From positions 64,001 through 128,000 of IMG/VR virus record IMGVR_UViG_3300013104_000002: DNA of 64,000 nucleotides. One strand, 5' to 3'. This document shows, piece after piece, positions 1 through 64,000 of this stretch. Under the pieces are notes generated by a model that saw nothing but the letters and a program-made list of their open reading frames with translations, was not told the origin of the DNA and searched no databases. Origin of the DNA: a virus. Within the stretch, counting starts at the first letter, position 1; each line of letters begins with the position of its first letter. The position numbers and the translations under genes were made by a program.

Positions 1-1223
1 ATTTTCACAGAAGGGATTTTAGTTCTAATATAATCTATTAAACTTTCAATACTTGCCTGATATCCTGTGGTATTAGAAACATTTTCTCCTAATCTAATAA
101 TAACACAGTCTCTTCCTACTAAATCAGCGTCTAATTGCGTTTTATCCCAAGTAGTGTGATTTGCTTCCCAATCTGCTATATTTCTTCCGTAAACTACAGC
201 GGAAGGGTTGCTTTTCTTCAATCTTGTTTCTAATACATGAACAAAATCTTTCTCTCTCAAACTTGCTGCCATTCCCCATTCTCCCCACCAATACGATAAA
301 ATTGGATGTTTTGTTATGGAATTTCCTAAAACTAATGTGTTGGTTGGGATATATTCGGACATTTGACGACTTAACTGAGTCTGATATAATTCAACTATTT
401 TATAAAAATTGTAGTTATCACATTTAGTATTAAAAGAACTTCCAATAGAAGCAAAAGCACACTCTTTAGAAGAAAAAAAATCAGGAAAGGCTACACCAGT
501 AGCAAAATTTTGAACAGCACCTATATATATCGATCTTGTAGGTAAAACAGGACTTGTAACATTAGTAGTTGCGGTAGCTCTATTTACTCCATTTACATAC
601 AATCTTAAATCAGTAGGTGCGGAGCTATTCCTGTTGTTTACAAAAAGACCTTTAGTATTTATAATACCAATAGCAAGGGCAAGTCTTGAATTTAAATTCT
701 GACCAGTATGTGTGGCAGCGGCAGAATTTGTACTATTTGGTAGTGTCAATCCTATAATACTAACAGAAGGAGTATCTCCCACTACACCCATTTCAATATT
801 AGCAGATTGTTGTATTTGTGTTCTAGAATAATAGCTAACATGTGCATCATATAAAGTTAGATTTACAGAAGGAATTAACTTAGTATCTGCATACGCATCT
901 ATACCATTTGGTTTAGCTCCTGTTGCTGAATGAACCCAAGTTCCGTTAAAAACTAATCTAAACGCTGCATCTAAATCTCTAGGATCTTTTAAATTGTATT
1001 TATGTGTTGTGGCTGTACCTCCTACAAAGGGGTATAAAGCTTTCATCTTTGTCCATAAACCATACCCTTTTAAATTATTTACTAACTCCCTAATAGCATT
1101 TACTTGTGTAGGATTTGTTATTCCTGTGGCTGTTAAAAAATCACTGGCTTCTGTGCTTGAGGCGTTACCAAATGATGTAAATATAGGACAAAATTCTTGA
1201 TATAATATTTTTTTACTACTCAT
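1..1223 (-). CDS. Tail-associated protein with C-terminal SGNH/GDSL hydrolase domain (runs off the window edge)
   Basis: Not in the ORF track because it has no stop in the window. Manual translation from the ATG at 1223 (TAATG overlap with the upstream gene) stays open to base 1: MSSKKILYQEF...WTKMKALYPFVGG...LVLGNSITKHPILSYWWGEWGMAASLREKDFVHVL...VIIRLGENV. GNSIT and IRLGEN are SGNH blocks I and III. Confidence 0.8.
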   Translation of the reverse strand, partial: MSSKKILYQEFCPIFTSFGNASSTEASDFLTATGITNPTQVNAIRELVNNLKGYGLWTKMKALYPFVGGTATTHKYNLKDPRDLDAAFRLVFNGTWVHSATGAKPNGIDAYADTKLIPSVNLTLYDAHVSYYSRTQIQQSANIEMGVVGDTPSVSIIGLTLPNSTNSAAATHTGQNLNSRLALAIGIINTKGLFVNNRNSSAPTDLRLYVNGVNRATATTNVTSPVLPTRSIYIGAVQNFATGVAFPDFFSSKECAFASIGSSFNTKCDNYNFYKIVELYQTQLSRQMSEYIPTNTLVLGNSITKHPILSYWWGEWGMAASLREKDFVHVLETRLKKSNPSAVVYGRNIADWEANHTTWDKTQLDADLVGRDCVIIRLGENVSNTTGYQASIESLIDYIRTKIPSVK

Positions 1224-3244
1224 TATGATGGTTGCGTTATAGTTATCCAGTAAATTCCTGTACTTAAATACTCAACTACAATTTGATTTTTCAAAGTCCC
1301 TACATATGCACCTTTTATATTCCCAGACCATCCAGCAGGAAATGTTAATATGAAATTACCTGTTACATAAATCGATATAACTTTTGTTTTACCAGCAGCA
1401 GGTAAATTGCTTTCTGTAAATGTTGTGTTTCCTGTTAATATTAAATTCCAAGTGTCAAAACTGTAATCTAAATTGTAGACTCCAGTGGTTGCACTATTTG
1501 TAACAAGTGTTGGGATTGTTTGAAAATATAAAGCCAATCTAGTTCCTAAAGTTGTGATTAACTGCAAGAATGTTCTAGTCTTGGTTTTATTTGAATCAGC
1601 ACTATCTCCTATAACAATATAATCAGCATCTACCAAGGTAGTAGCTTTAGCAGGTAAAGCAGAAATTAGATTCTCTTTAATCCACGTTATAATTATTGCC
1701 CATACTGGAAATTTAGTTGTACTTGCAACATCGGATACAGAGTTAGATTTATTAGTTGTATTCTCATAACTATTTGAATCTAAACTACCATCTCCTTTTT
1801 GAAACTGACTGGAAGTACCTCCTGTAACTTTATTTCCTGTAGTTTCAATACTACCACTTCTTTTTATTGCAGAAGTTTTATTATTTCCCGCAGGTATTGA
1901 AGTACCAGAAAAAAAGAAATTACTTATATCAGTTCCCACAGCCGTATATGTAGTGTAAAGAGAGGTGCTTGAATTATATGTCCAAGTAGAACTATTTAAT
2001 CCTATATACAAATTGTTAACATTTACCTTAAGACTGTCACTGTTAACTGTTGGTGGGTTATTTAAGTCAAATATTGTGGCTGTGTTGGGATCATTCGAAT
2101 TGACATACACTACATTAGAAAATACAGGAGGTACATCATCATTATAATATGAAATGATTTCCCAATCATATGAACTCCAATTATAACCGTATTCTAAACA
2201 GTATTTTGCTTTTACTGAAGTTGGATACCAATCTATAGTGTTGGGAGTAACTAAATCAGGTCTTAATCCTGGATTCACTACAAGGTTGGTCACACCTGCT
2301 CTAAACTTGATCACAAATCTTTTATACTTACTATAACCACTAGGTAAGTTTATTGTATAGCTTGCTACAGTAGAACCACTTAATATTACTCCGTCATCTG
2401 TAGAAGAAGGTGTAAAAACTCCTCCATTTGATAAAGTTACTTGGGCAATCCTGTCATTTCTTAAAGATTGCACATAATTTCTATTTATTAAATCGTTGCT
2501 CGTAGCATTTACATCACTATCTAATAAAGTTAAAGATTGTACTTGTCCTTCAGGAGTCCTCTGAACTATCGTTCCATTTAAAGATGAACCAGAACTATAT
2601 TGTATAGTTGTCTGATTATTAGAGTTGTCTGTAGCATACACTATTTTAGGTGCTGAAACCTTATCTAATTTACCAGATAAATCCTGATCACCTGTATTGA
2701 CTCCAGAAGTATTATTTAACTTAGTTTTATCTGTTGGTGATAATAGTCCTGCATTTGTTGTGTTTGCTAAATTAATAATTGCGTCAGTTCCTGTATCCGA
2801 AGTTACTGTTCCATTTATAGGAGAAGCAATGTAATCTAAATTAGTAGAACCCGTTATTGTTGGTAAATTAGAAAGATCATTATAATCTCCTGAAAAAGCT
2901 ACTACTGCTAACTCATCCGTTTCTACATATGTGGAATTACCATCTGATCCATTATTAATTAAATTTGAAGTATTATCTCCTGGTTGCAATGCATTGTTTA
3001 TAAGTAGCTGAAGACCATCCGAAACTTTAATATTTTTAGTAGAAAATCCTGTAATAGTTATACTTCCATCTGTATTTTCTATAGATTGTACTCCTGCTGA
3101 AACTTGTTTTAAAGCATAAGGAACACCTTCCTTATCAGTAACATATATTTCAAATTTATTTTCTCCTGGAACTTTTAAGTAAGCGAAGGAGTTTGGTTTT
3201 AGTCCAATTAAACTATTTACTTTATATGCAAATACTTGTTCCAT
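1223..3244 (-). CDS. Tail fibre / receptor-binding protein
   Basis: 673 aa, rich in T/S/N/G, with fibre-type motifs (VAFSGDYNDLSNLPTI, AGLLSPTDKTKL, GGTSSQFQKGDGSLDSN); lies in the late block. Confidence 0.7.
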   Translation of the reverse strand: MEQVFAYKVNSLIGLKPNSFAYLKVPGENKFEIYVTDKEGVPYALKQVSAGVQSIENTDGSITITGFSTKNIKVSDGLQLLINNALQPGDNTSNLINNGSDGNSTYVETDELAVVAFSGDYNDLSNLPTITGSTNLDYIASPINGTVTSDTGTDAIINLANTTNAGLLSPTDKTKLNNTSGVNTGDQDLSGKLDKVSAPKIVYATDNSNNQTTIQYSSGSSLNGTIVQRTPEGQVQSLTLLDSDVNATSNDLINRNYVQSLRNDRIAQVTLSNGGVFTPSSTDDGVILSGSTVASYTINLPSGYSKYKRFVIKFRAGVTNLVVNPGLRPDLVTPNTIDWYPTSVKAKYCLEYGYNWSSYDWEIISYYNDDVPPVFSNVVYVNSNDPNTATIFDLNNPPTVNSDSLKVNVNNLYIGLNSSTWTYNSSTSLYTTYTAVGTDISNFFFSGTSIPAGNNKTSAIKRSGSIETTGNKVTGGTSSQFQKGDGSLDSNSYENTTNKSNSVSDVASTTKFPVWAIIITWIKENLISALPAKATTLVDADYIVIGDSADSNKTKTRTFLQLITTLGTRLALYFQTIPTLVTNSATTGVYNLDYSFDTWNLILTGNTTFTESNLPAAGKTKVISIYVTGNFILTFPAGWSGNIKGAYVGTLKNQIVVEYLSTGIYWITITQPS

Positions 3245-3258
3245 TTATTTTTTATGTT

Positions 3259-3600
3259 TTACCATTCATTTTGAGTCCATGAAAATGGCTCATTAGTAGT
3301 GTAATAATTATTGGTAATATCTCTGTACTTTGTTTGAACTGTTTTTAAGTCAACGATTTCTATATTATCATCGTCTAAAGCTCCTCTGAGTTTTTTATCA
3401 AAAAATTCCTGTACTTCACAGTTGTCATTTCTGAGCGTTTCTATTAAAAGATTAATACCTTTTATCTTACTTTTACTTACTTTTCCACCCATTCTGAAGT
3501 GATTATAGTTAAACATTTTATCTGCTTGTTTTAAAGACTTTTTTTCTAAGTCATAAAGTAAAGACTGCTGTGTTATTTTATTTACTTGTAGCGTTCCCAT
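3259..3600 (-). CDS. Hypothetical (putative virion) protein
   Basis: 113 aa ORF, tightly packed in the late operon. Confidence 0.6.
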   Translation of the reverse strand: MGTLQVNKITQQSLLYDLEKKSLKQADKMFNYNHFRMGGKVSKSKIKGINLLIETLRNDNCEVQEFFDKKLRGALDDDNIEIVDLKTVQTKYRDITNNYYTTNEPFSWTQNEW

Positions 3601-3602
3601 AA

Positions 3603-4139
3603 TTAAATTTTACAATCTAGATATCTGTTTAGCATTTTTTTACTTTCTTCAAAGAATCTCTGTGCCTTTACAAAATCTCCTAGTAAGGTATGGGCTTTAG
3701 CTTTATCTTCCCAGAATTTGACTTCGGTCATATAATCTATAAAACCTTCATCAAATATTTCGAGACCATAAGTAATCATTACCTTAGCATATTCAATATC
3801 AAAAGTATCTGTTTTTAGATGATATTTAGTTTCTTCAATGTTTTCATACCCAGATTTTAACGTAATTGTATAAATACCATCAGGTAATTTTACATATTCT
3901 TCTTCCGTACAATCTCCTTTTAAACAGCTAATACCTAAGTTATGAGAATTAAGTGTATTAATAGCTTCTTTTTTAAAGGAGTACGTTTTTTCTTTTGTTG
4001 ATCCTGGCATTTGTATGACCAGATAAGAAGGCAGGTTTTGAGAATAAATCCAGTCAGAATTATCAAATATAGATAATTTGTAAGGACTACCTGTCTCTAG
4101 TATATAAAAATCTATATTTATCTTTCCTACTGTATTCAT
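3603..4139 (-). CDS. Putative virion structural protein
   Basis: 178 aa; beta-rich N-terminal half with LPDGIYTI motif, helical C-terminal half; late operon. Confidence 0.55.
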   Translation of the reverse strand: MNTVGKINIDFYILETGSPYKLSIFDNSDWIYSQNLPSYLVIQMPGSTKEKTYSFKKEAINTLNSHNLGISCLKGDCTEEEYVKLPDGIYTITLKSGYENIEETKYHLKTDTFDIEYAKVMITYGLEIFDEGFIDYMTEVKFWEDKAKAHTLLGDFVKAQRFFEESKKMLNRYLDCKI

Positions 4140-4141
4140 TA

Positions 4142-4336
4142 TTATGCTGTTACTACTTTAACGTCTCCTGAAGTTGTACTGTAAATTTCCCCTACTTTTA
4201 ATCCTCCTGCAACAGCTGTTGAATTGTTAGTATAAATTGGATATACTTTCGGAGTATTTATTTGTGTTAGTATTGTTTTAATCTTTCTTAAAAAATCAAA
4301 AAGGTTTAATTTGTCGATAAGTTCTTGTGTTGTCAT
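4142..4336 (-). CDS. Small structural protein with fibre-tip-like motif
   Basis: 64 aa; C-terminal YTNNSTAVAGGLKVGEIYST resembles a motif I recall from Bacteroidota phage fibre proteins. Confidence 0.5.
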   Translation of the reverse strand: MTTQELIDKLNLFDFLRKIKTILTQINTPKVYPIYTNNSTAVAGGLKVGEIYSTTSGDVKVVTA

Positions 4337-4971
4337 TATTTTTTAATTAAGGTATAATATTTTTTAGTATTTTCGATTCTTTCTTTTAAATGATTCGGTA
4401 CTTTTTTACTATTTTCATTTCCTAGATTTATAGCTTTACTTAATTTAGTAATACTTTGTTCATCTACTTTTTTAGCCAAATCCCATAATTTATTCTTTTC
4501 AAAGTAATAAAGACCTGTTTCCCAAAAGTATTTTGAAGCTATTTCTTCTGTTGTTAACTTTATTTTTGATCCAACCCATTTTGAGAAATCTCTGTAATTA
4601 TCTGAACCAGTTAATTGTAGGCTTCCAGCTCCCCTATGCGTATAACCGTCTCCACTTGCTTCATTACCATTACCCATTCTATTAGCATAAGCTCTGTTGG
4701 CTATTTTTTTAGGTTGGCGGGCGTAGTTTAATCTGTCTTGGGGTGTAGGAAAGTATTTTAAAAAAAAGTCCTTTAAACCTTCCTCTGAATAGTTTGTATT
4801 TTCTTTATCTTTAGTGAAATTAGCAGATTCGATTGAAGTCTGTCCTAGAAAATTAGCTAATTGCTCATCATTAATTTTCCACAACTCTTTCATTTTATTA
4901 AAGGTATTTTTACCTAATATCCCATCTGCCACCAATCCATTTTGTTTTTGAAAATCTGCTATTTTGCTCAT
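4336..4971 (-). CDS. Endolysin: N-terminal peptidoglycan-binding motif plus glycoside hydrolase family 19 domain
   Basis: FQKQNGLVADGILGKNT (PG-binding-1 helix); ANFLGQTSIES, ENTNYS, YANRMGNGNEASGDGYTHRGAGSLQLTGSDNY and AINLG match GH19 lysins. Confidence 0.92.
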   Translation of the reverse strand: MSKIADFQKQNGLVADGILGKNTFNKMKELWKINDEQLANFLGQTSIESANFTKDKENTNYSEEGLKDFFLKYFPTPQDRLNYARQPKKIANRAYANRMGNGNEASGDGYTHRGAGSLQLTGSDNYRDFSKWVGSKIKLTTEEIASKYFWETGLYYFEKNKLWDLAKKVDEQSITKLSKAINLGNENSKKVPNHLKERIENTKKYYTLIKK

Positions 4972-5294
4972 TCTTTATTTTTTAATTTAAACCATTTATA
5001 TAGTTTTACTTTTACTTTTTGGTCATATATAGGATCTATTAATTTTTTAACTATAAAAACTATTATGAAAATAACAACAGCATTAAAAATTGCAAAACCT
5101 GATTTTATAAGTTCTTCAACTACTAGTCCTGACATCGGAGCAGATAAATTAAAATAAGTAAACATTCCTGTAAATAGAGAAGTAGAATATTGTACGGGAT
5201 TTTGCCACACATCCTCAAACATCTCCTGACCGAAGTGTTTAACGCCTAATACTCCTAAAATAGCCAAAAATATAATTTTTAAAGTTGATAACAT
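4968..5294 (-). CDS. Holin-like membrane protein
   Basis: Two to three hydrophobic segments and a basic C-terminus; directly upstream of the endolysin; the ATG at 5294 is preferred. Confidence 0.5.
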   Translation of the reverse strand: MLSTLKIIFLAILGVLGVKHFGQEMFEDVWQNPVQYSTSLFTGMFTYFNLSAPMSGLVVEELIKSGFAIFNAVVIFIIVFIVKKLIDPIYDQKVKVKLYKWFKLKNKE

Positions 5295-5619
5295 CTTTGT
5301 ATGCGATATATAATGCGGAAACAATTACTAAATCTATTATAAAATAGTCTGAATACTCAAAGTAAGTTATACCTTGTAGTCTATCTGAAATATCTTCGAA
5401 AAGTAGTCCTATGAACACTAAACTTAAAAATTTGCTAAATCTTGTTTTATAATCACAGCTTAATAAAGCCAGGATAATGCATGTAGAGTAAATTATTTTT
5501 CTAAGTTCCCAATAATTGTCTATGTCTTGAGGAGAAGTCGTAGGGAAGCAGTAATTTGAAATTAAGTTACTGCCCCACCACAACATCAAAGAAAGAAATA
5601 GAAAGAAATTTTTGACCAT
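5239..5619 (-). CDS. Multi-pass membrane protein (lysis cassette)
   Basis: 126 aa with about four hydrophobic segments. Confidence 0.55.
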   Translation of the reverse strand: MVKNFFLFLSLMLWWGSNLISNYCFPTTSPQDIDNYWELRKIIYSTCIILALLSCDYKTRFSKFLSLVFIGLLFEDISDRLQGITYFEYSDYFIIDLVIVSALYIAYKDVINFKNYIFGYFRSIRR

Positions 5620-5906
5620 TAGTCCTCTTTTTTTGGAGGATTTGGTTTTGTATCTGGGTTAACAGTAAAAGGTTGTACAACCTCTCCGTCCTTAACTCCG
5701 TATTTAGTAGTCATTGTTGAAATGAATATACTTGTTATACTTGCTACTATAGCTATTTGTGAAATCATGCCTGCTACTGATTCGGGAATAACTAATCCTG
5801 ATGTGAGTAACAAACTAGATAGAGTGGTTATAGCAAATGATATTTTAATTATATTTTTAAAAAATGTTGGTGTTGCTGCTTTTAGCCTGTTTATAATTTC
5901 CTTCAT
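5619..5906 (-). CDS. Putative holin
   Basis: 95 aa; RLKAATPTFFK followed by two TM segments and a charged C-terminal tail; close to the endolysin. Confidence 0.6.
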   Translation of the reverse strand: MKEIINRLKAATPTFFKNIIKISFAITTLSSLLLTSGLVIPESVAGMISQIAIVASITSIFISTMTTKYGVKDGEVVQPFTVNPDTKPNPPKKED

Positions 5907-6844
5907 TGTTTTATTAAGTGTTTGTGTTTTTCTTCGTCGTAGTATTCGAAAGGTGTGTTATTTGTTCTATTATTATTGGGATTTAATTTAGCTTTAAAAT
6001 TAGCATATGTAAAACCACTTGCTTCTGCTGCATCTTTTACACAATCGTATAAAATACCCGTTAGTATATTTATTACTTTTTTAGCTTTCGGACTTTTACC
6101 TCCTACCCATTTACCTTTAAATCGTTCCGATACTATATCTCTTTCTTCCTGAGTTTTACTATACCAATTATAAGGTTTTATTTCAGGAATTATAGGGTAT
6201 ATATCATTACCTTCATCCGCGTAAATAAGATCGGTTTTATTTCTAACTAGTCCTAATAACATTGAACTTAAATGATTACTTTTTATATTATAGGCTTTTG
6301 ACGCACTTTTTATAGTGTCATAGAATATGCCAGTTTGTGTACTTAATAATAGTCTCGATCCTGGATGATTTTCTCCTTTTAGCATACATGCTCTTTGGAT
6401 ATCTCTACGTTCTTCTGAGTATTTTATGCCTTTTCTAGCTATACTTTGTTTTAATTTAGTTTCTTTTGACGCTAATCTACCTGTATTTGCTTTTCTTAGT
6501 CTCTCTACTGTCTCTTTTGTTGGAATGTAACCTAAATTACCATCACCTCCGTCAGTCAAATTTACCAGAGTCCCTAATCCTAAATCTTTTCTTCCATATA
6601 ACTTTATAAATTCCTTTTCTTTGGTTTTAATAAATTCATAGTCATTTGATTCTAGTAGGATTTCTACTTCGTATTCTGTTTTATTCACAATATTCTTCCA
6701 GAATTCGCTTCTTTTAATTGTTACAAATGCTCGTGAATATTCTCTTTCGTGCTGAGTGTAATTTTTAGGTTTAGTACCGACTCCTACATAAAAGACTTGG
6801 TTAAGATCTTTTCTTATATGTCTATATAAATAATGTTCCTTCAT
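5903..6844 (-). CDS. GIY-YIG homing endonuclease with NUMOD3/NUMOD1-type DNA-binding repeats
   Basis: HYLYRHIRKDLNQVFYVGVG, E..FIKLYGR, LVNLTDGGDG; ETKLKQSIARKG repeats; two TGI.YD..K.A HTH repeats. Confidence 0.9.
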   Translation of the reverse strand: MKEHYLYRHIRKDLNQVFYVGVGTKPKNYTQHEREYSRAFVTIKRSEFWKNIVNKTEYEVEILLESNDYEFIKTKEKEFIKLYGRKDLGLGTLVNLTDGGDGNLGYIPTKETVERLRKANTGRLASKETKLKQSIARKGIKYSEERRDIQRACMLKGENHPGSRLLLSTQTGIFYDTIKSASKAYNIKSNHLSSMLLGLVRNKTDLIYADEGNDIYPIIPEIKPYNWYSKTQEERDIVSERFKGKWVGGKSPKAKKVINILTGILYDCVKDAAEASGFTYANFKAKLNPNNNRTNNTPFEYYDEEKHKHLIKQ

Positions 6845-6855
6845 CAAGATATTTT

Positions 6856-6881
6856 AAAAAGGGGACTTTTAACATCCCCTT
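6856..6881 (-). terminator. Rho-independent terminator
   Basis: AAGGGGA/TCCCCTT inverted repeat followed by a T run on the minus strand, downstream of the 743-aa structural gene. Confidence 0.7.
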
Positions 6882-6894
6882 ATATAGTTCTTTA

Positions 6895-9126
6895 TTAAAT
6901 ACTTGAAGGATCAACCCCTGGAATACCAACTTTTGCTGCCAAACCATTTAATAAAGTCTGTAATTGTAGATGTTTACCCTCTTCAATAATTATCATAAAA
7001 TCATGTGTTATGTTTGAACGAGAGCCAGGTGATTGAGATAACAATTGATCTCTGTATTGAACATGGAATCTGATTAATCTTTTATGATATTTTAATATCT
7101 TTTCCTGACTAAGATTTGCACGTACAAATAGATTCTTTTTATAAGTTGTTTTGTTCGTGTAGTGGGCGCGCCCCATGGCTTCGGCTCCAAAAAATGACTC
7201 ACTTAAGTTGTCCACATCTTGAGCATATTCTAATTTTTCGACTCTTGCAAATTCAACATCTGCGTCATAATTACTGCCAGTATAGTTTAAGATATCATCT
7301 TCCCTCCAACCAAATGACGCAGAACGAACTTTTAACGAAGTTTGAATAAACGGAATCCAGTCCTCTTCTACGCTTTCTGGATAAATATAAAAAGGCTTAC
7401 CTTTAATATAGAATCCCATCAAGGCTGAGTCTGAGCTTTCGTCTGCTTGCTCTTTCCAGTATATTTCTTCAAAAGGAAGTGGTGCTTCTGCTGTGAAAGG
7501 CTGTAAGAAAATGGCTGAGCATTCATCACATACTAAGTTAGATAAAACTGTAGTAGAATAAACTCTTTTACATCCTCCAACTTGTGCTGCTGATACTTGT
7601 GTTACTGCGCTTAAAGTTTCTGTCAATCCTCCTGCTGTTGCTGTAACTGTTGGAAAAGATTCTGTTGGTGCTACTATTGTTAATACTGCTCCTGATGCTG
7701 TAACTGTTGCTCCTTTTGCAGATAGAATATTTGCGCCGTGTGCTGCAACGAATGCTGCTACTGTAGCTGTTGGGCTTGTGATATAAGTTGTAGCGTAAGT
7801 AGTTCCACCAATAACTAAGGACATGTCTCCTGTGCTTCCTGTGATAGTAGCTGTTCTTGAAGAGTTTCCTGTAAAACCTCCTTCAATGATTGTCAATTCT
7901 GGATAAGCAGCTTGTAATTCTGTTAAACGAGATTGACCGCACTCATTATCTTTTAAAATAATAGAGTAATTTTTAACAACAGCTGTACAAGTTTCGCCAT
8001 CTGTCCAAGTATAAGTAGTTGAAGTAGAATCAGAACATACATTTTCTGTTTGTCCTATTACTTTTACTTCTGCTGTTGGGTTTGCTGTTACAAAAGTTGT
8101 ATGTTCTGCCTGAGTTAAAACGTTATCTAAAACTACTGAATAAGTTCCTTTACCATCTTTATTTCCGAATTTTACCGCTGTTCCTGAAACTGCTCCTGGA
8201 ATTGCTTGTACAGTTGATGTACTGTTTGATCCATCGTCCTCTAAAGATACATGGTAAACAATACCTCCTGTTAGTGAGTCATAACCTGCTTGGCAAGCTT
8301 CACATCCTTTTGCATATACATTATAAATTGTTTTTGTATAATCTGCTAAAGTTGCAGAAGCCAAATGTAAAATTGTATAAGTAGAAGTTCCATCTAATCT
8401 TGCTGTTCTTTCAACTTTATAAGCTGGATACTGTGCTTGAATATCTGCTAAATCGTTAGAATCTCCATTATCAATTACATTGATTGTAGAGAATACAGAG
8501 TCAACTCCTGTTTGTGCTACTGTTTCGCTATTGATAACACCTACTTCTAAGAATTTAGACAAGCTATCTTCTGTTGAAGTATATCCATTAGCAACTGGAA
8601 TTTTATCCTCGTTGATTTCTTTTACTAATCTTTCGATTACCGTTTGCATTGATTCTCCTTTTTCTCTGTAAGCACGTTTTTGAATAACATACTCACTTCT
8701 TCCAAAAAATAAAGAGGCTACATCGCCATAAACTACGATGTCTACTGGTGCAGATTTTCCTTCTGGAATATTTAATGCTGTGTCTGCGTCAATACCATCG
8801 TATCCTACTTCTAAGTAGTCTACTTTTAATTCTACGTTTGTAGGAGCATATCCTTTAATATCAACAATACTTCCGATTGGGAAAAATCCTGTTGATTGTG
8901 ATGCTACTTCGTTGATACGTAGATTTCCTGGGGTAGTTGTTTCCCCTACTCTGAATGAAATAAGATCTTTTGAGGTCATGCCTGCAAAACTAGAAACTAC
9001 TTCAGCTCCTTGTCCTTTTACCGCCTTATTTTTGACAATAGCTAATTGTCCTTTTGCTAAATTACCTGCATACCCTGTTGTTAAGACATTGGATACTACG
9101 ACAGGTTTCGAGATTGCTCCGTGCAT
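6895..9126 (-). CDS. Major virion structural protein (auxiliary capsid/decoration-like)
   Basis: 743 aa with codon usage like the MCP gene and a T/A-rich Ig-like insert; third gene downstream of the MCP, as in the crAss-like head module. Confidence 0.6.
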   Translation of the reverse strand: MHGAISKPVVVSNVLTTGYAGNLAKGQLAIVKNKAVKGQGAEVVSSFAGMTSKDLISFRVGETTTPGNLRINEVASQSTGFFPIGSIVDIKGYAPTNVELKVDYLEVGYDGIDADTALNIPEGKSAPVDIVVYGDVASLFFGRSEYVIQKRAYREKGESMQTVIERLVKEINEDKIPVANGYTSTEDSLSKFLEVGVINSETVAQTGVDSVFSTINVIDNGDSNDLADIQAQYPAYKVERTARLDGTSTYTILHLASATLADYTKTIYNVYAKGCEACQAGYDSLTGGIVYHVSLEDDGSNSTSTVQAIPGAVSGTAVKFGNKDGKGTYSVVLDNVLTQAEHTTFVTANPTAEVKVIGQTENVCSDSTSTTYTWTDGETCTAVVKNYSIILKDNECGQSRLTELQAAYPELTIIEGGFTGNSSRTATITGSTGDMSLVIGGTTYATTYITSPTATVAAFVAAHGANILSAKGATVTASGAVLTIVAPTESFPTVTATAGGLTETLSAVTQVSAAQVGGCKRVYSTTVLSNLVCDECSAIFLQPFTAEAPLPFEEIYWKEQADESSDSALMGFYIKGKPFYIYPESVEEDWIPFIQTSLKVRSASFGWREDDILNYTGSNYDADVEFARVEKLEYAQDVDNLSESFFGAEAMGRAHYTNKTTYKKNLFVRANLSQEKILKYHKRLIRFHVQYRDQLLSQSPGSRSNITHDFMIIIEEGKHLQLQTLLNGLAAKVGIPGVDPSSI

Positions 9127-9154
9127 AATTGTGTTTAGTTAATTTTTGTTGTTT

Positions 9155-9817
9155 TTATTTTTGAATTCTTAAAGTCTGCAATTGATACCTTGGGTTGTTC
9201 TCGTTTATATCTAAATTAAATACCATCAAACTGATAATATCATCTAGAGATTTGTCGTCCCACTCAATTGGATAATTTTCATCGAAACCTGATTCAGGAT
9301 TCTCGTCATTTAATAGTCGGATTTGATTAGGATAACGGTAGTAGTTTAGTAGAATTTCGTTAACCTTAAAAGTCTTATCTGTGTAGATTGATAAGTTATT
9401 TGAGTTCACTGTGAAAGGTGCTTCTCTCCATTCGAATGAGGGTTTAGTAAACTCGTCTTGTAATACTTCATTTAAATTTTCTGTTCTCATTTCATATAGA
9501 GAGATGATATCTTGACAGTTATTTTTTTCTGCTTTAGCTTGGACATCCGCCAAGTCGAAATAATTGTCAGGTAATTTAAAATCGTATTTTTTTTCAGATT
9601 TGGATGAGTAAGGTATCTTATTATCTAGAACTAAAAAATTCTGTATATACCTTACATCATCTACTCCTCTGTTTTGTAAATGTAATGTTTGAAATTTGTT
9701 TTGACTTTCATTAAATAACAAGCAGAATCTGTAATTGTCAGTTGTGATATTATCATTTGTGCCATTTTTTTCAGCTTTAACTAAATACCTCTCTCTTACT
9801 TGTTCTATTGTAGCCAT
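9155..9817 (-). CDS. Tail ring / head-tail connector protein (crAss-like)
   Basis: 220 aa; LLFNESQ..F, F.LPDNYF and L.YYRYP motifs; position downstream of the MCP. Confidence 0.6.
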   Translation of the reverse strand: MATIEQVRERYLVKAEKNGTNDNITTDNYRFCLLFNESQNKFQTLHLQNRGVDDVRYIQNFLVLDNKIPYSSKSEKKYDFKLPDNYFDLADVQAKAEKNNCQDIISLYEMRTENLNEVLQDEFTKPSFEWREAPFTVNSNNLSIYTDKTFKVNEILLNYYRYPNQIRLLNDENPESGFDENYPIEWDDKSLDDIISLMVFNLDINENNPRYQLQTLRIQK

Positions 9818-9819
9818 TA

Positions 9820-10800
9820 TTAAACTTCTCTTCTTACTTCTGGGTTCTGTTCAATTAATTCTTCGATAGCCTTGTATTGTGCTGAATTAGTATTCAAACA
9901 GAATTCTGCTATTGCTTGCATTGTAAGTCCTAGAAAAACTCCTCCGTTTTCTGTTACATATCCGCGTCTGTCTTTTTTAATTTTTCTTAGTTTGAAAAGT
10001 TGATTGACAGCATGGAAAAATTCCATTTTGGTTTGTCCTTCTTTTGTTTCATAATCTTCGCAGGCTGCTATAAATCTTTCTGCGAAATCTATACCTTCTT
10101 TAGGTGCATTGATATAGTCAAAATAGATAATCTTCAGATCTTCAGAGTCAACTTTACTTGTAACTTCTCTGTTCAAATACTGTAAGATTAAATCCAATTT
10201 ATCTCTATCTCCATCCGCTAAAATATTAAACTTACTAATTGCTTGTAAACGAGTCTTAGTTTGTTCTTTTTTCTTGTTTTTAGTCGCCTGTGGATTAGAT
10301 ATTGTAAACTGAGCGTCTTTTCTGTAAAATGGATTTTTCTCGTTTTTATCGCACGCAACTCCTTGAATGATAATTTGAAATAATTCAAAAAGTTGATCAG
10401 GTAGATTTGTATCAAACTCTTTATTTACGTAAGCTTCGTATCTGTATGAGTTTAAAAACTCATTTTTTTCAGATGGGTTTAAGTCTACGTTTCTAAACTT
10501 TTCAAACGGTTCTTTAATCTGTTTATTATAGATGGGGATTAATTCTTTTCTATCTTCTGCCGAATAATCGCTTAGACAATAAGATCCATCGTAAAATCCA
10601 GTATCGTATATATTTTTTTTATAGTCGAAATTTATACAATCCATAACTCCACTGCCTGTGAAAGGAAATTTTGTAGCCCCTATAGATTGTAATGCAGGGT
10701 TTGCATTTCCATCTGGTTTGTGATCTAAAACGTATTTTTGTCCTATTTCAATAAGGACATTACCAATATTAAATTTATTTGATTTTTTTGTAAATGCCAT
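9820..10800 (-). CDS. Conserved head-module protein following the MCP
   Basis: 326 aa, located between the MCP and the ring protein. Confidence 0.55.
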   Translation of the reverse strand: MAFTKKSNKFNIGNVLIEIGQKYVLDHKPDGNANPALQSIGATKFPFTGSGVMDCINFDYKKNIYDTGFYDGSYCLSDYSAEDRKELIPIYNKQIKEPFEKFRNVDLNPSEKNEFLNSYRYEAYVNKEFDTNLPDQLFELFQIIIQGVACDKNEKNPFYRKDAQFTISNPQATKNKKKEQTKTRLQAISKFNILADGDRDKLDLILQYLNREVTSKVDSEDLKIIYFDYINAPKEGIDFAERFIAACEDYETKEGQTKMEFFHAVNQLFKLRKIKKDRRGYVTENGGVFLGLTMQAIAEFCLNTNSAQYKAIEELIEQNPEVRREV

Positions 10801-10839
10801 TTCTTTTTTCTTTTGTTTTTCTTTCTTCTTTTTGAATTA

Positions 10840-10863
10840 CAGCCCCTAAATTAATAGGGACTG
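10840..10863 (-). terminator. Hairpin downstream of the MCP (terminator or stabiliser)
   Basis: CAGcCCCTA/TAGGGaCTG inverted repeat; weak U-tract. Confidence 0.45.
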
Positions 10864-10879
10864 ATCTTCTTTTTTATTC

Positions 10880-12604
10880 TTATCTGATTCCAGACATTCT
10901 ATTTTTAAGTTCGATTGTTACGAATTTACTTGGGTCTGGCATCCACATTGCACCAAATCCATAAATCCAGAAACCTTCTCCCATTAATTTTCCTGCTGCT
11001 GCAATATCTGAGGCTTTTCTTGAACTATAACGTCCGTTATCTCTACCCCATACAATTGGATTTTTCTCTGGTTTAACCATGTAGACATTGTGTCTTGCTT
11101 GTGTTTCCCCACCTACTGCTCTTGTTCCTTCTGGAAGAGTTGCATTAGAAGAGAATCTTTGGTCTGTTACATCCCAGATATATCCTGAATAAGTTGTGAA
11201 ATCTTTTCCACCTGGATTGATTCCTCTTACGCGTGGATCAGGTGAACCTCCTAAGTAATCTAGTGTCCTGTCTTCTGTAGCTGATAATTTACCTACTCCT
11301 GGAATTACTGCTGATGTGAATTTTACTTTACCTAGAGACATATTATCCCAAGTTCCTGTAACAGGGCTTGAATCCATAATTCTGTCTGCTCCCATTAAAG
11401 CTCCTAAGTTATTTAATTGAGATAAAGCTTGAGCTGAAATAATTGCTTCAATATTTTGGTATAATTCACTACCTGCATCAATATTCAAATATGTATCTTC
11501 GATTTGAGAATCATTGTACATATAAACGTAGTTTCTGATTTGAGTTAAATCTGCAATAGTTAAACCTCCTTTTTTATTATAAGTAAAGATTTTACCACGT
11601 CTCATTTGTTGCCAAAGTCCCTCATTAAATTCGATTACACCTTTAGATGTAGAAATTTTAGCTGCTGGCATGAACATCAAAGCACTATTAAATCTTTCTG
11701 TAAAAGAACGCATTGTAAGTAACTCTAAAATATCTGCTGCGGAAACTAATTGCTGTCCTGTAGAAGTTGTAGCTTTAATCATTGCAAGCGGTGTGTCTTC
11801 TACTCCTGCTGCTGACAATTCTTGTAAATATTTTTGAGTGTCGGCTGTTGTATAACCTGAGTTTAGTTTATATGAGTCAGCTTTTCCTGTAAACCAGTGT
11901 TCTGCTCCTTGCCCGCTTCCTAGTTTGAATTCACATTCAATATAATTAGTAGCATCTGGTAAGTGAGGGATACCTAATTTTTCAGAGTATTCTGCAATAT
12001 AAGAGTTGGAAGTTACTTGGTAAACTACATCGGCTTGTAAGTAAGATGCCTGATAAACTTTGTTTTTGTCGTTTTCTGAACCAATTAAACTCACATAATG
12101 CTCATATCCATTTCCTACATACTGAGGTTCTGGAGTTTCAGCGACCATAAGGAAGTCACCATATGCTTTATCAATACTTAGAGTTTGAAAAGGAGCTAGT
12201 TTTTTATTAAGTACAATTCTGAAAGTTGTACCATCTGCTCCTACATATCCGTCAGGTGATTGATCAGAAGTATCTTCTACAGTTCTGAAACAGTTGTCTG
12301 TCTCTACTGCCATTTTATACTTAAATCCTCCATCCTGTCCGTTTACAGTAAGAACTGCATTTGAACTAGTTACTTTCTTATAGATTGAGCTTGAAAATGA
12401 AGTTCTTTTCATTACCTGCTCATCCCATTTGTTTTGTAACATTAACATGTTACGGTTAGGATCTAATTCAATAAAAGACGTAAGCATGATACTAGAATCT
12501 AGGTATCCTTGTTGCGCTGGTATTAAATTAGCCTTACTAACAGGAGCGATAGACATATCGGTAATGGCTGCTCCATTAATTGCTAAACCTTGGTTTGAAT
12601 ACAT
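10880..12604 (-). CDS. Major capsid protein (crAss-like, HK97 fold)
   Basis: 574 aa, highly biased codon usage, GLWQQM motif; gene order terL-portal-scaffold-MCP. Confidence 0.8.
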   Translation of the reverse strand: MYSNQGLAINGAAITDMSIAPVSKANLIPAQQGYLDSSIMLTSFIELDPNRNMLMLQNKWDEQVMKRTSFSSSIYKKVTSSNAVLTVNGQDGGFKYKMAVETDNCFRTVEDTSDQSPDGYVGADGTTFRIVLNKKLAPFQTLSIDKAYGDFLMVAETPEPQYVGNGYEHYVSLIGSENDKNKVYQASYLQADVVYQVTSNSYIAEYSEKLGIPHLPDATNYIECEFKLGSGQGAEHWFTGKADSYKLNSGYTTADTQKYLQELSAAGVEDTPLAMIKATTSTGQQLVSAADILELLTMRSFTERFNSALMFMPAAKISTSKGVIEFNEGLWQQMRRGKIFTYNKKGGLTIADLTQIRNYVYMYNDSQIEDTYLNIDAGSELYQNIEAIISAQALSQLNNLGALMGADRIMDSSPVTGTWDNMSLGKVKFTSAVIPGVGKLSATEDRTLDYLGGSPDPRVRGINPGGKDFTTYSGYIWDVTDQRFSSNATLPEGTRAVGGETQARHNVYMVKPEKNPIVWGRDNGRYSSRKASDIAAAGKLMGEGFWIYGFGAMWMPDPSKFVTIELKNRMSGIR

Positions 12605-12615
12605 TCGTTTTTATT

Positions 12616-13716
12616 TTATTTTTGTTTGAAATCATTAATAACTTTATCTGCGTAATCTTCTAAAGATTCTTTAGCTAAAGTTGGTTTTTTTGTATTATTT
12701 AAATTTACTGTGAAAAGTCCTTTTGCGTTCTCTACTTTTGTTTCTAATACTTTCTTAGATGCTACCCATTTTTTAAATTCTGCTGGATTACTTAAAAAAT
12801 AAGTTAATTCTGCGTACATTTCTGGGTTTTTAACAGCTTCAAAATAAAGTTTATCTGTGTTTGATATTTTATCGTTATCTAATTTTGTAGCGTTTTCTAC
12901 TAAAACTTTTTGAATATTATCTGGAATTCCCCATTCCTTATATTTACTTGAAATATTCTTTCTAAGATTCTTTAACTCTTCTTTTTCTTTTTCTATACGG
13001 GCAAACTCGTCTCTTCTCTTTTCTTCTATTTTATCTGCTTGGATTGCTAAATGTGAATCTATAATAGTATTTGCTTCTTCTTCTAATACGCCGTTTTCAA
13101 TATATTCTTGAAGTTGAGCATCAATTAACTTCTTACTAAGTCCTTTTTGTTGTAGATTATAAGCTACAATATTGATTTGAGTGTTTTCTCTTAAATTAGA
13201 ATTATCACTATTTAAATTAGCTTTTAAACCTTCAAGTTGTTCAATAGCTGTAATATTTTCTTTAATGATTTCTGAAATATTTCCTCCAGCCTGTTTTACT
13301 TCTATAAGCTTTCTGGTCTGTTCATCTAGGTTTTCTACTGGAATATATTTCTCTTTTCGCTCTTTTTCCTTCTCAGCTCTATACCCTGCTAATATTTGTT
13401 GATAACCTTCCTCTGTTAAATCTTCTATGTCTTCTAAGTAAACCTCTTTGTCATTATATGTAATTGCGAAGTTTTCTAAAAAACCGTATTTAATATCTGA
13501 CTTTAATCTATTACTATAGTCAGAACTAATTATTGTTTGACTTACTGGGGGTTCAACTACTGGCTCGGTTTCTAACTTGGGTTCTACGGCATTCTCTTTT
13601 GTAGTTGGCTCAACTTGGTTTACTATAGGTTCAGTTACTGGAGCTTGTGTTGTCTCTCCGAATATGCTGGCTAATAATTCTTGTGAGTTTACTACTTGTG
13701 CATTTTGGTTTTCCAT
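12616..13716 (-). CDS. Scaffold-like acidic coiled-coil protein
   Basis: Acidic, P/E-rich N-terminus and coiled-coil core; between portal and MCP. The ATG at 13716 (MENQNAQ) is preferred because a TAAATTTG promoter box lies just upstream. Confidence 0.65.
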   Translation of the reverse strand: MENQNAQVVNSQELLASIFGETTQAPVTEPIVNQVEPTTKENAVEPKLETEPVVEPPVSQTIISSDYSNRLKSDIKYGFLENFAITYNDKEVYLEDIEDLTEEGYQQILAGYRAEKEKERKEKYIPVENLDEQTRKLIEVKQAGGNISEIIKENITAIEQLEGLKANLNSDNSNLRENTQINIVAYNLQQKGLSKKLIDAQLQEYIENGVLEEEANTIIDSHLAIQADKIEEKRRDEFARIEKEKEELKNLRKNISSKYKEWGIPDNIQKVLVENATKLDNDKISNTDKLYFEAVKNPEMYAELTYFLSNPAEFKKWVASKKVLETKVENAKGLFTVNLNNTKKPTLAKESLEDYADKVINDFKQK

Positions 13717-13826
13717 CTTTCTTTGTGCAAATTTATTATTTAATGTTTTATTATACAAATGTGTTAAAGCTGTTGTAATTTGTTATAAAAATTTTTGTCA
13801 ATTACAAATTTTGTCAAATCTTATTT

Positions 13827-16613
13827 TTAGTTCTTGTTTTGAATTGCAATTTGATAATCTATATTTTTTAACTGTGCTCTTTGAGCTATTTCAGCTTCTT
13901 TTTGTTTTATTTTCTGAAGTTCTATAAATTTAGTAGATTCATCCATATCCATTTTGCGTTGTAGTTCTTGAGTTCTTAGAGCTATATCGGTTTGATAGGA
14001 TTCTCTTTTTAGATTTAATTCAAAAGCTTTTTCAATATCAGCAGTGTTATCTTCTTTAGTGGATGCTGCGTCTCTACCCAATGCTGTAAGATAAGCTTCT
14101 TTATATTGCCATTCTCCTTTTATATTAGCTAGATTTACTTCATGCGCTTGAAGATCTTCTCGTGCTGCGGTTTGAGCTTCTATATTTTTTGTTAATTGAC
14201 TGTCTTCAAATTGTCTTTGCTGTTCTTGATTTTGATTAGTACGTGCTCTCATTTCCTTACTCAATTGTCGTAATTTAAGCGTATAAGGATTAGTGAAAAT
14301 ATCTACTAAATCTCCAAAATCTTTTTGAATTGTGTTATCTGACAACAACATTTGTTGCAATGCTTTTACTAATGCTCTATCTTTAGAGGTAGCTACAGGA
14401 AGTATAGAAATTCTTCTTAAAGGGAAATATTCTGGGTCTTCTGCTAGTATATCTATAAAGTGATTTGAACCATCGGTATTCTTAATCAATCTTGTAGAAG
14501 ATTTTCCATTTACTTCACATTGTTGGGCTATTGCTATATGAAGTTCATTAGCTTTAGATTTAGAAGTATTGAATTCATCTATGTAATTTGAGATAAGAGC
14601 ATAGCTTGCAGTAGCTTGTTGAGTTACGCCTTCTGCTGTTTCATAAGTTGTTGGTGCACCTAACATTTGAGGTGTAATTCCTACTTGCTGGAATCCTTGT
14701 TGTCTGAATGTCTCAGCTATTTGCATTCTGTATTGAACTTGTGCGGCGAAAACAACTTCATTTCTTTGAAATACGTTCGGATAAACAGAACTTCCTTGGG
14801 TGTTAGTTCGTGATAAATCCATTGGCATCATCTTAGTGAGTTTAATAGTATTTGAGAGAGAGTATAATGCTTCTTCTGTAGTTTGATCTTTATATTCCTG
14901 TCCTAAAGCGTTTATATCAAAAGAATAGAAAACACCTAGTTCATCAGCAAGTAATTCACTTACCTGGTTAAGGCAAATATTGTGTAATTGTTGATAAGGA
15001 AAAGCTTTTTTAATAACGCCATTAGTAATAATTCCTCCAACAGGATGTCTTACCTGATAAATATTACTATCTCCTTTTATTTGTTGTTCTATAGGTTTTC
15101 CCCATAAAATTAAATCTTCTTTTATGTTTAAAGAGTTATTAGATTTAATAACTACCATATAACATGATTGTGGTCTATAATGCCAAGTTATTGTGTTAGC
15201 ATAATCGGATATAGTTCCTTTTTTAAGTGCATCTTGCAATCCTTGAATACTTACATTTCTACGTAATTTTAATTCATTGTCAGTTATGAATTCTTTTACA
15301 ATATCCTCGGTTACTATCTCTATATCTAGACTTCCTACTTCATTTTCATAAACTACTATTCCAAACCTTTCCATTGAAGTCCAGTATACTTCCATTATTT
15401 CAACAGAAGAGTTACTTACAATAATATCTGATCTTAATTGTTGAGCCAATCCTTTAGAAGTAGAATTAAAATCTGAACCTGCTCTTGGCATCCATTCATT
15501 TACTACAGTACCGTCTTCTTTTTTAGTGTAAGCTATTGGAGCACCTAAAGCACTCTCCATTTGGAGATTTATGTTATGATCATGATAATTATGAAAAGGT
15601 AATATTTCATTATCAGCAAATGGGGCTTTTCCTTCTCCGCTTAAAGGCATTATACCTTTTTCGTAGTCTGTTCCTTGCCCCCAAAAATCTCCTATTTGTT
15701 CTTGTTGTTTTCCCGTCATTAAATGACCGTACTTTGATATAGTATCTGTTAATGACATTTCTGTCAATCTTCCTATAAAAGAGCAATCCTGTGGATATTT
15801 AGTATTAGCATATTCAGAAAAAAATACTTCCTCTACTTGCCAGTCTTCTATATCATAGTAATCGAATCCTACTCTGTAGTGTCTGAACCATCTTCCTGTT
15901 AAGATATAATCTACTAATCTGTTTTTATCGGCTTCTTCTAAATGGAATTTCTTTTTATCTGCTGTTAAAACATTTGAAGCCCATTCAGATGCAATTACTT
16001 TGAAATTTTTGGATAAATCTCTTTCTATTTCATCAGGAGTCAGTTTTTTAACTTCTGCATCTAATTGTGCTAAATATTGTTGCTTCTCTTCTTCTGATGA
16101 AAACTCTTGTTGATTAGGATTAATTCCACGCGCAATAAGCATTCTGTCAATTTCTCTCTTGAATAAAGCTTGTGCATATTGATTTAATTTTTCTGTCCTG
16201 GCGCGAATATATTCGTTGGTATAGCAATCCGAAACATCTTCTATGTTATATTGACTGTCAGTTTCTGCAAATACTCCTTTGATGGCATTAGCAATAATTC
16301 CAAGAAAGTCAAAATGTTTTAGACTTGTTGGAATAGGTACATCAGAAGCTAAAGCTTGAAATTCTTGTAATTCGGTATTATTTAAAGTTTTTTCTATATC
16401 TACAGAACGGTATACAAACTCTCCTTCTGTCATTTTTCTTATTTCAGAAAATACAGAGTTTCTTCTTCTTTGTTGTGTTGCTTGCCAATATAGGGCATCA
16501 GCATTTGCTTTCAACCAAGCATCTGTCTTCTTAGACTTTGGAAGTGTCTGTACAGGAAGGTCTCTAAATGTGGAACCTCCGTTAATTTTACTTAATACAT
16601 CGTATTCTTGCAC
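13827..16613 (-). CDS. Portal protein
   Basis: 928 aa directly downstream of terL; PYQQLHN and VGITPQMLG motifs; long coiled-coil C-terminus typical of crAss-like portals. Confidence 0.82.
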   Translation of the reverse strand: MQEYDVLSKINGGSTFRDLPVQTLPKSKKTDAWLKANADALYWQATQQRRRNSVFSEIRKMTEGEFVYRSVDIEKTLNNTELQEFQALASDVPIPTSLKHFDFLGIIANAIKGVFAETDSQYNIEDVSDCYTNEYIRARTEKLNQYAQALFKREIDRMLIARGINPNQQEFSSEEEKQQYLAQLDAEVKKLTPDEIERDLSKNFKVIASEWASNVLTADKKKFHLEEADKNRLVDYILTGRWFRHYRVGFDYYDIEDWQVEEVFFSEYANTKYPQDCSFIGRLTEMSLTDTISKYGHLMTGKQQEQIGDFWGQGTDYEKGIMPLSGEGKAPFADNEILPFHNYHDHNINLQMESALGAPIAYTKKEDGTVVNEWMPRAGSDFNSTSKGLAQQLRSDIIVSNSSVEIMEVYWTSMERFGIVVYENEVGSLDIEIVTEDIVKEFITDNELKLRRNVSIQGLQDALKKGTISDYANTITWHYRPQSCYMVVIKSNNSLNIKEDLILWGKPIEQQIKGDSNIYQVRHPVGGIITNGVIKKAFPYQQLHNICLNQVSELLADELGVFYSFDINALGQEYKDQTTEEALYSLSNTIKLTKMMPMDLSRTNTQGSSVYPNVFQRNEVVFAAQVQYRMQIAETFRQQGFQQVGITPQMLGAPTTYETAEGVTQQATASYALISNYIDEFNTSKSKANELHIAIAQQCEVNGKSSTRLIKNTDGSNHFIDILAEDPEYFPLRRISILPVATSKDRALVKALQQMLLSDNTIQKDFGDLVDIFTNPYTLKLRQLSKEMRARTNQNQEQQRQFEDSQLTKNIEAQTAAREDLQAHEVNLANIKGEWQYKEAYLTALGRDAASTKEDNTADIEKAFELNLKRESYQTDIALRTQELQRKMDMDESTKFIELQKIKQKEAEIAQRAQLKNIDYQIAIQNKN

Positions 16614-16687
16614 GCGGATTTATTTTAATCTACAAAATTAATTATAATAGTTTATATCTACAAATTTGTTAGATTCATTGTCAAAGG

Positions 16688-19336
16688 TTAACGTCTATTG
16701 AAATGACTTCTTTTTGGGTTTTGTTTGAAAAATTGTAATTTTTTGGGTTGTTGTGGTTGAGGTGTTTCTTGTTGTGGTTTTTCCTTTTTGTACTCTTTAG
16801 GAATCCAAAATAATGCGCTTCTTAGATAATGGGCATATGCGTAGGCGGCCATAGCGGATGTAATCCTGTCCACGTTCAAATTCTCTGACCAGTTGATGAT
16901 CTCTTCTATTAAACCAATGTCATCTATAAGTTGTACTCCTTTTAATAATTTTGTTGTTCCATCTTCTTGCTCTACTTCATAAGTTTCATTACAAAAATCT
17001 ACAAAAAGGTCAAATAAGAATTTCTTACTTGTGGTTGGATTCCAACCTGTTTTTCTTTTATTATTATTGGGTATATTAAAACTTGTTGAAAAATCTAAAC
17101 TTGGTGCGAGATACTTTTCTGATAATTGTCTCTTATCTAAGAAATCTTTTATTCCATAATTGAAATTTTCTCCGAAAGCTGTTCTATCTAAGTTATAAGC
17201 TTCCATTAATAATTGCCATTTTTCCCAAACTTCTGTATGTTTTTCAGGACGGAAAGAAATAGAAGCCACAATTTTTTCAGAAAAAGGATCTCCTAAAACC
17301 TTATTCTTAACTACATAGAAACTAGACACAGAAGAAGTTTCAGAGTCATCGGAAGCATAGTCATCAAATCCAGCAGTGTACATTCCATAAGGAGGTTTGG
17401 TTGCTGGTATATCTTCGAAAATTAAAAATGGTGCGTCTACAATTCCTCCTTTGTGTGGAAAATCAGCTAAAGGTTTTTTAGATATTGTAGAATGTATTTT
17501 ACCTTGCGAATCTCTGTATAAATCTCTTCTTACATCCCACAATCCTGTTTCTAATAAGTAAGCTTTATGTGCTTTTGCTTCATTGACTGGGAATCTATTT
17601 CTTGTTCCTGATTGTGTAATTTCAGAAGGTTTTATAGGAGCATATATAGTGGTTTTATGTAATTTTACTTTATCTTTTGAAGCGGCTTCTCTTTCTTTTT
17701 CTATTTTTTCTTTGGCAGCTTTCCAATCAGTAATTTTTATTTTTATTTTTCTTAATTCTTCACTCTCTGGTTTACCTAAATAATCTGCTAAAGTGCTTTC
17801 TATTTTAGGCATATCTACCCTGCACTGTCCAGGAATAAAAGAACCAAAAGGTTTTAATTTATCTTCTTCCCAAGTAATATGCTCAGGATCAACTCCTCTT
17901 TCTAAAATATCCCATTGCATTGGCATAATACTGTAAGTTTCAGGATCTCCTAATGCTTTTACACCATCTGCTGAAAGCTCTTCTGTTCCTGCTGTACCAC
18001 TTAAAATAACTCTTGCTCTTAAGCTTCCATCTGTACCTACTAATGCAGGTACTAATGATTCAATAGCTTCTAAAAAAATAGATTTCATTGCCTCATCCAA
18101 GACTACGACCCCTGTCGGTGTAAATCCTGCAAAGATTTCTTTATTATTTCCAGAGTCAGTGTTTATAATATGTAAAGTGGATAGTAATATCGTTTTATTT
18201 CCTTTAGTCTTAATACCTAACTCTACTTTTTTACTCCAATCATTTGTAACATTGAAAACTCTAAAGGCTGGATTTTTATTAAGGTTATCTATTTTGAAAT
18301 TTTTAGATAATTGTTCTAGGTCTTTTGCTGAAGCCCCTGCACATAATAAAGTTTCTTCTCCTAAAGTTGCAGAATGTGATAACATACTTGCTTCTGTTGT
18401 TGTTTTAGCAACACGCCTGGAACAAGCTAAAAAAAGCATTCTATAATCTGTATCCTCTAATCGATCTTTGTTTTCGAAAATCATCCAATCACTATCTCTA
18501 AGTGGAGGATTCATTTTTACATCTTGAGAAAAAAACTTTTGCTTGGTTTCATTCCATAAATTTACAGGTATAGGTGCTATAAAAATATTTATATGGTAAT
18601 ATGCCCATCCAGATATATAAACATCATCTATCTTTATTCCACTTTTTATTTTTTTAAATTCATCCACATAAAATTGAAGAGTTTCAGGAATTTGTTCCCA
18701 ATAATGCAAATTAGTGTCCCATTTAGGCACATTTTCCATATAAATTAGCATCTCATTTTTAGGTGGAGTTGTAAAATCTATATTTCTATAATCTAATTCT
18801 TTTTGTATTATTTCTGCATATTCAGGTATAGCTATAAGAACCTTATGCATAGATAGTGGAGCTTTTGCATCAGATAAAAATTCAATTACATTTACATTTT
18901 CTTCACCAAATTTAATATCTAAAGATTCAACAGCATCATCGATAGCATTATATTTTTTTTGCAATAGGTTATGAAAATCCATTTCTTCTAACTTCAAATC
19001 ATTAGTTGCAATTTCATCTAATGAAAATCCATTAATATACATATCAATTCTGTCCATATGTTGGTTAATAACTTTATTAACACGTTTTACATATTTTTTA
19101 AATTGGGGAAGTCTATGATGTTGATTTGCTTTTTTGGCAAAAAACTTAAGCCTATCGATTAAAATAAGTACAGACTGATCCTGCACCATAAATTCATCTT
19201 TTTTAGGATTATAGGCTTTTCCATTTTCTATTTTTATGTCACCCAGTTCTGTCCAATCATTATCCTTTATATATTTTTCAGTTTTAAGCAGAGATGGGGT
19301 GTACTTCTTTATATATTCATCTACGTATTCGCTCAT
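16688..19336 (-). CDS. terL: Terminase large subunit
   Basis: Walker A-like SRRVAKTT, Walker B VVVLDE, coupling motif SGTAG, nuclease motifs YTAGFDDY and NVDRITS. Confidence 0.9.
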   Translation of the reverse strand: MSEYVDEYIKKYTPSLLKTEKYIKDNDWTELGDIKIENGKAYNPKKDEFMVQDQSVLILIDRLKFFAKKANQHHRLPQFKKYVKRVNKVINQHMDRIDMYINGFSLDEIATNDLKLEEMDFHNLLQKKYNAIDDAVESLDIKFGEENVNVIEFLSDAKAPLSMHKVLIAIPEYAEIIQKELDYRNIDFTTPPKNEMLIYMENVPKWDTNLHYWEQIPETLQFYVDEFKKIKSGIKIDDVYISGWAYYHINIFIAPIPVNLWNETKQKFFSQDVKMNPPLRDSDWMIFENKDRLEDTDYRMLFLACSRRVAKTTTEASMLSHSATLGEETLLCAGASAKDLEQLSKNFKIDNLNKNPAFRVFNVTNDWSKKVELGIKTKGNKTILLSTLHIINTDSGNNKEIFAGFTPTGVVVLDEAMKSIFLEAIESLVPALVGTDGSLRARVILSGTAGTEELSADGVKALGDPETYSIMPMQWDILERGVDPEHITWEEDKLKPFGSFIPGQCRVDMPKIESTLADYLGKPESEELRKIKIKITDWKAAKEKIEKEREAASKDKVKLHKTTIYAPIKPSEITQSGTRNRFPVNEAKAHKAYLLETGLWDVRRDLYRDSQGKIHSTISKKPLADFPHKGGIVDAPFLIFEDIPATKPPYGMYTAGFDDYASDDSETSSVSSFYVVKNKVLGDPFSEKIVASISFRPEKHTEVWEKWQLLMEAYNLDRTAFGENFNYGIKDFLDKRQLSEKYLAPSLDFSTSFNIPNNNKRKTGWNPTTSKKFLFDLFVDFCNETYEVEQEDGTTKLLKGVQLIDDIGLIEEIINWSENLNVDRITSAMAAYAYAHYLRSALFWIPKEYKKEKPQQETPQPQQPKKLQFFKQNPKRSHFNRR

Positions 19337-19358
19337 TTAATATCTTTATATTTACACT

Positions 19359-19378
19359 AAAAGGGACACGAAGTCCCT
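19359..19378 (-). terminator. Terminator-like hairpin just upstream of terL
   Basis: AGGGAC-acgaa-GTCCCT with TTTT following on the minus strand. Confidence 0.6.
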
Positions 19379-19387
19379 AGTTAATTT

Positions 19388-19825
19388 TTATTTTTCTCCT
19401 ACAATACTTTGATATTCCATAAATCTAGCTGATTGAATTGTTATATCTCTGTATTGTTGTTTATAGAATTCGTAAAGTTCTTTATCAACTGTTTCTCTTT
19501 TTCCATTTTTTATGGCGAAAACTGACTTTAATTTAAAATCCTTTATTTCTTCTGAAATTTCTTCAGGAATTTCTATCAGATCTTTATAAAATAAGTAAGC
19601 ATAGTAGAGTTTCTTTTGGAGTTCTAATAAATCTATTTTTAGTATATTAAGTACTCCTATTGTTTCGAATACTAAATCTATTTGTTCTTCTTCTGTTAGT
19701 CCTAAAGATTTTTCTGCTAGTTTTTTTCTCTCTTCGATTATATTTTTTTCACTTTCTTGGACATGATTTTTTAATTCTACATAGTCCTTAAAAGTTTGCT
19801 GAAGATTATTCTGTATTATATTCAT
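19388..19825 (-). CDS. Hypothetical coiled-coil protein
   Basis: 145 aa ORF in the operon. Confidence 0.6.
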   Translation of the reverse strand: MNIIQNNLQQTFKDYVELKNHVQESEKNIIEERKKLAEKSLGLTEEEQIDLVFETIGVLNILKIDLLELQKKLYYAYLFYKDLIEIPEEISEEIKDFKLKSVFAIKNGKRETVDKELYEFYKQQYRDITIQSARFMEYQSIVGEK

Positions 19826-19826
19826 A

Positions 19827-20030
19827 TTATTCGAAGCTGTCTGTATAGTAATCAGTTTTTATTGTTTCTTTTAAAGCATTATAAATTTCTTCATCAGACA
19901 TATTATAATACTTTTTCTTAGCTGTTTTTTCTATTTGAGTTAATTTTTCTCCTGCCGAAAATCCATCATTAATAATAAATAATTCTGTAAATAATTCTAC
20001 GATTGCTCCTTGTAAATTTACGCTGTGCAT
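19827..20030 (-). CDS. Hypothetical protein
   Basis: 67 aa, coupled to its neighbours. Confidence 0.55.
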   Translation of the reverse strand: MHSVNLQGAIVELFTELFIINDGFSAGEKLTQIEKTAKKKYYNMSDEEIYNALKETIKTDYYTDSFE

Positions 20031-20332
20031 TGTCCTGTGATTTTAATGATTCCTATTTTTTGATTTTTGTAACGGATTTCCATAACTTTTGAAACTTTTG
20101 TAGAGCATTCGTTGTAGGAAATATTAACTTTTTGAGTGTTTTTGTCTATTATTTTCTTTTCGCTAACTGAGCATTGGCAAGTTGGAACTACGTCTAATAA
20201 ACTTGAATCTTCTATTCCTGTTATTAGCAAATCTATAGAGGATTGACCTTTTTTAAATGTTCCAAAGTCTATTGTATAATTTCCATTCTCCTCGTAGAAA
20301 TTAAATTTTTCTGTTGTGTTTTTTATTTTCAT
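20018..20332 (-). CDS. Ig-like (DUF1573-like) protein
   Basis: IDFG...VVPTCQCS...I.I.Y...I.ITG pattern. Confidence 0.55.
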   Translation of the reverse strand: MKIKNTTEKFNFYEENGNYTIDFGTFKKGQSSIDLLITGIEDSSLLDVVPTCQCSVSEKKIIDKNTQKVNISYNECSTKVSKVMEIRYKNQKIGIIKITGQCTA

Positions 20333-20344
20333 TTTTTACTTATT

Positions 20345-20632
20345 TTAATCCCAATACCCTTTTTCACAATTATCTTCCATCAAAATTTTATAATAAATAC
20401 TACAAGACGAGCAAAAAGTACAGTTACCTAAAACATCATCTTCAGATTTCCCTGTAATCCAAGAATAAAAATCAGAAAGTTTCTTTAATATTCTTTTTTT
20501 AATTGGAATTTTTTCTACATTTAAAGAGTTAAACTCGCAACCTTTACAAATTTTTCTTTTTCGTAATGTTTCCTCATCCTCTTTAGACTTTTTGAATCTG
20601 CTTAGAATGATGATTTTTATAGTTTTAAACAT
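20345..20632 (-). CDS. Cys-rich putative zinc-binding protein
   Basis: KRKICKGC...CTFCSSC...K....C..GYW. Confidence 0.6.
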   Translation of the reverse strand: MFKTIKIIILSRFKKSKEDEETLRKRKICKGCEFNSLNVEKIPIKKRILKKLSDFYSWITGKSEDDVLGNCTFCSSCSIYYKILMEDNCEKGYWD

Positions 20633-20652
20633 AATTCTTAATTTTGATTATC

Positions 20653-20737
20653 GGCGAGAGGTACTGAGAAAAAAGTAGTGACATAACTAAGATGTCGAAA
20701 TTATTGCCTGAGCAACCTAAACATGCACTCTCTCGCT
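20653..20737 (-). ncRNA. Putative structured intergenic RNA
   Basis: Closing stem GCGAGAG(A)GTGC/GTAC-CTCTCGC on the minus strand; internal hairpins TTGC-tcag-GCAA and GACAT-cttagtt-ATGTC. Confidence 0.45.
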
Positions 20738-20742
20738 TCAAA

Positions 20743-21051
20743 TCAGTTTTCTATTTTCAATCTTTGATGCCCGCTCAACCAATGATGAAGCTGTTCTTCT
20801 GCTCTTTTATATTGTGGCGAGTTGTGGCTTTTTCTTAAGTTATCTATTTTTAACCTTTTATGGAGAAATGAACAGAATGCTCTTATGTGTATCCCCATCT
20901 TTTCTGCTTTAGGGTCTTCCAGCTTTAAAAGAATAAACTTATAAAATGCCTTGTACAAATCCTCTACTTCTTCTCTAGGCATTTTTCTTCGTTCTGCATA
21001 ACGATCTATTAAATCCTGCTCTGTATAGTATTCTATGAATCTACTTTCCAT
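20743..21051 (-). CDS. HU/IHF-like DNA-binding protein
   Basis: DLIDRYAERRKMPREEVEDLYKAF helices followed by IHIRAFCSF (HU arm-like pattern). Confidence 0.6.
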   Translation of the reverse strand: MESRFIEYYTEQDLIDRYAERRKMPREEVEDLYKAFYKFILLKLEDPKAEKMGIHIRAFCSFLHKRLKIDNLRKSHNSPQYKRAEEQLHHWLSGHQRLKIEN

Positions 21052-21401
21052 AATACGGCTAATAATGCTGTCTTATTGTTATGTATGTACAGTTTTATTA
21101 ACTGTTCGAAAATGTTGTGTAACTCTTTTCCGTTTCTGTGGTCTTTATTTATTAGAATTCCTTTGTCAGATAATCTTTTTATCAATTGACCATAATTTTC
21201 TTTGGAAGTTTTGTAATTTATAAGGAATCTTTTTTTAGACTGTTCATTTACTCCTCCGCTTGCTAATAGTTCACATAATAAATCCAGTTCCCTGGCTGTA
21301 ACATCAGCAAAATTAAATATACAGACTGTTTGTACAATCTGCCTTATTGCAACTTCTTTATTTTCAGAACTAATTAACGAGATACAGTCTTTATTATTCA
21401 T
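21033..21401 (-). CDS. Putative winged-helix DNA-binding protein
   Basis: VTARELDLL...SKENYGQLIKRLSDKGIL. Confidence 0.5.
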   Translation of the reverse strand: MNNKDCISLISSENKEVAIRQIVQTVCIFNFADVTARELDLLCELLASGGVNEQSKKRFLINYKTSKENYGQLIKRLSDKGILINKDHRNGKELHNIFEQLIKLYIHNNKTALLAVLWKVDS

Positions 21402-21690
21402 TGATCTTACAGAATATTCTTTTTGCAGTAGGTAGTGAATATGTGTCTTTTACTATACCAAAACCTTCTATTTTTATTTCTGGGTCTAATCCATTTTGAT
21501 TTACTAAAATAAAATCTCCTTCTTTTATTTCCAATTGCTGTCTTCCTACTTTTATAACTTCAAATCTACGTAGACCTTGTTTTTCATGGGGCATGTTACT
21601 ATTACTCCATATATCATTTTCTATTTTTGATTCTAACTTACTTAACTTAAAGACAATTTCTTCACCTAAAAAATCTAATTTATCTATCAT
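21394..21690 (-). CDS. groES: GroES-like co-chaperonin
   Basis: 98 aa; L.FLGEEIV...FEVIKVG....EIKEGDFILV resembles Cpn10. Confidence 0.65.
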   Translation of the reverse strand: MIDKLDFLGEEIVFKLSKLESKIENDIWSNSNMPHEKQGLRRFEVIKVGRQQLEIKEGDFILVNQNGLDPEIKIEGFGIVKDTYSLPTAKRIFCKINE

Positions 21691-22052
21691 CTCTTTTTAA
21701 ATTGCTGTGTTTTAATATATTTAAATGCGCGTTCTTGCTTGTAATTATATGATCTGCGTTTAGTTAATTTATCTTCCCAGTAATTAGGATCTTCTTGTAT
21801 TTTAGTAACCATGTTAACTATTTTTTTTCGTATAGGTCTAACATAATATCCGTGAAAACTTGTTCGATAAATCTGTTTTATGTCTGTTTTGTAGAAAAAT
21901 ACTAGTAACCTTCTATTTTCGTAATCATTTAAAAGGCAAACTATAACTCCTTCAAATCTTAAAATAATCATTCCTTTTTTCTTTGATCGGCGTATCATTC
22001 TGTGAGTATAACCAAGAAGAAAGTAAAGATATTTATAATATTTTTCTAACAT
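21687..22052 (-). CDS. Basic hypothetical protein
   Basis: 121 aa; first gene of the minus-strand block. Confidence 0.5.
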   Translation of the reverse strand: MLEKYYKYLYFLLGYTHRMIRRSKKKGMIILRFEGVIVCLLNDYENRRLLVFFYKTDIKQIYRTSFHGYYVRPIRKKIVNMVTKIQEDPNYWEDKLTKRRSYNYKQERAFKYIKTQQFKKR

Positions 22053-22069
22053 TTTTATTCTTTATATTG

Positions 22070-22102
22070 CAAATATAAGGTACTTATTTGATATCTCTAC
22101 AA
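22070..22102 (-). promoter_or_regulatory. Bacteroidota sigma70-type promoter for the late block
   Basis: Minus strand TTG...TATATTTG about 18 nt before the ATG at 22052. Confidence 0.65.
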
Positions 22103-22239
22103 TTTTTTATGTTATATTTTTGTTAAACTTTTATTTTTCATTTAAAATTCATTTTTTGGGTCGAAAGTTTTGACAAATAATCTAATAGATTTGGAGGTTA
22201 AAAAAATATTTTGTAATTTAGCGGACTAAAGAAAGAAAA

Positions 22240-22527
22240 ATGTATTATCAGGAAGAACAAAATTTAAGGAGCAGATTAGGATATTCAGAATTTAACGAGA
22301 TATTTTATGAGCTCTTAGATACTTATATAACAACATCATTGGTGCATGTAGAAGCAAATAAAGAGTTTTATGATGATGTAATTTTTAAGATGTTTGATGT
22401 TTATCAAAGAGATAACAAAGAATATTCAGTTAAAGAATTAGTTTTATTTTTCCATATATTTCTTCACTCAATGTTTAAAAATAAACCAAGTACAGATAGA
22501 AATGAAGATGAAATAACTTTAATTTAA
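22240..22527 (+). CDS. Hypothetical protein
   Basis: 95 aa; first gene of the plus-strand block. Confidence 0.6.
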   Translation: MYYQEEQNLRSRLGYSEFNEIFYELLDTYITTSLVHVEANKEFYDDVIFKMFDVYQRDNKEYSVKELVLFFHIFLHSMFKNKPSTDRNEDEITLI

Positions 22528-22588
22528 AAATAAATTTGGAAGTTACAATTTAATTTCGTATCTTCGCGCATGTAAAGATGAAAGTTAG

Positions 22589-22706
22589 TATTTATATTAG
22601 TTGTGACGATTTAATATAAGTAGAAAAAATATAAAAAGAAAAGTCCTTTAGAGAATCAAAAAGCAATTATCGTCACCCTGAATTGCTGGTTCTTTAGAGG
22701 CTTTCT
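22589..22706 (+). promoter_or_regulatory. Two-hairpin kissing-loop RNA leader
   Basis: Hairpin 22589-22622 has loop TTGTGACGAT; hairpin 22640-22704 has loop ATCGTCACCCTG; the loops are complementary over 8 bp. Confidence 0.65.
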
Positions 22707-22717
22707 CATTTTATACT

Positions 22718-23656
22718 ATGAACAAAATATTTAGATTACCATCAAGGCTTTTTTATGACCTATGGGACAAGGGAAATAACTTCTCTGGTCTTACTGGCGA
22801 AAAGCTTATTGCGGTATACTCTATTTTAAAAAGTTCGAGAGAAAAAGAAGTAAAATATTATTCATATAAATCAAAAAACAATAAAATAATTAGTGGTTAC
22901 TCTTTATTAAGAGCAAAGACTAATTTAAGTCTACATGTAATTCAAAAATATGTTCCTGTTTTAATTGAAATGGGACTATGTTTTATTGATAAAAATGGAG
23001 ATTTTGTTTTACTGGGTAATGAAAAGGTAAAAGAATTATATAACTGTACTAAATTAGTTCCTATTCGTATAGGAAGAAATTTAATTGATACGGCGGATAA
23101 TATTTTATCTGTTAAACTTTTTGCAGCCGAAAAACAACAAAAATTACAATACAAAAAAAGACTAACTCGAAGTGAAATTATAAAGCAAGGGGTTGATCCA
23201 AAAAATTCACAACAATTGAAGAAAGCTCAATCTGTTTTGAAAAGATTTGGTGATATTACTAATTTAAACGAGAAAACTGTTTTATCTGTAGAGGGATTTG
23301 CTGTTCTTAAACATGGCGCGGAAAATAATTTAAAAAATATTAAATCAAGCGGTAATTACATTAAAAGAAAACTTAAAATTAAGGGGCTTGTTAAAACTAA
23401 AAGACAATTTGAAAAAATACAAAAAATGTCTTATGAAGATTATCTTAATTTTAAAAAATTAGGAATGCTAACTTATAGACATACCTATTCAAATGGTTTC
23501 TTAGTAGAAGAAAAAATTTCATCGTTTTCACCTGTTGATTTAATTACTACAAAAGAAGAAAAAATAGTTGAACCTGTTATTATTAAATCTGAATACAATA
23601 ATAAGCCTTATTTAGAGTTTGATATGATTGGGTTCTGGATTAACGGAAAAGGATAA
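22718..23656 (+). CDS. Basic DNA-binding protein with two HTH-like regions (possible replication initiator)
   Basis: 312 aa, K-rich; LLRAKTNLSLHVIQKYVPVLIEMGL and SSGNYIKRKLKIKGLV look winged-helix-like; own promoter and structured leader. Confidence 0.45.
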   Translation: MNKIFRLPSRLFYDLWDKGNNFSGLTGEKLIAVYSILKSSREKEVKYYSYKSKNNKIISGYSLLRAKTNLSLHVIQKYVPVLIEMGLCFIDKNGDFVLLGNEKVKELYNCTKLVPIRIGRNLIDTADNILSVKLFAAEKQQKLQYKKRLTRSEIIKQGVDPKNSQQLKKAQSVLKRFGDITNLNEKTVLSVEGFAVLKHGAENNLKNIKSSGNYIKRKLKIKGLVKTKRQFEKIQKMSYEDYLNFKKLGMLTYRHTYSNGFLVEEKISSFSPVDLITTKEEKIVEPVIIKSEYNNKPYLEFDMIGFWINGKG

Positions 23657-23718
23657 AGCGTACCCTTGCTTTAAGTAGGTATAAAGTTTTTCCACGGACT
23701 ATAAAAAACTTAAATAAA

Positions 23719-23750
23719 TTTGCATATTAAAAATAAATATATTATATTTG
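23719..23750 (+). promoter_or_regulatory. Bacteroidota promoter
   Basis: TTTG-N20-TATATTTG. Confidence 0.8.
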
Positions 23751-23765
23751 CTTAAAATAAATAAT

Positions 23766-24239
23766 ATGAAAATAGAATATAAAAAAGACGGAATACAAAT
23801 AGGAAAAGAATTTTTTAGTTTAGAGAATATTACTAAGAAATGTAATGAAGTAAAAGTAAATGAACAGGAATTAGTCATTTTAACTATGGGATGGGAAGGA
23901 AGAGGAGGAAACGCTTACGAACAAAGAGTGTTACCTTTAAAAAATGCTTTAGAATTACAATCTATTTTACTAGACAGAGAAGTTTATTTTGGAGAAATTT
24001 GGGGAAAACACTCCGAAGTTTATGGAGATATGTGTAAAGACACTTTTGAAATAGAGAGAAATGAAAATGAAGTAAAAAAGTTTTTGAAAAGTCATCCTAG
24101 TGGAGTTGATTATAATCATAGCTTTATCGATACTTATACTAATAGAATAATGGAATATTTAGACGAAGATCCCGATAGTTTGCAAGAAGATGAGAATGAA
24201 GAATTAGTAGATAAAATTTACTCATTATTAAATTACTAA
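23766..24239 (+). CDS. Hypothetical protein
   Basis: Contains VYFGEIWGKHSEVYG; the ATG at 23766 lies downstream of the promoter. Confidence 0.65.
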   Translation: MKIEYKKDGIQIGKEFFSLENITKKCNEVKVNEQELVILTMGWEGRGGNAYEQRVLPLKNALELQSILLDREVYFGEIWGKHSEVYGDMCKDTFEIERNENEVKKFLKSHPSGVDYNHSFIDTYTNRIMEYLDEDPDSLQEDENEELVDKIYSLLNY

Positions 24240-24240
24240 A

Positions 24241-24540
24241 ATGTTATATAAGAGAGAAGAGTGGAAACAATATAGTGAAAGACTAAAATCCTGGAATTAT
24301 ACAGAAGAAGAAATAGAAGATATAAGAGAGGTTAGAGAAAATTTAGATAATTGTCCAGACGATCAATTTAAAGAACTTGTAGCGCAAGGAGTAGTAGTTA
24401 GAACGCGTAAATTAAAAAAGAAAAGAAATTACTACGTAAACGAGGAGGGTCAGTTCTTGTATTTAGACAGTTATAAACGTAAATATTTAATAGCAGGGTA
24501 TTTTAAAACAGAAGATGATAACGGTAGTAAACAAGTATAA
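24241..24540 (+). CDS. Hypothetical protein
   Basis: 99 aa ORF in the operon. Confidence 0.6.
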   Translation: MLYKREEWKQYSERLKSWNYTEEEIEDIREVRENLDNCPDDQFKELVAQGVVVRTRKLKKKRNYYVNEEGQFLYLDSYKRKYLIAGYFKTEDDNGSKQV

Positions 24541-24847
24541 GCACAGTCCTACTGAAAATGATGTTTATATAGGTAGAGGCAGTATTTTGGGAAATATCTT
24601 TACTTCAATACAAGACAGGAAAACTAAAGCAGAGTTTGTTTGTAAATCGGTAGAAGAAAGTATAGAAAAGCATAAACAAAAATTGTTAAAAGATATTGAA
24701 AACAAAAATTCTGATATATGTACAGAACTAAATAGGATATACAAATTATCTTTAAAACAAGATGTAAATTTAGTATGTTTCTGTAAACCTAAAAAATGTC
24801 ATGGAGACACAATTAAAGAAATCATAGAATCAAAAATATATGGATAA
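24515..24847 (+). CDS. DUF4326 family protein
   Basis: VVN...DVYIGRGS.LGN.F...LVCFCKPKKCHGD.I. Confidence 0.85.
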   Translation: MITVVNKYKHSPTENDVYIGRGSILGNIFTSIQDRKTKAEFVCKSVEESIEKHKQKLLKDIENKNSDICTELNRIYKLSLKQDVNLVCFCKPKKCHGDTIKEIIESKIYG

Positions 24848-25046
24848 TAGGTTACAAAAATTAATTTCAACGCATAGATTAATCTGCGGGGAAGTATTTC
24901 ACGAATTAAACGAACTGAGTAAAATAGATATATCTAAGTTCAATAAAATAGATAAAGAAGATATTGAAAAATCTATTGAAAATTTATCTGAAGAGTTATC
25001 GCTTAGAAAAGCGTTTTTGTCTGATTTGGAAACTTTAATAGACTAA
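24840..25046 (+). CDS. Hypothetical protein
   Basis: 68 aa, coupled. Confidence 0.55.
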   Translation: MDNRLQKLISTHRLICGEVFHELNELSKIDISKFNKIDKEDIEKSIENLSEELSLRKAFLSDLETLID

Positions 25047-25048
25047 CT

Positions 25049-25306
25049 ATGGATAATTTATTTATTGATGCCGCAGAAGATGCAATAGTAAAACACACAA
25101 GAATTATAGAAGAACTCGAAAATTTGATATCTATTAAAAGAGAAGATTTTAGAATAGTTGATAACCAAACGGAAAAAGAAGTCACTGGTTTAGATTTAAA
25201 AAGTTTTATAGAATTGAACATAATTAAGAAAGCCCGCACAATAAAAGAGAATATGGTAGATATTGAAACTTGTTATAAACAAATGGAACTTTTTAGTAAA
25301 ATTTAA
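25049..25306 (+). CDS. Hypothetical protein
   Basis: 85 aa, coupled. Confidence 0.55.
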   Translation: MDNLFIDAAEDAIVKHTRIIEELENLISIKREDFRIVDNQTEKEVTGLDLKSFIELNIIKKARTIKENMVDIETCYKQMELFSKI

Positions 25307-25311
25307 AAATC

Positions 25312-25500
25312 ATGATGCACGTAAACGAATTAACATTTGAAGGAGAAACCCCTTGGATAAAAGCTATGAATGAGTCTAATTATTATTGGACAAAATATTG
25401 CGACGAAAGTCTAAGTAAAGAAGAGCAACATAAAAACTTTACTTTATGGCAAGATATTAGAATGGATATTGAGATGGGACTTTATGGTAATAATTCATAA
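25312..25500 (+). CDS. Hypothetical protein
   Basis: 62 aa. Confidence 0.5.
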   Translation: MMHVNELTFEGETPWIKAMNESNYYWTKYCDESLSKEEQHKNFTLWQDIRMDIEMGLYGNNS

Positions 25501-25504
25501 CTTA

Positions 25505-25741
25505 ATGGGATATTGGAATTACAGAATATTAGTAGATATTTATTATAATGAAGAGTTTTTTCAAATCCATGAAGTTTATTATGATGATGAAGGTAAGGTA
25601 AATGGATATGGAGAAAATTCTGTTTCAATTTATACAGAGGAAGGATTAGATGGAGTTAAGTGGCAATTAGATATGATGAATAAAGCATTGGATAAACCAA
25701 TTTTATGGGGAGGTGAAAGATTTCCAGAAGAATATAATTAA
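25505..25741 (+). CDS. Conserved small phage protein (WNYR...IHEVYY family)
   Basis: MGYWNYRI...QIHEVYYD...M.KALDKPIL. Confidence 0.7.
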   Translation: MGYWNYRILVDIYYNEEFFQIHEVYYDDEGKVNGYGENSVSIYTEEGLDGVKWQLDMMNKALDKPILWGGERFPEEYN

Positions 25742-25747
25742 TTTACT

Positions 25748-26122
25748 ATGCCAGCCAAAAATAAAGAAACAGGAGAAAAACTACTTATACGTAATTTTAA
25801 AGATGGCAGTAGCCACTTCTGGTGTGGATTTGCACATTTTTATCTAGATGAAAACAATAATCTTTTATGGGCATCTGGAGAACAAGATAATCCACAGTAC
25901 AGAACTGCTATGGAAGCATATATAAAACGCAATAAGAAGAGTTTTAAGCCACGTTTACAAGTTATTGAGGTTGATTATAGGTAAGTTATTCCTTTTGGAG
26001 CTGATAAAGGTAAACGAGTTGATGAGGTAGAGAAAAAGCTGTTAAAATGGATGTTACAAAAATATACATTCAAACCTGGCGAAGAAAAACTAAAAGAAGA
26101 GATAATAAGATATTTAAAATGA
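25748..26122 (+). pseudogene. ORF split by an in-frame TAA; C-terminal part has a DUF3820/ExoX C-terminal-like motif
   Basis: After the TAA at 25982-25984 the same frame continues VIPFGADKGKRVDEVEKKLLKW... to a TGA at 26120-26122 that overlaps the next ATG (26119). Confidence 0.6.
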
Positions 26123-26310
26123 TAGCAACAAAATGTAAAAAGTGCCAACAAATAGGATATTGTGTTTGTAGATTTTCGGCAAAAATAGTTAAAACAGAAG
26201 ATATTAAAGAACTAAAACAAATACTTTACGAATATTCAGGATATTCTTTTGACAGAATACTAAAAGAATGGAGTGATAATTTAAGTGTATATTCTCAAAT
26301 AAATGATTAA
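26119..26310 (+). CDS. Small Cys-containing protein
   Basis: MIATKCKKCQQIGYCVC; start inferred from the ATGA overlap. Confidence 0.5.
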   Translation: MIATKCKKCQQIGYCVCRFSAKIVKTEDIKELKQILYEYSGYSFDRILKEWSDNLSVYSQIND

Positions 26311-26312
26311 AA

Positions 26313-26498
26313 ATGAAAATAGAAATTACAGAAGATAAAAGTAATAAAATGATTTCAATATATGTATTAGACAAGTGTTTATTTGAAGGAAATTACTGGG
26401 ATTTTGATAGAAGTGGAAAAGGATTTAAAAAACTTTTTGAAAGTGCGGGAATAAAAGTTGAAATAGAAGAAAAACCATATGAAGAGTGGTATGATTAG
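26313..26498 (+). CDS. Hypothetical protein
   Basis: 61 aa. Confidence 0.55.
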   Translation: MKIEITEDKSNKMISIYVLDKCLFEGNYWDFDRSGKGFKKLFESAGIKVEIEEKPYEEWYD

Positions 26499-26874
26499 AA
26501 AATATAGTAAAAAAGGATTAGAAAAACGTAAAGAAGAGCGAAAAGACTTTCCAGAATTTTTTCAGAAGCATATTGAAATAGCAAAAAATAAATTTTGCGA
26601 AGAATGTGGAGAAAAATTAAAAGGAAATTCCAGCGAAATAGCCCACATACTTCCAAAATCTTATTATAAGTCTATAAGTACTAACGATAATAATATAATT
26701 TATTTATGCGGAATTTATTCAGAAAACCAATGCCATACAAATTTCGATAATTACGATGAAAAAAAATTCAAAAAAATGCATTGTTATTCAAAAATAAGTA
26801 GTATCTTTACAGAATTAGAAAAAGAAATTACAGAAAAAATAACTTATAAAACCTACGATAGGTATACAGATTAA
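26491..26874 (+). CDS. HNH-fold nuclease (zinc-binding)
   Basis: CEECG...AHILPK...N...LC......CH..FD. Confidence 0.75.
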   Translation: MIRKYSKKGLEKRKEERKDFPEFFQKHIEIAKNKFCEECGEKLKGNSSEIAHILPKSYYKSISTNDNNIIYLCGIYSENQCHTNFDNYDEKKFKKMHCYSKISSIFTELEKEITEKITYKTYDRYTD

Positions 26875-26876
26875 AT

Positions 26877-27854
26877 ATGGCTACATTAGAGGAAACACTT
26901 AAAAAACTGAATAAAAATAAAAAAGAAGAAGATAAAATCGACAGACTTGGAGATAAAATTATTATAAGCACTAAAACTTCTACTGGAAGCCCTTATTTAG
27001 ATTACCTAACTGGTGGTGGTTTTGCGAATGGTGGATATAACCATATTATTGCTTCTGGTGGTGTAGGTAAAAGTTCAATATCCTTATTAGCATGTAAAGA
27101 TACAATTGAGAGGCGAAAAAAAGTTGCTGTATATTTCGATGCTGAGGGAACATTAAATGAGTCGTATTTTCAAAGAATGAATGTAAATAAAGAAAATTTC
27201 ATTCATATTAAAGGCAGAAATCTTGAAGATATGTTAGATCAAGCAGAAGCATTTGCACAAACAGATGAAGTAGGGATAATTGTATTTGATTCAATCCCTA
27301 TTTTTGTACCTACAGCAGTCCAAGAAAAATCTGCATCAGAAAACAGTATAGGAAATGCTGCTAAAAGATACACGGAACGCATGCCTATTGTTGAAGGATT
27401 TGCAATGAACAGAGATATATGTCTTTTAGGATTAACTAGTTATAAGCTTAACCCAGGCGCAATGGGTTCTGACCCGCGCACACTACCAAGGGGTGAATGG
27501 CAAAAAACTATGGCAAACGTTACTTTAGATTTAACTAAAAAAGAAATGCTAAAAGACGATAAAAAGAATATCGTTGGGCATATTGTAGATGTAAGGGTTA
27601 AAAAAAGTAAAAATAGTGCTTATGATCCAAAAGCAGTTTTTAATATAAATTTTTATAATGATGGAGGATTTAATGAAATCGATGAATATGCTCAAATATT
27701 TACTGAATTAGAAATTGCTAAATCAGGAGGAGCTTGGATTAGTTTTCCAGATAGATTTAGTGAAGAAAAGAAAGTAAACGGCTTAGCAAAATTTATAGAG
27801 TATTTAAAGGCAAATCCAGAAGATTTTGAATTTCTAAAACAACAAGTAGTATGA
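26877..27854 (+). CDS. recA: RecA/UvsX-like recombinase
   Basis: STGSPYLD...GGGF, Walker A ASGGVGKSS, YFDAEG, Walker B IIVFDS, VKKSK, KSGGAW. Confidence 0.92.
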   Translation: MATLEETLKKLNKNKKEEDKIDRLGDKIIISTKTSTGSPYLDYLTGGGFANGGYNHIIASGGVGKSSISLLACKDTIERRKKVAVYFDAEGTLNESYFQRMNVNKENFIHIKGRNLEDMLDQAEAFAQTDEVGIIVFDSIPIFVPTAVQEKSASENSIGNAAKRYTERMPIVEGFAMNRDICLLGLTSYKLNPGAMGSDPRTLPRGEWQKTMANVTLDLTKKEMLKDDKKNIVGHIVDVRVKKSKNSAYDPKAVFNINFYNDGGFNEIDEYAQIFTELEIAKSGGAWISFPDRFSEEKKVNGLAKFIEYLKANPEDFEFLKQQVV

Positions 27855-28279
27855 GACCTTTAGAAGATATATTAAACGATTACGAAGAATTAAGAGAATC
27901 TTATAGAAATTTTACCAGAACAGGAGATAGTAACAAAAATAGTCTTATAGAATTTCAGGGAAGATTTATAGATATTAAAGCTGATCTAAAATATTGGAGA
28001 GTTAAATATACTCATGAATGGACTAGAAGGGACGACAAAGCTGCCACAGCGATCAAATTTAGAATAGCAGTTGCTATGACCAGAGGAGAGTACCCAACAG
28101 GAGACGAAGAAACTAAATTACCTACGATTACTAATGCTGAAAAATTAGCCAGTGGCTCTAAAGAATACAGAGAATTTGTGGAACAAAGAGGTTTTTATAA
28201 AGAATCTTTGACAAATTTAAGTGACACTAGAGAAGATATTAATTCGTATATTAACGAGATAAAAGACAGATTAAAATAA
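27851..28279 (+). CDS. UvsY-like recombination mediator (putative)
   Basis: 142 aa, helical, directly downstream of the RecA-like gene; AEKLASGSKEY. Confidence 0.45.
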   Translation: MRPLEDILNDYEELRESYRNFTRTGDSNKNSLIEFQGRFIDIKADLKYWRVKYTHEWTRRDDKAATAIKFRIAVAMTRGEYPTGDEETKLPTITNAEKLASGSKEYREFVEQRGFYKESLTNLSDTREDINSYINEIKDRLK

Positions 28280-28281
28280 AT

Positions 28282-28647
28282 ATGTTACACATAATCTACA
28301 TATATGTAATAATTAATAGTTTTATAACTTCTAATTACTTATTTGACAGTTTCAATGATGATGGATTCTTAAAGAAGATACTTATTTTTCTGTTTTTATT
28401 CTTTTTTGGAGCGATTTTTATACTGTTATACTTAATTTTTCAAATCCCTATTTTTGAGTGGTTAAAAAATGAAATTAAATTTATATATCATTTTTATTTA
28501 AGTGACTATTGGAAAAATGCGATAGAAAATAATGAAGAAAGAAGTAAAGAATCAGTACTAGAAATATTAAGTACTTTTGCAAAAAATAGTAATAAACAAA
28601 GCAAAAGACATAACAGATTAATACAGAATAGGTATGAGCAGATTTAA
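28282..28647 (+). CDS. Membrane protein
   Basis: Two N-terminal TM segments. Confidence 0.6.
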   Translation: MLHIIYIYVIINSFITSNYLFDSFNDDGFLKKILIFLFLFFFGAIFILLYLIFQIPIFEWLKNEIKFIYHFYLSDYWKNAIENNEERSKESVLEILSTFAKNSNKQSKRHNRLIQNRYEQI

Positions 28648-28782
28648 ATGGTATAGAAAATTATTAGGAGGAACTTGGTACAAACATGAAAATACCTTTC
28701 AGTTACCAGGTTTAATATTTGATTATTTTTGGGCTAGATACAATGAATTAAATAGATATACAAAAGTAATAGATATAGAAGA

Positions 28783-29205
28783 ATGGCAATAAAAAAGAAT
28801 AAGATTATACATTGGAAATACGGAAATGAAATTATAGATGATATTTGTAAAACTCCAGAAGGAAGTATCTCTTTTATTTATAGAATTACTTTAGAAGATG
28901 GTAGATACTATTTAGGCAGAAAGACAATGAAAAAGCCTAATTATACTAGCGGTAAGATGAAAGGACAATGTAAAGGCGAGTATAGCTGGCGTAGTTATAC
29001 AGGGTCTTCAAAAGAACTAACTGCACTAATTAAATCTGGAATAAAGTATGAAAAAGAAATTCTAAAATTTTGCTATTCAAAAGCTGAAACTACTTATGAA
29101 GAAACAAAAACCATACTTTGTTCAGGAGCTTTAACAGATCCTAACTGTTTTAATTTTTGGATAAAAGCTACAGTATACTCGAAACACTTAAAAGAAAACA
29201 GTTAA
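28783..29205 (+). CDS. GIY-YIG endonuclease, T4 endonuclease II (DenA)-like
   Basis: FIYRIT....YYLGRK...WRSYTGSSKEL...EKEILKFC.SK.E.TY.E...N.WI. Confidence 0.8.
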   Translation: MAIKKNKIIHWKYGNEIIDDICKTPEGSISFIYRITLEDGRYYLGRKTMKKPNYTSGKMKGQCKGEYSWRSYTGSSKELTALIKSGIKYEKEILKFCYSKAETTYEETKTILCSGALTDPNCFNFWIKATVYSKHLKENS

Positions 29206-29206
29206 T

Positions 29207-29674
29207 ATGAACTACGATAGTAAAGCAGATACATTAGAGCATATTAAAAGAGTAAGTGAATTACTAGGAGAATGTGCAATAAAATTAATAAAAAGAGCAT
29301 CATTACATGATAATTCAAAATTAGAAAGCCCAGAAAAAGAAGGTTTTGATAAAATGACCCCTATTTTAAAGAATTTAGTTTTTGGCACACCTGAATATAC
29401 AGGATCTCTAAAAGAGCTTGAAGTAACCCTAGAGCATCATTATGCAAATAACAGCCATCATCCACAGCATTATAAAAACGGAGTAAATGGAATGGATTTG
29501 TTTGATGTCATAGAAATGTTTATGGACTGGAAAGCAGCAGGAGAAAGGAATAAGAATGGAGATATTTATAAGTCAATTTTAATTAATAAAGATAGATTTA
29601 ATATTTCTGAACAGTTATGTGATATTTTTAAAAATACAGCCGATAATTTAGATTGGTATTTTGTAGAAAAATAA
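29207..29674 (+). CDS. DUF5662 family HD-like protein
   Basis: T.EHI.RV...LHDNSK...HHYANNSHHPQHY...EM.MDW.AA. Confidence 0.75.
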   Translation: MNYDSKADTLEHIKRVSELLGECAIKLIKRASLHDNSKLESPEKEGFDKMTPILKNLVFGTPEYTGSLKELEVTLEHHYANNSHHPQHYKNGVNGMDLFDVIEMFMDWKAAGERNKNGDIYKSILINKDRFNISEQLCDIFKNTADNLDWYFVEK

Positions 29675-29739
29675 ATTAAAAAAGTCTTGCGTATATCAAA
29701 TAAATTCCCTAAGTTTACAGTAATAAATAAAATATCAAA

Positions 29740-30444
29740 ATGAGAGAGTTAAAAAATGACATTCATTACAAAATCACTTTAGACGAAGATCAAAAATTAG
29801 TTAAATCTGATATTTATGATAAAGAAATTGTTGTGATTTCAGGAAGAGCAGGATCAGGTAAAAGTTTAGTAGTTGCACAAACGGTACTTGATTTAATTTT
29901 TAAAGGATACGTAGATAAGGTGTATGTAACCCGTGCAGCAGTTGAGGTTGGTAAAAGTTTAGGATTTCTTCCTGGTGAGCTTTCTTCAAAATTCGATCCC
30001 TATATTGAGGCATTTAGAGATAATTTATATGCGTGTTATGATAAGAATAAAGTTGATAAGCATCTTACTCATCTAAGTGGAGGTGAAGAAAATAAAGACA
30101 AAAATGCTAATAAAACTACAGTTGCAAAAATTGAAGGTATACCAACACAATATATCCGAGGAAAAACAATAGGGAACAGAGAGGTATTAGTAATAGAAGA
30201 AGGTCAAAATTTAACTGAGTTTGAAATGGAGGCTTTATTAACTCGCCTAGGAAAAGGAGGTAGAATTGTAATTAATGGAGATAATGCACAAAAAGATATC
30301 AGAGAAACTTATACTGGATTAGATTTTGCTATAGAATTAGCTAAAAATATTGAAGGCATTGCTTATCATAAATTGAAATCAAATCACAGGTCAGATTTAG
30401 TTGGTAAAATACTAGATTATAAATATAATAAAGTTTCTAAATAA
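29740..30444 (+). CDS. phoH: PhoH family ATPase
   Basis: GRAGSGKS, VTRAAVE, LGFLPG, YIRGKT, IEEGQN, LTRLG, NGD.AQ.D, HRS. Confidence 0.95.
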   Translation: MRELKNDIHYKITLDEDQKLVKSDIYDKEIVVISGRAGSGKSLVVAQTVLDLIFKGYVDKVYVTRAAVEVGKSLGFLPGELSSKFDPYIEAFRDNLYACYDKNKVDKHLTHLSGGEENKDKNANKTTVAKIEGIPTQYIRGKTIGNREVLVIEEGQNLTEFEMEALLTRLGKGGRIVINGDNAQKDIRETYTGLDFAIELAKNIEGIAYHKLKSNHRSDLVGKILDYKYNKVSK

Positions 30445-30447
30445 ATA

Positions 30448-30479
30448 TTTGCATAATTAAAATAAAAGTATTATATTTG
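30448..30479 (+). promoter_or_regulatory. Bacteroidota promoter driving the non-coding region
   Basis: TTTG-N20-TATATTTG. Confidence 0.8.
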
Positions 30480-30485
30480 CAGTAT

Positions 30486-30980
30486 AAAGATTGAGAAAAT
30501 AAAGTGTGGCTCTTATAGATTAGTTGCGGGTTGATCAGTGTTCCGCGTAAAAAATTAACGAGTCGGCGCAAGTTTAGCTTAGAAATAAGTTCCAAGTATC
30601 ACGAAGGCTGGATTAAATAAACTAAAAAACTCTAACCATAATCAATTTTTAACAGAAACAGAAGTTGCCCCAAAATAAATATTCGTAACGTTAAATCGTA
30701 ATAGGCGCACGAAGGAGTTATTCCGCGATATTTATCTTCTGTTTTTATTATTTTGCGCGAAATCTAAAAAATATAAAGATCAAGCAGTTGTATATATTTC
30801 AGAATTAGGATCGTAATTACGCAACTTAAAATAAGTAATTCAAAGAAGACTATGAGTTTTTGACGGTTGAGCCTTTAAAACTGTTCCCTTCCTGCCGATG
30901 AGAATGGCTTATTTGGGTTAAAATAATAAAATAACGTATAGAAAGTAAGGGAGTGAAAAGCTTGAAAGTAGCTCCCTTTT
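30486..30980 (+). ncRNA. Cluster of putative structured RNAs (about three units)
   Basis: ~500 nt with no credible ORF and locally higher GC; nested stems AAAGATTGA/TCAATTTTT, GGCTC/GAGTC, GCGG/CCGC, GCTTA-gaaa-TAAGT, AAACAGAAG/CTTCTGTTT, ACGGTT/AACTGT and AAGGGAGT/GCTCCCTT. Confidence 0.6.
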
Positions 30981-30992
30981 AAATTAAAAATT

Positions 30993-31136
30993 ATGACAAA
31001 ATTCACTAAAGGCTTCACTTATTTTTATAATGGTCGGAAATTAAAAGATTTCGATGAGTGGGAAAAATATTTTAAGAAAGCTCCAACAACAGTAACTACA
31101 ATAATTAAAAACCTAGAAGTGCATTTATATGATTAA
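30993..31136 (+). CDS. Small hypothetical protein
   Basis: MTKFTKGFTYFYNGRK...HLYD*; below the ORF-track size cut-off; overlaps the next start. Confidence 0.45.
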   Translation: MTKFTKGFTYFYNGRKLKDFDEWEKYFKKAPTTVTTIIKNLEVHLYD

Positions 31137-31623
31137 TTTTACAGAAAGTAATACAGGAGGAATAATTTTTATTTCAAATTTAGGTTTTTCCACAGAACAA
31201 AGTAAAAAAGAACAAGAAATGGGACACCGATTATATGATGAAGCCAGAGAGCAACAAAATAAAATACAATATAAAAACTACTTAACTTCTAAAGAATTAA
31301 GTGACATGGAAGAAGTAAAAGAAACAGGAGTAAAACTAAACCAAGGAAAACCAGAACTATCTTTGTTATTTAAACAGTTCCCAAAAGCTTTAGAGGCAAT
31401 TGCTAAATGTTCCGAATATGGTCATACTAAATATAAAGAAACAGATACAGATTATTTGAATTTTAAGCGTGTTCCAGGAGGAAGTAAAGCCTATGCAGAT
31501 GCTGGATTAAGGCACAGACTTTTTAAGGAAGGAACAACAGATTTAGATAGTCAATTACCACATTCTTTCCATACTGCATGGAATGCTTTGGCGGAGTTAG
31601 AACTTATACTAGAAAATAAATAA
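31129..31623 (+). CDS. dATP/dGTP diphosphohydrolase (DUF5664-like)
   Basis: GVKLNQGKP...EYG..KY...N.K.V...YADA..RH...D.DS.LPH..H.AWNALA.LEL. Confidence 0.8.
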   Translation: MINFTESNTGGIIFISNLGFSTEQSKKEQEMGHRLYDEAREQQNKIQYKNYLTSKELSDMEEVKETGVKLNQGKPELSLLFKQFPKALEAIAKCSEYGHTKYKETDTDYLNFKRVPGGSKAYADAGLRHRLFKEGTTDLDSQLPHSFHTAWNALAELELILENK

Positions 31624-31799
31624 AATTAATTATGAGACTAAAAGTCCATCTAATATCACAATCTAAGCCTGTAGAGCATATAGAAGTTATAAATACATAT
31701 ATAAAATCAGGTATGTATTGTATTTTATTACCTAATGAAGAGGTATATAAATATCCAATGATAAATATATTTAGAGTAATTGAAAATTAATAAAAAAGA

Positions 31800-32273
31800 A
31801 TGACAAAAATTAAACTATTATATCTAACTAAAGTAGGTATACGACCAAACGAAATCGGCGAAAAAAGAATTCAAAATGCTTTAGAAAAAGAAAAATCAGC
31901 AGGTAAAACAGATGGTATGCCTCTAAGTTTCTATATAGAAAATAATTTAAGACCGCCAGATGATGTTGAAGACGATCAATCAGAGATAGATGAAGACGGA
32001 AATATTACTTTACAAGACCATGAAATGGAGTCATTTTATACTGAAGCTATTCTAAACCTGGAAGATTTCTCTATGGTAGTTGATGATGAAATGGAAGGAG
32101 CAACCGTTTACACTAAATCAGGTGCTTTTATCAATGTTGAACAAGATTCAGATGATGTGCATGCCCAGATAGAGTATTTAAATAGAGGTTGGGCGGAAAG
32201 AGTTAAAGACTGGATTCAACAACAGATAAGAATATATAGATACAGAAAACAACAAAAAAAGTTGCACAAGTAA
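31800..32273 (+). CDS. Acidic hypothetical protein
   Basis: 157 aa. Confidence 0.6.
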   Translation: MTKIKLLYLTKVGIRPNEIGEKRIQNALEKEKSAGKTDGMPLSFYIENNLRPPDDVEDDQSEIDEDGNITLQDHEMESFYTEAILNLEDFSMVVDDEMEGATVYTKSGAFINVEQDSDDVHAQIEYLNRGWAERVKDWIQQQIRIYRYRKQQKKLHK

Positions 32274-32292
32274 AATAAAAGTAGTATATTTG
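32262..32292 (+). promoter_or_regulatory. Bacteroidota promoter
   Basis: TTG-N20-TATATTTG. Confidence 0.75.
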
Positions 32293-32483
32293 CATTAAAT
32301 AAATATAAAAATGGAAAGATTAGTAACACACACTATTGAAGAAAAAAGAGACGGAAAGAAGATAGTTAGAAATTTCTTCTTTAATGAAGATAAGACAAAC
32401 TGGCTAGAAAAAGCCCAATCTTACTTTACAAAACATCAAAAGAAAGTAGCAAAATTAAAACATAAAAATCAAATTAAATAAAA

Positions 32484-33206
32484 ATGGCGTTAGAGAAAAA
32501 TTATCTACAACTTGAATTTGGAACGGGGTTGTTCTTCGACTACAGTGGTGAGGAGAAACAAGGTTATGAAAAACACACATCATCAAAAGGAAATGTGTCT
32601 TATAGAAAGTATTATAAAGACGGAGTATCAGGAGTATTAGAATCTGTTTCTATCTATCAGGGAAAATTCGGAAATCAAATTTCTATGAATATTAAAGATG
32701 GGGAAAAAGTATTTTATGTTCCTGTAGATATTGCAGACCAAAAAGGTAATGTCGATACATATGCGGAAAGCTTGACTAAATTATTACCTCAATTAGTAAA
32801 AGGTAAAACTGTAACTGTAAAAGCTTATAATTTTACTCCAGAAGGCGAAAAATATGCTAAAATTGGAGTTTCTATTACTCAAGACGGGGAGAAATTAAAA
32901 AGTGCTCTTACAAATGCTTATTACAAGGAAGGTAAACTGGTTGAAGGAGATATTCCAGCTATTGTTTGGAAGGAAGATGCTTTAGGTAAAAAGAAACCAT
33001 CTGCGGTATCGTTAGAAGCCAAAAACGATTATCTACTTAATGTAATTAAGGAACAGACAGAAAGATTAAAATGGGTTCAAGGTGAAAACCAAACTCCAGA
33101 TACATCCACTAAATCCGATCCAAAAGCAGTAAAACCTGTTGCTCCTAGCGACGCATTTGAACCAGCCACAAATGTAAATACTGATTATGAAAATTTACCT
33201 TTCTGA
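32484..33206 (+). CDS. Single-stranded DNA-binding protein (putative)
   Basis: 240 aa; OB-like core, flexible tail ending DYENLPF. Confidence 0.7.
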   Translation: MALEKNYLQLEFGTGLFFDYSGEEKQGYEKHTSSKGNVSYRKYYKDGVSGVLESVSIYQGKFGNQISMNIKDGEKVFYVPVDIADQKGNVDTYAESLTKLLPQLVKGKTVTVKAYNFTPEGEKYAKIGVSITQDGEKLKSALTNAYYKEGKLVEGDIPAIVWKEDALGKKKPSAVSLEAKNDYLLNVIKEQTERLKWVQGENQTPDTSTKSDPKAVKPVAPSDAFEPATNVNTDYENLPF

Positions 33207-33207
33207 T

Positions 33208-33733
33208 ATGAGTAATCAGATTTGTAAAAAATGCTTTCTAAATAAATCTTTTGAAGAATATTATAATCAACCTAATTCAAAATCAGGTATTCAAACAACA
33301 TGCAAATCTTGTGTAAAAGAAAGAGTAAAAATTAGACATCATAAGGTTAAGTCAAAACTCAGAATTTGTTGAAAAGGAAAGAATTAGACACAAAGAGAAA
33401 TACTCCAGATTAGGGTATAAAGACTCTCAAAAAGAATGGGATAAAGATAAACCTTGGAAAAATTCACGAATTTATAAATCTCTTAGAAAAAATTACCCAG
33501 ATTTAAATAATAATCTTGAATTACACCATTGGAATTATAATGACGAATTTTTAGAAGATATTTTTATTTTAGATGTTAAGGAACACAAAAGTTTACATAG
33601 ATACCTAAAATTAGATATTGAAAAAAGACTGTTTTATTTAGAAAATGGAACTTACTTAGATAGTAGAGAGAAACATAAGAATTTTATAGAAAGTTTAGAT
33701 TTTAAAATTATTGAGTATACTCCTGTCATGTAA
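33208..33733 (+). pseudogene. Frameshifted HNH endonuclease
   Basis: N-terminal CKKC..CKSC in frame 1; a +1 shift near AAGGTTA (~33345) gives ...LELHHWNYN...EHKSLH... ending at the TAA at 33733. Confidence 0.75.
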
Positions 33734-33750
33734 AAAGTGATGGGAGTTTA
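33720..33750 (+). terminator. Rho-independent terminator
   Basis: CTCCTGTCA/TGATGGGAG stem followed by TTT. Confidence 0.55.
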
Positions 33751-33765
33751 AATTAAAAACAAAAA

Positions 33766-34173
33766 ATGACACAAGAAAAAGAAATAGTTAATAAATACGA
33801 TTATATTTACGATAAAGATCAAGTAATTGCTATAAATGGAAACGCTTTATTAAGTTTTATGACGTTCCTGGAGCAAGTAGTTGAAAAAGAACCAAAAATT
33901 GCCGCTTTAAGAGTTTACCCAAAAGAAACTTCTGAAATTAGAGATGAAAAAGGAGAATTGGTTAAGGTAGAGGTAAATTGGGAAGAGCATAACCCAAACA
34001 GTTTCTTTTTTACTGCCGCAGATAATAACGGAGGTGTACCAATAATGACTGAAATAGCTTTAAAAGCCGAACAATTATTACATGCCTTTACTTTAATTCA
34101 CCAGGAAAATATCAACAACAAAATCGCCAAAAAACAACAAGATATAAATGCAGCAAACATTTTTAAAGCATAG
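33766..34173 (+). CDS. Hypothetical protein
   Basis: 135 aa. Confidence 0.6.
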   Translation: MTQEKEIVNKYDYIYDKDQVIAINGNALLSFMTFLEQVVEKEPKIAALRVYPKETSEIRDEKGELVKVEVNWEEHNPNSFFFTAADNNGGVPIMTEIALKAEQLLHAFTLIHQENINNKIAKKQQDINAANIFKA

Positions 34174-34372
34174 TGAATACCTGAAAAGAATAAAAAAATT
34201 ACTTAGTGCAGATTTTGTAGGCTGGGTAACAGAAGGTAGTAAAAAATCCCTAAAGATTAAGGTAGGTAAGAACGAGCATTATTTACCTCTTGAAGGGGAA
34301 ATTATAAATGAAGAAACTTATAGAGATTTGATTACTAAAATACTAAGTCCCGATGAAAGAAGAGAATTATAA
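34148..34372 (+). CDS. Hypothetical protein
   Basis: 74 aa, coupled. Confidence 0.55.
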   Translation: MQQTFLKHSEYLKRIKKLLSADFVGWVTEGSKKSLKIKVGKNEHYLPLEGEIINEETYRDLITKILSPDERREL

Positions 34373-34509
34373 AAAACTATATACCTACCTGTTGGAGCAA
34401 GGAGAGATTCGTCGAATGAAAAGAATGACAGGAAATTGGGAGCAGGATCGCGAAAAATTTATTAAATACCAAACAGAACTAGAAAACCAAGCTAACATAA
34501 TAAACGTAG

Positions 34510-36072
34510 ATGAAGCCGAATAATATATTAATTGACGATCAAAAATTACTAGATGAAGGGTTTATGTTATCTTGTTATGCTATTCAAAGGACGTTAGGAG
34601 CAGAAGGAAGATTAGCTTTATTGGATAATGTAGATAAATTACCAAAATCAACCAAAGATGGTGTTGGAATTATTAGGCACATTAGATTTCCTAATAAAAC
34701 AATGAATTTTGGAGCATTACAGGCTATTGCTGGCTCTCTAAGAACATTAGAATTATGTGGAGATGCAACTACTACGACAGCTGTCTTTATGTTGGGTTAC
34801 ATGAAAAACATAAAAAGAAAGTATTTTAATAAAGCAGTTGAGAGAGGCATTCATATTGGAGTCAAGGAAGCTTATGAACACTTAGATATGTTATCAAAAA
34901 CAGCTACTCCAAATGACTTGCTTAGAATAGCCAGGGTTGCGTGTAATAATGATGAAAAATTAGCCAATACTTTAATAGAGGCTTTTGATTATGCAGGAGA
35001 AGATGGAGTAGTAAGCTATTCAGTAAAAGAAAATAAAGAATTTACGGAGTTTGTAGCAAGAGATGGAATGTTTTTAGACACTCATGGTTATACAAGTCCC
35101 TTTTTTATTAATAAAGAAGATAAACAAGCTTGTTTTGAAGGAGAGAAAGTTGCTGTCATATGTAGTGCAACGTGGGAATACTCTCAACACATAATTAATC
35201 AAATCCAATTATTCTATAGTCAAAATATTCCAAGATCTACACCTCTTATAGTGTTTATTGAAAGATCTAACTCTGATATGACTGAAAAACTAGTTTCTTT
35301 AAAGGAAGTAGGATTTAATATATGTTTAGTTGCAACTAGTGGATATGATGAATTTGAAAGTGAAACCCTTTTAAACGATGTGGCTAATTTTACAGGAGCT
35401 TCAGTTTACAATCCTAGGAATCCAGATTCAAAAGTAATCTTTGGGGTAGCAGATAAAATATGTGTTACCTTAGAAAACACCAGCATTGTAGTAAATGATG
35501 TTCCAAAAATATTTAAAGAAAGTTTAGAAAAATTAGAAAAATCTGAAAAACCAGACCCGAGACGTATAAAAAGATTAAAAACAAGAGCTGCTATAATTGA
35601 AGTAGGAGGTTTAAACTTACAAAATGCAGTGGAGATTGGAGACAGAATCGAAGATGGTATTGGAGCTATAAAAAGTGCTAAAAAAAGTGGTTTTGTTGTA
35701 GGAGGAGGAGCTGCTCTAGTCTTTATCAGTAATCTAATGACTAAAAGAATTAACAACAAGGAGGAACAAAGAGGATACGACTTAGTAAAAACTGTACTTA
35801 AACAACCTATGTTAGCCATCCTGGAAAACTCTAATAGAAAACAGCCTAAATTTTATGAGTTCTGGAAGAAAGACTATTTAGGTGAGGCTATGAAAAAATA
35901 TGGAAGGGGTTATAATGCTATTACTGATGAAATTACTAATTTATTAGATGATGGTATTATTGACAGTAAATATTCTTTAAAAGTAGCATTGGAGTCAGCT
36001 ACGGAAAGGGCAATACAGCAGTTAAATACAAGTATTATTATACACTTTCCAGAAAATCAAAGTTTAGATTAA
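34510..36072 (+). CDS. groEL: GroEL-like chaperonin
   Basis: TLGAEGR, STKDGV, GDATTT, ACNND, DRIEDG, GFVVGGGAAL, GYNA and GIID motifs. Confidence 0.93.
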   Translation: MKPNNILIDDQKLLDEGFMLSCYAIQRTLGAEGRLALLDNVDKLPKSTKDGVGIIRHIRFPNKTMNFGALQAIAGSLRTLELCGDATTTTAVFMLGYMKNIKRKYFNKAVERGIHIGVKEAYEHLDMLSKTATPNDLLRIARVACNNDEKLANTLIEAFDYAGEDGVVSYSVKENKEFTEFVARDGMFLDTHGYTSPFFINKEDKQACFEGEKVAVICSATWEYSQHIINQIQLFYSQNIPRSTPLIVFIERSNSDMTEKLVSLKEVGFNICLVATSGYDEFESETLLNDVANFTGASVYNPRNPDSKVIFGVADKICVTLENTSIVVNDVPKIFKESLEKLEKSEKPDPRRIKRLKTRAAIIEVGGLNLQNAVEIGDRIEDGIGAIKSAKKSGFVVGGGAALVFISNLMTKRINNKEEQRGYDLVKTVLKQPMLAILENSNRKQPKFYEFWKKDYLGEAMKKYGRGYNAITDEITNLLDDGIIDSKYSLKVALESATERAIQQLNTSIIIHFPENQSLD

Positions 36073-36122
36073 CAAAGTTTAAGAGAAAATGAGTAACTCA
36101 GGTGAAAATTTTCTCTTTTTTA

Positions 36123-36154
36123 TTTGTGTATATAAAAAATAATTACTATATTTG
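36123..36154 (+). promoter_or_regulatory. Bacteroidota promoter
   Basis: TTTG-N20-TATATTTG. Confidence 0.75.
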
Positions 36155-36335
36155 CTATATTAAAATTAAAAATTATGAAAAATTACACAAGAGACGAGTT
36201 AATAGCATTTGGTAAAAATTGTTTTTATAAAGGTTTTGATAAAGGTTTTGATAAAGCAGAAAACTACGATGTTAATTGTTTCACAGCTTGGAGGGAAGAA
36301 ATAGAAAATTTACTTTCTAACCTATACTCAGAAGA

Positions 36336-36533
36336 ATGTTAGTACGCTTAGAAAAAATCAGAAAAACCAATAGTAGTCTAGTCATAGATGAAGTTGGTAA
36401 ATTACTTGGTAAGATCAGAGAGGATTTGTTTATAGATTGTATTTTAGATAGAGATTTATTAGAGGAAGATGAATATTATTATTTTTGGGTTGATAAACAT
36501 AAGCTAAATAAATGTTTGATAAAAATTATATAA
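36336..36533 (+). CDS. Hypothetical protein
   Basis: 65 aa. Confidence 0.5.
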   Translation: MLVRLEKIRKTNSSLVIDEVGKLLGKIREDLFIDCILDRDLLEEDEYYYFWVDKHKLNKCLIKII

Positions 36534-36613
36534 AATAAAAATAAAATTATGTAACATAGCTAAATTTTAATAAGCTAGTTTTGCCACATTATTAAAACAA
36601 ATTAAAAACAAAA

Positions 36614-37372
36614 ATGGAAAAAACAAAAGTAACAACAAAAGAATTAATTGGAAGATATAAGTATTTATTAGCTGGCATTACAACTTTATTAATATTTTTT
36701 TCAGTAAGGTCATGTGTGAACAAGCAAAGTGCTATGTTGGCTGGAATTATTTCCAACCAAAAAGAACAAATAGCTAAGCTAGAGGACGGAGTAAAGGTTT
36801 CAGAAAATGATCGGCTTAGAATTAAAGATTCGGCGAGACTTGAAGACATTAAAGCACAAAAATATATTGCTTCACTACAAGACAGAATCAAAAACAGTGA
36901 GAATAAAGTCAATTCATTAGAAACTGACGCTAAAAAAGCTAAAGAAAAAGTAAAAAACTTATCTTACAGTGAATCAGCAAAAGAATTTAATGAAATTTAC
37001 AAAACAAATAATGCGGAAGCTTTAACCACTGGGGTTAATTTAAAAAATAATTTACCTAATTTAGTTCTTGAAACAGTAGTAGGAGCAAATTACGCGCAAG
37101 ATATCATAAAAGAAAAAAATACCCAGTTATTTGCAAAAGACAGTATTATTTTAAATAAAGATTCACAGTTAAAAAACTCATCCCTAGTTCTTCAAGCAAC
37201 AGAAAAAAGTTTAAAAGATAACCAGGAACTAAATAAATTACAAAAAGAGTTTAGTAAAAATCTGGAAAAAGAGAATAAAAAATTAAAGCAAAAAAATACT
37301 TTAAATAAAATACTAGTACCCGCTGCTGCTGTATTAGGGATTATTATCGGAGTTAAAACATCTGGGAAATAA
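36614..37372 (+). CDS. Coiled-coil membrane protein, candidate spanin
   Basis: N-terminal hydrophobic segment ending SVRSC, long coiled coil, C-terminal TM segment. Confidence 0.5.
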   Translation: MEKTKVTTKELIGRYKYLLAGITTLLIFFSVRSCVNKQSAMLAGIISNQKEQIAKLEDGVKVSENDRLRIKDSARLEDIKAQKYIASLQDRIKNSENKVNSLETDAKKAKEKVKNLSYSESAKEFNEIYKTNNAEALTTGVNLKNNLPNLVLETVVGANYAQDIIKEKNTQLFAKDSIILNKDSQLKNSSLVLQATEKSLKDNQELNKLQKEFSKNLEKENKKLKQKNTLNKILVPAAAVLGIIIGVKTSGK

Positions 37373-37629
37373 TGAATTGCTTGACTTATTTATTAGATTT
37401 GTGGCGGAAAGGAGAAAGATTTAAAATCTTATATTCAGGAGATCATTGCATCGGGTATAATTCAGAAGATTATTTTGATTTTGGAAATTACACTTATAAA
37501 AAATCTGAAACTTTTATCTCTTTAGAGAAATGCCACTCCAAAGAAACAGTAATTAAGATATTTGATTTACTACAAAAAGATATTGAGACAATAAATGAAT
37601 ACTACACATATAAAAAAATTAGAGAATAA
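37372..37629 (+). CDS. Hypothetical protein
   Basis: 85 aa. Confidence 0.55.
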   Translation: MNCLTYLLDLWRKGERFKILYSGDHCIGYNSEDYFDFGNYTYKKSETFISLEKCHSKETVIKIFDLLQKDIETINEYYTYKKIRE

Positions 37630-38107
37630 ACTGAATTCAGTGAAAGAAGTAGCGACTTTGACACAATTACAAGATGTAAATACTGATCTAATATTAACTT
37701 TGTGCGGTAATAAAATAGGAGCAGGTAGTTATAGAACAGTCTATGAATATAATTTAGACTCAAAATATGTAATAAAAATAGAACCTAACGCTACAGACGC
37801 AAATATTACGGAATATATTTTGTGGGATGAAATACAAGGATTACAAAAAGAATTAGCTTGGGTTAAAGATTGGTTTGCCCCAGTTCTATGGATAAGTCCT
37901 AATAACAAAATATTAGTAATGCAAAAGACTGAGGAAAAACCTCAAAAGCAAAGACCTAGAGAAGTTCCTGCATTTTTCACAGATTTAAAATACGATAATT
38001 GGGGATGGATAGGAAATAAATTTGTATGTCATGATTATGGGTTCATATATCGGTTTATAAAGTACGAGAAAAAATTTCAAAAAATTAAAAAAGATGCTTG
38101 GTGGTAA
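37595..38107 (+). CDS. Minimal Ser/Thr protein kinase-like protein
   Basis: IGAGSYRTVY (Gly loop), YVIKI (Lys), N.TE, LVMQK, DLKYDN (catalytic loop), DYG. Confidence 0.8.
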   Translation: MNTTHIKKLENKLNSVKEVATLTQLQDVNTDLILTLCGNKIGAGSYRTVYEYNLDSKYVIKIEPNATDANITEYILWDEIQGLQKELAWVKDWFAPVLWISPNNKILVMQKTEEKPQKQRPREVPAFFTDLKYDNWGWIGNKFVCHDYGFIYRFIKYEKKFQKIKKDAWW

Positions 38108-38856
38108 TGAGTAAAACTAAAATTAAAGAAAATAAAACATATTCTACTATATCTTCGGGAACATTTATCGTTACTAAGTATATAGATTGCTTTAATATAG
38201 AAATCTTATTTGAAAATGGTTATAAAACAAAAGTTACGACTTCACAAATAGGAAAAGGAATAATAGGAAACCCTTACTATCCAAAAATTTGCAATGTAGG
38301 TTTTATAGGAGAGGGAAAATACAACTCTACAAACAGTAGGAAAATATATAAGACTTGGTCTTCAATGATTGAGAGAGTATATGGTAAAAATCTTCCAACA
38401 TACAAAGATGTAACTGTTTGCGAAGAATGGCATAACTTTCAAAACTTTGCCAAATGGTTTGAAGAAAATTATAACTATGAAACTATGAAAGATTGGTATT
38501 TAGATAAAGATTTGTTATCAGAAAAAACAAAAATATATTCTTCCGATACTTGCTGTTTTTTGCCACCCGCTATTAATTCACTTATAGGTTTTATACATTC
38601 AGATTTAACTATCAAAGAGTTAAAAAATAGATATTATATAAGAGTTATGGTGGATGGTAATAGAAGGTCATTTGGAGGTTTTTCAACAAAAGAAGAAGCT
38701 TTTGAAAGATACTTAACTGAAAGGAAATTACAAGCGTCAATTATTTTAGATAAGTATAAACAGTATCTTAGTAAGGTGATTTTAAAAAAGTTAAATAGTT
38801 TGGCAGATAATATAGATAAGAAAGTACACATTAAAATAATTAAGGACAATTTATAA
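38107..38856 (+). CDS. HNH homing endonuclease with AP2-like C-terminal domain
   Basis: W.SMI.R, VTVCEEWHNFQNFAKW, LDKDLL...KIYS.DTCCFLP..IN; C-terminal G.F.TKEEAF. Confidence 0.85.
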   Translation: MSKTKIKENKTYSTISSGTFIVTKYIDCFNIEILFENGYKTKVTTSQIGKGIIGNPYYPKICNVGFIGEGKYNSTNSRKIYKTWSSMIERVYGKNLPTYKDVTVCEEWHNFQNFAKWFEENYNYETMKDWYLDKDLLSEKTKIYSSDTCCFLPPAINSLIGFIHSDLTIKELKNRYYIRVMVDGNRRSFGGFSTKEEAFERYLTERKLQASIILDKYKQYLSKVILKKLNSLADNIDKKVHIKIIKDNL

Positions 38857-38859
38857 AAG

Positions 38860-39612
38860 ATGATTAAAACAAATTTTACTTACACAGATACAGAAGATTA
38901 CAAAACATGGATTAGTTTTTATCCAAAAAGAAATAAAGGAACAGGATTTTATTTATGTTATGAAAATAATGGATATTTTGATCCTAGACCTCAAATAAAT
39001 ACTAACGTAACAACTCTGGTAAGTCTAGTATTGCCATTTATCAGTTTATGGCTGATACCAATTACGATTATCTTATGGTTTTATTCTTGGGGAAGTCTGT
39101 ATATTCATTTACCTTACGATACAGGTAGAAATAATACAGCAGAATCTAAAACTTATGGTTTGATGTTTTATCATATAGATTCTGGATTTCCTAATCAAAT
39201 GTGGTTTAGACATTGGAAATCTTTTGACTTTCCTTGGGCTTATAAATTCCACAAAAGAGAAGTGTTACACAAAGATGGTTGGTACACAGAACAAAAAGGA
39301 GATAATTTATGGGACAAAGAATTTTGGAAAGATCATCTTGTTGTAAATACATACCCTTATACTTACACTCTAAAATCTGGTGAAAAACAAAATACAACAG
39401 CCGAAATTTACGAAGAAAAAAGAACTTGGAAAAGATGGTTTGGATTATCTAAAATGACAAGACATTATATAGAAGTAGAATTCAAGGATGAATTAGGTGA
39501 AAGAGCAGGTAGCTGGAAGGGAGGCGTTATTTCAACAAGCCATTCGCTGAATAAAAATGAAACAGCTTTAGAATGTCTAAGAAGAATGGAAAATGAGAGA
39601 AAGTTTAATTAA
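38860..39612 (+). CDS. Hypothetical membrane-associated protein
   Basis: 250 aa with one TM region; C-terminal GERAGSWKGG. Confidence 0.6.
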   Translation: MIKTNFTYTDTEDYKTWISFYPKRNKGTGFYLCYENNGYFDPRPQINTNVTTLVSLVLPFISLWLIPITIILWFYSWGSLYIHLPYDTGRNNTAESKTYGLMFYHIDSGFPNQMWFRHWKSFDFPWAYKFHKREVLHKDGWYTEQKGDNLWDKEFWKDHLVVNTYPYTYTLKSGEKQNTTAEIYEEKRTWKRWFGLSKMTRHYIEVEFKDELGERAGSWKGGVISTSHSLNKNETALECLRRMENERKFN

Positions 39613-39680
39613 GCCTTTTTAAGACAAGAAAATAACATTAGGTATATCTAACTATCAAAAATATAAAACAATCTCTTAAA

Positions 39681-39992
39681 ATGAAAGAAATAATAGAAAA
39701 ATTAAATAATGAGAATATAAAGCAACACTCATATGATTGGGAGGAAGACTTACCTGAAGAATTTTTGCAGTATTTTGAAAATGCAGAGTGTGTTGACTCA
39801 GAATTATATGTAGATAAACATAGATGGTATGAAACTTCAACTTCGGTTTATAAAATTGAAGATAAATTTATAGGAGTAGATGCAGTTACAGACGTATTTT
39901 CAGAGCAGATGGGTTATAGTGATTGCTATCATACTTTGTATTTCTTTGAAATGGAAGAGTTTATTACAACTTCTTACAAAATAAAGAAATAA
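39681..39992 (+). CDS. Conserved acidic phage protein
   Basis: DKHRWYETSTSVY...SEQ motif. Confidence 0.6.
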   Translation: MKEIIEKLNNENIKQHSYDWEEDLPEEFLQYFENAECVDSELYVDKHRWYETSTSVYKIEDKFIGVDAVTDVFSEQMGYSDCYHTLYFFEMEEFITTSYKIKK

Positions 39993-40189
39993 TGACAAGA
40001 AAGGACTATCTAGAACTAAAACATAAACATGGTTCACGACATTTTGAGTTGTGTTATGAAGTATATTTAGAAGAAGCGCGCGGAAATAAAATAGATAAAG
40101 ATAATTTTGATCATTTATTTAGTATGTTTGTTAATATTACAGGTGGAATGCAAAGAATCATAACATTTCTGGACGAAAAATATAAGTAA
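39992..40189 (+). CDS. Hypothetical protein
   Basis: 65 aa. Confidence 0.5.
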   Translation: MTRKDYLELKHKHGSRHFELCYEVYLEEARGNKIDKDNFDHLFSMFVNITGGMQRIITFLDEKYK

Positions 40190-40807
40190 ATGAAGAAAAT
40201 TATACTCCATCTTTGTGCAGATTTAGGATCTGATAGTTATTTCTATCAAAAAGACGATAGTTACCAAGTTATAATGATTGGAGAGGACATAGGAGTTGAG
40301 AATTACAACCCTCCTCAGAATGTTTACGGCGTTATAGCTAATCCAGTTTGTACTGAGTTATCAACAGCGAAAGGTTTCCATAAAGAAAATGATTTAGAAA
40401 AAGGTATGTTTCTAGTTAATCATTGTCTAAGAATTATTAAAGAAGCCAAGCCTAAATGGTGGTTATTAGAAAATCCTGCAAATGGGAGACTTAAAGATAT
40501 ATTAGGAAAACCTAAGTTTATTTACCAACCTTGGGAATATGGGAGTCCTTGGACAAAAAGGACAGGATTATGGGGAGAATTTAATATGCCTGAAAAACTC
40601 TATAATAAATGGGAATCAGTTCCTAAGAACGATAAAATATATGTACGACCAGGAAGACCTAAGCCAGCATTAGCTTTTTTACATAAATCAGCTATAGAAA
40701 ATATACCAGAGTTTGAGCCTTTCAAAGAGTTTATTAAAAACGATGCAGATTTTAGATCACTATGTTCACAAGGATTTGCAAAAGAATTCTATAAAAATAA
40801 TAAATAA
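40190..40807 (+). CDS. DNA cytosine-C5 methyltransferase (compact phage type)
   Basis: LHLCADLGS (motif I), IANPVCT (IV), LLENP (VI), YQPWEYG...KRT.LWG (VIII). Confidence 0.8.
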   Translation: MKKIILHLCADLGSDSYFYQKDDSYQVIMIGEDIGVENYNPPQNVYGVIANPVCTELSTAKGFHKENDLEKGMFLVNHCLRIIKEAKPKWWLLENPANGRLKDILGKPKFIYQPWEYGSPWTKRTGLWGEFNMPEKLYNKWESVPKNDKIYVRPGRPKPALAFLHKSAIENIPEFEPFKEFIKNDADFRSLCSQGFAKEFYKNNK

Positions 40808-41052
40808 TGAAAATAGTACAGAATAAATTCACTTATAATCAAGAGACAGAAGAATGGATTTCTAATAAAACTTATTTAGGTTTAGGAACTGGAGATGATA
40901 AAAAACTCATAATTTATTTTGGAGACAAGGTCACTCTTATTTACTGGAGAGAAAAAAGAGGGTATGAAACCACCATTTTTCAAGGAAGAGAGATTGAAGA
41001 GTCAGAATTAGAAAAACTTTTTAATTTATTAGGAATAGAATGGAATATTTAG
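40807..41052 (+). CDS. Hypothetical protein
   Basis: 81 aa. Confidence 0.55.
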   Translation: MKIVQNKFTYNQETEEWISNKTYLGLGTGDDKKLIIYFGDKVTLIYWREKRGYETTIFQGREIEESELEKLFNLLGIEWNI

Positions 41053-41181
41053 CACAACAAATTATAGAGGACTTTGAAGAGAATTATCCTATTCCAACCT
41101 CATTATCTGATTGAAGAAGACAAGTCAGAAGAAATCTTATTATACATAACAGCCAAAAAATATATACAAAGACACGTATGA
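41040..41181 (+). pseudogene. Small ORF with +1 frameshift
   Basis: MEYLAQ...YPIP, then the +1 frame PHYLIEEDK...QRHV ends in a TGA overlapping the ATG at 41178. Confidence 0.45.
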
Positions 41182-41528
41182 AAATAACAAAAACTAAAAA
41201 AGTAGAAACCATAACGGAAGAAATAGAAGTTTTAGACGGAACTTATTACTTTTCTTTAGGTTATAGAAATGAAGAACCTACATATTACTATAAAGTTATT
41301 ATAGATAGCGGTGATTGGGATGAAGGATTTGCCGATATCCATGTAACGAAAATAAAAGATGATTGGCAGGATTATTTTATTTCTCAAAAAACATACTTTG
41401 AAAATGGATTAATATATGACATTGAAAACTATTTTAAAAAGGAAAATGAGTTTGATAATTGGTACGAAGATATCTCTGAAGAAGTTTTTATTGGCGCAAA
41501 AGAAAGAGTAAAACAAAGATTATGTTAA
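41178..41528 (+). CDS. Acidic hypothetical protein
   Basis: 116 aa. Confidence 0.6.
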   Translation: MKITKTKKVETITEEIEVLDGTYYFSLGYRNEEPTYYYKVIIDSGDWDEGFADIHVTKIKDDWQDYFISQKTYFENGLIYDIENYFKKENEFDNWYEDISEEVFIGAKERVKQRLC

Positions 41529-41941
41529 GTAGGGAAGTAACTCGTAAAAATATCCAGGTAAAAGAAGACTCAGGGATACCGATAACAGATTATATTCCAC
41601 CTAAACCGATAAATAATATGACAGATAAAAGAATAGTGTTTGTACCAAAATATGAGCCTAGTTTTGAGACTAAAGAAAAATTAGATAAACTAATGATAGA
41701 CAAACAAGAAAGAATTAGATCTAAAGTGAAAGTCCTTTCAAATTTCTCACATGAGTTTATAAAAAGTGATGCTATGATTAATCCTATAGTTATACATTCT
41801 ATGGAATTACTAAGACAAGGACAAGATGTTTATAAGGTTATGGAATTTATGACCAATGCATTTATAAAGAAAGATAAAGAACAATTCGACTTAATCAAGC
41901 AATTAATTTCGGGAGAAAAGATAAATTATGGGAACTTATAA
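41522..41941 (+). CDS. Hypothetical protein
   Basis: 139 aa. Confidence 0.55.
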   Translation: MLSREVTRKNIQVKEDSGIPITDYIPPKPINNMTDKRIVFVPKYEPSFETKEKLDKLMIDKQERIRSKVKVLSNFSHEFIKSDAMINPIVIHSMELLRQGQDVYKVMEFMTNAFIKKDKEQFDLIKQLISGEKINYGNL

Positions 41942-42432
41942 AATGAATGGTAGACAAGTAAGTTACGGATCTTTTGAAGAACTCCAGGAAGTGTGTTCAA
42001 CAGTGAGAAAGAAAATGTTTGAGTATATTACAGGTAAAATAGATGAACAACAATTTTTCACAATATATTGCGAATTAGAAGGATACCTTTTAGAGCATGG
42101 CTATACTAATGAAGAGTTTGATTACGATCTACCTGATTATGAACCGTTTTTAAATAGGGCGAAAAATTAGACACACAAGAACATTTACAAAAGAAGATAT
42201 CGAAGATCTAGGATTCGAATATTTAAGAAAAGAAGGTGATAAAACCGTATACCTAAATAAAAATGGAAAAGATGAATGTATTTATTTTAAAGATGTTGTA
42301 GAAAACAATTACGGTAAATATGTAGCTATTGAAAATAATTGCGGGGATTTTTATTTTAAAGGTTGGATTACAGATAAAAATGCACTGAAATTAATTTTAA
42401 AACAAATAGGAGTTTATACAATTTCGGGCTAA
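41928..42432 (+). pseudogene. Hypothetical gene, probably frameshifted
   Basis: The 80-aa ORF stops at 42170, but an ATG-less frame 42154-42432 (FTKEDIEDLGF...FKGWI...LK.ILKQIG) fills the gap up to the terminator. Confidence 0.5.
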
Positions 42433-42436
42433 AAGA

Positions 42437-42466
42437 AAACCCTCTAAGTTAATTCTTGGAGGGTTT
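42437..42466. terminator. Bidirectional terminator between convergent blocks
   Basis: AAACCCTCTAAG/CTTGGAGGGTTT inverted repeat. Confidence 0.8.
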
Positions 42467-42472
42467 ATTATT

Positions 42473-42982
42473 TTAAGTAAACTGTGTAAACCATTTATCT
42501 GTTATATAATTATTTTCATCTATGAAAGTATCCACCATAGAATTTTTCATGGAATATAATAGATTTAGATGTTCTAATAGCTCTGTTTTTGTGTATAGTT
42601 TTTCTACTTGTTTTGCGGATTTTGTTTTTAGATATTCTGTGTAAGGTAGGAACACTTTATATTTCCACTTACATTCTGAATGATTTTGGTTTATATTGTT
42701 TGGATTCACTTCTCTTCCTGTGGAATTTATTAGTTGGTGTTTAACATCTAAAGTTTCAACTTGTAAATTTCCCGCCAAAAAAGATAATACAGAAGAATCA
42801 ATTTTCTGAACACCTAATTGTTTATCTGAAGACATAATAACTTTTTGACACAAAATGTTCAAGTTAATTGTAGAAAATCTTTTAAACAAAACTTCTCCAT
42901 TACACACCCAATCACCATTTAAAATTTTTTCTTTTGGATCCGTTATATAAATCTCTCCGTTAATTCTGTGTATGTTTTTCAT
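42473..42982 (-). CDS. Hypothetical protein
   Basis: 169 aa; MKNIH...IYIT..E.I..GDW pattern. Confidence 0.6.
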   Translation of the reverse strand: MKNIHRINGEIYITDPKEKILNGDWVCNGEVLFKRFSTINLNILCQKVIMSSDKQLGVQKIDSSVLSFLAGNLQVETLDVKHQLINSTGREVNPNNINQNHSECKWKYKVFLPYTEYLKTKSAKQVEKLYTKTELLEHLNLLYSMKNSMVDTFIDENNYITDKWFTQFT

Positions 42983-42984
42983 AT

Positions 42985-43287
42985 TTATTTTATATTTTCT
43001 GTTGGGTAAGCATTGATAATAGACTCTTTGTTAACTTTCCACATTTGGCGTGTTCCAAGTATATCATAGGATTCTCCAAGTTCTACTAGTTTATACTTAG
43101 ACCCTTTTCTATCTGGTCTTACAAATAAATCAATTCTGTTTGTCTTACTAGCTTCTGATAAAGCTTGTTCTACGTGATATTTTGCAAATTCAATCATTGC
43201 TTTTTGCACTCCCTCCATTTGAGAAGTATCTCCATATTTACCAAAGACTTCATCTAACTTATCTAATAAGTAATTTTCTGCTGTCAT
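42985..43287 (-). CDS. Hypothetical protein
   Basis: AMIEFAKYHVEQAL...SIINAYPTENIK, a pattern I recall from Bacteroidota phages. Confidence 0.65.
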   Translation of the reverse strand: MTAENYLLDKLDEVFGKYGDTSQMEGVQKAMIEFAKYHVEQALSEASKTNRIDLFVRPDRKGSKYKLVELGESYDILGTRQMWKVNKESIINAYPTENIK

Positions 43288-43327
43288 ATTTATTTGTTTT
43301 TATATTTTTATTTCGCGCGAAAAAGAA

Positions 43328-43699
43328 TTAAACAGGAGGAACTAACTGCAATCCTTCAAATAATCCAGCTTCTAAAGCATCTTCATAAGTATCGTACTCA
43401 ATATTAAAATTAGGATTGCTGCCATTTTCACCAGTTTTTAAAATACTAACTAGGTATTTACTATTATATGGTAGAATTTGTATATGGATATCATGGACTT
43501 CTCTAAGCCAACGTTGTAATAAAGATTGTGTTGGTGCCGAATACAACTCATCTTCAAAAAACTGTTCGGGATCAGAATAAAAGGGTAATTCTGGTTCAAA
43601 CTTACCAAACTGATTATAACAACCATATCCTTTGACTAGAATGAGACCTTTTTCTTGTGCTAACTTAGCTGTTTCAAATTTTATTTTTTCTTCTTCCAT
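43328..43699 (-). CDS. Hypothetical protein
   Basis: FETAKLAQEKG...APTQSLLQRWLREVH...TYEDALEAGL. Confidence 0.65.
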   Translation of the reverse strand: MEEEKIKFETAKLAQEKGLILVKGYGCYNQFGKFEPELPFYSDPEQFFEDELYSAPTQSLLQRWLREVHDIHIQILPYNSKYLVSILKTGENGSNPNFNIEYDTYEDALEAGLFEGLQLVPPV

Positions 43700-43717
43700 A
43701 ATTTAATTTTTAAAACA

Positions 43718-43859
43718 CAAATATACAACATTAAAATAATATACACAACAAAAAGTCCAAGAAAATACCCCACCTTATTAAAAAGGATACCCCCCTGTTT
43801 ATTAAAACCAAAAAAGTCGGTAGAAAAATTGGAAATAAGAAATAATAATCGTATATTTG
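43718..43859. promoter_or_regulatory. Divergent Bacteroidota promoters
   Basis: Minus: TTG(43748)-N20-TATATTTG(43718). Plus: TTG(43829)-N20-TATATTTG(43859). Confidence 0.7.
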
Positions 43860-43863
43860 TCAC

Positions 43864-44424
43864 ATGGATAAAATAAAAGCATTTGAGTATTTAATTCTAA
43901 AATTAGTAGAATGGTACGGAGATAATAATGACATGGGAACTCTTAAGAGCCTAAAACTTCTTTGGTTTGTATCAGTTGTTGAAGCAAATAAAGATTCTAA
44001 AGATAGTTTAATTGATAAAGTATTTGATAATTTTCATGCAATGCCTTATGGACATGTTGAAAAGGATATTTATGAAGCAATCCGTGGCAAAAAAATAAAA
44101 AACATAGAGCTGAAAAGTAATACCGCCAATATATTAAATAAGGATAGAATATTAGAAACCGATAAAGAGATTAGAGAATTAATAGATAAGAGTATTGAAA
44201 AATTTAAAATATTAGCTCCTGAATATATAAACCTACTTTCGTTTGATCTGGTTATTTTAAGTCAAAGATGGTATTCATGGAAGTATTACTATAAAAAAGC
44301 CAGACAAAAAGATAAGTTCTCAGAGAAAATACCAAATGAAATAATAAAAAACGAATTCAAATACTATGAGACTTATAACGAAAATGTTATTTACAGACTT
44401 CTGTGTGGGAGGACTATACCATAA
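43864..44424 (+). CDS. Panacea (SocA/GepA/DUF4065) antitoxin-domain protein
   Basis: LKSLKLLWFV...DNFHAMPYGHVEKDIYEAI...DLVILSQ...W matches the KLLYF...F.A..YGPV...Y pattern. Confidence 0.75.
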   Translation: MDKIKAFEYLILKLVEWYGDNNDMGTLKSLKLLWFVSVVEANKDSKDSLIDKVFDNFHAMPYGHVEKDIYEAIRGKKIKNIELKSNTANILNKDRILETDKEIRELIDKSIEKFKILAPEYINLLSFDLVILSQRWYSWKYYYKKARQKDKFSEKIPNEIIKNEFKYYETYNENVIYRLLCGRTIP

Positions 44425-45209
44425 CTCTCCAATCAGCCAGGCACTTTTTCCCTCCATACCCACCTTAGTATTGTTTCGGTTTTATCTGTCCTTAGAAAGC
44501 CGATTTTTACTTTTCGTTTCCAGATTTATTTTTAGTTGTTAGTTACTTTTATTTTGTTTCTTAGTTACTTGCTTAGTTACTTTTTATCTGTTTTTATATT
44601 GTTTTTCGCAGAATTTTTTAGCTCCTGTTTATTTTATATTTTCATTAGTATAATTTAAATAGGATTTTTTGTTTTTATAATCAAATTGTTTTTGCCCGAA
44701 ATTATAATATATGAACGCATGTGCGCGTACAATACGAAATTCTTTTTTAATATCCTAGTGTTTTTTATTTTTTATTAAGTTATTTTCGCCGTTTCTTTGT
44801 AGTGTTGAAAGGGTAGTGGGTTACTAACCAACTAAACAAAGTTCTTATAAGTAAAAGATTTTTAATAAACAAATTTATTTTTAATTATTTTTGTTTTATC
44901 TTTACAAAAGAATTAAGGATTACAAGTTATTTGACATATTGACAAGCGGTGTTACAAGTATCATATAAAGCTACTATTAATTTAGAAAGTGATTGCAGGG
45001 TGCGAACAAAGGTACACGCTTAATTTATCGGATTAAAACAATACTCTATTTATTAGAGAATCATATAAACATATATTAATGGCTTAATGTAAAGCCTTTT
45101 CTTATTCTTTTTTGTCGGCGAAATGCGGGAAAAGAAAACAAAGCCCTTGCAATTTAGTTGTAGCATCGAAGCAACGAGGGCGCAATTAACAATTTAAAAC
45201 AAAAACATT
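44425..45209. other. Long non-coding region: candidate genome terminus or origin plus structured early leader
   Basis: C-rich motif, three TTAGTTACTT repeats, T-rich tract, boxA-like site and several hairpins. Confidence 0.45.
44539..44582 (+). repeat. Direct repeats TTAGTTACTT x3
   Basis: Copies at 44539, 44561 and 44573. Confidence 0.7.
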
Positions 45210-45530
45210 ATGTTAGATATTATAGTAATTCCAGCAAAAAGATTTTATTATTTACATTTAGAAGGTAATAAATACAGATTATTAGAGGATACAGGTAAAA
45301 CAATCAATAAACATAGAATTATGTTAAACGTTGGCTATCCTAATGTAAAGACTTTTATAAAACAAAGTCAGGTTAATACTTTAAGTAATTGTGAAAGGTT
45401 ATTCGAAGCTACTTTTAACAGACTACCAATTGACGAAAAAGGTTATCATATTGGAAAGTTTCACAAATTAGACAACATTGATTTTTTTGAAATGTTAGAA
45501 ACTAAAAGAAAGTTATTATGCAAGAATTAG
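45210..45530 (+). CDS. Hypothetical protein
   Basis: 106 aa; first gene after the structured leader. Confidence 0.6.
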   Translation: MLDIIVIPAKRFYYLHLEGNKYRLLEDTGKTINKHRIMLNVGYPNVKTFIKQSQVNTLSNCERLFEATFNRLPIDEKGYHIGKFHKLDNIDFFEMLETKRKLLCKN

Positions 45531-45758
45531 AAAACTTTTTATTTTTTATATCAATTATAGGCGGTTTAATTATCGCCTTTTGTGTATTCTTATATTATAA
45601 ATCTAAAGACTAATTTCGGCAAAAAAGAAATAAAACAATGAAACTAACAGACAAAACACAAGTAATAATAGGTTTAACTATACTTATTATAACAATAATA
45701 GCAGGATTTATTTCTTTGCTTTATGTAATTGAATTATTAACATCTAAATTTTAGTATT

Positions 45759-45971
45759 ATGGAAGCAATAATATATGGAGTATTAAACAGTGAATTATGT
45801 TTAATAGACACTTCAAAAACTGAAAGAGGTGCAAAACAATACGCAACAAGAAACGGTTATAATTTAATCGGTTTTAGGATTGGTTACAATGCTTTTATTT
45901 TAGCCGAAAAAATCAACGGTAAATGGGAGCATAAAGATACTGCCTATACAGCTAATATAGTTAACAACTAA
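45759..45971 (+). CDS. Hypothetical protein
   Basis: D.SKTERGAK.YATRNGY motif. Confidence 0.6.
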   Translation: MEAIIYGVLNSELCLIDTSKTERGAKQYATRNGYNLIGFRIGYNAFILAEKINGKWEHKDTAYTANIVNN

Positions 45972-46167
45972 AAACATTTTTTATGATACGAGAATTTATA
46001 ATAGTAATAATAGGCTGTATTTTAGGCGTTTTTTCTATGACTTATTTTGCTTATAATGAGGGGCAAAAGAATAAAGAAAAGGAAATTATTAAAAGAGCAT
46101 TACAAATAAATAAAGACTGCTACAATCAAACAGATTTAGATATAATAATTTTTAACGAATCACAATT

Positions 46168-46470
46168 ATGAAAACATTAGATATAAACGCAAAGACTTGG
46201 TTTGACAAAGTAAACGGTAATAGTTATTTTAGTGCCGTTATTACAATAGATTACGGAACGCCCGAACAAAAAGAAATTAAATTGCCTTTCCAATATGGTT
46301 ATGGTTCACAATATGAAAGTGAAGCAAAAGCCGTATTAACTGAACATAATTATATAAGTCCTTCTTATGGGCAAAATTTATATACTTATTGTTTAGAGAA
46401 TAATATAATACTACGTTCAAATAATATTAAAAACTGCCGTAAAAAAGATTTAAAACATGAAAATAACTAA
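46168..46470 (+). CDS. Conserved small phage protein
   Basis: WFDKVNGNSYFS...LPFQYGYG.QY. Confidence 0.65.
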   Translation: MKTLDINAKTWFDKVNGNSYFSAVITIDYGTPEQKEIKLPFQYGYGSQYESEAKAVLTEHNYISPSYGQNLYTYCLENNIILRSNNIKNCRKKDLKHENN

Positions 46471-47056
46471 ACACCAAACCAAAGAATTAACTTACTATGA
46501 ATGTGAACCAATTAAAGGCTATCATTTATTTGCTTTCTCTTTTATTGCACTTTTAAGAGATTTATTTATTGTATATAAACTAACTATGTTTAACCCTAAA
46601 ACAATCAAGAACTAATGACATTTCTAAAATCACAAAGTACACTTGCATACAGGCTACTAAAGAACGAAAAAACAAAGCTTTATTATATTCGCCGTATAAA
46701 AGATAAAAAGACAGTTTTAATAGGCGACAACGACAAAGCAGAGCCGTTTATTTTATATGGTTTGGCGGAAAATAAAGAAGAAATAAAAGAATTATTTAAA
46801 AATTAAATACAATGGAAAACGAAATAGTATTTGAAGATTGTGATACACCAACAACAATTGCTAAAAAGACGGTTGATATTTTTGTTGGCACTAATGAACT
46901 AAAGCCACGACTTAAAAAGTTAGGGATTGATTACGTGAGAGTTCAGCGAGGTTTGAAAGTAGTTTATATTTTGCGGGGGAAACAAATAGGAAAATTAGAA
47001 ATAACTTTATAAAAAAGATTATATTTGTATAGCAAACATTTAAAAACAAAAAAGAC

Positions 47057-47389
47057 ATGAAAGCAAAAATAAAAGCATTAGCAAATTTCTTAGATTGTAA
47101 AAAGAAAGAAATTGAACAAGGTTACAACGAAAACACCTTCGAACATGAAGGAGAAGAGTATCTTGTTGTTACAGATAGCGAAGCAGACGATCTTTGGGAA
47201 GAGGATTTAGATAACTACATTGAAGAGTTTATTTACCCTCAATTTAAAGAAATAGGTTTACAGGAAAGATATTTTGACGAAGAGGCTTGGAAAAATGATG
47301 CAAAATATGATGGTCGAGCACATTCTCTGGCTCGATATGATGGTAACGAATACGAACAAGACGGATTTTATATTTATAGAACCAATTAA
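47057..47389 (+). CDS. Highly acidic protein (possible ArdA-like DNA mimic)
   Basis: EYLVVTDSEAD...YFDEEAW..D...DGRAH.LA.YDG.E; very D/E-rich. Confidence 0.5.
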   Translation: MKAKIKALANFLDCKKKEIEQGYNENTFEHEGEEYLVVTDSEADDLWEEDLDNYIEEFIYPQFKEIGLQERYFDEEAWKNDAKYDGRAHSLARYDGNEYEQDGFYIYRTN

Positions 47390-47515
47390 CATGCAACTAC
47401 AAACCAAAATCGATTTAGAAACTAAATATAGGTTTATTTTTCGGCAAAATAAAATAACAAAAGCTGATATAAAAACCGCAAACAAAATATTAATACAGTT
47501 AAAAAATATAAAGTC

Positions 47516-47794
47516 ATGAACTGGAAACAAAAAATAAAAGCCTATTTAAGAAAAGGGAATATCGAAAGGGCGCAAAAAGATAAACAGGAAAGAGTCAAAC
47601 AAATCTTAGACTTAATAAAAAAAGACAAAGACCCAAAAGAACAAATAAAGACTTTAGAGAGAGTAACAGAACGTTACAACCTCTACTTATCAGATTATAA
47701 AAACAACGCCTTAAAAGAACTACAGACAGTTAAATACAGGGTTGAAAGTGAGGTCGATGTTATCGAATGTTATTTGGGCGGTAAAACAATTTAA
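47516..47794 (+). CDS. Hypothetical protein
   Basis: 92 aa. Confidence 0.55.
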   Translation: MNWKQKIKAYLRKGNIERAQKDKQERVKQILDLIKKDKDPKEQIKTLERVTERYNLYLSDYKNNALKELQTVKYRVESEVDVIECYLGGKTI

Positions 47795-48148
47795 AAATAA
47801 AGATTATGAAACCATTTGATGAATTAGTAGAAGAAACAGTAAAAAGCCTTATTAATGGAAATACAGAAAACATTTTAAGTGATGATGTATTTAAGGCAGT
47901 ACAGAAAAGATTAAGAGAAATTAAAACTAATTGTACTCTAGTTTTAAAGCAAATGAAAGAATCAAAATAATTTAAAACTTATATTATGAAAACTAATAAA
48001 TACACTATGTATTCCAGATGATACTTATTTAAAAACTGTATCTAATAATTTACAAGTCATTAAGGAATATTCTTTTTTTGATTGCACTGTTTCTTAATCA
48101 CTAACATCTGAACTAAATATAAAATCATTTAACTTAATAGTTTTTATC

Positions 48149-48535
48149 ATGCAAACACAAATAGACAATACAGAAAATAATATATTAATAGCAAAGTTCT
48201 TAGGCTGGAAAGAACAAACAGACCCAACAAGAAGATGGTTTACACAGTTCTTTAATGAGTATGGAGAGCGAAAAGGAGGAACAAACAAAGAACCTTTATT
48301 ATTTCATTCTGATTGGAACTGGCTTATGTTAGCAGTAGAAAAGATAAACAGCTTTGAAAGTGGTCGTTTTACCGTTCAAATTAATTCAATGGATACTTAT
48401 ATCCACGATTTAGTAAAAGGAGGTTATATTTTTCAATCTGAGTGTAAATGGCAAACTTATGAGCTTATTAATTCAGTTTATGAAGCAGTAATAGAGTTTA
48501 TAAAATGGTATAACGAACAACAAAAGGCGGGATAA
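48149..48535 (+). CDS. Conserved Bacteroidota phage protein
   Basis: N.LIAKFLGW...FHSDWNWLM.AVEKI...VYEAV.EFIKWYN. Confidence 0.65.
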   Translation: MQTQIDNTENNILIAKFLGWKEQTDPTRRWFTQFFNEYGERKGGTNKEPLLFHSDWNWLMLAVEKINSFESGRFTVQINSMDTYIHDLVKGGYIFQSECKWQTYELINSVYEAVIEFIKWYNEQQKAG

Positions 48536-48556
48536 AAGAATAAAACAGAAATTACT

Positions 48557-48775
48557 ATGACAACAGACCAAATAAAAGAAAAGCTTTGCGAATATGATGA
48601 ACGCAATCCAAACTACAATAAAGACTATCCTAAAGTAAAAGAAGAATGCTACTGCGATAACTGTTTCTATGGGGGACATTATTTAGCAGAAGAATTATTA
48701 AAAGTCATTGCAGAACTCGAAAAAGAAAAAGAAGATTTTAAAATTCTTGAAAAATGCTATCTTGGTATTGAATAA
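48557..48775 (+). CDS. Small Cys-containing protein
   Basis: LC.YD.RNP...CYCDNCFYG. Confidence 0.6.
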   Translation: MTTDQIKEKLCEYDERNPNYNKDYPKVKEECYCDNCFYGGHYLAEELLKVIAELEKEKEDFKILEKCYLGIE

Positions 48776-48827
48776 TTTTCTATATTTGCACCTTAAATCA
48801 ATGTTTAACGGCAAAAAAACTTATTAA

Positions 48828-49049
48828 ATGGGTTATATAGCAAGAGAAATAAGGACAAATAAGGTATATTATAGTAAAGGAGCAAACAAATTAGCGGATA
48901 AAATAGGCTGTAACTACTCAACTATAACAAAATACTTCTCTAAACAACAAAATAAAGGAACGGAAAAGGAAATAAAAGGCTTTATTATATCTGAAACAAT
49001 AGATTTAACTAACCAAAACCGAGGAAATAATATAAAAATCAATGTTTAA
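48828..49049 (+). CDS. Small HTH (NUMOD1-like) protein
   Basis: ANKLADKIGCNYSTITKY. Confidence 0.55.
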   Translation: MGYIAREIRTNKVYYSKGANKLADKIGCNYSTITKYFSKQQNKGTEKEIKGFIISETIDLTNQNRGNNIKINV

Positions 49050-49094
49050 CGGGAATAAAACTTCCTATTCGGCGCAAAATAAAAAATAAAACAG

Positions 49095-49313
49095 ATGAAA
49101 ACAATCAAACAATGGTTAGAAACATTAGAAGAACCATACAAAACAGAAGCTTTAAATAACTCATACTCTTCAAATGAAGCTATAGAAGTAATGTCCCTAT
49201 CAGAAGCTTTGAAATGGGCTTTTACTTGGTCAGTTACCAATGAAGGTCACTACTATTGGTGTAATTTACATTCAATAAATCTAAATTCAGAAAGATTTGA
49301 ACAGGAAAGTTAA
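49095..49313 (+). CDS. Hypothetical protein
   Basis: SLSEAL..AF.W..T.EGH.YW motif. Confidence 0.6.
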   Translation: MKTIKQWLETLEEPYKTEALNNSYSSNEAIEVMSLSEALKWAFTWSVTNEGHYYWCNLHSINLNSERFEQES

Positions 49314-49436
49314 TAGGTGTACAACCCCAACCCACAATAAATTTGACTTTCAAACAAGGGCAAAAAAGTGAATTTAACTTAAAAACAACAAAAATCAGGC
49401 GAAAATAGTGATTTTTTACCTATTCAAATATAAAGT

Positions 49437-49736
49437 ATGGTTATGAAAAATCCAAATAAGAAGTTTGATAAGCAATTAGACACAATGAGAGAAGAGGCTT
49501 TACAGTATTTAAAGTATCTGGTATATAATAAGTTTAAGCAAAATAAGACCTTAAATTGTTTTGGTTTAGCTATGGGTGTTTGCTTTTGGGTTGATTTAGA
49601 TAATGAGGTATTATATGACCATGAGGTAAATGATAAGTTTGTACAGGAATTTATTCAGGAATGGGATGATGTGTTTAAGCTTACAGGAGAAGGTATTAAA
49701 TGGTTTAGGGATGGTTCTGTTATTACTGATTGGTAA
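49437..49736 (+). CDS. Hypothetical protein
   Basis: 99 aa. Confidence 0.55.
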   Translation: MVMKNPNKKFDKQLDTMREEALQYLKYLVYNKFKQNKTLNCFGLAMGVCFWVDLDNEVLYDHEVNDKFVQEFIQEWDDVFKLTGEGIKWFRDGSVITDW

Positions 49737-49796
49737 CTATTGTTTATCCTGTTTTAATTTCTTTTTCGCGCGAATTAATCAATTAAACTTAATACT

Positions 49797-50042
49797 ATGA
49801 AAACTATAATTAACATAGAAAACCACATTATAAACCGTTTAAAAATTTACTGTGTGGATTATCAAAGCATAAGAGGATTTAACACTAATTATTTAATACA
49901 TGAAGCTTATAAACCTGAATATTTAACCTTAAAATATAATACAGTTTTAATAGGTTGTAAAGGGCATGAAATAAGTGTAACAGAATTGGATATTAAATCT
50001 TTAATAAAACTATTTAGATTTATTGTAAGAGGTGGTAATTAG
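49797..50042 (+). CDS. Hypothetical protein
   Basis: 81 aa, preceded by the repeat. Confidence 0.55.
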   Translation: MKTIINIENHIINRLKIYCVDYQSIRGFNTNYLIHEAYKPEYLTLKYNTVLIGCKGHEISVTELDIKSLIKLFRFIVRGGN

Positions 50043-50107
50043 TAGTATTTTTTATTTCTGTTTTAATTTTCTTTTTCCCGCGATTTAACAACTAATAACA
50101 AAACAAC

Positions 50108-50557
50108 ATGAAAGACTTAATAATAACAGCTTTAAACGAAGCTAATACGATTTTAGAGAAAAGAGTACCACAAACAAATATAGAAGTAAAGCAGGTTATT
50201 ATAGAGGATGTTAACCCCTTGGAACTGGTTAAATTTATGAAGAAAAATAATATTCCCGATAATGCTTGGTTCGGGGGTATTGATAACGGTTATGATGGTT
50301 TTAGTGATGTTTGTTTAAATTACGATGTTATTTTACCCACTACAGAAAAAGAGAAATTAAAATTTAGACAAGAAAAGTTTAAACAAATAGCATTTAAACC
50401 TGTACATGATATTCTAATTAGTAACGGTTATAAAAGAGTAGGGTTTAATTCAGGATTATTAAAACAGTTTTCTGATACTAATGTATTTGATATGTTCTTT
50501 AATAAAGAATTTGATAGGCTTGTAGAGTATTATTCGCTATCTTTTATCCTTGCTTAA
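50108..50557 (+). CDS. Hypothetical protein
   Basis: 149 aa, flanked by repeats. Confidence 0.65.
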   Translation: MKDLIITALNEANTILEKRVPQTNIEVKQVIIEDVNPLELVKFMKKNNIPDNAWFGGIDNGYDGFSDVCLNYDVILPTTEKEKLKFRQEKFKQIAFKPVHDILISNGYKRVGFNSGLLKQFSDTNVFDMFFNKEFDRLVEYYSLSFILA

Positions 50558-51424
50558 TTTTCTTTTTCCCGCCAATTTTAATAATTAAAATGAATATTTA
50601 TGAACGATAGTGTATTAGATAGACAAAGAAAAATTGAAAAACTAGAAAATGAACTCCTCTTAATAAAGCAAAACTTTAGATTACTAAAGAGAAATGATAA
50701 AAATTATAAACAAGTGAGAGATAGTATTAATAATATGTATAATAAAATAGAGAATTTAAGACAACGTAATAAGCTTTTAATTTCTTTTATCGGAGATTTT
50801 TAACTTTTAAATTATTTACTATGAAACTATCTATATCGACATTTAAAATACTGTGCCACTTATGGAATTACCCCGAAGAAGTTTTAGAAGATAGAGAATA
50901 TCTTAATAAGACTTTATTGGCTTTAAATAGTCAGGATATTAATTTCAGTAAAAAAGAGAAAGAAACTGCAATAAAAGAAATAACTAAACTCTTAGATGTA
51001 TTATGACAAACTTGCAATTAAAAAACGACATAGAAAAATTGCTATCTTATGATATGTACTGTTATAGTGATATTACAACAGATTACTGCCCTGAACTTGG
51101 TTTTATATTAGATGTTAAAGATAATAGTTATTTTTACACTAATAAGCAGGACAGAGATAATGATGATTCAGAGATTATGAAATTATTAGAAAATAAATTT
51201 TACATGTAATGAACTTAAACGAAAGAATTTTAGAAAATGACTACCCTGTTAACTGGGGTTATTTGTATGTAGCTGATAACAGAATAATTCGTTCAGATAT
51301 ACAAGGTACAATTGCAGACTTAAAAAGAGATTTAAGAAGTCAGGGAATTTCTTGCACAGTAATTACTTTATGTGATATTGAAGGTAGAAGAAAATTGATG
51401 ACAGAGTAAATCAGTCAAAAAACA

Positions 51425-51484
51425 GGCAAAGGCGAGGTGCAGTCCGAAATAATAAGGAAATTGGGTTCGATTCCCTTTTTGCCA
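51425..51484 (+). ncRNA. Mini tRNA-like element
   Basis: Acceptor-like stem GGCAAAG/TTTTGCC plus A; T-arm GGG-TTCGATT-CCC; only one short internal hairpin. Confidence 0.5.
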
Positions 51485-51506
51485 CTAATTTAAAAACAAC
51501 TTAATT

Positions 51507-51713
51507 ATGAAAACATTTGAACTAATACCAACAAACGGTAGAAAATCGTTTTACGGAAAAGCAAAAGTAATAGAGTCAGAAAATAAAATAGAACTGCAAA
51601 GTTATGATACTATTGTAGCTCAAATTATTGATGGTGTGTTTACTGTAAATGGTAAATATAGCCTTACTACTGATATTCATATCAAGAGTTTTAGAAAATT
51701 TTATTCTGTTTAA
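51507..51713 (+). CDS. Conserved small phage protein
   Basis: KSFYGKAKV...LQSYDTIVA...YS.TT..HIK.F. Confidence 0.65.
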   Translation: MKTFELIPTNGRKSFYGKAKVIESENKIELQSYDTIVAQIIDGVFTVNGKYSLTTDIHIKSFRKFYSV

Positions 51714-51754
51714 TCTTTTTATGCGCGAAAATAATAACTAAAAACAACGTAATT

Positions 51755-52057
51755 ATGAAATCAAATTTCCAAGTTTTTAAAGAGCAAGTAGGTAAAACAA
51801 GAACGTTTTTGTCTTCATTAATGGCTGTATGGGAGTCACCAAGCCACGATTTACTAGCATTATTGTTACAGAATCTTAGTTTTGATGGCTCAGAATGTAT
51901 AAATTACAATTTCAATAAAGACTTTAAGAAGTGTGAAGACATTGTAAAAGCTTTAAAGGAGTTAAAAGGGAGAAGCGAATCTTGTCCAGTAACACAATAT
52001 ATTTGTGAGGAAGTAGATTTACTTTATACAGGATATGTAGTAATGGGTAATTGTTAA
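51755..52057 (+). CDS. Hypothetical protein
   Basis: 100 aa, preceded by the repeat. Confidence 0.55.
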   Translation: MKSNFQVFKEQVGKTRTFLSSLMAVWESPSHDLLALLLQNLSFDGSECINYNFNKDFKKCEDIVKALKELKGRSESCPVTQYICEEVDLLYTGYVVMGNC

Positions 52058-53251
52058 GCTATGAAAAATTACAATCTAATAAGAGCAGAAAATAATGAGC
52101 TACAAAAATTGCAAAAATTTAAAAAGCCTTTCACAGATTTTGTAAATACAATAGTTTACTCAGGAGAAGAAACTGATGAAGATATGTGTGAATTTTTTCT
52201 ATTACAGGACAGCGAAAAAGAATTCGAAAAGTTAGACATAGAAATAGAAAAAACAGCCTTAAAATTAGCCAGACTTTTGGAATTAAAAGAACAAGAATTA
52301 AAAAACGCTATAATAAACATGTTATGAGTATGGACTTACTACAAGACGCATTAGAAAAAGTGACTTATGAAATGGCTTCAACAATAAAAAGAGGTCAGGA
52401 AATAACGTTAAATGAAAAATATACACTATATTTGTATGAAGCAGGACAAAGCTTAGTTATAGTGGAAACAGAAGACTGGAAAGAAATTTACTGGGTACAA
52501 TATAATCCAGAGAATAAAGCTATTGATTATGGAGGACTTTAAAATGGAGAACTTACATCAAATTAAGAATTATCTTGCAGAAGCATCAAGAAGAGCCAAT
52601 GATTTTGCCGATCAAAATAACGTTGAACTAATGGAATACTGGAAAGGTCAAGTTTTAGGAATGATTAAGATAATCAATCTTTTAGAATTAGATATTAATA
52701 CGGAATTTTATATAAAACAAATACCTTAAACTATGGAAGATTTAAACATTAAATTATTAGAGGGTTATTTAACAGAGGGTAAAGATAACAAAGAAATAGA
52801 AATACAAGACTATGAAGATTTAGGAACAGAGATAAAAGTTTGGTACTATTGGTATACTCCAAATTTAGAAACTATATCTTTATTTGATTTAATCAGTTTT
52901 GTTTATAGTAAAAATTCAGTTTCTTTTTAACCCCTTTTTTTCGCCAAAAAAACAATTTAAAAAATAAAATTATGACAACAGTAACAGTAGATATAGCAGA
53001 AAAAGATTTATTAAATTATACAATAATTGATAATATGAATTTAGAAATGTATGACGAAAACGGTCACAACAATTTATTTAAACAATATTCTTTCACGCTT
53101 TATCAAAAAAGAATTATGGGAGATGATAAAGTTACAATGCAAATATCTTTACATAGATTTTTATTGTTTAAAGGTTTTGGATTGGTAAAATAACTATGTT
53201 TTTATCTATTTTTGCCGAAAATTATACATACATTTACAAAAAATACTTATT

Positions 53252-53605
53252 ATGAATGATAGAAATATAAAGTTTGCCGAATTTATGGGTATTATAAATA
53301 CAGATAAAGATTTAGGAAAGTGGTTTTTAGAAAATCCAAAAGACGAAGAAATAAATTTTTCCTTTGATTGGAATAAAGTACACGAACTAAAAGAGTTTAT
53401 AGAGAGTCAATACGAGGTTTTTGTGCATATTTTAGGTAAAGGCTGTTTAGTTACTACAACTAACTCAAAATTATTAGAAGCTAACGATTGGAATGATTGT
53501 TTAGCAATGTTAGAAATTTCTCCTGAGGAAGTACAAAGTATAACAGGAATTGAATGGGCTAACAGGGTTTTAGAAATATTTATAGATAAAATAAAAAGAT
53601 TATGA
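53252..53605 (+). CDS. Probable paralogue of the 48149 protein
   Basis: N.KFAEFMG...F.FDWN....KE.IE. Confidence 0.55.
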   Translation: MNDRNIKFAEFMGIINTDKDLGKWFLENPKDEEINFSFDWNKVHELKEFIESQYEVFVHILGKGCLVTTTNSKLLEANDWNDCLAMLEISPEEVQSITGIEWANRVLEIFIDKIKRL

Positions 53606-53853
53606 AAAAAGAAATATTAAAAGCTATTATGGAAAGATATGGCTCTCTATCAACATTAAAAACAGCAATGTATGAAGATTTAGATACAGTTATTGTTAAT
53701 CTTTCTGCTGACTTAGATGATGAATATTCAGAGGAGGAAATTTCAGATTACGTAAGTTTAATTCTATAAACTACTAAATTAACGCATATGAAAGATAGAC
53801 TAACAGATTATGACAAGAATTTCAGTAGAAGAGGCAATTAAAAAATTAGAGTT

Positions 53854-54225
53854 ATGAAAATAGAATTGAAGGACTTAATGAATGACAACGAAATGTTATC
53901 TCATATTTTTTTAGGGTGCATCAAAAGGGAGCATATTATTAAAATACGAGACAAATATGTAAATGGTAAAGATTGGAGAACTGAATCGGTTAAAATACCT
54001 GTAGAGATGAAAATAGGTGGGATTCCTGTAAACCCTAAAGAATTTTTTGATAGCTGGAAAGACCAAATGCAAGATATGATTTTTAAAAGAGCAAAATCAT
54101 TAGTTTCTGAAAAGTTAGGTTCTCAAAAGATGATAGACATGCAGAATAAACTTCAAGAATATGAAGAAGTTTTAAAAAGTTGGGAATCAGAAATTAAGTG
54201 GGATGTTGAAAACCCTTTAAAATAA
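53854..54225 (+). CDS. Hypothetical protein
   Basis: 123 aa. Confidence 0.6.
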   Translation: MKIELKDLMNDNEMLSHIFLGCIKREHIIKIRDKYVNGKDWRTESVKIPVEMKIGGIPVNPKEFFDSWKDQMQDMIFKRAKSLVSEKLGSQKMIDMQNKLQEYEEVLKSWESEIKWDVENPLK

Positions 54226-54722
54226 AATTTCAATATAAAAAAGGAAACTATGAGAAACTATTTATTATTCAGCCTAGAACAGGACATGCCAATAAAATGG
54301 TTTGAAAAGTTCGACAAAGAAGAAATTAAAACAGCTATTATTAATCACCTAACAGAACATAAAACTGATCAATTAGAATTTTGTCGAGAATTTTCCGCAA
54401 AAGATTTAAAAAAGTATATAGGATATGAAATTATAGATTTCTATCAAAACAATAATAACAAGGTTTGTAAAGTAATCACAAAAGGAAATAGAGAGTTTTA
54501 TAAACCGTTAGATTCATACAAATGAAAGAACAATTAAGAGCTTTAATCACCAAGTTAGAGCAGGAGAATAGAAACAGAAGTATTATTTTAGAAGATGATA
54601 ATACTTTACCTGAAACACATTATAATTTACGTGTAAAGTATAACAATACATTATATATTATTAAACAGTTGAAAGAGATTTTACTTTCTTAATTTCTTTT
54701 TTCGCGCAAAAAACTTAAAAAC

Positions 54723-55097
54723 ATGACAACACAAACAAAATCAATAAGATATTTCCAAAAAGGAGACTATATAGTAAGAACTGCTCCCTCAAAATCGTAT
54801 GGAGATAGAAGTTACATAGGAGAAAAGTTAACTTTTATAGGTATTGCAAATGGTAATATTTATTTAGAAAGGGAAGAAGATAATGTAATGACAAAAATAT
54901 TAGGAACAAAACAAATAGTTTTAGCTTTAGATATATGGAATGAAGATTGGCAATATTGGGAGAATCCAGAAGATTTGTTTGCAAAAGAACCTATCTTAAA
55001 TGAAAAATATTTACAGTATTTATTAGATAAAGCAGTTCTTGAAGAAAATTATGAGGAGGCAGAAAAAATCAAAAACCAGTTAAAAGACTTATTATGA
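54723..55097 (+). CDS. Protein with C-terminal UVR (UvrB/UvrC) motif
   Basis: LQYLLDKAVLEENYEEAEKIKNQL. Confidence 0.7.
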   Translation: MTTQTKSIRYFQKGDYIVRTAPSKSYGDRSYIGEKLTFIGIANGNIYLEREEDNVMTKILGTKQIVLALDIWNEDWQYWENPEDLFAKEPILNEKYLQYLLDKAVLEENYEEAEKIKNQLKDLL

Positions 55098-55291
55098 TAA
55101 GATATAGAATAACACAGATATTTGCGATGCTTTTAGTAATTACTTTATTTACTACTATTATTGTAGGGATAGCTTGGTTATTTAATGCGCAACCAGAAAA
55201 TTTATATAAAATCTGGAAATTTTTAGGGGGTTGCTTGGCAATTGCTTTTGTTTTTCAACTTTTATTCGGCGTAAAAATAGATTTTAAATGA
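55094..55291 (+). CDS. Small two-TM membrane protein
   Basis: Two hydrophobic helices. Confidence 0.6.
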   Translation: MIRYRITQIFAMLLVITLFTTIIVGIAWLFNAQPENLYKIWKFLGGCLAIAFVFQLLFGVKIDFK

Positions 55292-55433
55292 AACAGACAG
55301 ACTTAGAAGTCCTAAAAAGACTAAATAACGAAATAGACAGACAAGAAGTAATACAGTGGTTTAATGAAAACGACATAGATTATTTCACTATGACTGATTT
55401 AGAAATGTATATAACTTATATAGAAAAAAACTT

Positions 55434-55718
55434 ATGAAAACAATACAATTTACAGGAACAGAAATCGAGATAACTAATTTAAATTTCGCATTAGATATTT
55501 CAGATAACATTTTACCTAAACAAACTGAAACAAGAGTTTATCTTTTAACAGTGGAAGATAGTGATATTTCAGAAGAAAATATGAGTGATGGAGAATTTAT
55601 GAAATTAGCAGAAGAAAAGGGAAGTGTTTATTCTTTAGAAGGATTTCAACAGGCTTTTAATTGGGAAGAAGTTAATAGTAGCACCGATGTTATTAGATTT
55701 ATAAATGTAACTATTTAA
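55434..55718 (+). CDS. Hypothetical protein
   Basis: EFM.LAEEKG.VYSL.GFQ.AFN motif. Confidence 0.6.
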   Translation: MKTIQFTGTEIEITNLNFALDISDNILPKQTETRVYLLTVEDSDISEENMSDGEFMKLAEEKGSVYSLEGFQQAFNWEEVNSSTDVIRFINVTI

Positions 55719-56231
55719 TTCGAGGTAAAATGGAAGAAAACATAAAAATACTACAGACAAAAATTAAACTACTACAAGATATTAAACGATGTGATAAGAC
55801 TATCCTATATAATCTTAAAAATAAAGCAGGTGAGATTATAAATATCTTAAACTCTACTCGTGATAAAGAGAGTACAGTAGAAAGAAATATCTACATCCTA
55901 AGTAAAGAACAAAGACAGACTTTAGAAGATCTTCTATACAGTCTAAAGGCAGATAACTTAACTTCACAAAGAACAGAGCAACATGTTAAAGATTATGTGC
56001 GGGAAAAAGAAATAAAACAAGAAATATTAGACGGACTATGAAACCAATAGATAGATTAAAACAACAATACTATTATGTTCTTTATTATAAAATAGACGAA
56101 GAGGTAAAAAAATACAGGAAAATAAGGTATCAAGCTATGAAAGAGTTTTGTTTGGACTGTTCTTTACTTTCTCCCGCCGAAATAGAAGAAATGGAGCGAA
56201 GCGTAGGTGTTGAACATTAAAGAAATAAGAT

Positions 56232-56540
56232 ATGAAAATATATTCAGAACAAGATTTAAGAGAAGCTTTTAGGGCAGGTAGTAGCTACGGTATGAATTAT
56301 GTAAGCTGGCTTTCAGAAGTAAAAGATGAAGATGAGTACATTGAAAGTTTAAATCCTAAACAAGTAGATGAAGAGAAAATAAGTTTTACTTATTCTTTTT
56401 TGCGCCGAAAATTAGAATGGGAAGATTTTTGTGATTTAACAGGAATTAACTACTACGCTACAAGAAACGGGTTTGAAATAAAAGACAATGAGATATTTGA
56501 AATTACAGAATCAGAAGCTAAAGAATATGACTTAATTTAG
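56232..56540 (+). CDS. Hypothetical protein
   Basis: YSEQDLREAF.AG N-terminus. Confidence 0.6.
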   Translation: MKIYSEQDLREAFRAGSSYGMNYVSWLSEVKDEDEYIESLNPKQVDEEKISFTYSFLRRKLEWEDFCDLTGINYYATRNGFEIKDNEIFEITESEAKEYDLI

Positions 56541-57458
56541 AAGCTATGAAAACAACTTTAAAAGTACTACATAAGAGATTTAATAAACCCGAATTAATAT
56601 TAGAGACAACTATAAGCAGTTTTAAAATTTCTCAAACAAGAAAAAGTAACAAAGGGATAGACTGTTTTCAATGGTTCACAGAAGAAAGATTTAATAAAGA
56701 ATTTAAATTTTTAGATTAATTATGATAACAAAATACATCAGACTATTATCTTACGATGAAGCTTGCAAAGTAATAGATTTCGTAAATGAAAACTCCAAAC
56801 ATTATGCTTATATTACTATGGGCGGTGTTGGAGTACAGACAGAAGATTGGGCAGATTTAGAGAAATACATACAAACATTTACAAAAAGATATAATATTTC
56901 CAGCGAGCATCCCTATAAAACGGAGCAAAGAATAGTGAGTAATTTAAAGAATTGTTTTGAAATGTAGAAATTATGATAAAAGAAAAAGACAGATTTAGAT
57001 ATTCCCTACAGCCATTTAAAGGTTATAAATTTAGAGCTATATATTTAGTTGAAGATAATGAGACAGGTGAACAATTAACAAATGTAGATGTTTATACAAA
57101 TTGTGAAAACAAACAAATTGTTTTATTAGCCTTTTTTCGCGAATCAAAGAAAAAATATCCTCAACCACTTACAGCACAAATAATTCATTTTACTTCAAAG
57201 GAAGAACAAACACTTAGAGATATATGGAAGCATTAAAAATATTTAAATATTACTCCGACATAGGATACGATGTATTTTTTACTAAAATTTTCGGTAAAGA
57301 AGGACTAAAAATGGTAAAAAGGTATAGTTATAAAGCTGAGAGATCATTGGTTTGCACCCAGATATTCGAATACTCTGAGAAAAACGACAAAGAACTAAGA
57401 GAATGTTTACTATTCATGTATAATGATATTGAAGAACAAGAAGAAACTGGTAATTACT

Positions 57459-58151
57459 ATGAAGAAATTTAAAACTATACTAGTGGGGTGTGAGGAAAGT
57501 CAAGCTGTCACTATAGAGCTTAGAAAATTAGGGCATATAGCTTACAGTTGCGATTTACTTCCTTGTAGTGGAAATCATACAGAATGGCACTTACAAATGG
57601 ATGTTTTTAAAGCTATTGAGGGTGGAAAGTTAATCACTGAATCAGGAGAACTGATTTTAATAGATAAATGGGATATGGGAATTTTCTTCCCAGATTGCAC
57701 ATACTTAACTTGTAGTGCAGAATGGGCATATAAGGAGCCTCCGTATCATCAGAAAGTAAAAGAGGATACATTAACAGGTAAAAAAAGAATAGAAGCGAGA
57801 GACAAAGCAATAGAATTTGTAAAAGCATTATATGACTCTTACATCCCTAAAATAGTAATTGAAAATCCTGTAGGAGTATTAGGGACTAGATTTATGAAAC
57901 CAACCCAGACCATTCAACCTTATGAGTACGGAGATGATGCGAGTAAAAGGACATGTTTATGGATGAAGAATTTGCCTAAATTAAAACCCACACAATATGT
58001 AGCCCCCAGAATAGTAAACGGTAAGGAAAGATGGGCTAACCAGACAGATTCAGGACAAAATAAATTAACACCAACAGAAGACAGAGCAAAATTAAGAAGT
58101 AAAACTTATCCAGGAATTGCAAAACAAATGGCAATCCAATTTACTAGATAA
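57459..58151 (+). CDS. DNA cytosine-C5 methyltransferase-like protein
   Basis: ILVGCEESQAV, SCDL, FPDCTYL (IV), IENPVG (VI), IQPYEYG...KRTCLW (VIII), RSKTYPGIA..MA.Q. Confidence 0.8.
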   Translation: MKKFKTILVGCEESQAVTIELRKLGHIAYSCDLLPCSGNHTEWHLQMDVFKAIEGGKLITESGELILIDKWDMGIFFPDCTYLTCSAEWAYKEPPYHQKVKEDTLTGKKRIEARDKAIEFVKALYDSYIPKIVIENPVGVLGTRFMKPTQTIQPYEYGDDASKRTCLWMKNLPKLKPTQYVAPRIVNGKERWANQTDSGQNKLTPTEDRAKLRSKTYPGIAKQMAIQFTR

Positions 58152-58162
58152 ATGATAATTAA

Positions 58163-58726
58163 ATGCGTAAAAGAAGGACTAAAATAAAACAGGGAGATGT
58201 ATTTAATAGATTAACAATAGTTTCATTTGCATATTCTGACTCAAAAAGAAAAAGTTACTTTAATGTGATTTGTGAATGTGGGAACGAAAAAGTAATTTGT
58301 GGGGCACTCATGATTTCAGGAAACACTAAAAGTTGTGGCTGTCTTTCAAAAGAGATTAGGGCAAAAAAGAGAATACCCGAAAACTATTCTGAAATAACTT
58401 CCATTATTTTAGGTTATAAAAGACATGCTAAAGATAGGGGGTTTATCTGGGGATTAAGGCGAGAAGATGTGAAAATTATTATATTCCAAAATTGCAATTA
58501 TTGTGGAATGCCTCCCATGAATATAAAAAGAACTAAGAATTCTATAGGAGAAGGTTTACGTTATTCAGGAATAGATAGAAGAGACTCCCTAAAGGATTAT
58601 ACCTTAGAGAATGTTGTACCTTGTTGTAAGATATGCAACTTTGCAAAAAGCAACCTCACTTTTATAGAATTTAAAGCTTGGTTAGAAAGAATATGTGAAA
58701 ATATTAATAAATGGGAAAATATTTAA
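58163..58726 (+). CDS. HNH homing endonuclease
   Basis: CECG...TKSCGC; CNYCG...GIDR.DS...Y..ENVVPCC..CN..K. Confidence 0.88.
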   Translation: MRKRRTKIKQGDVFNRLTIVSFAYSDSKRKSYFNVICECGNEKVICGALMISGNTKSCGCLSKEIRAKKRIPENYSEITSIILGYKRHAKDRGFIWGLRREDVKIIIFQNCNYCGMPPMNIKRTKNSIGEGLRYSGIDRRDSLKDYTLENVVPCCKICNFAKSNLTFIEFKAWLERICENINKWENI

Positions 58727-58728
58727 AT

Positions 58729-59019
58729 ATGAAAACAATAGAAATTTACGGCACATTATACTTAACAGTAACAGCCGACGAGGCACAGGAATTACCTGAT
58801 GAAGGACATGAAATATATTTACTTAAAGAAGATGGGAGTTTGGACGATATTAACTTAGAAAGTATTTTATACGAAAATGTAGAGTATGTTGTTAAAATCG
58901 GCGAAATAGAAGAACTAAGAAGCGAGTACGAAGAAGGACAACAAAACAGATTTAGAAATAATGTGAGAATGAGTTTTGAAGATTTTATAGATCAAAAAGT
59001 TGAAATGTGTTTGATATGA
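58729..59019 (+). CDS. Acidic hypothetical protein
   Basis: ORF-track protein; likely start MKTIEI. Confidence 0.55.
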   Translation: MKTIEIYGTLYLTVTADEAQELPDEGHEIYLLKEDGSLDDINLESILYENVEYVVKIGEIEELRSEYEEGQQNRFRNNVRMSFEDFIDQKVEMCLI

Positions 59020-59499
59020 ATAAAGTAGATAAATTACTAAAAGCATTAAAACCTTGTACAAAAGCTCTTATGAAACTTTCATTTAAAGAGTTTGAGGTTA
59101 AAGATGGACAAAAACAAATAAGTCCTACAATAAGTAATCAAAATATATTAATAGAGGATTAGTATGCACCAATTGACATCAGAAGAAATACCACAAGAAA
59201 TAATAGATAGATATATTCCGCAAGAAATAATATTAAGAGAGAAACTAATTAGAAAAATAAACGAGATGTATCAGTACCATCCAGAATCTTATAATAATGC
59301 TTGTAAAGGTAATTACTCTTTTATTCAGGATTTATTAGAGAGACATATTTTTCATTACTGTTAATTCTTTTTTTGTATAAATGGGAATTAATCATTATCT
59401 TTACAATTTAATATTAAATAAGTAAAGTAATGGTGGTTCAGACCATCTAAGAGTTCGAAGTTAGAAAAGAATTTATATCGATTTAAGTATAAAGCTGAT

Positions 59500-59988
59500 A
59501 TGATGAAGTTTTTAAATAACAATTTTTACGAATCAGTAAATGGTACAGTTTCTTTAAATCATAACTCCTTTAATTGTAGTAACACAAGAAGAGAATGGTT
59601 TGTTTGGTATAATGATTATGCTATAAAAAACACTCCTTTAAAAATTGTTTTAAAACAAATGGATTTTAGAGGAAGAAAATTTATATCCAAAAATAATATA
59701 ATTAGTAAAGAAGATAAAAGATACTTCGCTTTTTCAGAAAAAGTAATTAGATTGATGTGCAATATTTACGAAAATGATGAAAGGACAATTCTACCAAGTA
59801 AGGCTAAAAAATTAATAAATCTCTTTGAAAAGAGAGGATTTAAAGATTTTGAACCTTCTGAAGAAGACTGGACATATATCAATGGTCATATAGGAGATGG
59901 TATCTCTTTTTGGCACTGGAGTGATAGATGTAACTTTTTAAGATGTAAAGTAATTTTAGAATATTTTAAAAGAGAAGGATTATGTTAG
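59500..59988 (+). CDS. Hypothetical protein
   Basis: 162 aa. Confidence 0.55.
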   Translation: MMKFLNNNFYESVNGTVSLNHNSFNCSNTRREWFVWYNDYAIKNTPLKIVLKQMDFRGRKFISKNNIISKEDKRYFAFSEKVIRLMCNIYENDERTILPSKAKKLINLFEKRGFKDFEPSEEDWTYINGHIGDGISFWHWSDRCNFLRCKVILEYFKREGLC

Positions 59989-60356
59989 AAAAAGCACAAG
60001 AACTTAAAGGACTACAAAGTCAACTTAAGATAAAAGATGTACAAATAACTGAGAAAAAAGCTCAGATAGGAGAATTACAAAGAGAATTGAATGTTTTACA
60101 GAATTCGCGCCAAAAAATCTTAGACAAAATAGAAAGAATTAAACCTAAAGAACAACTGAGAGTAACAGAACACAGTCTTTTAAGATATATTCAACGTGTG
60201 AAGGGTATTGATTTAAAAGAGATTGAAAAAGAAATACTCGAGGATACTAGTTTAATAGAAGCCAGGAAAACTTTAGATACAGATGGTAAGTTTCCTTTAA
60301 AAGATGGAGGAAGAGTTGTAATAAAAAATTCAACAATTGTAACTGTAGAAAAGTAA
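59982..60356 (+). CDS. Coiled coil plus RelE/DUF4258-like domain
   Basis: VTEHSLLRYIQRV...VIKN.TIVTV. Confidence 0.5.
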   Translation: MLEKAQELKGLQSQLKIKDVQITEKKAQIGELQRELNVLQNSRQKILDKIERIKPKEQLRVTEHSLLRYIQRVKGIDLKEIEKEILEDTSLIEARKTLDTDGKFPLKDGGRVVIKNSTIVTVEK

Positions 60357-60591
60357 ATTATGAAACATTTTATCTATTTTGAATCTACCGAGGGAGGTAT
60401 GAAATCAAATAAATATTCATTTAAAGATAACAATATAGAATTTAATCTATTTGGTTGGATGAATAAAAAATCTGGATGTAATATTTCAGATACTCAACTA
60501 CTGAATTGGGCGAAAGAATGTAAAATAGGAGACTATTTTGAACATAGGATGGGGACTTGTGTTAGGGTAAGTAAATAAAAACAGAAATTTC

Positions 60592-60622
60592 TTTGGTAAA
60601 TTAAAAAATAGTATTAACTTTG
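60592..60622 (+). promoter_or_regulatory. Bacteroidota promoter
   Basis: TTTG-N19-TAACTTTG. Confidence 0.7.
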
Positions 60623-60639
60623 ACAAAATTATAAAAGAT

Positions 60640-61395
60640 ATGAAACTAAGTAAACCACTTATTTACCACGATTTAGAAACGACTGGTGTATCAACAGAAA
60701 ATGATCGTATAGTTGAAATAGCAGCAATTAAGTATTTTCCAGATGGAAGTACAGAGGAAAAACATTTTTTAATTAATCCTGAAATACCTATCCCTTTGGG
60801 GGCAGCAGAAGTGCATGGAATAACAGACGATAAAATTAAAGACGCACCTACATTCAAACAGTTAGCGGTATCTATGAGATCTTGGTTCGATGGATGCGAT
60901 TTAGCAGGTTATAATTCAGACCGTTTTGATGTTTTACTTTTGTCAGCAGAATTTGAGCGCGCAGGACTAGAAGGAATAACTTGGAATCCTGCATTGTTAG
61001 ATATTTTCACAATGTATAGAAAATTATTTCCTAATACGTTATCAGATGTTTACAAAAGATTGACAGGAAAAGTACTTGAAGGTGCTCACGGAGCTATCAA
61101 TGACATAAGATCAACTAAAGAAATAGCAGATATTTTAATTCCAAGTATGATTGAATTATCTGAAACACCTTTGGAAACTGTTGTTGATTTTGATAATTAC
61201 ATGCAGGGTAGTAATAAGAGGTATGATCTTGCGGGAAAGCTATATAAAGATGAAGAAGGGGTTGTTAGGTACAACTTTGGTAAGGATTTAGGTAAATCAG
61301 TTAAAGAGTTCCCTGGCTTCGGTCAATGGATGTTAAACCAATCTTTCCCCCAAGAGACAAAAAATAAATTAAAAGAACTAATATATAATAAATAA
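60640..61395 (+). CDS. DEDDh 3'-5' exonuclease (DnaQ-like)
   Basis: DLETTG, VHGITD, GYN..RFD, AHGA.ND; C-terminal NFGK..G motif. Confidence 0.92.
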   Translation: MKLSKPLIYHDLETTGVSTENDRIVEIAAIKYFPDGSTEEKHFLINPEIPIPLGAAEVHGITDDKIKDAPTFKQLAVSMRSWFDGCDLAGYNSDRFDVLLLSAEFERAGLEGITWNPALLDIFTMYRKLFPNTLSDVYKRLTGKVLEGAHGAINDIRSTKEIADILIPSMIELSETPLETVVDFDNYMQGSNKRYDLAGKLYKDEEGVVRYNFGKDLGKSVKEFPGFGQWMLNQSFPQETKNKLKELIYNK

Positions 61396-62336
61396 TGGAA
61401 GAAAAAAAGTACCTTTACTGGGCGATACAATCAAGTCAATCAGTAAACCCAACAGAAGAACAATTAGAGCTTTTTCAAGCTAAATATAAAGAAGATTATG
61501 AACAAGATTTAGTTTATGAAGGAGAAGATCTTTTAGATAAATTTAGATTAAATGGTTTTAGAAATCCTTTATTCAGCTCTATTACTTCGATCATTTTAGC
61601 TTTTGAGAACGGAGGAGAGATGAGAGTGAAATATATTACAGGAAGTGAGGCTGATTTGTTACAGAATTTTGTAAACCTATTACGAAACAGTTTTCAAGAT
61701 TATACCCTTATTAACTTTGATTCTGAAATTTTATTACCGTTTTTAGGTGTTCGCCTACATAAGAACAATTTTATCAACTTAATCCATCGAGACTTAAAAT
61801 ACCAAGGCGGAATGAGAAGCTGGAACTTTACAGGAATCTCAATAAAAGACTACTACAAAGGTGGAGGTAAATATAGTTTCTCTTTAAAAGAGATTGCTTA
61901 CATTTTAAATATTGACACACAAGGATTAATCAACCATCGTGATGAATTTACTTATGTAAATGCAGGGGATGAAGAAGCTTTAAAAATTTCGGCTATAAAA
62001 CAAGTAGAAGTAATGGCTGAGATTTGGAGAAAATTAAATGAACTTCCAAAACTGGAAACTAAATTAATTGAAGAAACAGTTAAAGATGTAGTTGAAGAGG
62101 AAAATACAGGGAAAACTCTTCTTAAGTCTATTTATCGCGCCGAAAACATTGACAACAAAACAAAAGAAGAATTGAAGAACCTTTTGGCTAAAAAGAAAAT
62201 TCTAAAAAAAGATAAAGCTATTATAGAAGAAATTCTGACATCAATTTACATCAGTAATGAAATGTTTAAAACAGATTCAGACGCGACAAAAGAAAGAAAA
62301 AAACAAGAAATTAAAGACTTACTAAATGAGTATTAA
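61395..62336 (+). CDS. PolB-type 3'-5' exonuclease-fold protein, apparently degenerate
   Basis: L.P.FS.I.SI, GSE.DLL..F, LPFL..R and SLKE.A..L.I resemble the family, but the ExoI D-x-E position reads AIQ. Confidence 0.55.
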   Translation: MEEKKYLYWAIQSSQSVNPTEEQLELFQAKYKEDYEQDLVYEGEDLLDKFRLNGFRNPLFSSITSIILAFENGGEMRVKYITGSEADLLQNFVNLLRNSFQDYTLINFDSEILLPFLGVRLHKNNFINLIHRDLKYQGGMRSWNFTGISIKDYYKGGGKYSFSLKEIAYILNIDTQGLINHRDEFTYVNAGDEEALKISAIKQVEVMAEIWRKLNELPKLETKLIEETVKDVVEEENTGKTLLKSIYRAENIDNKTKEELKNLLAKKKILKKDKAIIEEILTSIYISNEMFKTDSDATKERKKQEIKDLLNEY

Positions 62337-63075
62337 AATAGACTTACCTAAAAAATATAATTACGAAGAAGGGTCTTCCAGACCAGAATATAAAAAATAT
62401 AGTGGTTGGAATAAAGTATCTTATAGTCAGATTACAAGTTTTCTGAGTGATGAGTACAAAGGTGATTACTTTATGGGGTACTTTGTAGGTAAAAGAGATG
62501 ATGGAAACATATTCAGTTTTTTTGGTAGCGGTTGTGGTGACTACTTAAATCGAAAAGATCAGCGAGTAGATGAATACCTATCAGAAGATTGTAAAAAGAT
62601 TTTAGACTCAATTCAACAACCAGATAATGCTGATTATGAATATGAGATTTTAATTGATTTAGAGCCTTTTGGATTAGAAAAAACTGTTTTGCAGGGGTTT
62701 TCAGATATTCAGTACGAAATTGCCCCTAAAGTCCTAGAATTAGCAGATTACAAAACTTTGAACCTTGATAAGAAAAAAGAATTCTATGAATCAGATGACT
62801 ATCAACAGTTGAATACTTATGGATTTGGATTAGAAGAATTAGGGTTTACTATTAATAAAAGTTCTGTTTTTGGTTTAGGAAGAAAAGGAAATACTTTAGA
62901 TAAAACTAAATTTAGTTCTGCTGGAAATCCTTTATGGCTTAGATTAAGTGGAGAAGTTGAGGAAATTGACAGACCTTATAATAGAGAAGAAGCAAAGAAA
63001 TATGTTCAAAAAATTGCTGACACTTGTGTAAAGATAAATGAATATTTTAAAGTTTTTAATAAACACTTTAACTAA
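62326..63075 (+). CDS. PD-(D/E)XK exonuclease (RecB/Cas4-like)
   Basis: SYSQI, YE, GFSD, ADYKT, QL.TY. Confidence 0.85.
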   Translation: MSIKIDLPKKYNYEEGSSRPEYKKYSGWNKVSYSQITSFLSDEYKGDYFMGYFVGKRDDGNIFSFFGSGCGDYLNRKDQRVDEYLSEDCKKILDSIQQPDNADYEYEILIDLEPFGLEKTVLQGFSDIQYEIAPKVLELADYKTLNLDKKKEFYESDDYQQLNTYGFGLEELGFTINKSSVFGLGRKGNTLDKTKFSSAGNPLWLRLSGEVEEIDRPYNREEAKKYVQKIADTCVKINEYFKVFNKHFN

Positions 63076-63079
63076 TTTC

Positions 63080-63110
63080 TTGCATAATTAAAATAAAGGT
63101 TGTAGATTTG
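63080..63110 (+). promoter_or_regulatory. Bacteroidota promoter for the RNA genes
   Basis: TTG-N20-TAGATTTG; nearly identical to the promoter at 30448. Confidence 0.75.
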
Positions 63111-63119
63111 CAGTATTAA

Positions 63120-63244
63120 GTTGAGATGGTGGAATTAGTAGACACTATATTGAATAAAATCCATTGGTATGACAGGTATGCCTATTTAATATGAAAATGT
63201 GAATAATAGTAGCATTTATGTAGGTTCAAGTCCTACTCTTGACT
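63120..63244 (+). tRNA. Non-canonical tRNA-Leu-like RNA (125 nt, expanded anticodon arm)
   Basis: Acceptor GTTGAGA/TCTTGAC; D-arm GTG-gaattagtaga-CAC; T-arm GTAGG-TTCAAGT-CCTAC; long variable arm; no encoded CCA. Confidence 0.65.
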
Positions 63245-63277
63245 TATTCTTTTTTTGCGCGAAAATATTAACAATAC

Positions 63278-63372
63278 AACAAAGAGTACTGAATACAACT
63301 TAATAGCGCCATTATCCTTAGGGAGTGAATCAGTGATATAATCGTGGGTAAAATTATCAATAACTCTTTGTT
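63278..63372 (+). ncRNA. Putative three-way-junction RNA
   Basis: AACAAAGAGT/ACTCTTTGTT closing stem; ACTGA/TCAGT and TGAT..TAAT/ATTATCA inner stems. Confidence 0.5.
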
Positions 63373-63698
63373 TAACTTTAAAATACTAACATGAAAGAGT
63401 ATATTAGAAAAACTATAAATGTAGATAAAGATTCTATTCATTTAAAAGAGATTATGAAAACAGAGTATGAACCTGGATTTGATCCACATGATTCTTTTTC
63501 GTATGATATTTTTGCAGGAATAAAAGTAACTTATAAAGAATAAATTATGAACGATTTAAAATACTTTTTAATAACTATTTGTGTAGTAATTACATTGATA
63601 GTTTTAGGTACAGATTTTGAACATTATTTAAAATCCGCCGAAAAACAAAAAGAATTAGAGATAAAAAGATTAGAATTATTAATTAAATTGAAGAAATA

Positions 63699-63947
63699 AT
63701 GATAGTATCAGAATTAATTTCAATAATAGTAGCTGTTTTATTTATGGTTATACTGATTGTAAGATATAGAATAACTAAAGAGGCTAACTTTTTTGTTTAT
63801 CTCTTTGAAAGAGGAATTGGAGGTTGGTTTCTTAAATTCTTTTCACTGTATTTTATTTTAGCCGTTATTTCTCACTGGTTTGCATTTTTTATCGGCGATA
63901 TTAAGCTAGAAATAGATTGGAGTTTTTTAAATTATAAAGTATTTTAA
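63699..63947 (+). CDS. Small membrane protein
   Basis: Two TM segments. Confidence 0.55.
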   Translation: MIVSELISIIVAVLFMVILIVRYRITKEANFFVYLFERGIGGWFLKFFSLYFILAVISHWFAFFIGDIKLEIDWSFLNYKVF

Positions 63948-64000
63948 ATTGAACAAACCATTAATAACATCAGTAGTTTTAGCTATTATAGCAATAACCT

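Follow-up and report, generated by a model that had tools for sequence, protein, structure and literature searches.

The window analysed here, a 64,000-nt stretch with a GC content of 30%, corresponds to bases 64001-128000 of a virus record of 146,490 bp that is complete and carries direct terminal repeats; the source is an uncultured, 146-kb phage of Bacteroidota type. On the - strand, large genes of unknown family extend to position 22052, and a block of + strand genes starts at 22240, encoding among its products a RecA/UvsX-like recombinase, PhoH, a GroEL-like chaperonin, an Acb3-like protein and an RNase T-type exonuclease. The element that concerns us lies between a 95-aa open reading frame (22240-22527) and the gene for a 312-aa protein. 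Cultured phages gave no match, either to the region 22000-24300 by blastn or to the 312-aa protein by tblastn, and a pattern scan of bacterial genomes found no relative of this protein and identified no host or prophage. The phages carrying the element appear to be virulent, given the 146-kb genome with direct terminal repeats and the lack of a relative of the protein in those bacterial genomes.

No sequence match to the 312-aa protein was found in Pfam, PHROG or the PDB; its 88 homologues, all unnamed, come from metagenomes. An AlphaFold2 model (pLDDT 87) has a long helix between two winged-helix domains, and searches with this fold return generic winged-helix matches only (Foldseek E 0.045 or worse, VIA-align Z at most 6.9), among them LexA (the best, Z 6.9), MukF, ScpA, ORC2, TFE and the pSK41 initiator 4pta (Z 5.7). 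The Atlas gave only weak leads, to HTH_36 and to phage replisome-organiser folds (Phage_rep_org_N). By its modelled fold the protein is a two-winged-helix DNA-binding protein, and a role in replication is possible. An earlier note on this DNA had spoken of a putative replication/DNA-binding gene; the DNA-binding part is supported by the winged-helix fold of the model, but the element upstream is not specific to replication genes, as a copy of it precedes an HNH endonuclease gene in a related phage. For comparison, 28 homologue loci were taken from viral and metagenome contigs and yielded 22 distinct upstream regions.

The features of the element are collected in Table 1. Hairpin 2 is divided into an outer stem (22640-22657/22688-22704) and an inner stem (22662-22668/22681-22687), with bulges of a single T at 22644 and of AAAA at 22658-22661. 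The two halves of the kissing helix, K1 and K2, are exact reverse complements, and the 8-mer has only these two copies in the 64-kb window. Both hairpins, the confinement of the complementary 8-mers to their loops and the ATG with its 312-aa reading frame had been described in the earlier note, and all are present as described: the 12-bp stem of hairpin 1 (HP1) was read directly and checked pair by pair, as was the interrupted stem of ~24 bp in hairpin 2, and the 8-mers were read from the sequence.

Table 1. Features of the leader and of the gene that follows it; positions are those of the 64-kb window.
Feature	Position	Strand	Remarks
-33 element TTTG	22535..22538	+	Bacteroidota sigma-A-type; 20 nt 5' of the -7 box
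-7 box TATCTTCG	22559..22566	+	1 mismatch to TAnnTTTG
Hairpin 1 (HP1)	22589-22600/22611-22622	+	12-bp stem with 2 G-U; 10-nt loop TTGTGACGAT
K1, 5' half of kissing helix, GTGACGAT	22603..22610	+	Flush with 3' arm of HP1
A-rich linker AAAAAATATAAAAAG	22624..22638	+	Conserved in most leaders; family consensus AAAATATAAAGAAG
Hairpin 2 (T)	22640-22668/22681-22704	+	24 bp (4+13+7), terminator-like; loop ATCGTCACCCTG
K2, 3' half of kissing helix, ATCGTCAC	22669..22676	+	Flush with 5' arm of inner stem
3' loop bridge CCTG, unpaired	22677..22680	+	YUUYA(G) in most relatives (alignment A8, columns 118-121)
U-rich tail/pre-AUG region CTCATTTTATACT	22705..22717	+	Forms the U-tract together with 22702-22704
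Gene for 312-aa protein	22718..23656	+	Two predicted winged-helix domains (~3-117, 191-272), long helix 122-159 between them

Folded as RNA, the + strand reaches -34.5 kcal/mol (z = -3.7), a value equalled by none of 200 shuffles, against z = -1.5 for the - strand. HP1 contributes -6.2 kcal/mol and the core of hairpin 2 -22 kcal/mol, which becomes -27.5 kcal/mol when its base is extended: in the minimum-energy folds, linker bases 22630-22636 pair with 22709-22715 in the pre-AUG U-rich tail, and the extended base ends ~3 nt before the AUG. The K duplex itself is worth -11 kcal/mol, and a fold with the K helix in place of the hairpins gets no lower than -18.5 kcal/mol compared with -34.5 kcal/mol. 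The hairpins are thus far stabler than the K-only fold, and the kiss adds to both of them rather than competing with them. Across the leaders the unpaired bridges are short, with 1-2 nt 5' of K1 and 4-6 nt, commonly YUUYAG, 3' of K2, a loop layout that would suit the geometry of a stacked kissing complex. K2 occupies the apical loop ~42 nt 5' of the AUG, away from the start region.

The promoter-like sequence that the earlier note placed at ~22535-22566 is of the right type, since its TTTG and, 20 nt further on, its TATCTTCG align with the consensus boxes of relatives. Consensus boxes (TTTG and TATCTTTG) are arranged as in the window in the homologous loci L008, L014 and L005, and the matching -7 position in homologous loci is occupied by TATCTTTG or TATATTTG. 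As the Bacteroidota consensus TAnnTTTG is placed at -12 to -5 (PMC9723704), transcription is predicted to start near 22571, ~147 nt 5' of the ATG. Further intergenic sites of the form TTTG-N17-22-TAnnTTTG are present in the window. In most homologous loci, consensus Bacteroidota promoters mapped by motif lie 115-203 nt 5' of the ATG. K1 in the window begins at about +33 of the predicted transcript, within HP1; in L006, L009, L024 and L025 its first base is +1 to +3.

Comparison of the homologous leaders provides the principal evidence for the fold. In all 22 distinct loci a segment lying 50-75 nt upstream can pair over 7-15 bp with the apical loop of whichever hairpin comes last before the ATG, and the 22 complements have 22 different sequences, for example GTGACATT/AATGTCAC, ACTAGGAATC/GATTCCTAGT, GATCTAAACTCT/AGAGTTTAGATC and GAGGCGGA/TCCGCCTC. 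Even from a crude MAFFT alignment RNAalifold chose the K helix unaided, with 8/8 pairs covarying. Because the MAFFT alignment of the leaders is structurally inconsistent, it was replaced by alignments to a covariance model, built iteratively from the two hairpins only, and the K helix was added as a pseudoknot for counting. In the alignment so obtained (A8, 18 leaders), 83.7% of cells are paired compared with 59.4% after shuffling, 41 of the 44 pairs have changed on both sides, and the covariation score is 0.60 compared with 0.20; none of 500 shuffles attains any observed measure. When the partners are slid by 1-3 columns as a control, 34-53% of cells are paired. Changes on both sides are found in every helix (HP1 11/12, K helix 8/8, hairpin 2 22/24), and the result for the K helix is no fitting artefact, because its columns were left unpaired in the covariance model. 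A shuffle test of loops against upstream sequence, in which the loops were taken from minimum-energy folds, proved noisy, with spurious pairs inside loops, and is not relied on. We conclude that the leader is a real folded RNA whose structure is strongly supported. The earlier note had proposed a search for covarying loop sequences upstream of homologues as a check on its reading, and such sequences are what the 22 loci contain.

The stems also reveal the strand on which the structure is selected. They contain 61 G-U against 9 A-C pairs, so the selected structure must be + strand RNA, or + strand ssDNA, and not duplex DNA or a - strand transcript; the K helix, for its part, is almost purely Watson-Crick. 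A cis-encoded, structured leader RNA, as the earlier note had envisaged, is therefore found on the + strand, with its loop-loop pairing conserved by covariation.

The same observations bear on the analogy, drawn in the earlier note, with the IncI/IncB plasmids, in which loop-loop pseudoknots control rep translation. Under a countertranscript scheme of the IncI-alpha/IncB, pT181 or pIP501 type, an antisense RNA transcribed from the - strand across hairpin 2 would bind K2 in competition with K1, and the result would decide translation or termination of a replication gene. The strictly Watson-Crick character of the K helix would fit such a scheme, as would the reverse complement of hairpin 2, which has a T-rich run behind it (complementary to the linker) and could end a - strand RNA; boxes resembling TAnnTTTG are indeed present on the - strand at +14 to +35 in 7/22 loci. 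In the other 15 loci, the window included, they are absent, however, and where they do occur they overlap N-terminal codons rich in lysine and isoleucine. The - strand folds weakly (z = -1.5), the excess of G-U over A-C places the structure on the + strand, and the leader also precedes an HNH endonuclease gene. Nor is there a conserved leader peptide: 10/22 leaders have no ATG open reading frame of at least five codons, and the reading frames of the others differ in position and sequence. A 13-codon reading frame that runs across HP1 in the window (22578-22619) is not conserved. With no conserved leader peptide, no consistent antisense promoter and K2 not beside the start site, the IncI/IncB mechanism is not upheld, and we regard control by a countertranscript as improbable.

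Although the complementarity is always kept, the complementary sequences themselves change rapidly. The loci L003 and L004 are 97-100% identical in their flanks and coding sequence, but only 70% identical over a 40-nt patch comprising HP1 and K1, and 73% identical over an 11-nt patch at K2; all three substitutions in K are compensated, and pS in the adjacent gene is 0.088. L024 and L025, whose flanks and coding sequence are 95-100% identical (adjacent gene pS 0.038), differ at ~23 of 80 patch positions, a divergence of ~29% as summed over 20-nt identity bins. In L005 and L019 (adjacent gene pS 0.257) divergence is likewise concentrated in these patches, the flanks being more identical. For these three pairs of close relatives, the patches thus change ~3-8 times faster than synonymous sites, with compensation. 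We view the loop sequences as a private address, of which only the complementarity is conserved. The fast divergence points to diversifying selection on specificity, although separate local recombination events at the two places would also produce this patch pattern.

The leader is also found before other genes. G001, a related complete phage and the record to which L003 belongs, has three copies with three addresses. The first precedes the homologous two-winged-helix gene; the second, with loops GTGAGACG and CGTCTCAC-CCTG, precedes a gene for a 257-aa HNH endonuclease (phrog_953, E 3e-57); and the third, with the address GTAACGG/CCGTTAC, is followed by ~700 nt without an open reading frame or Rfam match. 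The upstream neighbours vary as well, being the 95-aa reading frame in the window and a tRNA cluster in L006. From these differing upstream neighbours and unrelated downstream genes we conclude that the leader is a module tied to its downstream cargo and not a rep-specific operator, a portable combination of promoter and leader used by phages of ~130-146 kb with Bacteroidota-type hosts. By the covariance model, the 146-kb genome to which the window belongs has one copy only, and scans of this genome for further kissing leaders of the same architecture gave no excess over shuffles (46 compared with 29-42, and under stricter settings 1 compared with 0-2). One candidate kissing leader on the - strand of the window, at 60601-60668, was discarded at z = -0.4, and the weak model matches L036, L037, L038, L044 and L045 proved to be coding sequence or simple terminators, without the loop complementarity.

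An explanation at the level of DNA has to be weighed against these results. In one version, K1 and K2 would be two halves of an inverted-repeat operator that the winged-helix protein recognises; in another, the hairpins would form in single-stranded DNA at a replication origin beside the divergent gene junction. Complementarity would likewise persist between half-sites that co-evolve with one protein, nearly every pair of the K helix is Watson-Crick, and the downstream protein is, from its model, a DNA binder; moreover, the minimum of the cumulative GC skew, at 84-86 kb in record coordinates, adjoins the element at 86.6 kb. This minimum is not independent evidence for an origin, however, because it coincides with the switch in gene orientation and transcription direction, and there are no iterons or notable direct repeats around the element. 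As half-sites, K1 and K2 would be separated by ~58 bp and would vary in length from 7 to 15 bp, reaching 25 bp in L024. They also occupy precisely the loops of two hairpins with covarying stems, in which G-U pairs are numerous on one strand only. The proteins of L003 and L004 differ at ~5 nonsynonymous sites, whereas their addresses differ at 3/10 positions, and paralogous leaders precede unrelated genes. The ssDNA-origin structure, which the earlier note had offered as an option, is disfavoured by the G-U excess and by the promoter and U-tract that frame the element. Altogether, a DNA-level function appears highly improbable.

Hairpin 2 has the appearance of an intrinsic terminator, a feature that the earlier note does not mention. 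Each of the 22 leaders combines a GC-rich stem base with a T-rich tail, GGGTTTTTTATTTTT in the case of L006, ending 8-20 nt before the ATG, so that each leader has the attenuator feature of a GC-rich hairpin and U-tract between promoter and start codon. The window copy, with the tail GGCTTTCTCATTTT, may be a weak terminator because its own U-tract is interrupted (TTTCTCATTTT). No conserved antiterminator helix sharing the terminator bases was found among the leaders, and neither K1 nor K2 is part of a stem. A single alternative pairing was seen, that of the 5' arm of HP1 with the linker; the window, L011 and L003 have it, whereas L010, L013 and L021 do not. Since no conserved alternative pairing shares the terminator bases, the element is not a classical two-state attenuator.

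We think it probable, if far from assured, that the element acts as a 5' mRNA leader of ~147 nt in which the kissing complex is a closed, low-expression state that throttles or delays the gene. Host RNA polymerase would initiate at the sigma-A-type promoter, near 22571, and HP1 would form in the nascent RNA. Hairpin 2 would then fold, pairing between the linker and the U-tail extending its base to ~3 nt before the AUG, and K1 would pair with K2 in the apical loop of the terminator, in an arrangement that would let the 8-bp loop-loop helix stack with HP1 and with the terminator stem. By helping a terminator with a large loop to fold in time, the kiss would cause most transcripts to stop before the AUG, and in those that read through, the complex would hold the start region base-paired. 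Occupation of K1 or K2 would alter the outcome, the candidate ligands being a phage factor or, in trans, accumulated leader RNAs of the same address. The comparisons establish the fold, its strand, covariation and position, its portability and the rapid turnover of the addresses; termination, the direction of the effect and any action in trans are inferences.

Two structural points qualify this model. In the variant leaders L024 and L025 there is no HP1; the terminator has a 35-nt loop with which the 5' end forms ~25 bp. For steric reasons such pairing and a closed terminator stem may not be able to coexist, in which case it would argue that the pairing opposes termination; this variant therefore hints at an effect of the opposite sign. 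The second point concerns the linker of 17 nt, which in an intramolecular kiss with fully extended hairpin 2 must span a long stacked helix. This is borderline, and for that reason kissing between molecules, rather than within one, is also an option.

Recognition between molecules is suggested, too, by the fast-changing and mutually orthogonal addresses, and we have therefore considered an alternative in which an RNA of ~140 nt acts in trans. Here the element would be a stand-alone small RNA of ~135-145 nt that acts through its address loops, on nascent copies or as loop-loop dimers, and serves as an RNA timer, copy-number sensor or exclusion determinant, with the gene expressed only through RNA-controlled read-through. 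The unit possesses a promoter of its own and ends in a terminator-like structure, its K helix is almost purely Watson-Crick, and addresses that outpace synonymous sites ~3-8 times with compensation are what would be expected of specificity determinants that avoid cross-talk. G001 carries three addresses on three copies, one of them without an open reading frame for ~700 nt downstream, and phage P4 offers a precedent (PMC4825925). Against this, the leader abuts the ATG in 22/22 loci, which argues for control in cis. Neither processing signals nor a tRNA-like fold were seen, Rfam C4 and all other families are without a match above chance level even at E up to 10, and lysogenic immunity is inapplicable to phages that appear virulent. 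A stand-alone small RNA thus seems to us rather unlikely.

A related possibility is that these leaders are self-addressed RNA gates. The terminated leader RNA would accumulate and, by its loop address, recognise nascent leaders in trans, pairing with none but those that carry the same address. We put this forward tentatively, as a rather unlikely reading. If true, each gated gene would have its own RNA timer or copy-number sensor, and co-infecting related phages would evade mutual control by a change of address. This would amount to antisense-style control without an antisense gene, a principle that is not known to have been described for virulent phages.

Whichever mode of action applies, the element is a compact RNA device of ~135-147 nt placed between a host-type promoter and a gene, and it has been reused, with different addresses, upstream of genes for a DNA-binding protein and for a homing endonuclease, and once before non-coding sequence. 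Bacteroidota and their phages have unusual promoters and translation signals, and gene timing in these phages is little known; the leader offers a way into their early gene control that is open to direct test, for a large group of uncultured phages from soil and rhizosphere. Should the kiss set the efficiency of the terminator, it would represent a new and easily reprogrammed way of tuning termination, useful for synthetic biology in Bacteroidota, and if action in trans is true, a novel form of timing or exclusion in phages.

Searches for a known counterpart indicate that this type of leader is uncatalogued. Over the whole window there is no match to Rfam 15 at the gathering score, and a search of 22480-22780 at E up to 10 gave three chance-level matches only, of 15-19 bits compared with thresholds of 55-90. 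Literature searches found no description of such a leader; papers on the regulatory kissing loop of cobalamin riboswitches were among those returned (for example PMC10907184 and PMC6158498). A leader or attenuator in which the tip of the terminator is held by a covarying kissing loop is thus absent from Rfam and from the literature searched, but several known systems share parts of its design.

The repZ pseudoknot of IncI-alpha/IncB plasmids, with its Inc antisense RNA, resembles the element in having long-range loop pairing within the leader of a gene whose product binds DNA and may act in replication. In the plasmids, a hairpin loop pairs beside the rep start site, which activates translation. 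Here, in contrast, there is no translationally coupled, repY-like leader peptide, the pairing partner is ~42 nt from the AUG, the second hairpin is terminator-like, no consistent antisense promoter is present and the leader is found before an HNH endonuclease gene as well, so that the analogy is only loosely apt. A different kind of likeness is offered by the pRNA of phi29, which has mutually complementary loops of which only the complementarity is conserved, and which pairs between molecules to form a ring on the packaging motor. Both RNAs have two complementary loops with complementarity alone conserved, but the present element is an mRNA leader with a terminator and does not match the Rfam pRNA family.

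In the cobalamin riboswitches, the loop of an upstream hairpin (L5) kisses that of an expression-platform hairpin (L13) carrying terminator or start-site signals. The kiss of an upstream loop with a terminator-bearing hairpin loop is common to both, although here there is no aptamer, the upstream partner being a plain hairpin or bare 5' end; the loops are hypervariable where those of the riboswitch are semi-conserved, and there is no Rfam match. The lambdoid PR'-6S RNA-tR' unit and the promoter-proximal terminators of homing endonuclease genes in T4-family phages combine a strong promoter and a short structured leader with a terminator that gates the gene. This order of promoter, leader and gating terminator recurs in the present element, as does the link with free-standing endonuclease cassettes. 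Those units are not known to have a covarying loop-loop helix that joins a 5' hairpin to the tip of the terminator, however, and no antiterminator protein was identified here.

The c4 antisense RNA of P1 and P7 (immI) is cut from a leader and pairs with sites of the same transcript. In phage P4, the CI RNA is likewise cut from a leader, and its seqB pairs with seqA and seqC on the same transcript (PMC4825925). Like the element described here, these are RNA elements in the leader of an early or replication operon that pair with sites on their own transcript. Their pairing governs premature termination or translation, as it may here, and the complementary sequences differ between close relatives while pairing is kept, as it is in 22/22 loci of the present family. 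They differ in that here both partners are in hairpin loops, one of them the apical loop of the terminator itself, and in that there is no evident processing, no match to Rfam C4 (RF01695) and a phage that looks virulent. In their logic, the P4 CI RNA and P1/P7 c4, the L5-L13 kiss of the cobalamin riboswitch and the terminator units of lambdoid late and T4-family endonuclease genes are the nearest relatives of this leader.

The leader is not confined to the two-winged-helix gene. In G001, a related complete phage, a paralogous copy with its own consensus promoter lies directly 5′ of a gene for a 257-aa HNH endonuclease, and its address, the complementary pair formed by the loops of hairpins 1 and 2, is GTGAGACG/CGTCTCAC, which differs from those of the other copies. 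A third copy in the same genome is followed by ∼700 nt in which we found no ORF of at least 50 aa and no Rfam match, and this stretch possibly holds non-coding RNA that has escaped annotation.

Features in and around the leader and its copies
Feature	Location	Strand	Remarks
Paralogous leader copy	L039:1501-1611 = G001:136660-136770	-	related phage
HNH endonuclease ORF	L039:728-1501	-	257 aa; phrog_953, E 3e-57
Third leader copy	G001:116199-116328 (with downstream region, L035:780-1630)	-	address GTAACGG/CCGTTAC
tRNA-Ser, tRNA-Asn, tRNA-Phe cluster	L006:2373-2727		related 131-kb phage
Tandem repeats	L045:1553-1633		related 18-kb contig
13-codon ORF	window 22578-22619		MKVSIYISCDDLI
CTTTAG(AG), both arms	window 22646-22653, 22692-22699		hairpin 2
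Acb3-like gene	window 38860-39612		Pfam E 9e-35
GroEL-like gene	window 34510-36072		
PhoH gene	window 29740-30444		
GC skew minimum	window ∼20000-22200		genome 84-86 kb

Within the window's leader, a 13-codon ORF runs across hairpin 1; the relatives do not conserve it, and it is therefore probably fortuitous. The word CTTTAG(AG) occurs in both arms of hairpin 2 and reappears in loop 2 of most relatives as an unpaired YUUYAG 3′ of the kissing sequence K2. It could serve as a recognition word for a protein or nuclease.

Upstream surroundings vary: directly 5′ of the leader's promoter, one relative carries a cluster of three tRNA genes at the place occupied in the window by a 95-aa ORF. In L045, a weak covariance-model match, a 21-nt unit, AAAAACCAAGCAGAATAAAT-like when read on the gene strand, is repeated in tandem 3.9 times just 5′ of the plain terminator and ATG.

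The cumulative GC skew minimum lies 0.4-0.6 kb 5′ of the leader, at the divergent junction where the minus-strand block of genes meets the plus-strand block. Other genes of the phage code for an Acb3-like inhibitor of CBASS, a chaperonin resembling GroEL, and PhoH.

Follow-up and report, generated by a model that had tools for sequence, protein, structure and literature searches.

The 64,000-nt stretch of DNA analyzed here (hereafter, the window) belongs to the 146-kb genome of an uncultured phage of Bacteroidota type. The small-gene arrays of this phage and its relatives contain a ~30-base DNA signal that is real and strongly non-random, a gene-junction repeat with the consensus TTTTAYYCTGYTTTWAWTTYYTTTTT-CGCGMR-AA. 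It consists of a CTGYTTTWA box, a T/C-rich stretch running to TTTTT, a CGCG-type core 16 nt after the CTG of the box, and a final AA. About 30–35 bp are conserved, with sharp edges and with flanks that are unrelated between copies. With a T-run, CGCG, and an A-run, the core region forms a palindrome, and its T-tracts are phased about 10 bp apart; the strongest copies (CCCGCGATTT and CCCGCCAATTTT) have no A-run partner, and in several copies a T-run comes after (A/T)TCTGTTTT. The copies in the window, placed and scored in bits with a sequence profile, are the following (window positions).

23304..23335, minus strand, weak antisense copy (9.9 bits) within ORF 22718-23656
30734..30771, plus strand, copy (17.4 bits) in the 548-bp gene-free stretch after a phoH-like gene
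41485..41517, minus strand, weak antisense copy (8.5 bits) within ORF 41178-41528
43299..43342, minus strand, strong copy (32.7 bits); TAA ends ORF 43328-43699 (minus), core 26 nt upstream of the ATG that opens ORF 42985-43287 (minus)
49069..49101, scored on the minus strand (11.7 bits); plus-strand core CGGCGC 21 nt before ATG 49095
49742..49787, plus strand, strong copy (36.9 bits); core CGCGCG 24 nt before ATG 49797, upstream stop precedes the repeat
50056..50095, plus strand, strong copy (27.1 bits); core CCCGCG 25 nt before ATG 50108
50541..50589, plus strand, strong copy (25.4 bits); ORF 50108-50557 ends with the TAA of CTTAAT, core 26 nt before ATG 50600
51698..51742, plus strand, strong copy (28.6 bits); TAA ends ORF 51507-51713, core 27 nt before ATG 51755
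52924..52953, plus strand, weak copy (T7-CGCC-A7; 6.1 bits); TAA ends ORF 52733-52930, followed by ATG 52972
53197..53223, plus strand, weak copy (TGTTTTTATCTATTTTTGCCGAAAA; 2.7 bits) preceding ATG 53252
54678..54720, plus strand, strong copy (25.4 bits); TAA ends ORF 54522-54692, core 15 nt before ATG 54723
55993..56021, minus strand, antisense copy (11.7 bits) within the 3' end of ORF 55730-56041
63237..63274, plus strand, copy (16.3 bits) downstream of a tRNA-like element and of a conserved block (exonuclease/313-aa/249-aa)

The six strong copies are the elements quoted in a preliminary description of this DNA, and all of them lie where it had placed them. Among the weaker copies mentioned there, those near 52920, 53200, 30737, and 63244 were detected by the profile, but the one near 44582 proved to be a poor match by eye. 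At 50557, 51713, 52930, and 43328, the ORF before the repeat indeed terminates with the TAA of the repeat, as had been described, and it does so at 54692 as well. The range of 43 to 63 kb given for the repeat was too narrow: the family spans the whole non-structural half, including the left arm, and is almost limited to it, with most copies at gene junctions, whereas the structural minus-strand block is nearly free of copies (1/17 in this phage, G0, and 1/33 in the relative G5). In either orientation, the TTAA of the repeat provides the stop of the upstream gene; the genome is tightly packed, so that the repeat would be squeezed into gene junctions and its palindromic TTAA would double as a stop whichever way it faces. 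The copy at 49069..49101 is kept after the orthologous upstream gene in the relative G4, where the orthologue of the phoH-like gene is also followed by a copy. Conservation of a copy at orthologous junctions is rare (16 of 74).

Scanning the 146-kb genome with a profile built from the six strong copies gave 27 matches of at least 8 bits, compared with 0.8 in Markov-3 shuffles and none in the reversed genome, so that the enrichment far exceeds what chance would give. Across four related ~140-kb phage genomes, 77 copies of at least 10 bits were found, versus 0.5 in Markov-3 shuffles and none in the reversed sequence, and a leader-free 28-nt model returned 44 copies versus none in local shuffles. 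The repeat might nevertheless be a coincidence of an AT-rich genome, in which T-rich gene ends and A-rich leaders surround rare CG words. A-rich leaders, when reversed, do look like the T-rich arm, some of the antisense calls at junctions may consist of a core and a generic leader, and the reverse-complement box stands at 40% in leaders versus a background of 17%. However, the Markov-3, local 30-nt, reversed, and synonymous-codon controls yielded only about 0–3 matches versus 44–77 observed, and the pattern TGYTT-N5-12-TTTT-N0-3-SCGS occurs 20–39 times per complete genome versus 0–1 times in mirror controls. Coincidence is thereby refuted and hardly conceivable. The consensus is common to genomes whose shared proteins are only 50–79% identical, and a pattern scan revealed the repeat in further relatives as well; none was present in the right-hand 46 kb scanned of Cellulophaga phage phi4:1. 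Copies are equally alike within a genome (similarity of 0.754) and between genomes (0.760; p 0.68). Thus, they point to one shared recognition specificity rather than to copy-to-copy homogenization.

In the run from 49.7 to 54.7 kb, every copy is sense to the genes, with cores 15–27 nt before the ATG; measured from the core end, this range applies to the strong copies and is narrower than the 13–30 nt reported earlier. The statement that copies are always sense holds for the six strong copies and for this run, but not for those at 49069, 55993, 41485, and 23304, nor for the relatives, in which about half of the copies are antisense or intragenic. The best copies, those of at least 14 bits, are mostly sense (14:5 sense:antisense). 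With the threshold at 10 bits, the four genomes contain 24 sense and 20 antisense copies, an independent sample of relatives gave 14 and 20, respectively, and in one relative five consecutive copies are antisense to its array. Deep intragenic copies outnumber those in synonymous-codon shuffles in the sense (13 vs. 0.7) as well as in the antisense orientation (11 vs. 2.75). About 34% of the cores lie 14–34 nt before an ATG, and around these pre-ATG cores the CTGYTT box is associated with the upstream side in the sense orientation (10/30 vs. 36/804, p 1e-6); it occurs on either side of the core, well over wrong-side controls.

The placement of cores 14–34 nt before an ATG, irrespective of the best-scoring strand, would suit a function in the mRNA, where the U-rich tract, the CG island, and the A-rich run would influence how the following gene is translated, by serving as an enhancer of the S1 type or by binding a translational regulator comparable to RegA of T4. 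Some copies are located in 5' leaders downstream of host-type promoters, and the RNA of the repeat region is less structured than shuffles (eight copies folded, z of +0.16 to +1.28), both of which agree with an RNA leader. Yet the box is read on either strand, full deep-intragenic and antisense copies exceed the expectation, and relatives keep the same consensus in the non-transcribed orientation, so that we consider an RNA leader very unlikely. The folds contained no conserved hairpin. A virion-RNAP promoter of the N4 type, that is, an extruded hairpin of 5–7 bp with a 3-nt loop, was rejected on this ground and because the strongest copies have no A-run partner. Integron attC sites, which are imperfect palindromes of 57–141 bp that fold single-stranded and act with a tyrosine recombinase, were rejected as well, given that the repeat does not fold and is conserved over its ~30–35 bp only. 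Terminator-like sites in the array numbered 7, versus 5.3 in shuffles, with none at copies of the repeat, and E. coli-type promoter matches numbered 102 versus 107.7.

The preliminary description had also proposed a homology joint by which accessory genes are shuffled as cassettes. Short homology at the junctions, PeSL-like or in the form of a small selfish repeat, would let a UvsX-type recombinase gain, lose, or swap single accessory genes, and a UvsX-like recombinase is encoded at 26877-27854 of the window. Copies cluster in hypervariable small-gene arrays and at gene junctions, and they are nearly absent from conserved adjacent gene pairs (1/69, vs. 12% at shared/unique boundaries). Units of motif plus gene are found in different contexts: in two cases, the motif and the downstream gene are kept together and the left neighbours differ, and the 100-aa gene after the copy at 51698..51742 has an orthologue in G5 that is also preceded by a copy, with other left neighbours. 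The conserved exonuclease block ends in a copy in G0, in G1 (plus), and, inverted, in G4 (minus); in G5 (plus), the copy lies one extra 73-aa gene further on. However, homology-block ends lay within 40 nt of the motif in 18 cases, versus 18.2 ± 4 at random nearby gene boundaries, a blunt comparison of limited power with relatives that are ~70% identical at the nucleotide level, and at this identity gene-content breaks between relatives showed no preference for the repeat over other gene boundaries. In addition, the frequency at shared/unique boundaries (12.6%) is close to that within unique stretches (10.3%), the copies are not homogenized within a genome, their similarity is restricted to ~30 bp with sharp edges, and full intragenic copies are held against synonymous drift. 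The homology joint was thus not supported by these comparisons and appears unlikely. In the PeSL (promoter-early stem-loop) cassettes of T4-type phages, a stem-loop terminator is combined with an early promoter of the sigma-70 type, and the cassettes coincide with the ends of indels (PMC2839356, PMC4122927). Like PeSL, the repeat is short and lies between small variable ORFan genes of hyperplastic regions; unlike PeSL, it contains neither a stem-loop nor a host sigma-70-type promoter consensus. Breakpoints did not appear enriched at it (18 vs. 18.2 ± 4), at the limited power that ~70% identity affords. The repeat would most likely be a docking site for a transcription-control protein, as a promoter or an operator, and not a gene-shuffling joint.

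The primary-sigma promoter of the host (Bacteroidota) consists of a −33 TTTG and a −7 TAnnTTTG element, about 19 nt apart. No full site of this type is present inside the repeat, in agreement with the earlier statement that the repeat does not match the host promoter; 23 full sites are found elsewhere in the genome, and the operons of the structural block carry TTTG...TAnnTTTG promoters. Apart from the repeat elements, no host-type promoter was found in the stretch from 49 to 60 kb. The consistent sense orientation in the 49.7–54.7 kb run, the lack of a host-type promoter there, and the core distances to the ATG suggest that, in this run, the repeat most likely acts as a phage-specific promoter. 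Its two boxes, 16 nt apart as in promoters of the sigma-70 family, would define the promoter geometry, and transcription would start a few nucleotides past the core, so that the leader would be short, unstructured, and rich in A.

If the repeat were a simple class of promoters, most copies would be expected to be sense, and the near-even orientation counts argue against this. Orientation would be irrelevant if the repeat, as an operator, a roadblock, or an architectural site, bound a clade-specific or host DNA-binding protein without starting transcription itself, and copies would then occur wherever coding constraints allow. The protein could be a repressor that silences the accessory arrays, comparable to what happens at the stoperators of mycobacteriophages, or a bending protein resembling HU/IHF, and a weakly HU/IHF-like 102-aa ORF is present at 20743-21051 (minus) of the window (18 bits, under the Pfam cut-off). 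An operator suits the mixed orientation and the intragenic copies, which appear to be under selection in both orientations, better than a virion-RNAP promoter or a homology joint does. It also agrees with the palindromic core region and its phased T-tracts, with the box on either side of the core, and with the single consensus common to all genomes. Several copies lie just downstream (29–43 nt) of host-type −7 boxes (12 vs. 6.0 ± 2.4 expected), which suits an operator equally well, and one copy abuts a −33 element. On the other hand, the two arms co-occur 8 times versus ~8 expected under independence (27 and 43 of 143), so that there is no sign of a cooperative dyad; the repeat has no fixed spacing to recognizable promoters; no binding protein was recognized for it; and most of the strongest copies are sense and isolated in a promoter-free stretch. 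We regard an operator as possible, though somewhat less probable than a promoter-type site. Stoperators, in cluster A mycobacteriophages such as L5, are sites of 13–17 bp in one direction relative to transcription that are bound by the immunity repressor of the temperate phage and act at the DNA level through protein binding. The repeat shares with them the short asymmetric form and the placement of many copies in narrow gaps between the genes of operons, but it is ~30 bp long, bipartite, and of mixed orientation (24:20 and 14:20).

The reading that we prefer, with a probability of roughly 0.4, is that the repeat is a clade-specific DNA-level recognition signal of the promoter type, at which one putative factor docks and controls transcription of the accessory arrays. 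This DNA-binding factor would act on accessory, probably early, small-gene arrays and would be conserved across the phage clade or supplied by the host. In favour of this reading are the enrichment and the common consensus, the scarcity of copies in the structural block, the association of the box with the sense side of pre-ATG cores, the sense bias of the best copies, the two cases in which the motif is kept with its downstream gene, the lack of other promoters from 49 to 60 kb, and the unstructured RNA. The near-even orientation at the lower threshold, the deep intragenic copies, the rare conservation at orthologous junctions, the copies downstream of host-type −7 boxes, and the failure to recognize a polymerase or sigma factor speak against it. 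What the sequences show is that the repeat exists, with its enrichment, its distribution, and one consensus common to the genomes, and that it has neither RNA structure nor a host-promoter consensus; protein binding, a transcriptional role, and the transcription start site are inferred. Phage-specific promoter classes are described as conserved intergenic motifs for T7-type phages, phiKZ/AR9, and phage 7-11 (PMC4331800), and intergenic repeats of halovirus HF2 carry promoters (PMC8707807). The repeat resembles phage-specific promoter classes in being a 25–35-bp motif that precedes genes in one functional half of the genome in tens of copies, that differs from the promoter consensus of the host, and that related phages conserve. 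It differs from them in that neither a polymerase nor a sigma factor to go with it was found and in that roughly half of the copies in relatives lie antisense or within genes.

That a phage-encoded RNA polymerase, such as the virion polymerase of crAss-like phages, uses the repeat as its promoter had been one of three suggestions made earlier, next to the operator and the homology joint. A promoter-type role is plausible, but no polymerase was found. No Pfam T7-type RNAP (PF00940) was detected in the genome, in a search that control genomes could not validate, and neither sigma-70 region 2 nor region 4_2 was detected. Proteins of more than 600 aa contain no DxDxD catalytic motif, barring an acidic run in a 2125-aa protein, and there was no PDB sequence match. 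The crAss-type virion RNA polymerase is a large virion protein with a DFDxD catalytic motif. The only polymerase link is a weak likeness of residues 56–476 of a 1682-aa virion protein to a crAss "putative RNA-polymerase subunit." It is unlikely that the repeat serves a strongly diverged transcription machine, delivered with the virion of the crAss-related ~140-kb phages, as its long-sought promoter or recognition signal; for this group of phages, we know of no promoter consensus. If it did, employing the repeat in both orientations at the junctions, where it provides the stop codon of the neighbouring gene each time, would produce transcription in the sense and the antisense direction and thereby set the timing of the accessory arrays. 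In the crAss-like phage phi14:2, a DFDID virion polymerase transcribes the early genes, the host polymerase transcribes the middle genes, which have sigma-70-like promoters, and the late genes, and the early transcripts have no common upstream motif (bioRxiv 10.1101/2020.03.07.982082). Phage phi14:2 is a related podophage of Bacteroidota, from which the phage analyzed here differs by having a strong motif but no recognizable polymerase. The class II pause/termination signal of T7 RNA polymerase consists of ATCTGTT and a U-run and needs a T7-type single-subunit RNAP. Although this signal has no counterpart of the CGCG core, and no T7-type polymerase was found in the search that control genomes did not validate, some copies of the repeat share with it a box-like word and a T-run.

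The repeat at the junctions of the small genes is real and stronger than the preliminary description stated, yet it is broader in distribution and less orderly. The six elements quoted there were found where it had placed them, and the TAA within the element is indeed the stop codon of the upstream open reading frame at 50557, 51713, 52930, and 43328, as it also is at 54692. The six elements resemble one another over only about 35 bp, with unrelated flanking sequence. A profile of these six copies yielded 27 matches of at least 8 bits on the whole phage record (G0), compared with 0.8 in Markov-3 shuffles and none in the reversed genome. The motif was present in all three related phage genomes that were fetched, and a second-round profile gave 77 copies of at least 10 bits across the four genomes, vs. 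0.5 in shuffles and 0 in reversed sequence. The consensus is TTTTAYYCTGYTTTWAWTTYYTTTTT-CGCGMR-AA, with 16 nt from CTG to CGCG and T-tracts phased at about 10 bp; genome-specific sub-variants were not seen.

Copies of the element (window coordinates unless stated otherwise)
43299-43342, minus strand: strong copy, sense
49742-49787: strong copy, sense
50056-50095: strong copy, sense
50541-50589: strong copy, sense
51698-51742: strong copy, sense
54678-54720: strong copy, sense
30.7, 41.5, 49.07, 55.99, and 63.2 kb: other profile matches in the window
3.3, 6.1, 6.95, 11.7, and 13.3 kb of G0: profile matches in the left arm

G0, an IMG/VR record, has 146,490 bp with terminal repeats and 30% G+C (the window being bases 64001-128000) and probably comes from a rhizosphere metagenome. 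Among sequencing runs, that presumed DNA source is the sole one listed as containing the sequence, and no RNA run is. Its terminase is 39% identical to that of the Cellulophaga phages phi4:1 and phi17:2 (Lightbulbvirus, 145 kb), and the relation to epsilon-type and other crAss-like phages is more remote. The structural block lies on the minus strand at about 20-86 kb, and elsewhere the genes, most of them small, are arrayed on the plus strand. The relatives were reached via a neighbouring exonuclease, which belongs to a large homologue family.

Related phage genomes carrying the motif
G1: 41.6-kb fragment
G4: whole genome, 142 kb
G5: whole genome, 139 kb

The proteins shared by G0 and G1 are 50-79% identical, the exonuclease of G0 shares 61-65% identity with its counterparts in G4 and G5, and the DNA common to G0 and its relatives is about 70% identical. 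An IMG/VR pattern scan found the motif several times in more contigs of about 53-143 kb. The core pattern was absent from a more remote contig (exonuclease 43% identical), and the 46 kb of phi4:1 that were scanned (right third) contained neither the motif nor an analogous junction repeat. Megablast of the array against phage records gave no match, and the search for relatives in metagenome contigs by exonuclease alignment gave none that could be confirmed. The search for the host in genome contigs returned nothing with GroEL and only a Saccharibacteria match with RNR. The exonuclease itself, a DnaQ-like protein of 251 aa (window 60640-61395, plus strand), has 5842 homologues at E<=1e-10, many of them 60-73% identical. 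Several of these sit on contigs of 130-155 kb, one of which is filed as a Nitrososphaeraceae MAG and looks like a mis-binned member of the clade. Judging from these matches, the clade, made up of Bacteroidota-type phages of ~130-155 kb, appears to be frequent in metagenomes from soil and water.

The repeat had been assigned to the region from 43 to 63 kb; it is present there but not restricted to it, with copies also in the left arm and at 30.7 and 41.5 kb of the window. Copies are nearly limited to the non-structural half of the genome (16 of 17 in G0, 32 of 33 in G5), and 69% are intergenic or no more than 35 nt away from the end of a gene. For 26 of 76 copies, the CG core lies 14-34 nt upstream of the next ATG, regardless of which strand scores better. 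In 19 of the 77 copies a stop codon falls within the element, with eight of these copies sense and 11 antisense. Both orientations can supply it because TTAA yields TAA whichever strand is read; the compact genome fits the signal into its junctions with a palindromic TTAA that doubles as stop codon either way. Among 24 copies deep inside genes, 13 were sense and 11 antisense, compared with 0.7 and 2.75 in shuffles preserving the protein sequence and the codon usage of each gene. It follows that the DNA sequence itself is maintained in some internal copies at least.

The claim that the element always lies on the sense strand held for the six strong copies only. Across the four genomes, counts with a leader-free 28-nt model, for which the local-shuffle null was 0, were as follows.

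Orientation of copies in the four genomes
At least 14 bits: 14 sense, 5 antisense
At least 10 bits: 24 sense, 20 antisense

Thirteen loci sampled independently from other relatives contained 14 sense and 20 antisense copies. With a core-only site definition (T-run, S-core, A-run; n = 143 sites), the CTGYTT box was found upstream on the sense strand at 27 sites (background 2.7%) and its reverse complement downstream at 43 (background 9%), with 6 and 2 for the wrong-side controls. Both arms occurred together at eight sites, the number predicted by independence. At gene starts, the upstream sense box was the more specific feature (10 of 30 vs. 36 of 804, p = 1e-6). Its reversed counterpart within the leader (12 of 30 vs. 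138 of 804, p = 0.006) is less specific because such words are frequent in A-rich leaders. In one relative, five consecutive copies are antisense to a minus-strand array; in four of them the core is 24-62 nt before the next start codon and the T-rich arm, read in reverse, makes up the A-rich leader, whereas the fifth is intragenic. No switch of orientation by strand or by position along the genome, of the kind expected for a replication-type bias, was seen. Overall, the element is bipartite, has an orientation, and is used both ways, with a modest sense bias of the best copies.

An RNA hairpin, terminator, or attenuator was rejected, as eight copies fold at z +0.16 to +1.28, that is, more weakly than shuffles, and terminator-like sites are no more frequent in the array than in shuffles. 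Between 43 and 64 kb of the window, neither an Rfam family nor a tRNA was called. The absence of the host TAnnTTTG promoter from the element was borne out, with no host-type promoter inside the copies; E. coli-type promoter sites in the array showed no excess over shuffles, and either type of promoter within the element was rejected. Clear TTTG...TAnnTTTG promoters precede the structural operons and several plus-strand operons. The CGCG core was also rejected as a restriction site, since CGCG is over-represented (70 vs. 43) and the core sequence varies. CCGG and GGCC are nearly absent from G0 (5 vs. ~69 and 1 vs. ~67 expected) and G4 (2 vs. 72 and 3 vs. 65 expected), with weaker avoidance in G5 and G1; this scarcity suggests that restriction sites of the HpaII/MspI and HaeIII types are avoided.

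The best-supported reading is that the element is a putative DNA-level protein-recognition site that would control transcription of the accessory arrays. Within this reading, we lean toward a promoter-type role (probability roughly 0.4), because the element has a two-box geometry, sense copies stand alone in a part of the window without promoters, two motif-plus-gene units move as one, and the best copies are biased towards sense. Alternatively, the element could be the binding site of a protein acting as operator or roadblock; this is possible but rather doubtful, and it accounts better than a promoter for the mixed orientation and for the copies inside genes. The motif follows a host-type -7 box by 29-43 nt at about five sites, and one copy adjoins a -33 element; such positions fit tandem promoters and an operator equally well. 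Among known systems, phage-specific promoter repeats, PeSL cassettes, and stoperators come closest, and the element lacks some defining features of the latter two.

A promoter for a phage RNA polymerase had been proposed. The promoter-type role stays the leading one, but no polymerase was recognised: the search for a T7-type enzyme (PF00940), which control genomes did not validate, gave no match, no protein over 600 aa contains a DxDxD motif apart from an acidic run in the 2125-aa one, and the giant virion proteins of 1682 and 2125 aa had no match among PDB sequences. Residues 56-476 of the 1682-aa protein resemble a crAss 'putative RNA-polymerase subunit'. For sigma-70, region 2 (PF04542) gave only a 12-bit noise match in the phage and region 4_2 (PF08281) none. 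In phi14:2, a virion polymerase reads the early genes, which have no detectable common motif, and the host enzyme serves the middle and late genes (10.1101/2020.03.07.982082). The 2125-aa protein (27121-33498 of the whole record, minus strand, outside the window) has an ART-PolyVal ADP-ribosyltransferase domain at its N-terminus (35 bits), recalling T4 Alt, which is injected and modifies host RNA polymerase. A 102-aa open reading frame (window 20743-21051, minus strand) has a sub-threshold Bac_DNA_binding (HU/IHF) match (18 bits vs. a cut-off of 22.4), and G5 has a comparably weak one.

The repeat had also been proposed as a homology joint that lets accessory genes shuffle as cassettes. The comparison of the four genomes did not bear this out: ends of homology blocks lie within 40 nt of the motif 18 times, vs. 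18.2 +/- 4 at random neighbouring gene boundaries. The motif occurs at one of 69 conserved adjacent gene pairs, at 12.6% of shared/unique boundaries, and at 10.3% within unique stretches; these frequencies indicate that it marks variable arrays, not breakpoints as such. Copies are as alike within as between genomes (0.754 vs. 0.760, p = 0.68), which speaks against a recent burst and against homogenisation from copy to copy, and favours one shared recognition specificity. Contigs of the probable source run on window 43.2-63.1 kb contained no deletion or joint between copies, rare variants being invisible in contigs; the single apparent joint came from another contig, with 22-letter sides and 841 foreign letters. 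We consider a joint very improbable, and retain it at all because the divergence of these relatives blunts the test.

One conserved 30-bp signal that marks hypervariable accessory-gene arrays offers a concrete handle on gene control in this clade of phages, as a probe for fishing out the regulator and as a means of predicting transcription units in uncultured genomes. If the element is a promoter, it would provide the first consensus for non-host transcription among crAss-related phages.

Other features in and near the array (window coordinates)
38860-39612, plus strand: 250-aa protein, match to CBASS inhibitor Acb3 (E 9e-35)
42473-43699, minus strand: island of three genes amid plus-strand arrays, with a co-oriented strong copy between them
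43864-44424, plus strand: 186-aa protein, SocA/Panacea antitoxin-like domain (27.5 bits)
44425-45209: 785-bp stretch without genes at the head of the array
50108-50557: 149-aa protein
51420-51490: tRNA-like T-arm (GGTTCGATTCCC) in a 97-bp gap
57423-58151: 242-aa protein

The minus-strand island may be the trace of an inversion. In the 785-bp gap, the segment TTTTTTGTCGGCGAAATGCGGGAAAAGAAAACAAAGCC is nearly identical in G5 (flipped coordinates ~25682-25730), where it is again in a long gap, one that follows a host-type promoter; it may represent a conserved non-coding RNA. For the T-arm region, ARAGORN found no tRNA and Rfam no match. The genes for the Acb3-like and SocA/Panacea-like proteins are likely to serve counter-defence. 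The 149-aa and 242-aa array proteins have homologues with 44-58% identity on viral contigs that are unrelated, range from 28 to 65% G+C, and are devoid of the motif; as single accessory genes, the two appear to move widely between phages.

Follow-up and report, generated by a model that had tools for sequence, protein, structure and literature searches.

We have found, in an uncultured and putatively crAss-related phage, a 125-nt element built on the frame of a class-II tRNA-Leu and carrying a greatly lengthened anticodon arm. We propose, at a probability of about one half, that it encodes a stable, non-decoding small RNA on a tRNA scaffold, derived from a class-II tRNA-Leu and belonging to a class of phage elements, here called shell RNAs, in which a leucine-type frame surrounds a variable middle. 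The window, the whole 64,000-nt stretch analysed, covers bases 64001-128000 of a virus record. That record is complete at 146,490 bp, has a G+C content of 30% and carries direct terminal repeats of 123 bp.

Architecture of the element

The element occupies window positions 63120-63244 on the + strand and was read, by eye and from the minimum free energy (MFE) fold, as a cloverleaf of class II in which the acceptor, D, T and variable arms are all intact (Table 1). Its three junctions all have the spacing of a class-II tRNA, 15 of 15 modelled base pairs of the shell are intact in a genome of 30% GC, and U8, A14, A15, G19, U48 and the T-loop are retained. In the D-loop, A (63137) takes the position of tRNA G18. 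The non-tRNA middle measures 74 nt (63146-63219) and still resembles an arm followed by a variable arm, and the element gives the impression of a tRNA-Leu with an extended anticodon arm, not of one in which that arm was exchanged. The first-pass annotation had described a 7-bp acceptor, U8, a Leu-type D-arm, a T-arm and a long variable arm, with a 10-bp helix, a 9-nt bulge and a 5-bp hairpin with CAG at its loop centre where the anticodon arm should be, and had remarked on AG for GG in the D-loop and on the missing U33 and CCA. The shell features are present at the coordinates it gave, the sequence and the MFE fold bear out the rebuilt arm, and the three departures can all be read directly in the sequence.

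Table 1. Coordinates of the element, its promoter and its 3' flank (window numbering)
Feature	Position	Strand	Detail
Bacteroidota-type promoter TTGCATAATTAAAATAAAGGTTG-TAGATTTG	63080-63110	+	-33 TTG, -7 TAnnTTTG; TTG-N20-TAGATTTG
Acceptor stem	GTTGAGA 63120-63126 / TCTTGAC 63237-63243	+	7 bp, 2 of them G-U
U8 and G9	63127; 63128	+	
Leu-type D-arm GTG-GAATTAGTAGA-CAC	63129-63145	+	3-bp D-stem
Position 26	63146	+	T; one base, unpaired
Elongated anticodon arm (46 nt)	63147-63192	+	helix, bulge and hairpin; MFE -8.7 kcal/mol
10-bp AU-rich helix	63147-63156 / 63183-63192	+	
9-nt bulge AAATCCATT	63157-63165	+	RNA: AAAUCCAUU
5-bp hairpin GGTAT-GACAGGT-ATGCC	63166-63182	+	RNA: GGUAU-GACAGGU-AUGCC
Linker, 2 nt	63193-63194	+	
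Enlarged variable arm AAATG/CATTT	63195-63217	+	5-6 bp, 11-13-nt loop
A and U48	63218-63219	+	directly 3' of the variable arm
T-arm GTAGG-TTCAAGT-CCTAC	63220-63236	+	perfect arm
Discriminator T (U73)	63244	+	no CCA after it
U-rich tract, GCGCG core and A-tract spacer TATTCTTTTTTTGCGCGAAAAT (TATTCTTTTTTT-GCGCG-AAAAT)	63245-63266	+	candidate 3' boundary or terminator
Second foldable module, closing stem ACAAAGAGT/ACTCTTTGT	63278-63372	+	9-10-bp closing stem; followed by ATG 63391

Running tRNA finders and Infernal, as had been suggested at first pass, gave a mixed outcome. With default settings ARAGORN reported no tRNA gene in the window or in the whole 146-kb genome, and no tmRNA anywhere in the genome. 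The Rfam tRNA model (RF00005) aligned all 71 of its 71 positions to the element at 27.9 bits, 1.1 bits under its gathering score of 29 bits, treating 65 nt as an insertion, with an E-value of 1e-3 in a 601-nt stretch and of 6.7e-5 in the whole genome. The remaining families of Rfam 15, including tmRNA, YrlA and other tRNA mimics, gave no match to the element. An ordinary tRNA is ruled out, as ARAGORN finds none and the Rfam score lies below the cut-off. The full-length alignment to RF00005 nevertheless makes the shell more than a chance resemblance.

The earlier argument that preserved pairing in every arm speaks for selection holds for the shell and fails for the insert, whose AU-rich helices are at the level of shuffled sequence. 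Dinucleotide shuffling gave z-scores of -0.89 for the whole element, -1.30 for the long arm (63147-63192), -1.37 for the variable arm and -0.99 for the whole insert, and 10-18% of shuffles folded at least as stably as the native sequence. The fold of the insert is no better than that of the shuffles and is not statistically exceptional. Because the z-scores of the insert reach only -0.9 to -1.4, the inference from pairing to selection is limited to the tRNA frame.

A class of tRNA-Leu shells with variable middles

To place the element among other phage RNAs, IMG/VR was scanned for a Leu D-loop and a T-loop lying 50-80 nt apart (about 36 nt in a normal tRNA-Leu), with a pattern derived from the element's own D and T loops that permitted A at position 18. 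At least 113 IMG/VR contigs match, and nearly all are of one build; a few of the matches are genuine tRNAs with unusual features. Among the matches listed there are 94 unique copies, with a 7-bp acceptor in 78, U8-G9 in all 94 and a 5-bp T-stem in 91. Of these copies, 71 have A and 9 have U as discriminator, and the 3' tail is CAA in 38, the commonest tail after discriminator A, and CCA in 10. G18 is present in all 113 matches listed although the pattern allowed A, and a separate scan for the A18 form yielded only 2 shell-like copies. U48 is at least 90% conserved in a 62-copy alignment.

The middles of these 94 unique copies among the matches listed are 47-76 nt long and unrelated from copy to copy, and 50 of them have a two-hairpin layout, as in our element. 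Roughly one third of the copies among the matches listed share an identical acceptor, AGTCAGG/CCTGACT, despite their unrelated middles. Shell RNAs are frequently located among phage tRNA genes; they measure 98-127 nt and score 31-49 bits with the Rfam tRNA model. A full-text literature search found no description of the class.

A covariance model (R1) was built from 62 non-redundant shell RNAs with the shell structure only. It aligned to the element over its full length at 60.3 bits (E 3e-16), a score that is partly circular, as the training set was chosen via the element's loops, and that shows membership of the frame rather than independent significance. T5 RNA1 scored 53.0 bits, also full-length, canonical tRNA-Leu genes 38-57 bits and T4 rnaC 23.9 bits; R1 does not discriminate between shell RNAs and true tRNA-Leu, and AT-rich inserts gain from its A-rich unstructured columns. 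The element is the only shell RNA in its genome, which is also without a canonical tRNA.

Our element has the constant frame of the class, its 74-nt middle lies within the 47-76 nt of the copies listed and it is encoded by a phage; it lacks the consensus G18G19 and discriminator A. In common with the class (L008-L120) are the 7-bp acceptor, the UG that follows it, a D-arm of the GGAAUUGGUAGAC type, U48 and the GGUUCRANUCC T-arm. Most members carry G18, A73 and a CAA or CCA tail, many with the acceptor AGUCAGG/CCUGACU, whereas the element has A18, U73, an AU-rich acceptor with 2 G-U pairs and an unusually tRNA-like five-arm layout. A blastn-short comparison of its insert with other shell inserts, on 1.3 Mb of fetched loci, returned only 14-nt chance words. 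The element is, judged by its sequence, a divergent, atypical and so far orphan member of the shell-RNA class.

Set against a canonical class-II tRNA-Leu, the element has the same acceptor, D, variable and T arms, junction spacing, U8, A14, A15, G19, U48 and T-loop, and differs in its 46-nt arm in place of 17 nt, in A18 and U73, in lacking U33 and CCA, and in its sub-threshold score. The nearest named counterpart is T5 RNA1 (AY543070.1 30501-30644), also phage-encoded, with an acceptor-type closing stem, U8-G9, a canonical T-arm and a Leu-type D-arm (CCGGAATTGGTAGACGG) that matches the D-arm type of the element. As in the element, a non-tRNA middle (about 85 nt) stands in place of the anticodon and variable arms, the discriminator is U and CCA is not encoded. 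T5 RNA1 lies within a coliphage tRNA gene cluster and has G18G19 and a 1-72 mismatch, whereas the element has A18 and is solitary, behind a Bacteroidota-type promoter in a tRNA-less phage; the two inserts are unrelated. T5 RNA1 is annotated in GenBank as misc_RNA, 'tRNA-like stable RNA with unknown functions', whereas the RNA of the element is a predicted one; T5 RNA1 is the one, older annotated example of the otherwise uncatalogued shell-RNA class. T4 species 1 RNA (rnaC, AF158101.6 70908-71046) is likewise a small stable phage RNA beside tRNA genes, with a canonical T-arm (CCGGG-TTCGAAT-CCCGG) and a CAA-type tail. However, it lacks a Leu-type D-arm, forms only about 5 of 7 acceptor pairs, and at 23.9 bits it is an analogue rather than a member of the class.

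Three other kinds of tRNA-related element were seen in the course of this work. Outside the window (G000:C1:6577-6635; L002:1501-1559), an 85-nt intergenic gap holds a minimal tRNA-like element with acceptor GGAGGAA/TTTCTCC, T-arm GCAGG-TTCGATT-CCTGC and discriminator A, in which a 26-nt linker replaces the D and anticodon arms (Rfam tRNA 23.4 bits). In a phage tRNA-Leu ending in ACCA (L051:6617-6730), the anticodon stem TCAGA/TCTGA surrounds an inserted hairpin of about 32 nt, without which the loop would read CTTAAAA, a Leu UAA loop. The insertion site is that of the cyanobacterial group I intron, and the insert is far too small for a group I intron. Lastly, class-II tRNAs with a Leu-type D-arm, G73-CCA and a very long variable arm (L035, L047, L073, L100 and L105, also L068) carry the loop CTGTTAA or CTGTTTA, which places anticodon GUU (Asn) on a Leu/Ser-type body; these may be recoding tRNAs.

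Promoter, 3' motif and cassette slot

The element sits in a gene-free stretch of 315 nt, from a stop at 63075 to an ATG at 63391, among tightly packed + strand genes with phage replication genes adjacent. Its neighbours encode a DNA methyltransferase, an HNH endonuclease, a DnaQ-type exonuclease (PF00929) and two further exonuclease-like proteins. The promoter motif ends 9 nt upstream of the element, and transcription would start at about 63112-63115, giving a leader of 5-8 nt before G1. The + strand has about ten near-identical TTG-N17-21-TAnnTTTG sites in the interval from 87 to 146 kb, and in most cases an ATG follows 20-30 nt downstream. The relatives L121, L133, L135, L138, L141 and L142 also keep the motif at this junction. 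A twin at window 30449-30479 precedes another non-coding array, and TTGCATAATTAAAATAAA..TA.ATTTGCAGTAT.AAG.TTGAGA is common to both copies; the similarity reaches about 15 nt into the transcripts (CAGTAT(A/T)AAG(A)TTGAGA) and into the 5' strand of the acceptor. The predicted promoter is well supported by this recurrence of the motif. The first-pass annotation had credited the RNA with its own promoter: the motif is real and credible, but it is not private, as it belongs to a class of about ten sites usually found before genes and is kept by relatives that have no such RNA.

Work on the related cultured phage phi14:2 offers a parallel. Its middle and late promoters are served by host RNA polymerase, its non-coding transcripts are abundant and the host-polymerase middle promoters often lie upstream of tRNA genes; the promoter motif precedes a tRNA gene at least once in 12 of 14 crAss-like genomes (preprint 10.1101/2020.03.07.982082).

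At the 3' side, the motif of T-tract, S-CGCG core and A-tract separates the element from the second foldable module (63278-63372), which has an MFE of -16.9 kcal/mol and a z-score of -1.22 that is not significant. The same motif follows a module of the 30.7-kb array (30745-30766), occurs in L121 at about 3290-3320, closes the slot in both L121 and L133, and has some 15-20 occurrences on the + strand of the genome, with others on the - strand. Termination, RNA processing and protein binding are all candidate roles for it; a terminator scan called no canonical intrinsic terminator after the element.

About 20 related loci were gathered from IMG/VR and JGI metagenomes via three upstream proteins. 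The element is at the junction in none of these roughly 20 relatives, and the closest whose junctions were read (79% and 78% identity in the neighbouring protein) are without it. Matched by protein, the closest relatives are P0002 (88%), P0003 (80%) and P0004 (78%). In L121/L007 (79% in the adjacent protein) the promoter and the T-run/CCGCG/A-run are kept, with only a 4-bp hairpin and a U-run between them. The slot of L133/L003 holds an unrelated RNA of about 140 nt closed by AGAACAGA/TCTGTTCT and a U-run, that of L135 another unrelated RNA closed by AATAGATTG/CAATCTATT and a U-run, and in other relatives the promoter runs straight into a gene. Because relatives are either empty or hold unrelated RNAs at the same promoter, the site behaves as a cassette slot, made up of a promoter, a closing stem and U-tract around variable cargo, and a CG-core motif. 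The tRNA-shaped RNA is what fills that slot in the present lineage.

Searches for an orthologue elsewhere returned none: not by BLAST in 50,697 phage records, not among the matches listed from the IMG/VR pattern scans and not in scans of GTDB genomes. R1, run on the whole records of five relatives, gave only 17-20-bit matches and no orthologue. Some of those matches are acceptor-plus-T-arm RNAs beside tRNA-Met. Among them, L003:9721-9867 and L139:4386-4485 are long tRNA-like RNAs with a 6-7-bp acceptor, a canonical T-arm and an ACAA tail, without a Leu-type D-arm (17-20 bits on R1), and they adjoin a tRNA gene. GTDB genomes with the identical tRNA-Leu D-arm and T-arm gave 5 matches, none annotated as Bacteroidota, and thus no clue to the host.

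The absence of the element from all relatives found is one of several observations that fit a decaying relic, once a tRNA-Leu or shell-RNA gene, now without function and still folding by chance. The departures from the shell consensus, A18 for a near-universal G18 and U73, could mean decay, and the lack of CCA, the score under the Rfam cut-off, the shuffle-level stability of the insert and a CAG-type loop that would be useless where CUG makes up 2.9% of Leu codons point the same way. However, all 15 shell pairs, U8, A14, A15, G19, U48 and the T-loop have stayed intact at 30% GC, the class-II junction spacing is exact, and in this compact genome the element immediately follows a promoter that is conserved and of active type. 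Dead sequence is removable here, since the slot of the nearest relative has shrunk to 94 nt. We regard the relic as a doubtful explanation, if one to be taken seriously.

The slot could also act in cis. The tRNA shape would then be punctuation for RNase P or termination, tuning transcription into the block of small genes that begins at ATG 63391. The promoter class normally abuts genes, and no convincing second promoter was seen before 63391. The contents of L121 (a 4-bp hairpin and U-run) and of L133 and L135 (RNAs with a long-range closing stem and U-run) show that what the slots share is a closing stem and U-tract between promoter and genes. Yet a 4-bp hairpin suffices in a relative, so that punctuation by itself would not call for a 125-nt tRNA shape; the acceptor makes a weak terminator stem, and the scan called no terminator. 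We think a purely cis-acting leader unlikely, and a cis role and a trans-acting one are not mutually exclusive.

Decoding, charging and possible roles

Whatever its role, the element is a non-decoding RNA and not a decoding tRNA. Its anticodon arm measures 46 nt against 17 nt in a canonical tRNA, and the loop GACAGGU has GA, not UU, at positions 32-33, which puts A at position 33. The absence of U33 and the 10 extra base pairs leave it unable to decode; the added pairs place the loop some 30 Å beyond its proper distance from the elbow. The central CAG of that loop, read at first pass as a Leu anticodon, is present, but its meaning is weak: U33 is absent, 10 bp and a bulge set the triplet off from its normal place, and CUG is rare, at 2.9% of the Leu codons of the phage genome. 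The initial description of a tRNA-Leu-derived gene with a rebuilt, elongated anticodon arm, and not a normal tRNA, stands, and 'tRNA mimic' was the right general category.

Decoding could be rescued if the extra 29-36 nt were excised as an intron, and ARAGORN with its intron option (-i) does propose a tRNA with a 31-nt intron at 63152-63182. That sole solution is Asn(att), a senseless AUU anticodon on a Leu-type body, and none of the alternative excisions tried by hand gives U33 with a Leu anticodon. L051, the tRNA-Leu(UAA)-like gene in IMG/VR, does resemble a true tRNA with an anticodon-loop insertion of about 32 nt; however, group I and other intron families of Rfam gave no match to our element even at E up to 10, and U73 and A18 speak against charging of any spliced product. 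We consider a spliced, decoding tRNA scarcely credible, and the earlier suggestion of a tRNA carrying a small insertion falls with it, as neither ARAGORN -i nor manual excision restores a sensible anticodon loop.

Leucine identity in E. coli rests on A73, A15-U48, G18G19, A20a and D/T-loop contacts, and the anticodon and variable arms are dispensable for leucylation, a minimal tRNA-Leu without both still being charged (review PMC9976931). The shell class keeps this identity set in its consensus, so that charging or binding by LeuRS is a fair hypothesis for its members. The element itself keeps A15, G19 and U48 and has U73 and A18 in place of A73 and G18. These two replacements break the bacterial leucine identity set (PMC9976931), and the LeuRS substrate proposed at first pass is disfavoured on their account; LeuRS probably does not leucylate the element.

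A decoy or bait is a further candidate role, in which the RNA would titrate a host factor such as a tRNA-cleaving defence nuclease, a modification enzyme or a CCA-adding enzyme. The elbow and the acceptor/T stack are intact, and the loop GACAGGU presumably has CAGGU in common with the UUCAGGU loop of E. coli tRNA-Leu(CAG). In T5-like phages, phage tRNAs are reported to counter tRNA-targeting defences (preprint 10.1101/2023.03.15.532788). The likeness of the loops ends at positions 32-33, GA rather than UU; 10 bp and a bulge separate the loop from its usual position, A18 weakens the elbow, and no defence or partner gene is found among the neighbours examined. Additionally, a Leu anticodon at a loop centre arises by chance about 9% of the time and was here picked post hoc. 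A decoy as such seems improbable to us.

The idea can be sharpened into a purpose-made mimic, for which a tRNA-Leu body would have been acquired into the promoter-driven slot of a tRNA-less putative crAss-related phage, its top half recruiting host tRNA-handling machinery while the tRNA-Leu(CAG)-like loop or the AAAUCCAUU bulge baits a tRNA-targeting factor. This more specific scenario also seems to us unlikely. If it were true, the shell-RNA class would be a modular phage toolkit of tRNA-scaffolded effector RNAs.

We prefer the stable, non-decoding small RNA, for which we infer the processing and stability steps, and the partner, as follows. Host RNA polymerase would start at about 63112-63115, and RNase P would remove the short leader at G1, for which the needed 12-bp acceptor/T stack and elbow are present in the sequence. 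Termination, or trimming at the U-tract, would set the 3' end. The compact tRNA-shaped body would stabilise the RNA, and the lineage-specific lower half would be displayed as the working part and bind a partner. A search of the phage's own genome for antisense targets of the bulge and loops found only chance-level 7-9-mers. Ponchon and Dardel reportedly engineered a tRNA scaffold in which a cargo RNA replaces the anticodon arm and the chimera is processed and protected by the cell. That scaffold is man-made; by analogy, the shell of the phage RNA may protect its cargo.

These findings have implications beyond one phage. Tools for finding tRNAs, and Rfam thresholds, silently pass over the shell-RNA class, and because they miss shell RNAs, censuses of phage tRNAs undercount tRNA-derived genes. 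The shell frame retains the nucleotides that LeuRS needs and drops the parts that are dispensable (PMC9976931), which makes hypotheses of charging, scaffolding and decoy action testable. Our element is a natural variant for this purpose, with two identity nucleotides missing and a solitary position downstream of a defined promoter. The top half of a leucine tRNA, without its anticodon, has been kept by very different phages, including T5, uncultured phages of freshwater, gut and marine origin and now a tRNA-less putative crAss-related phage.
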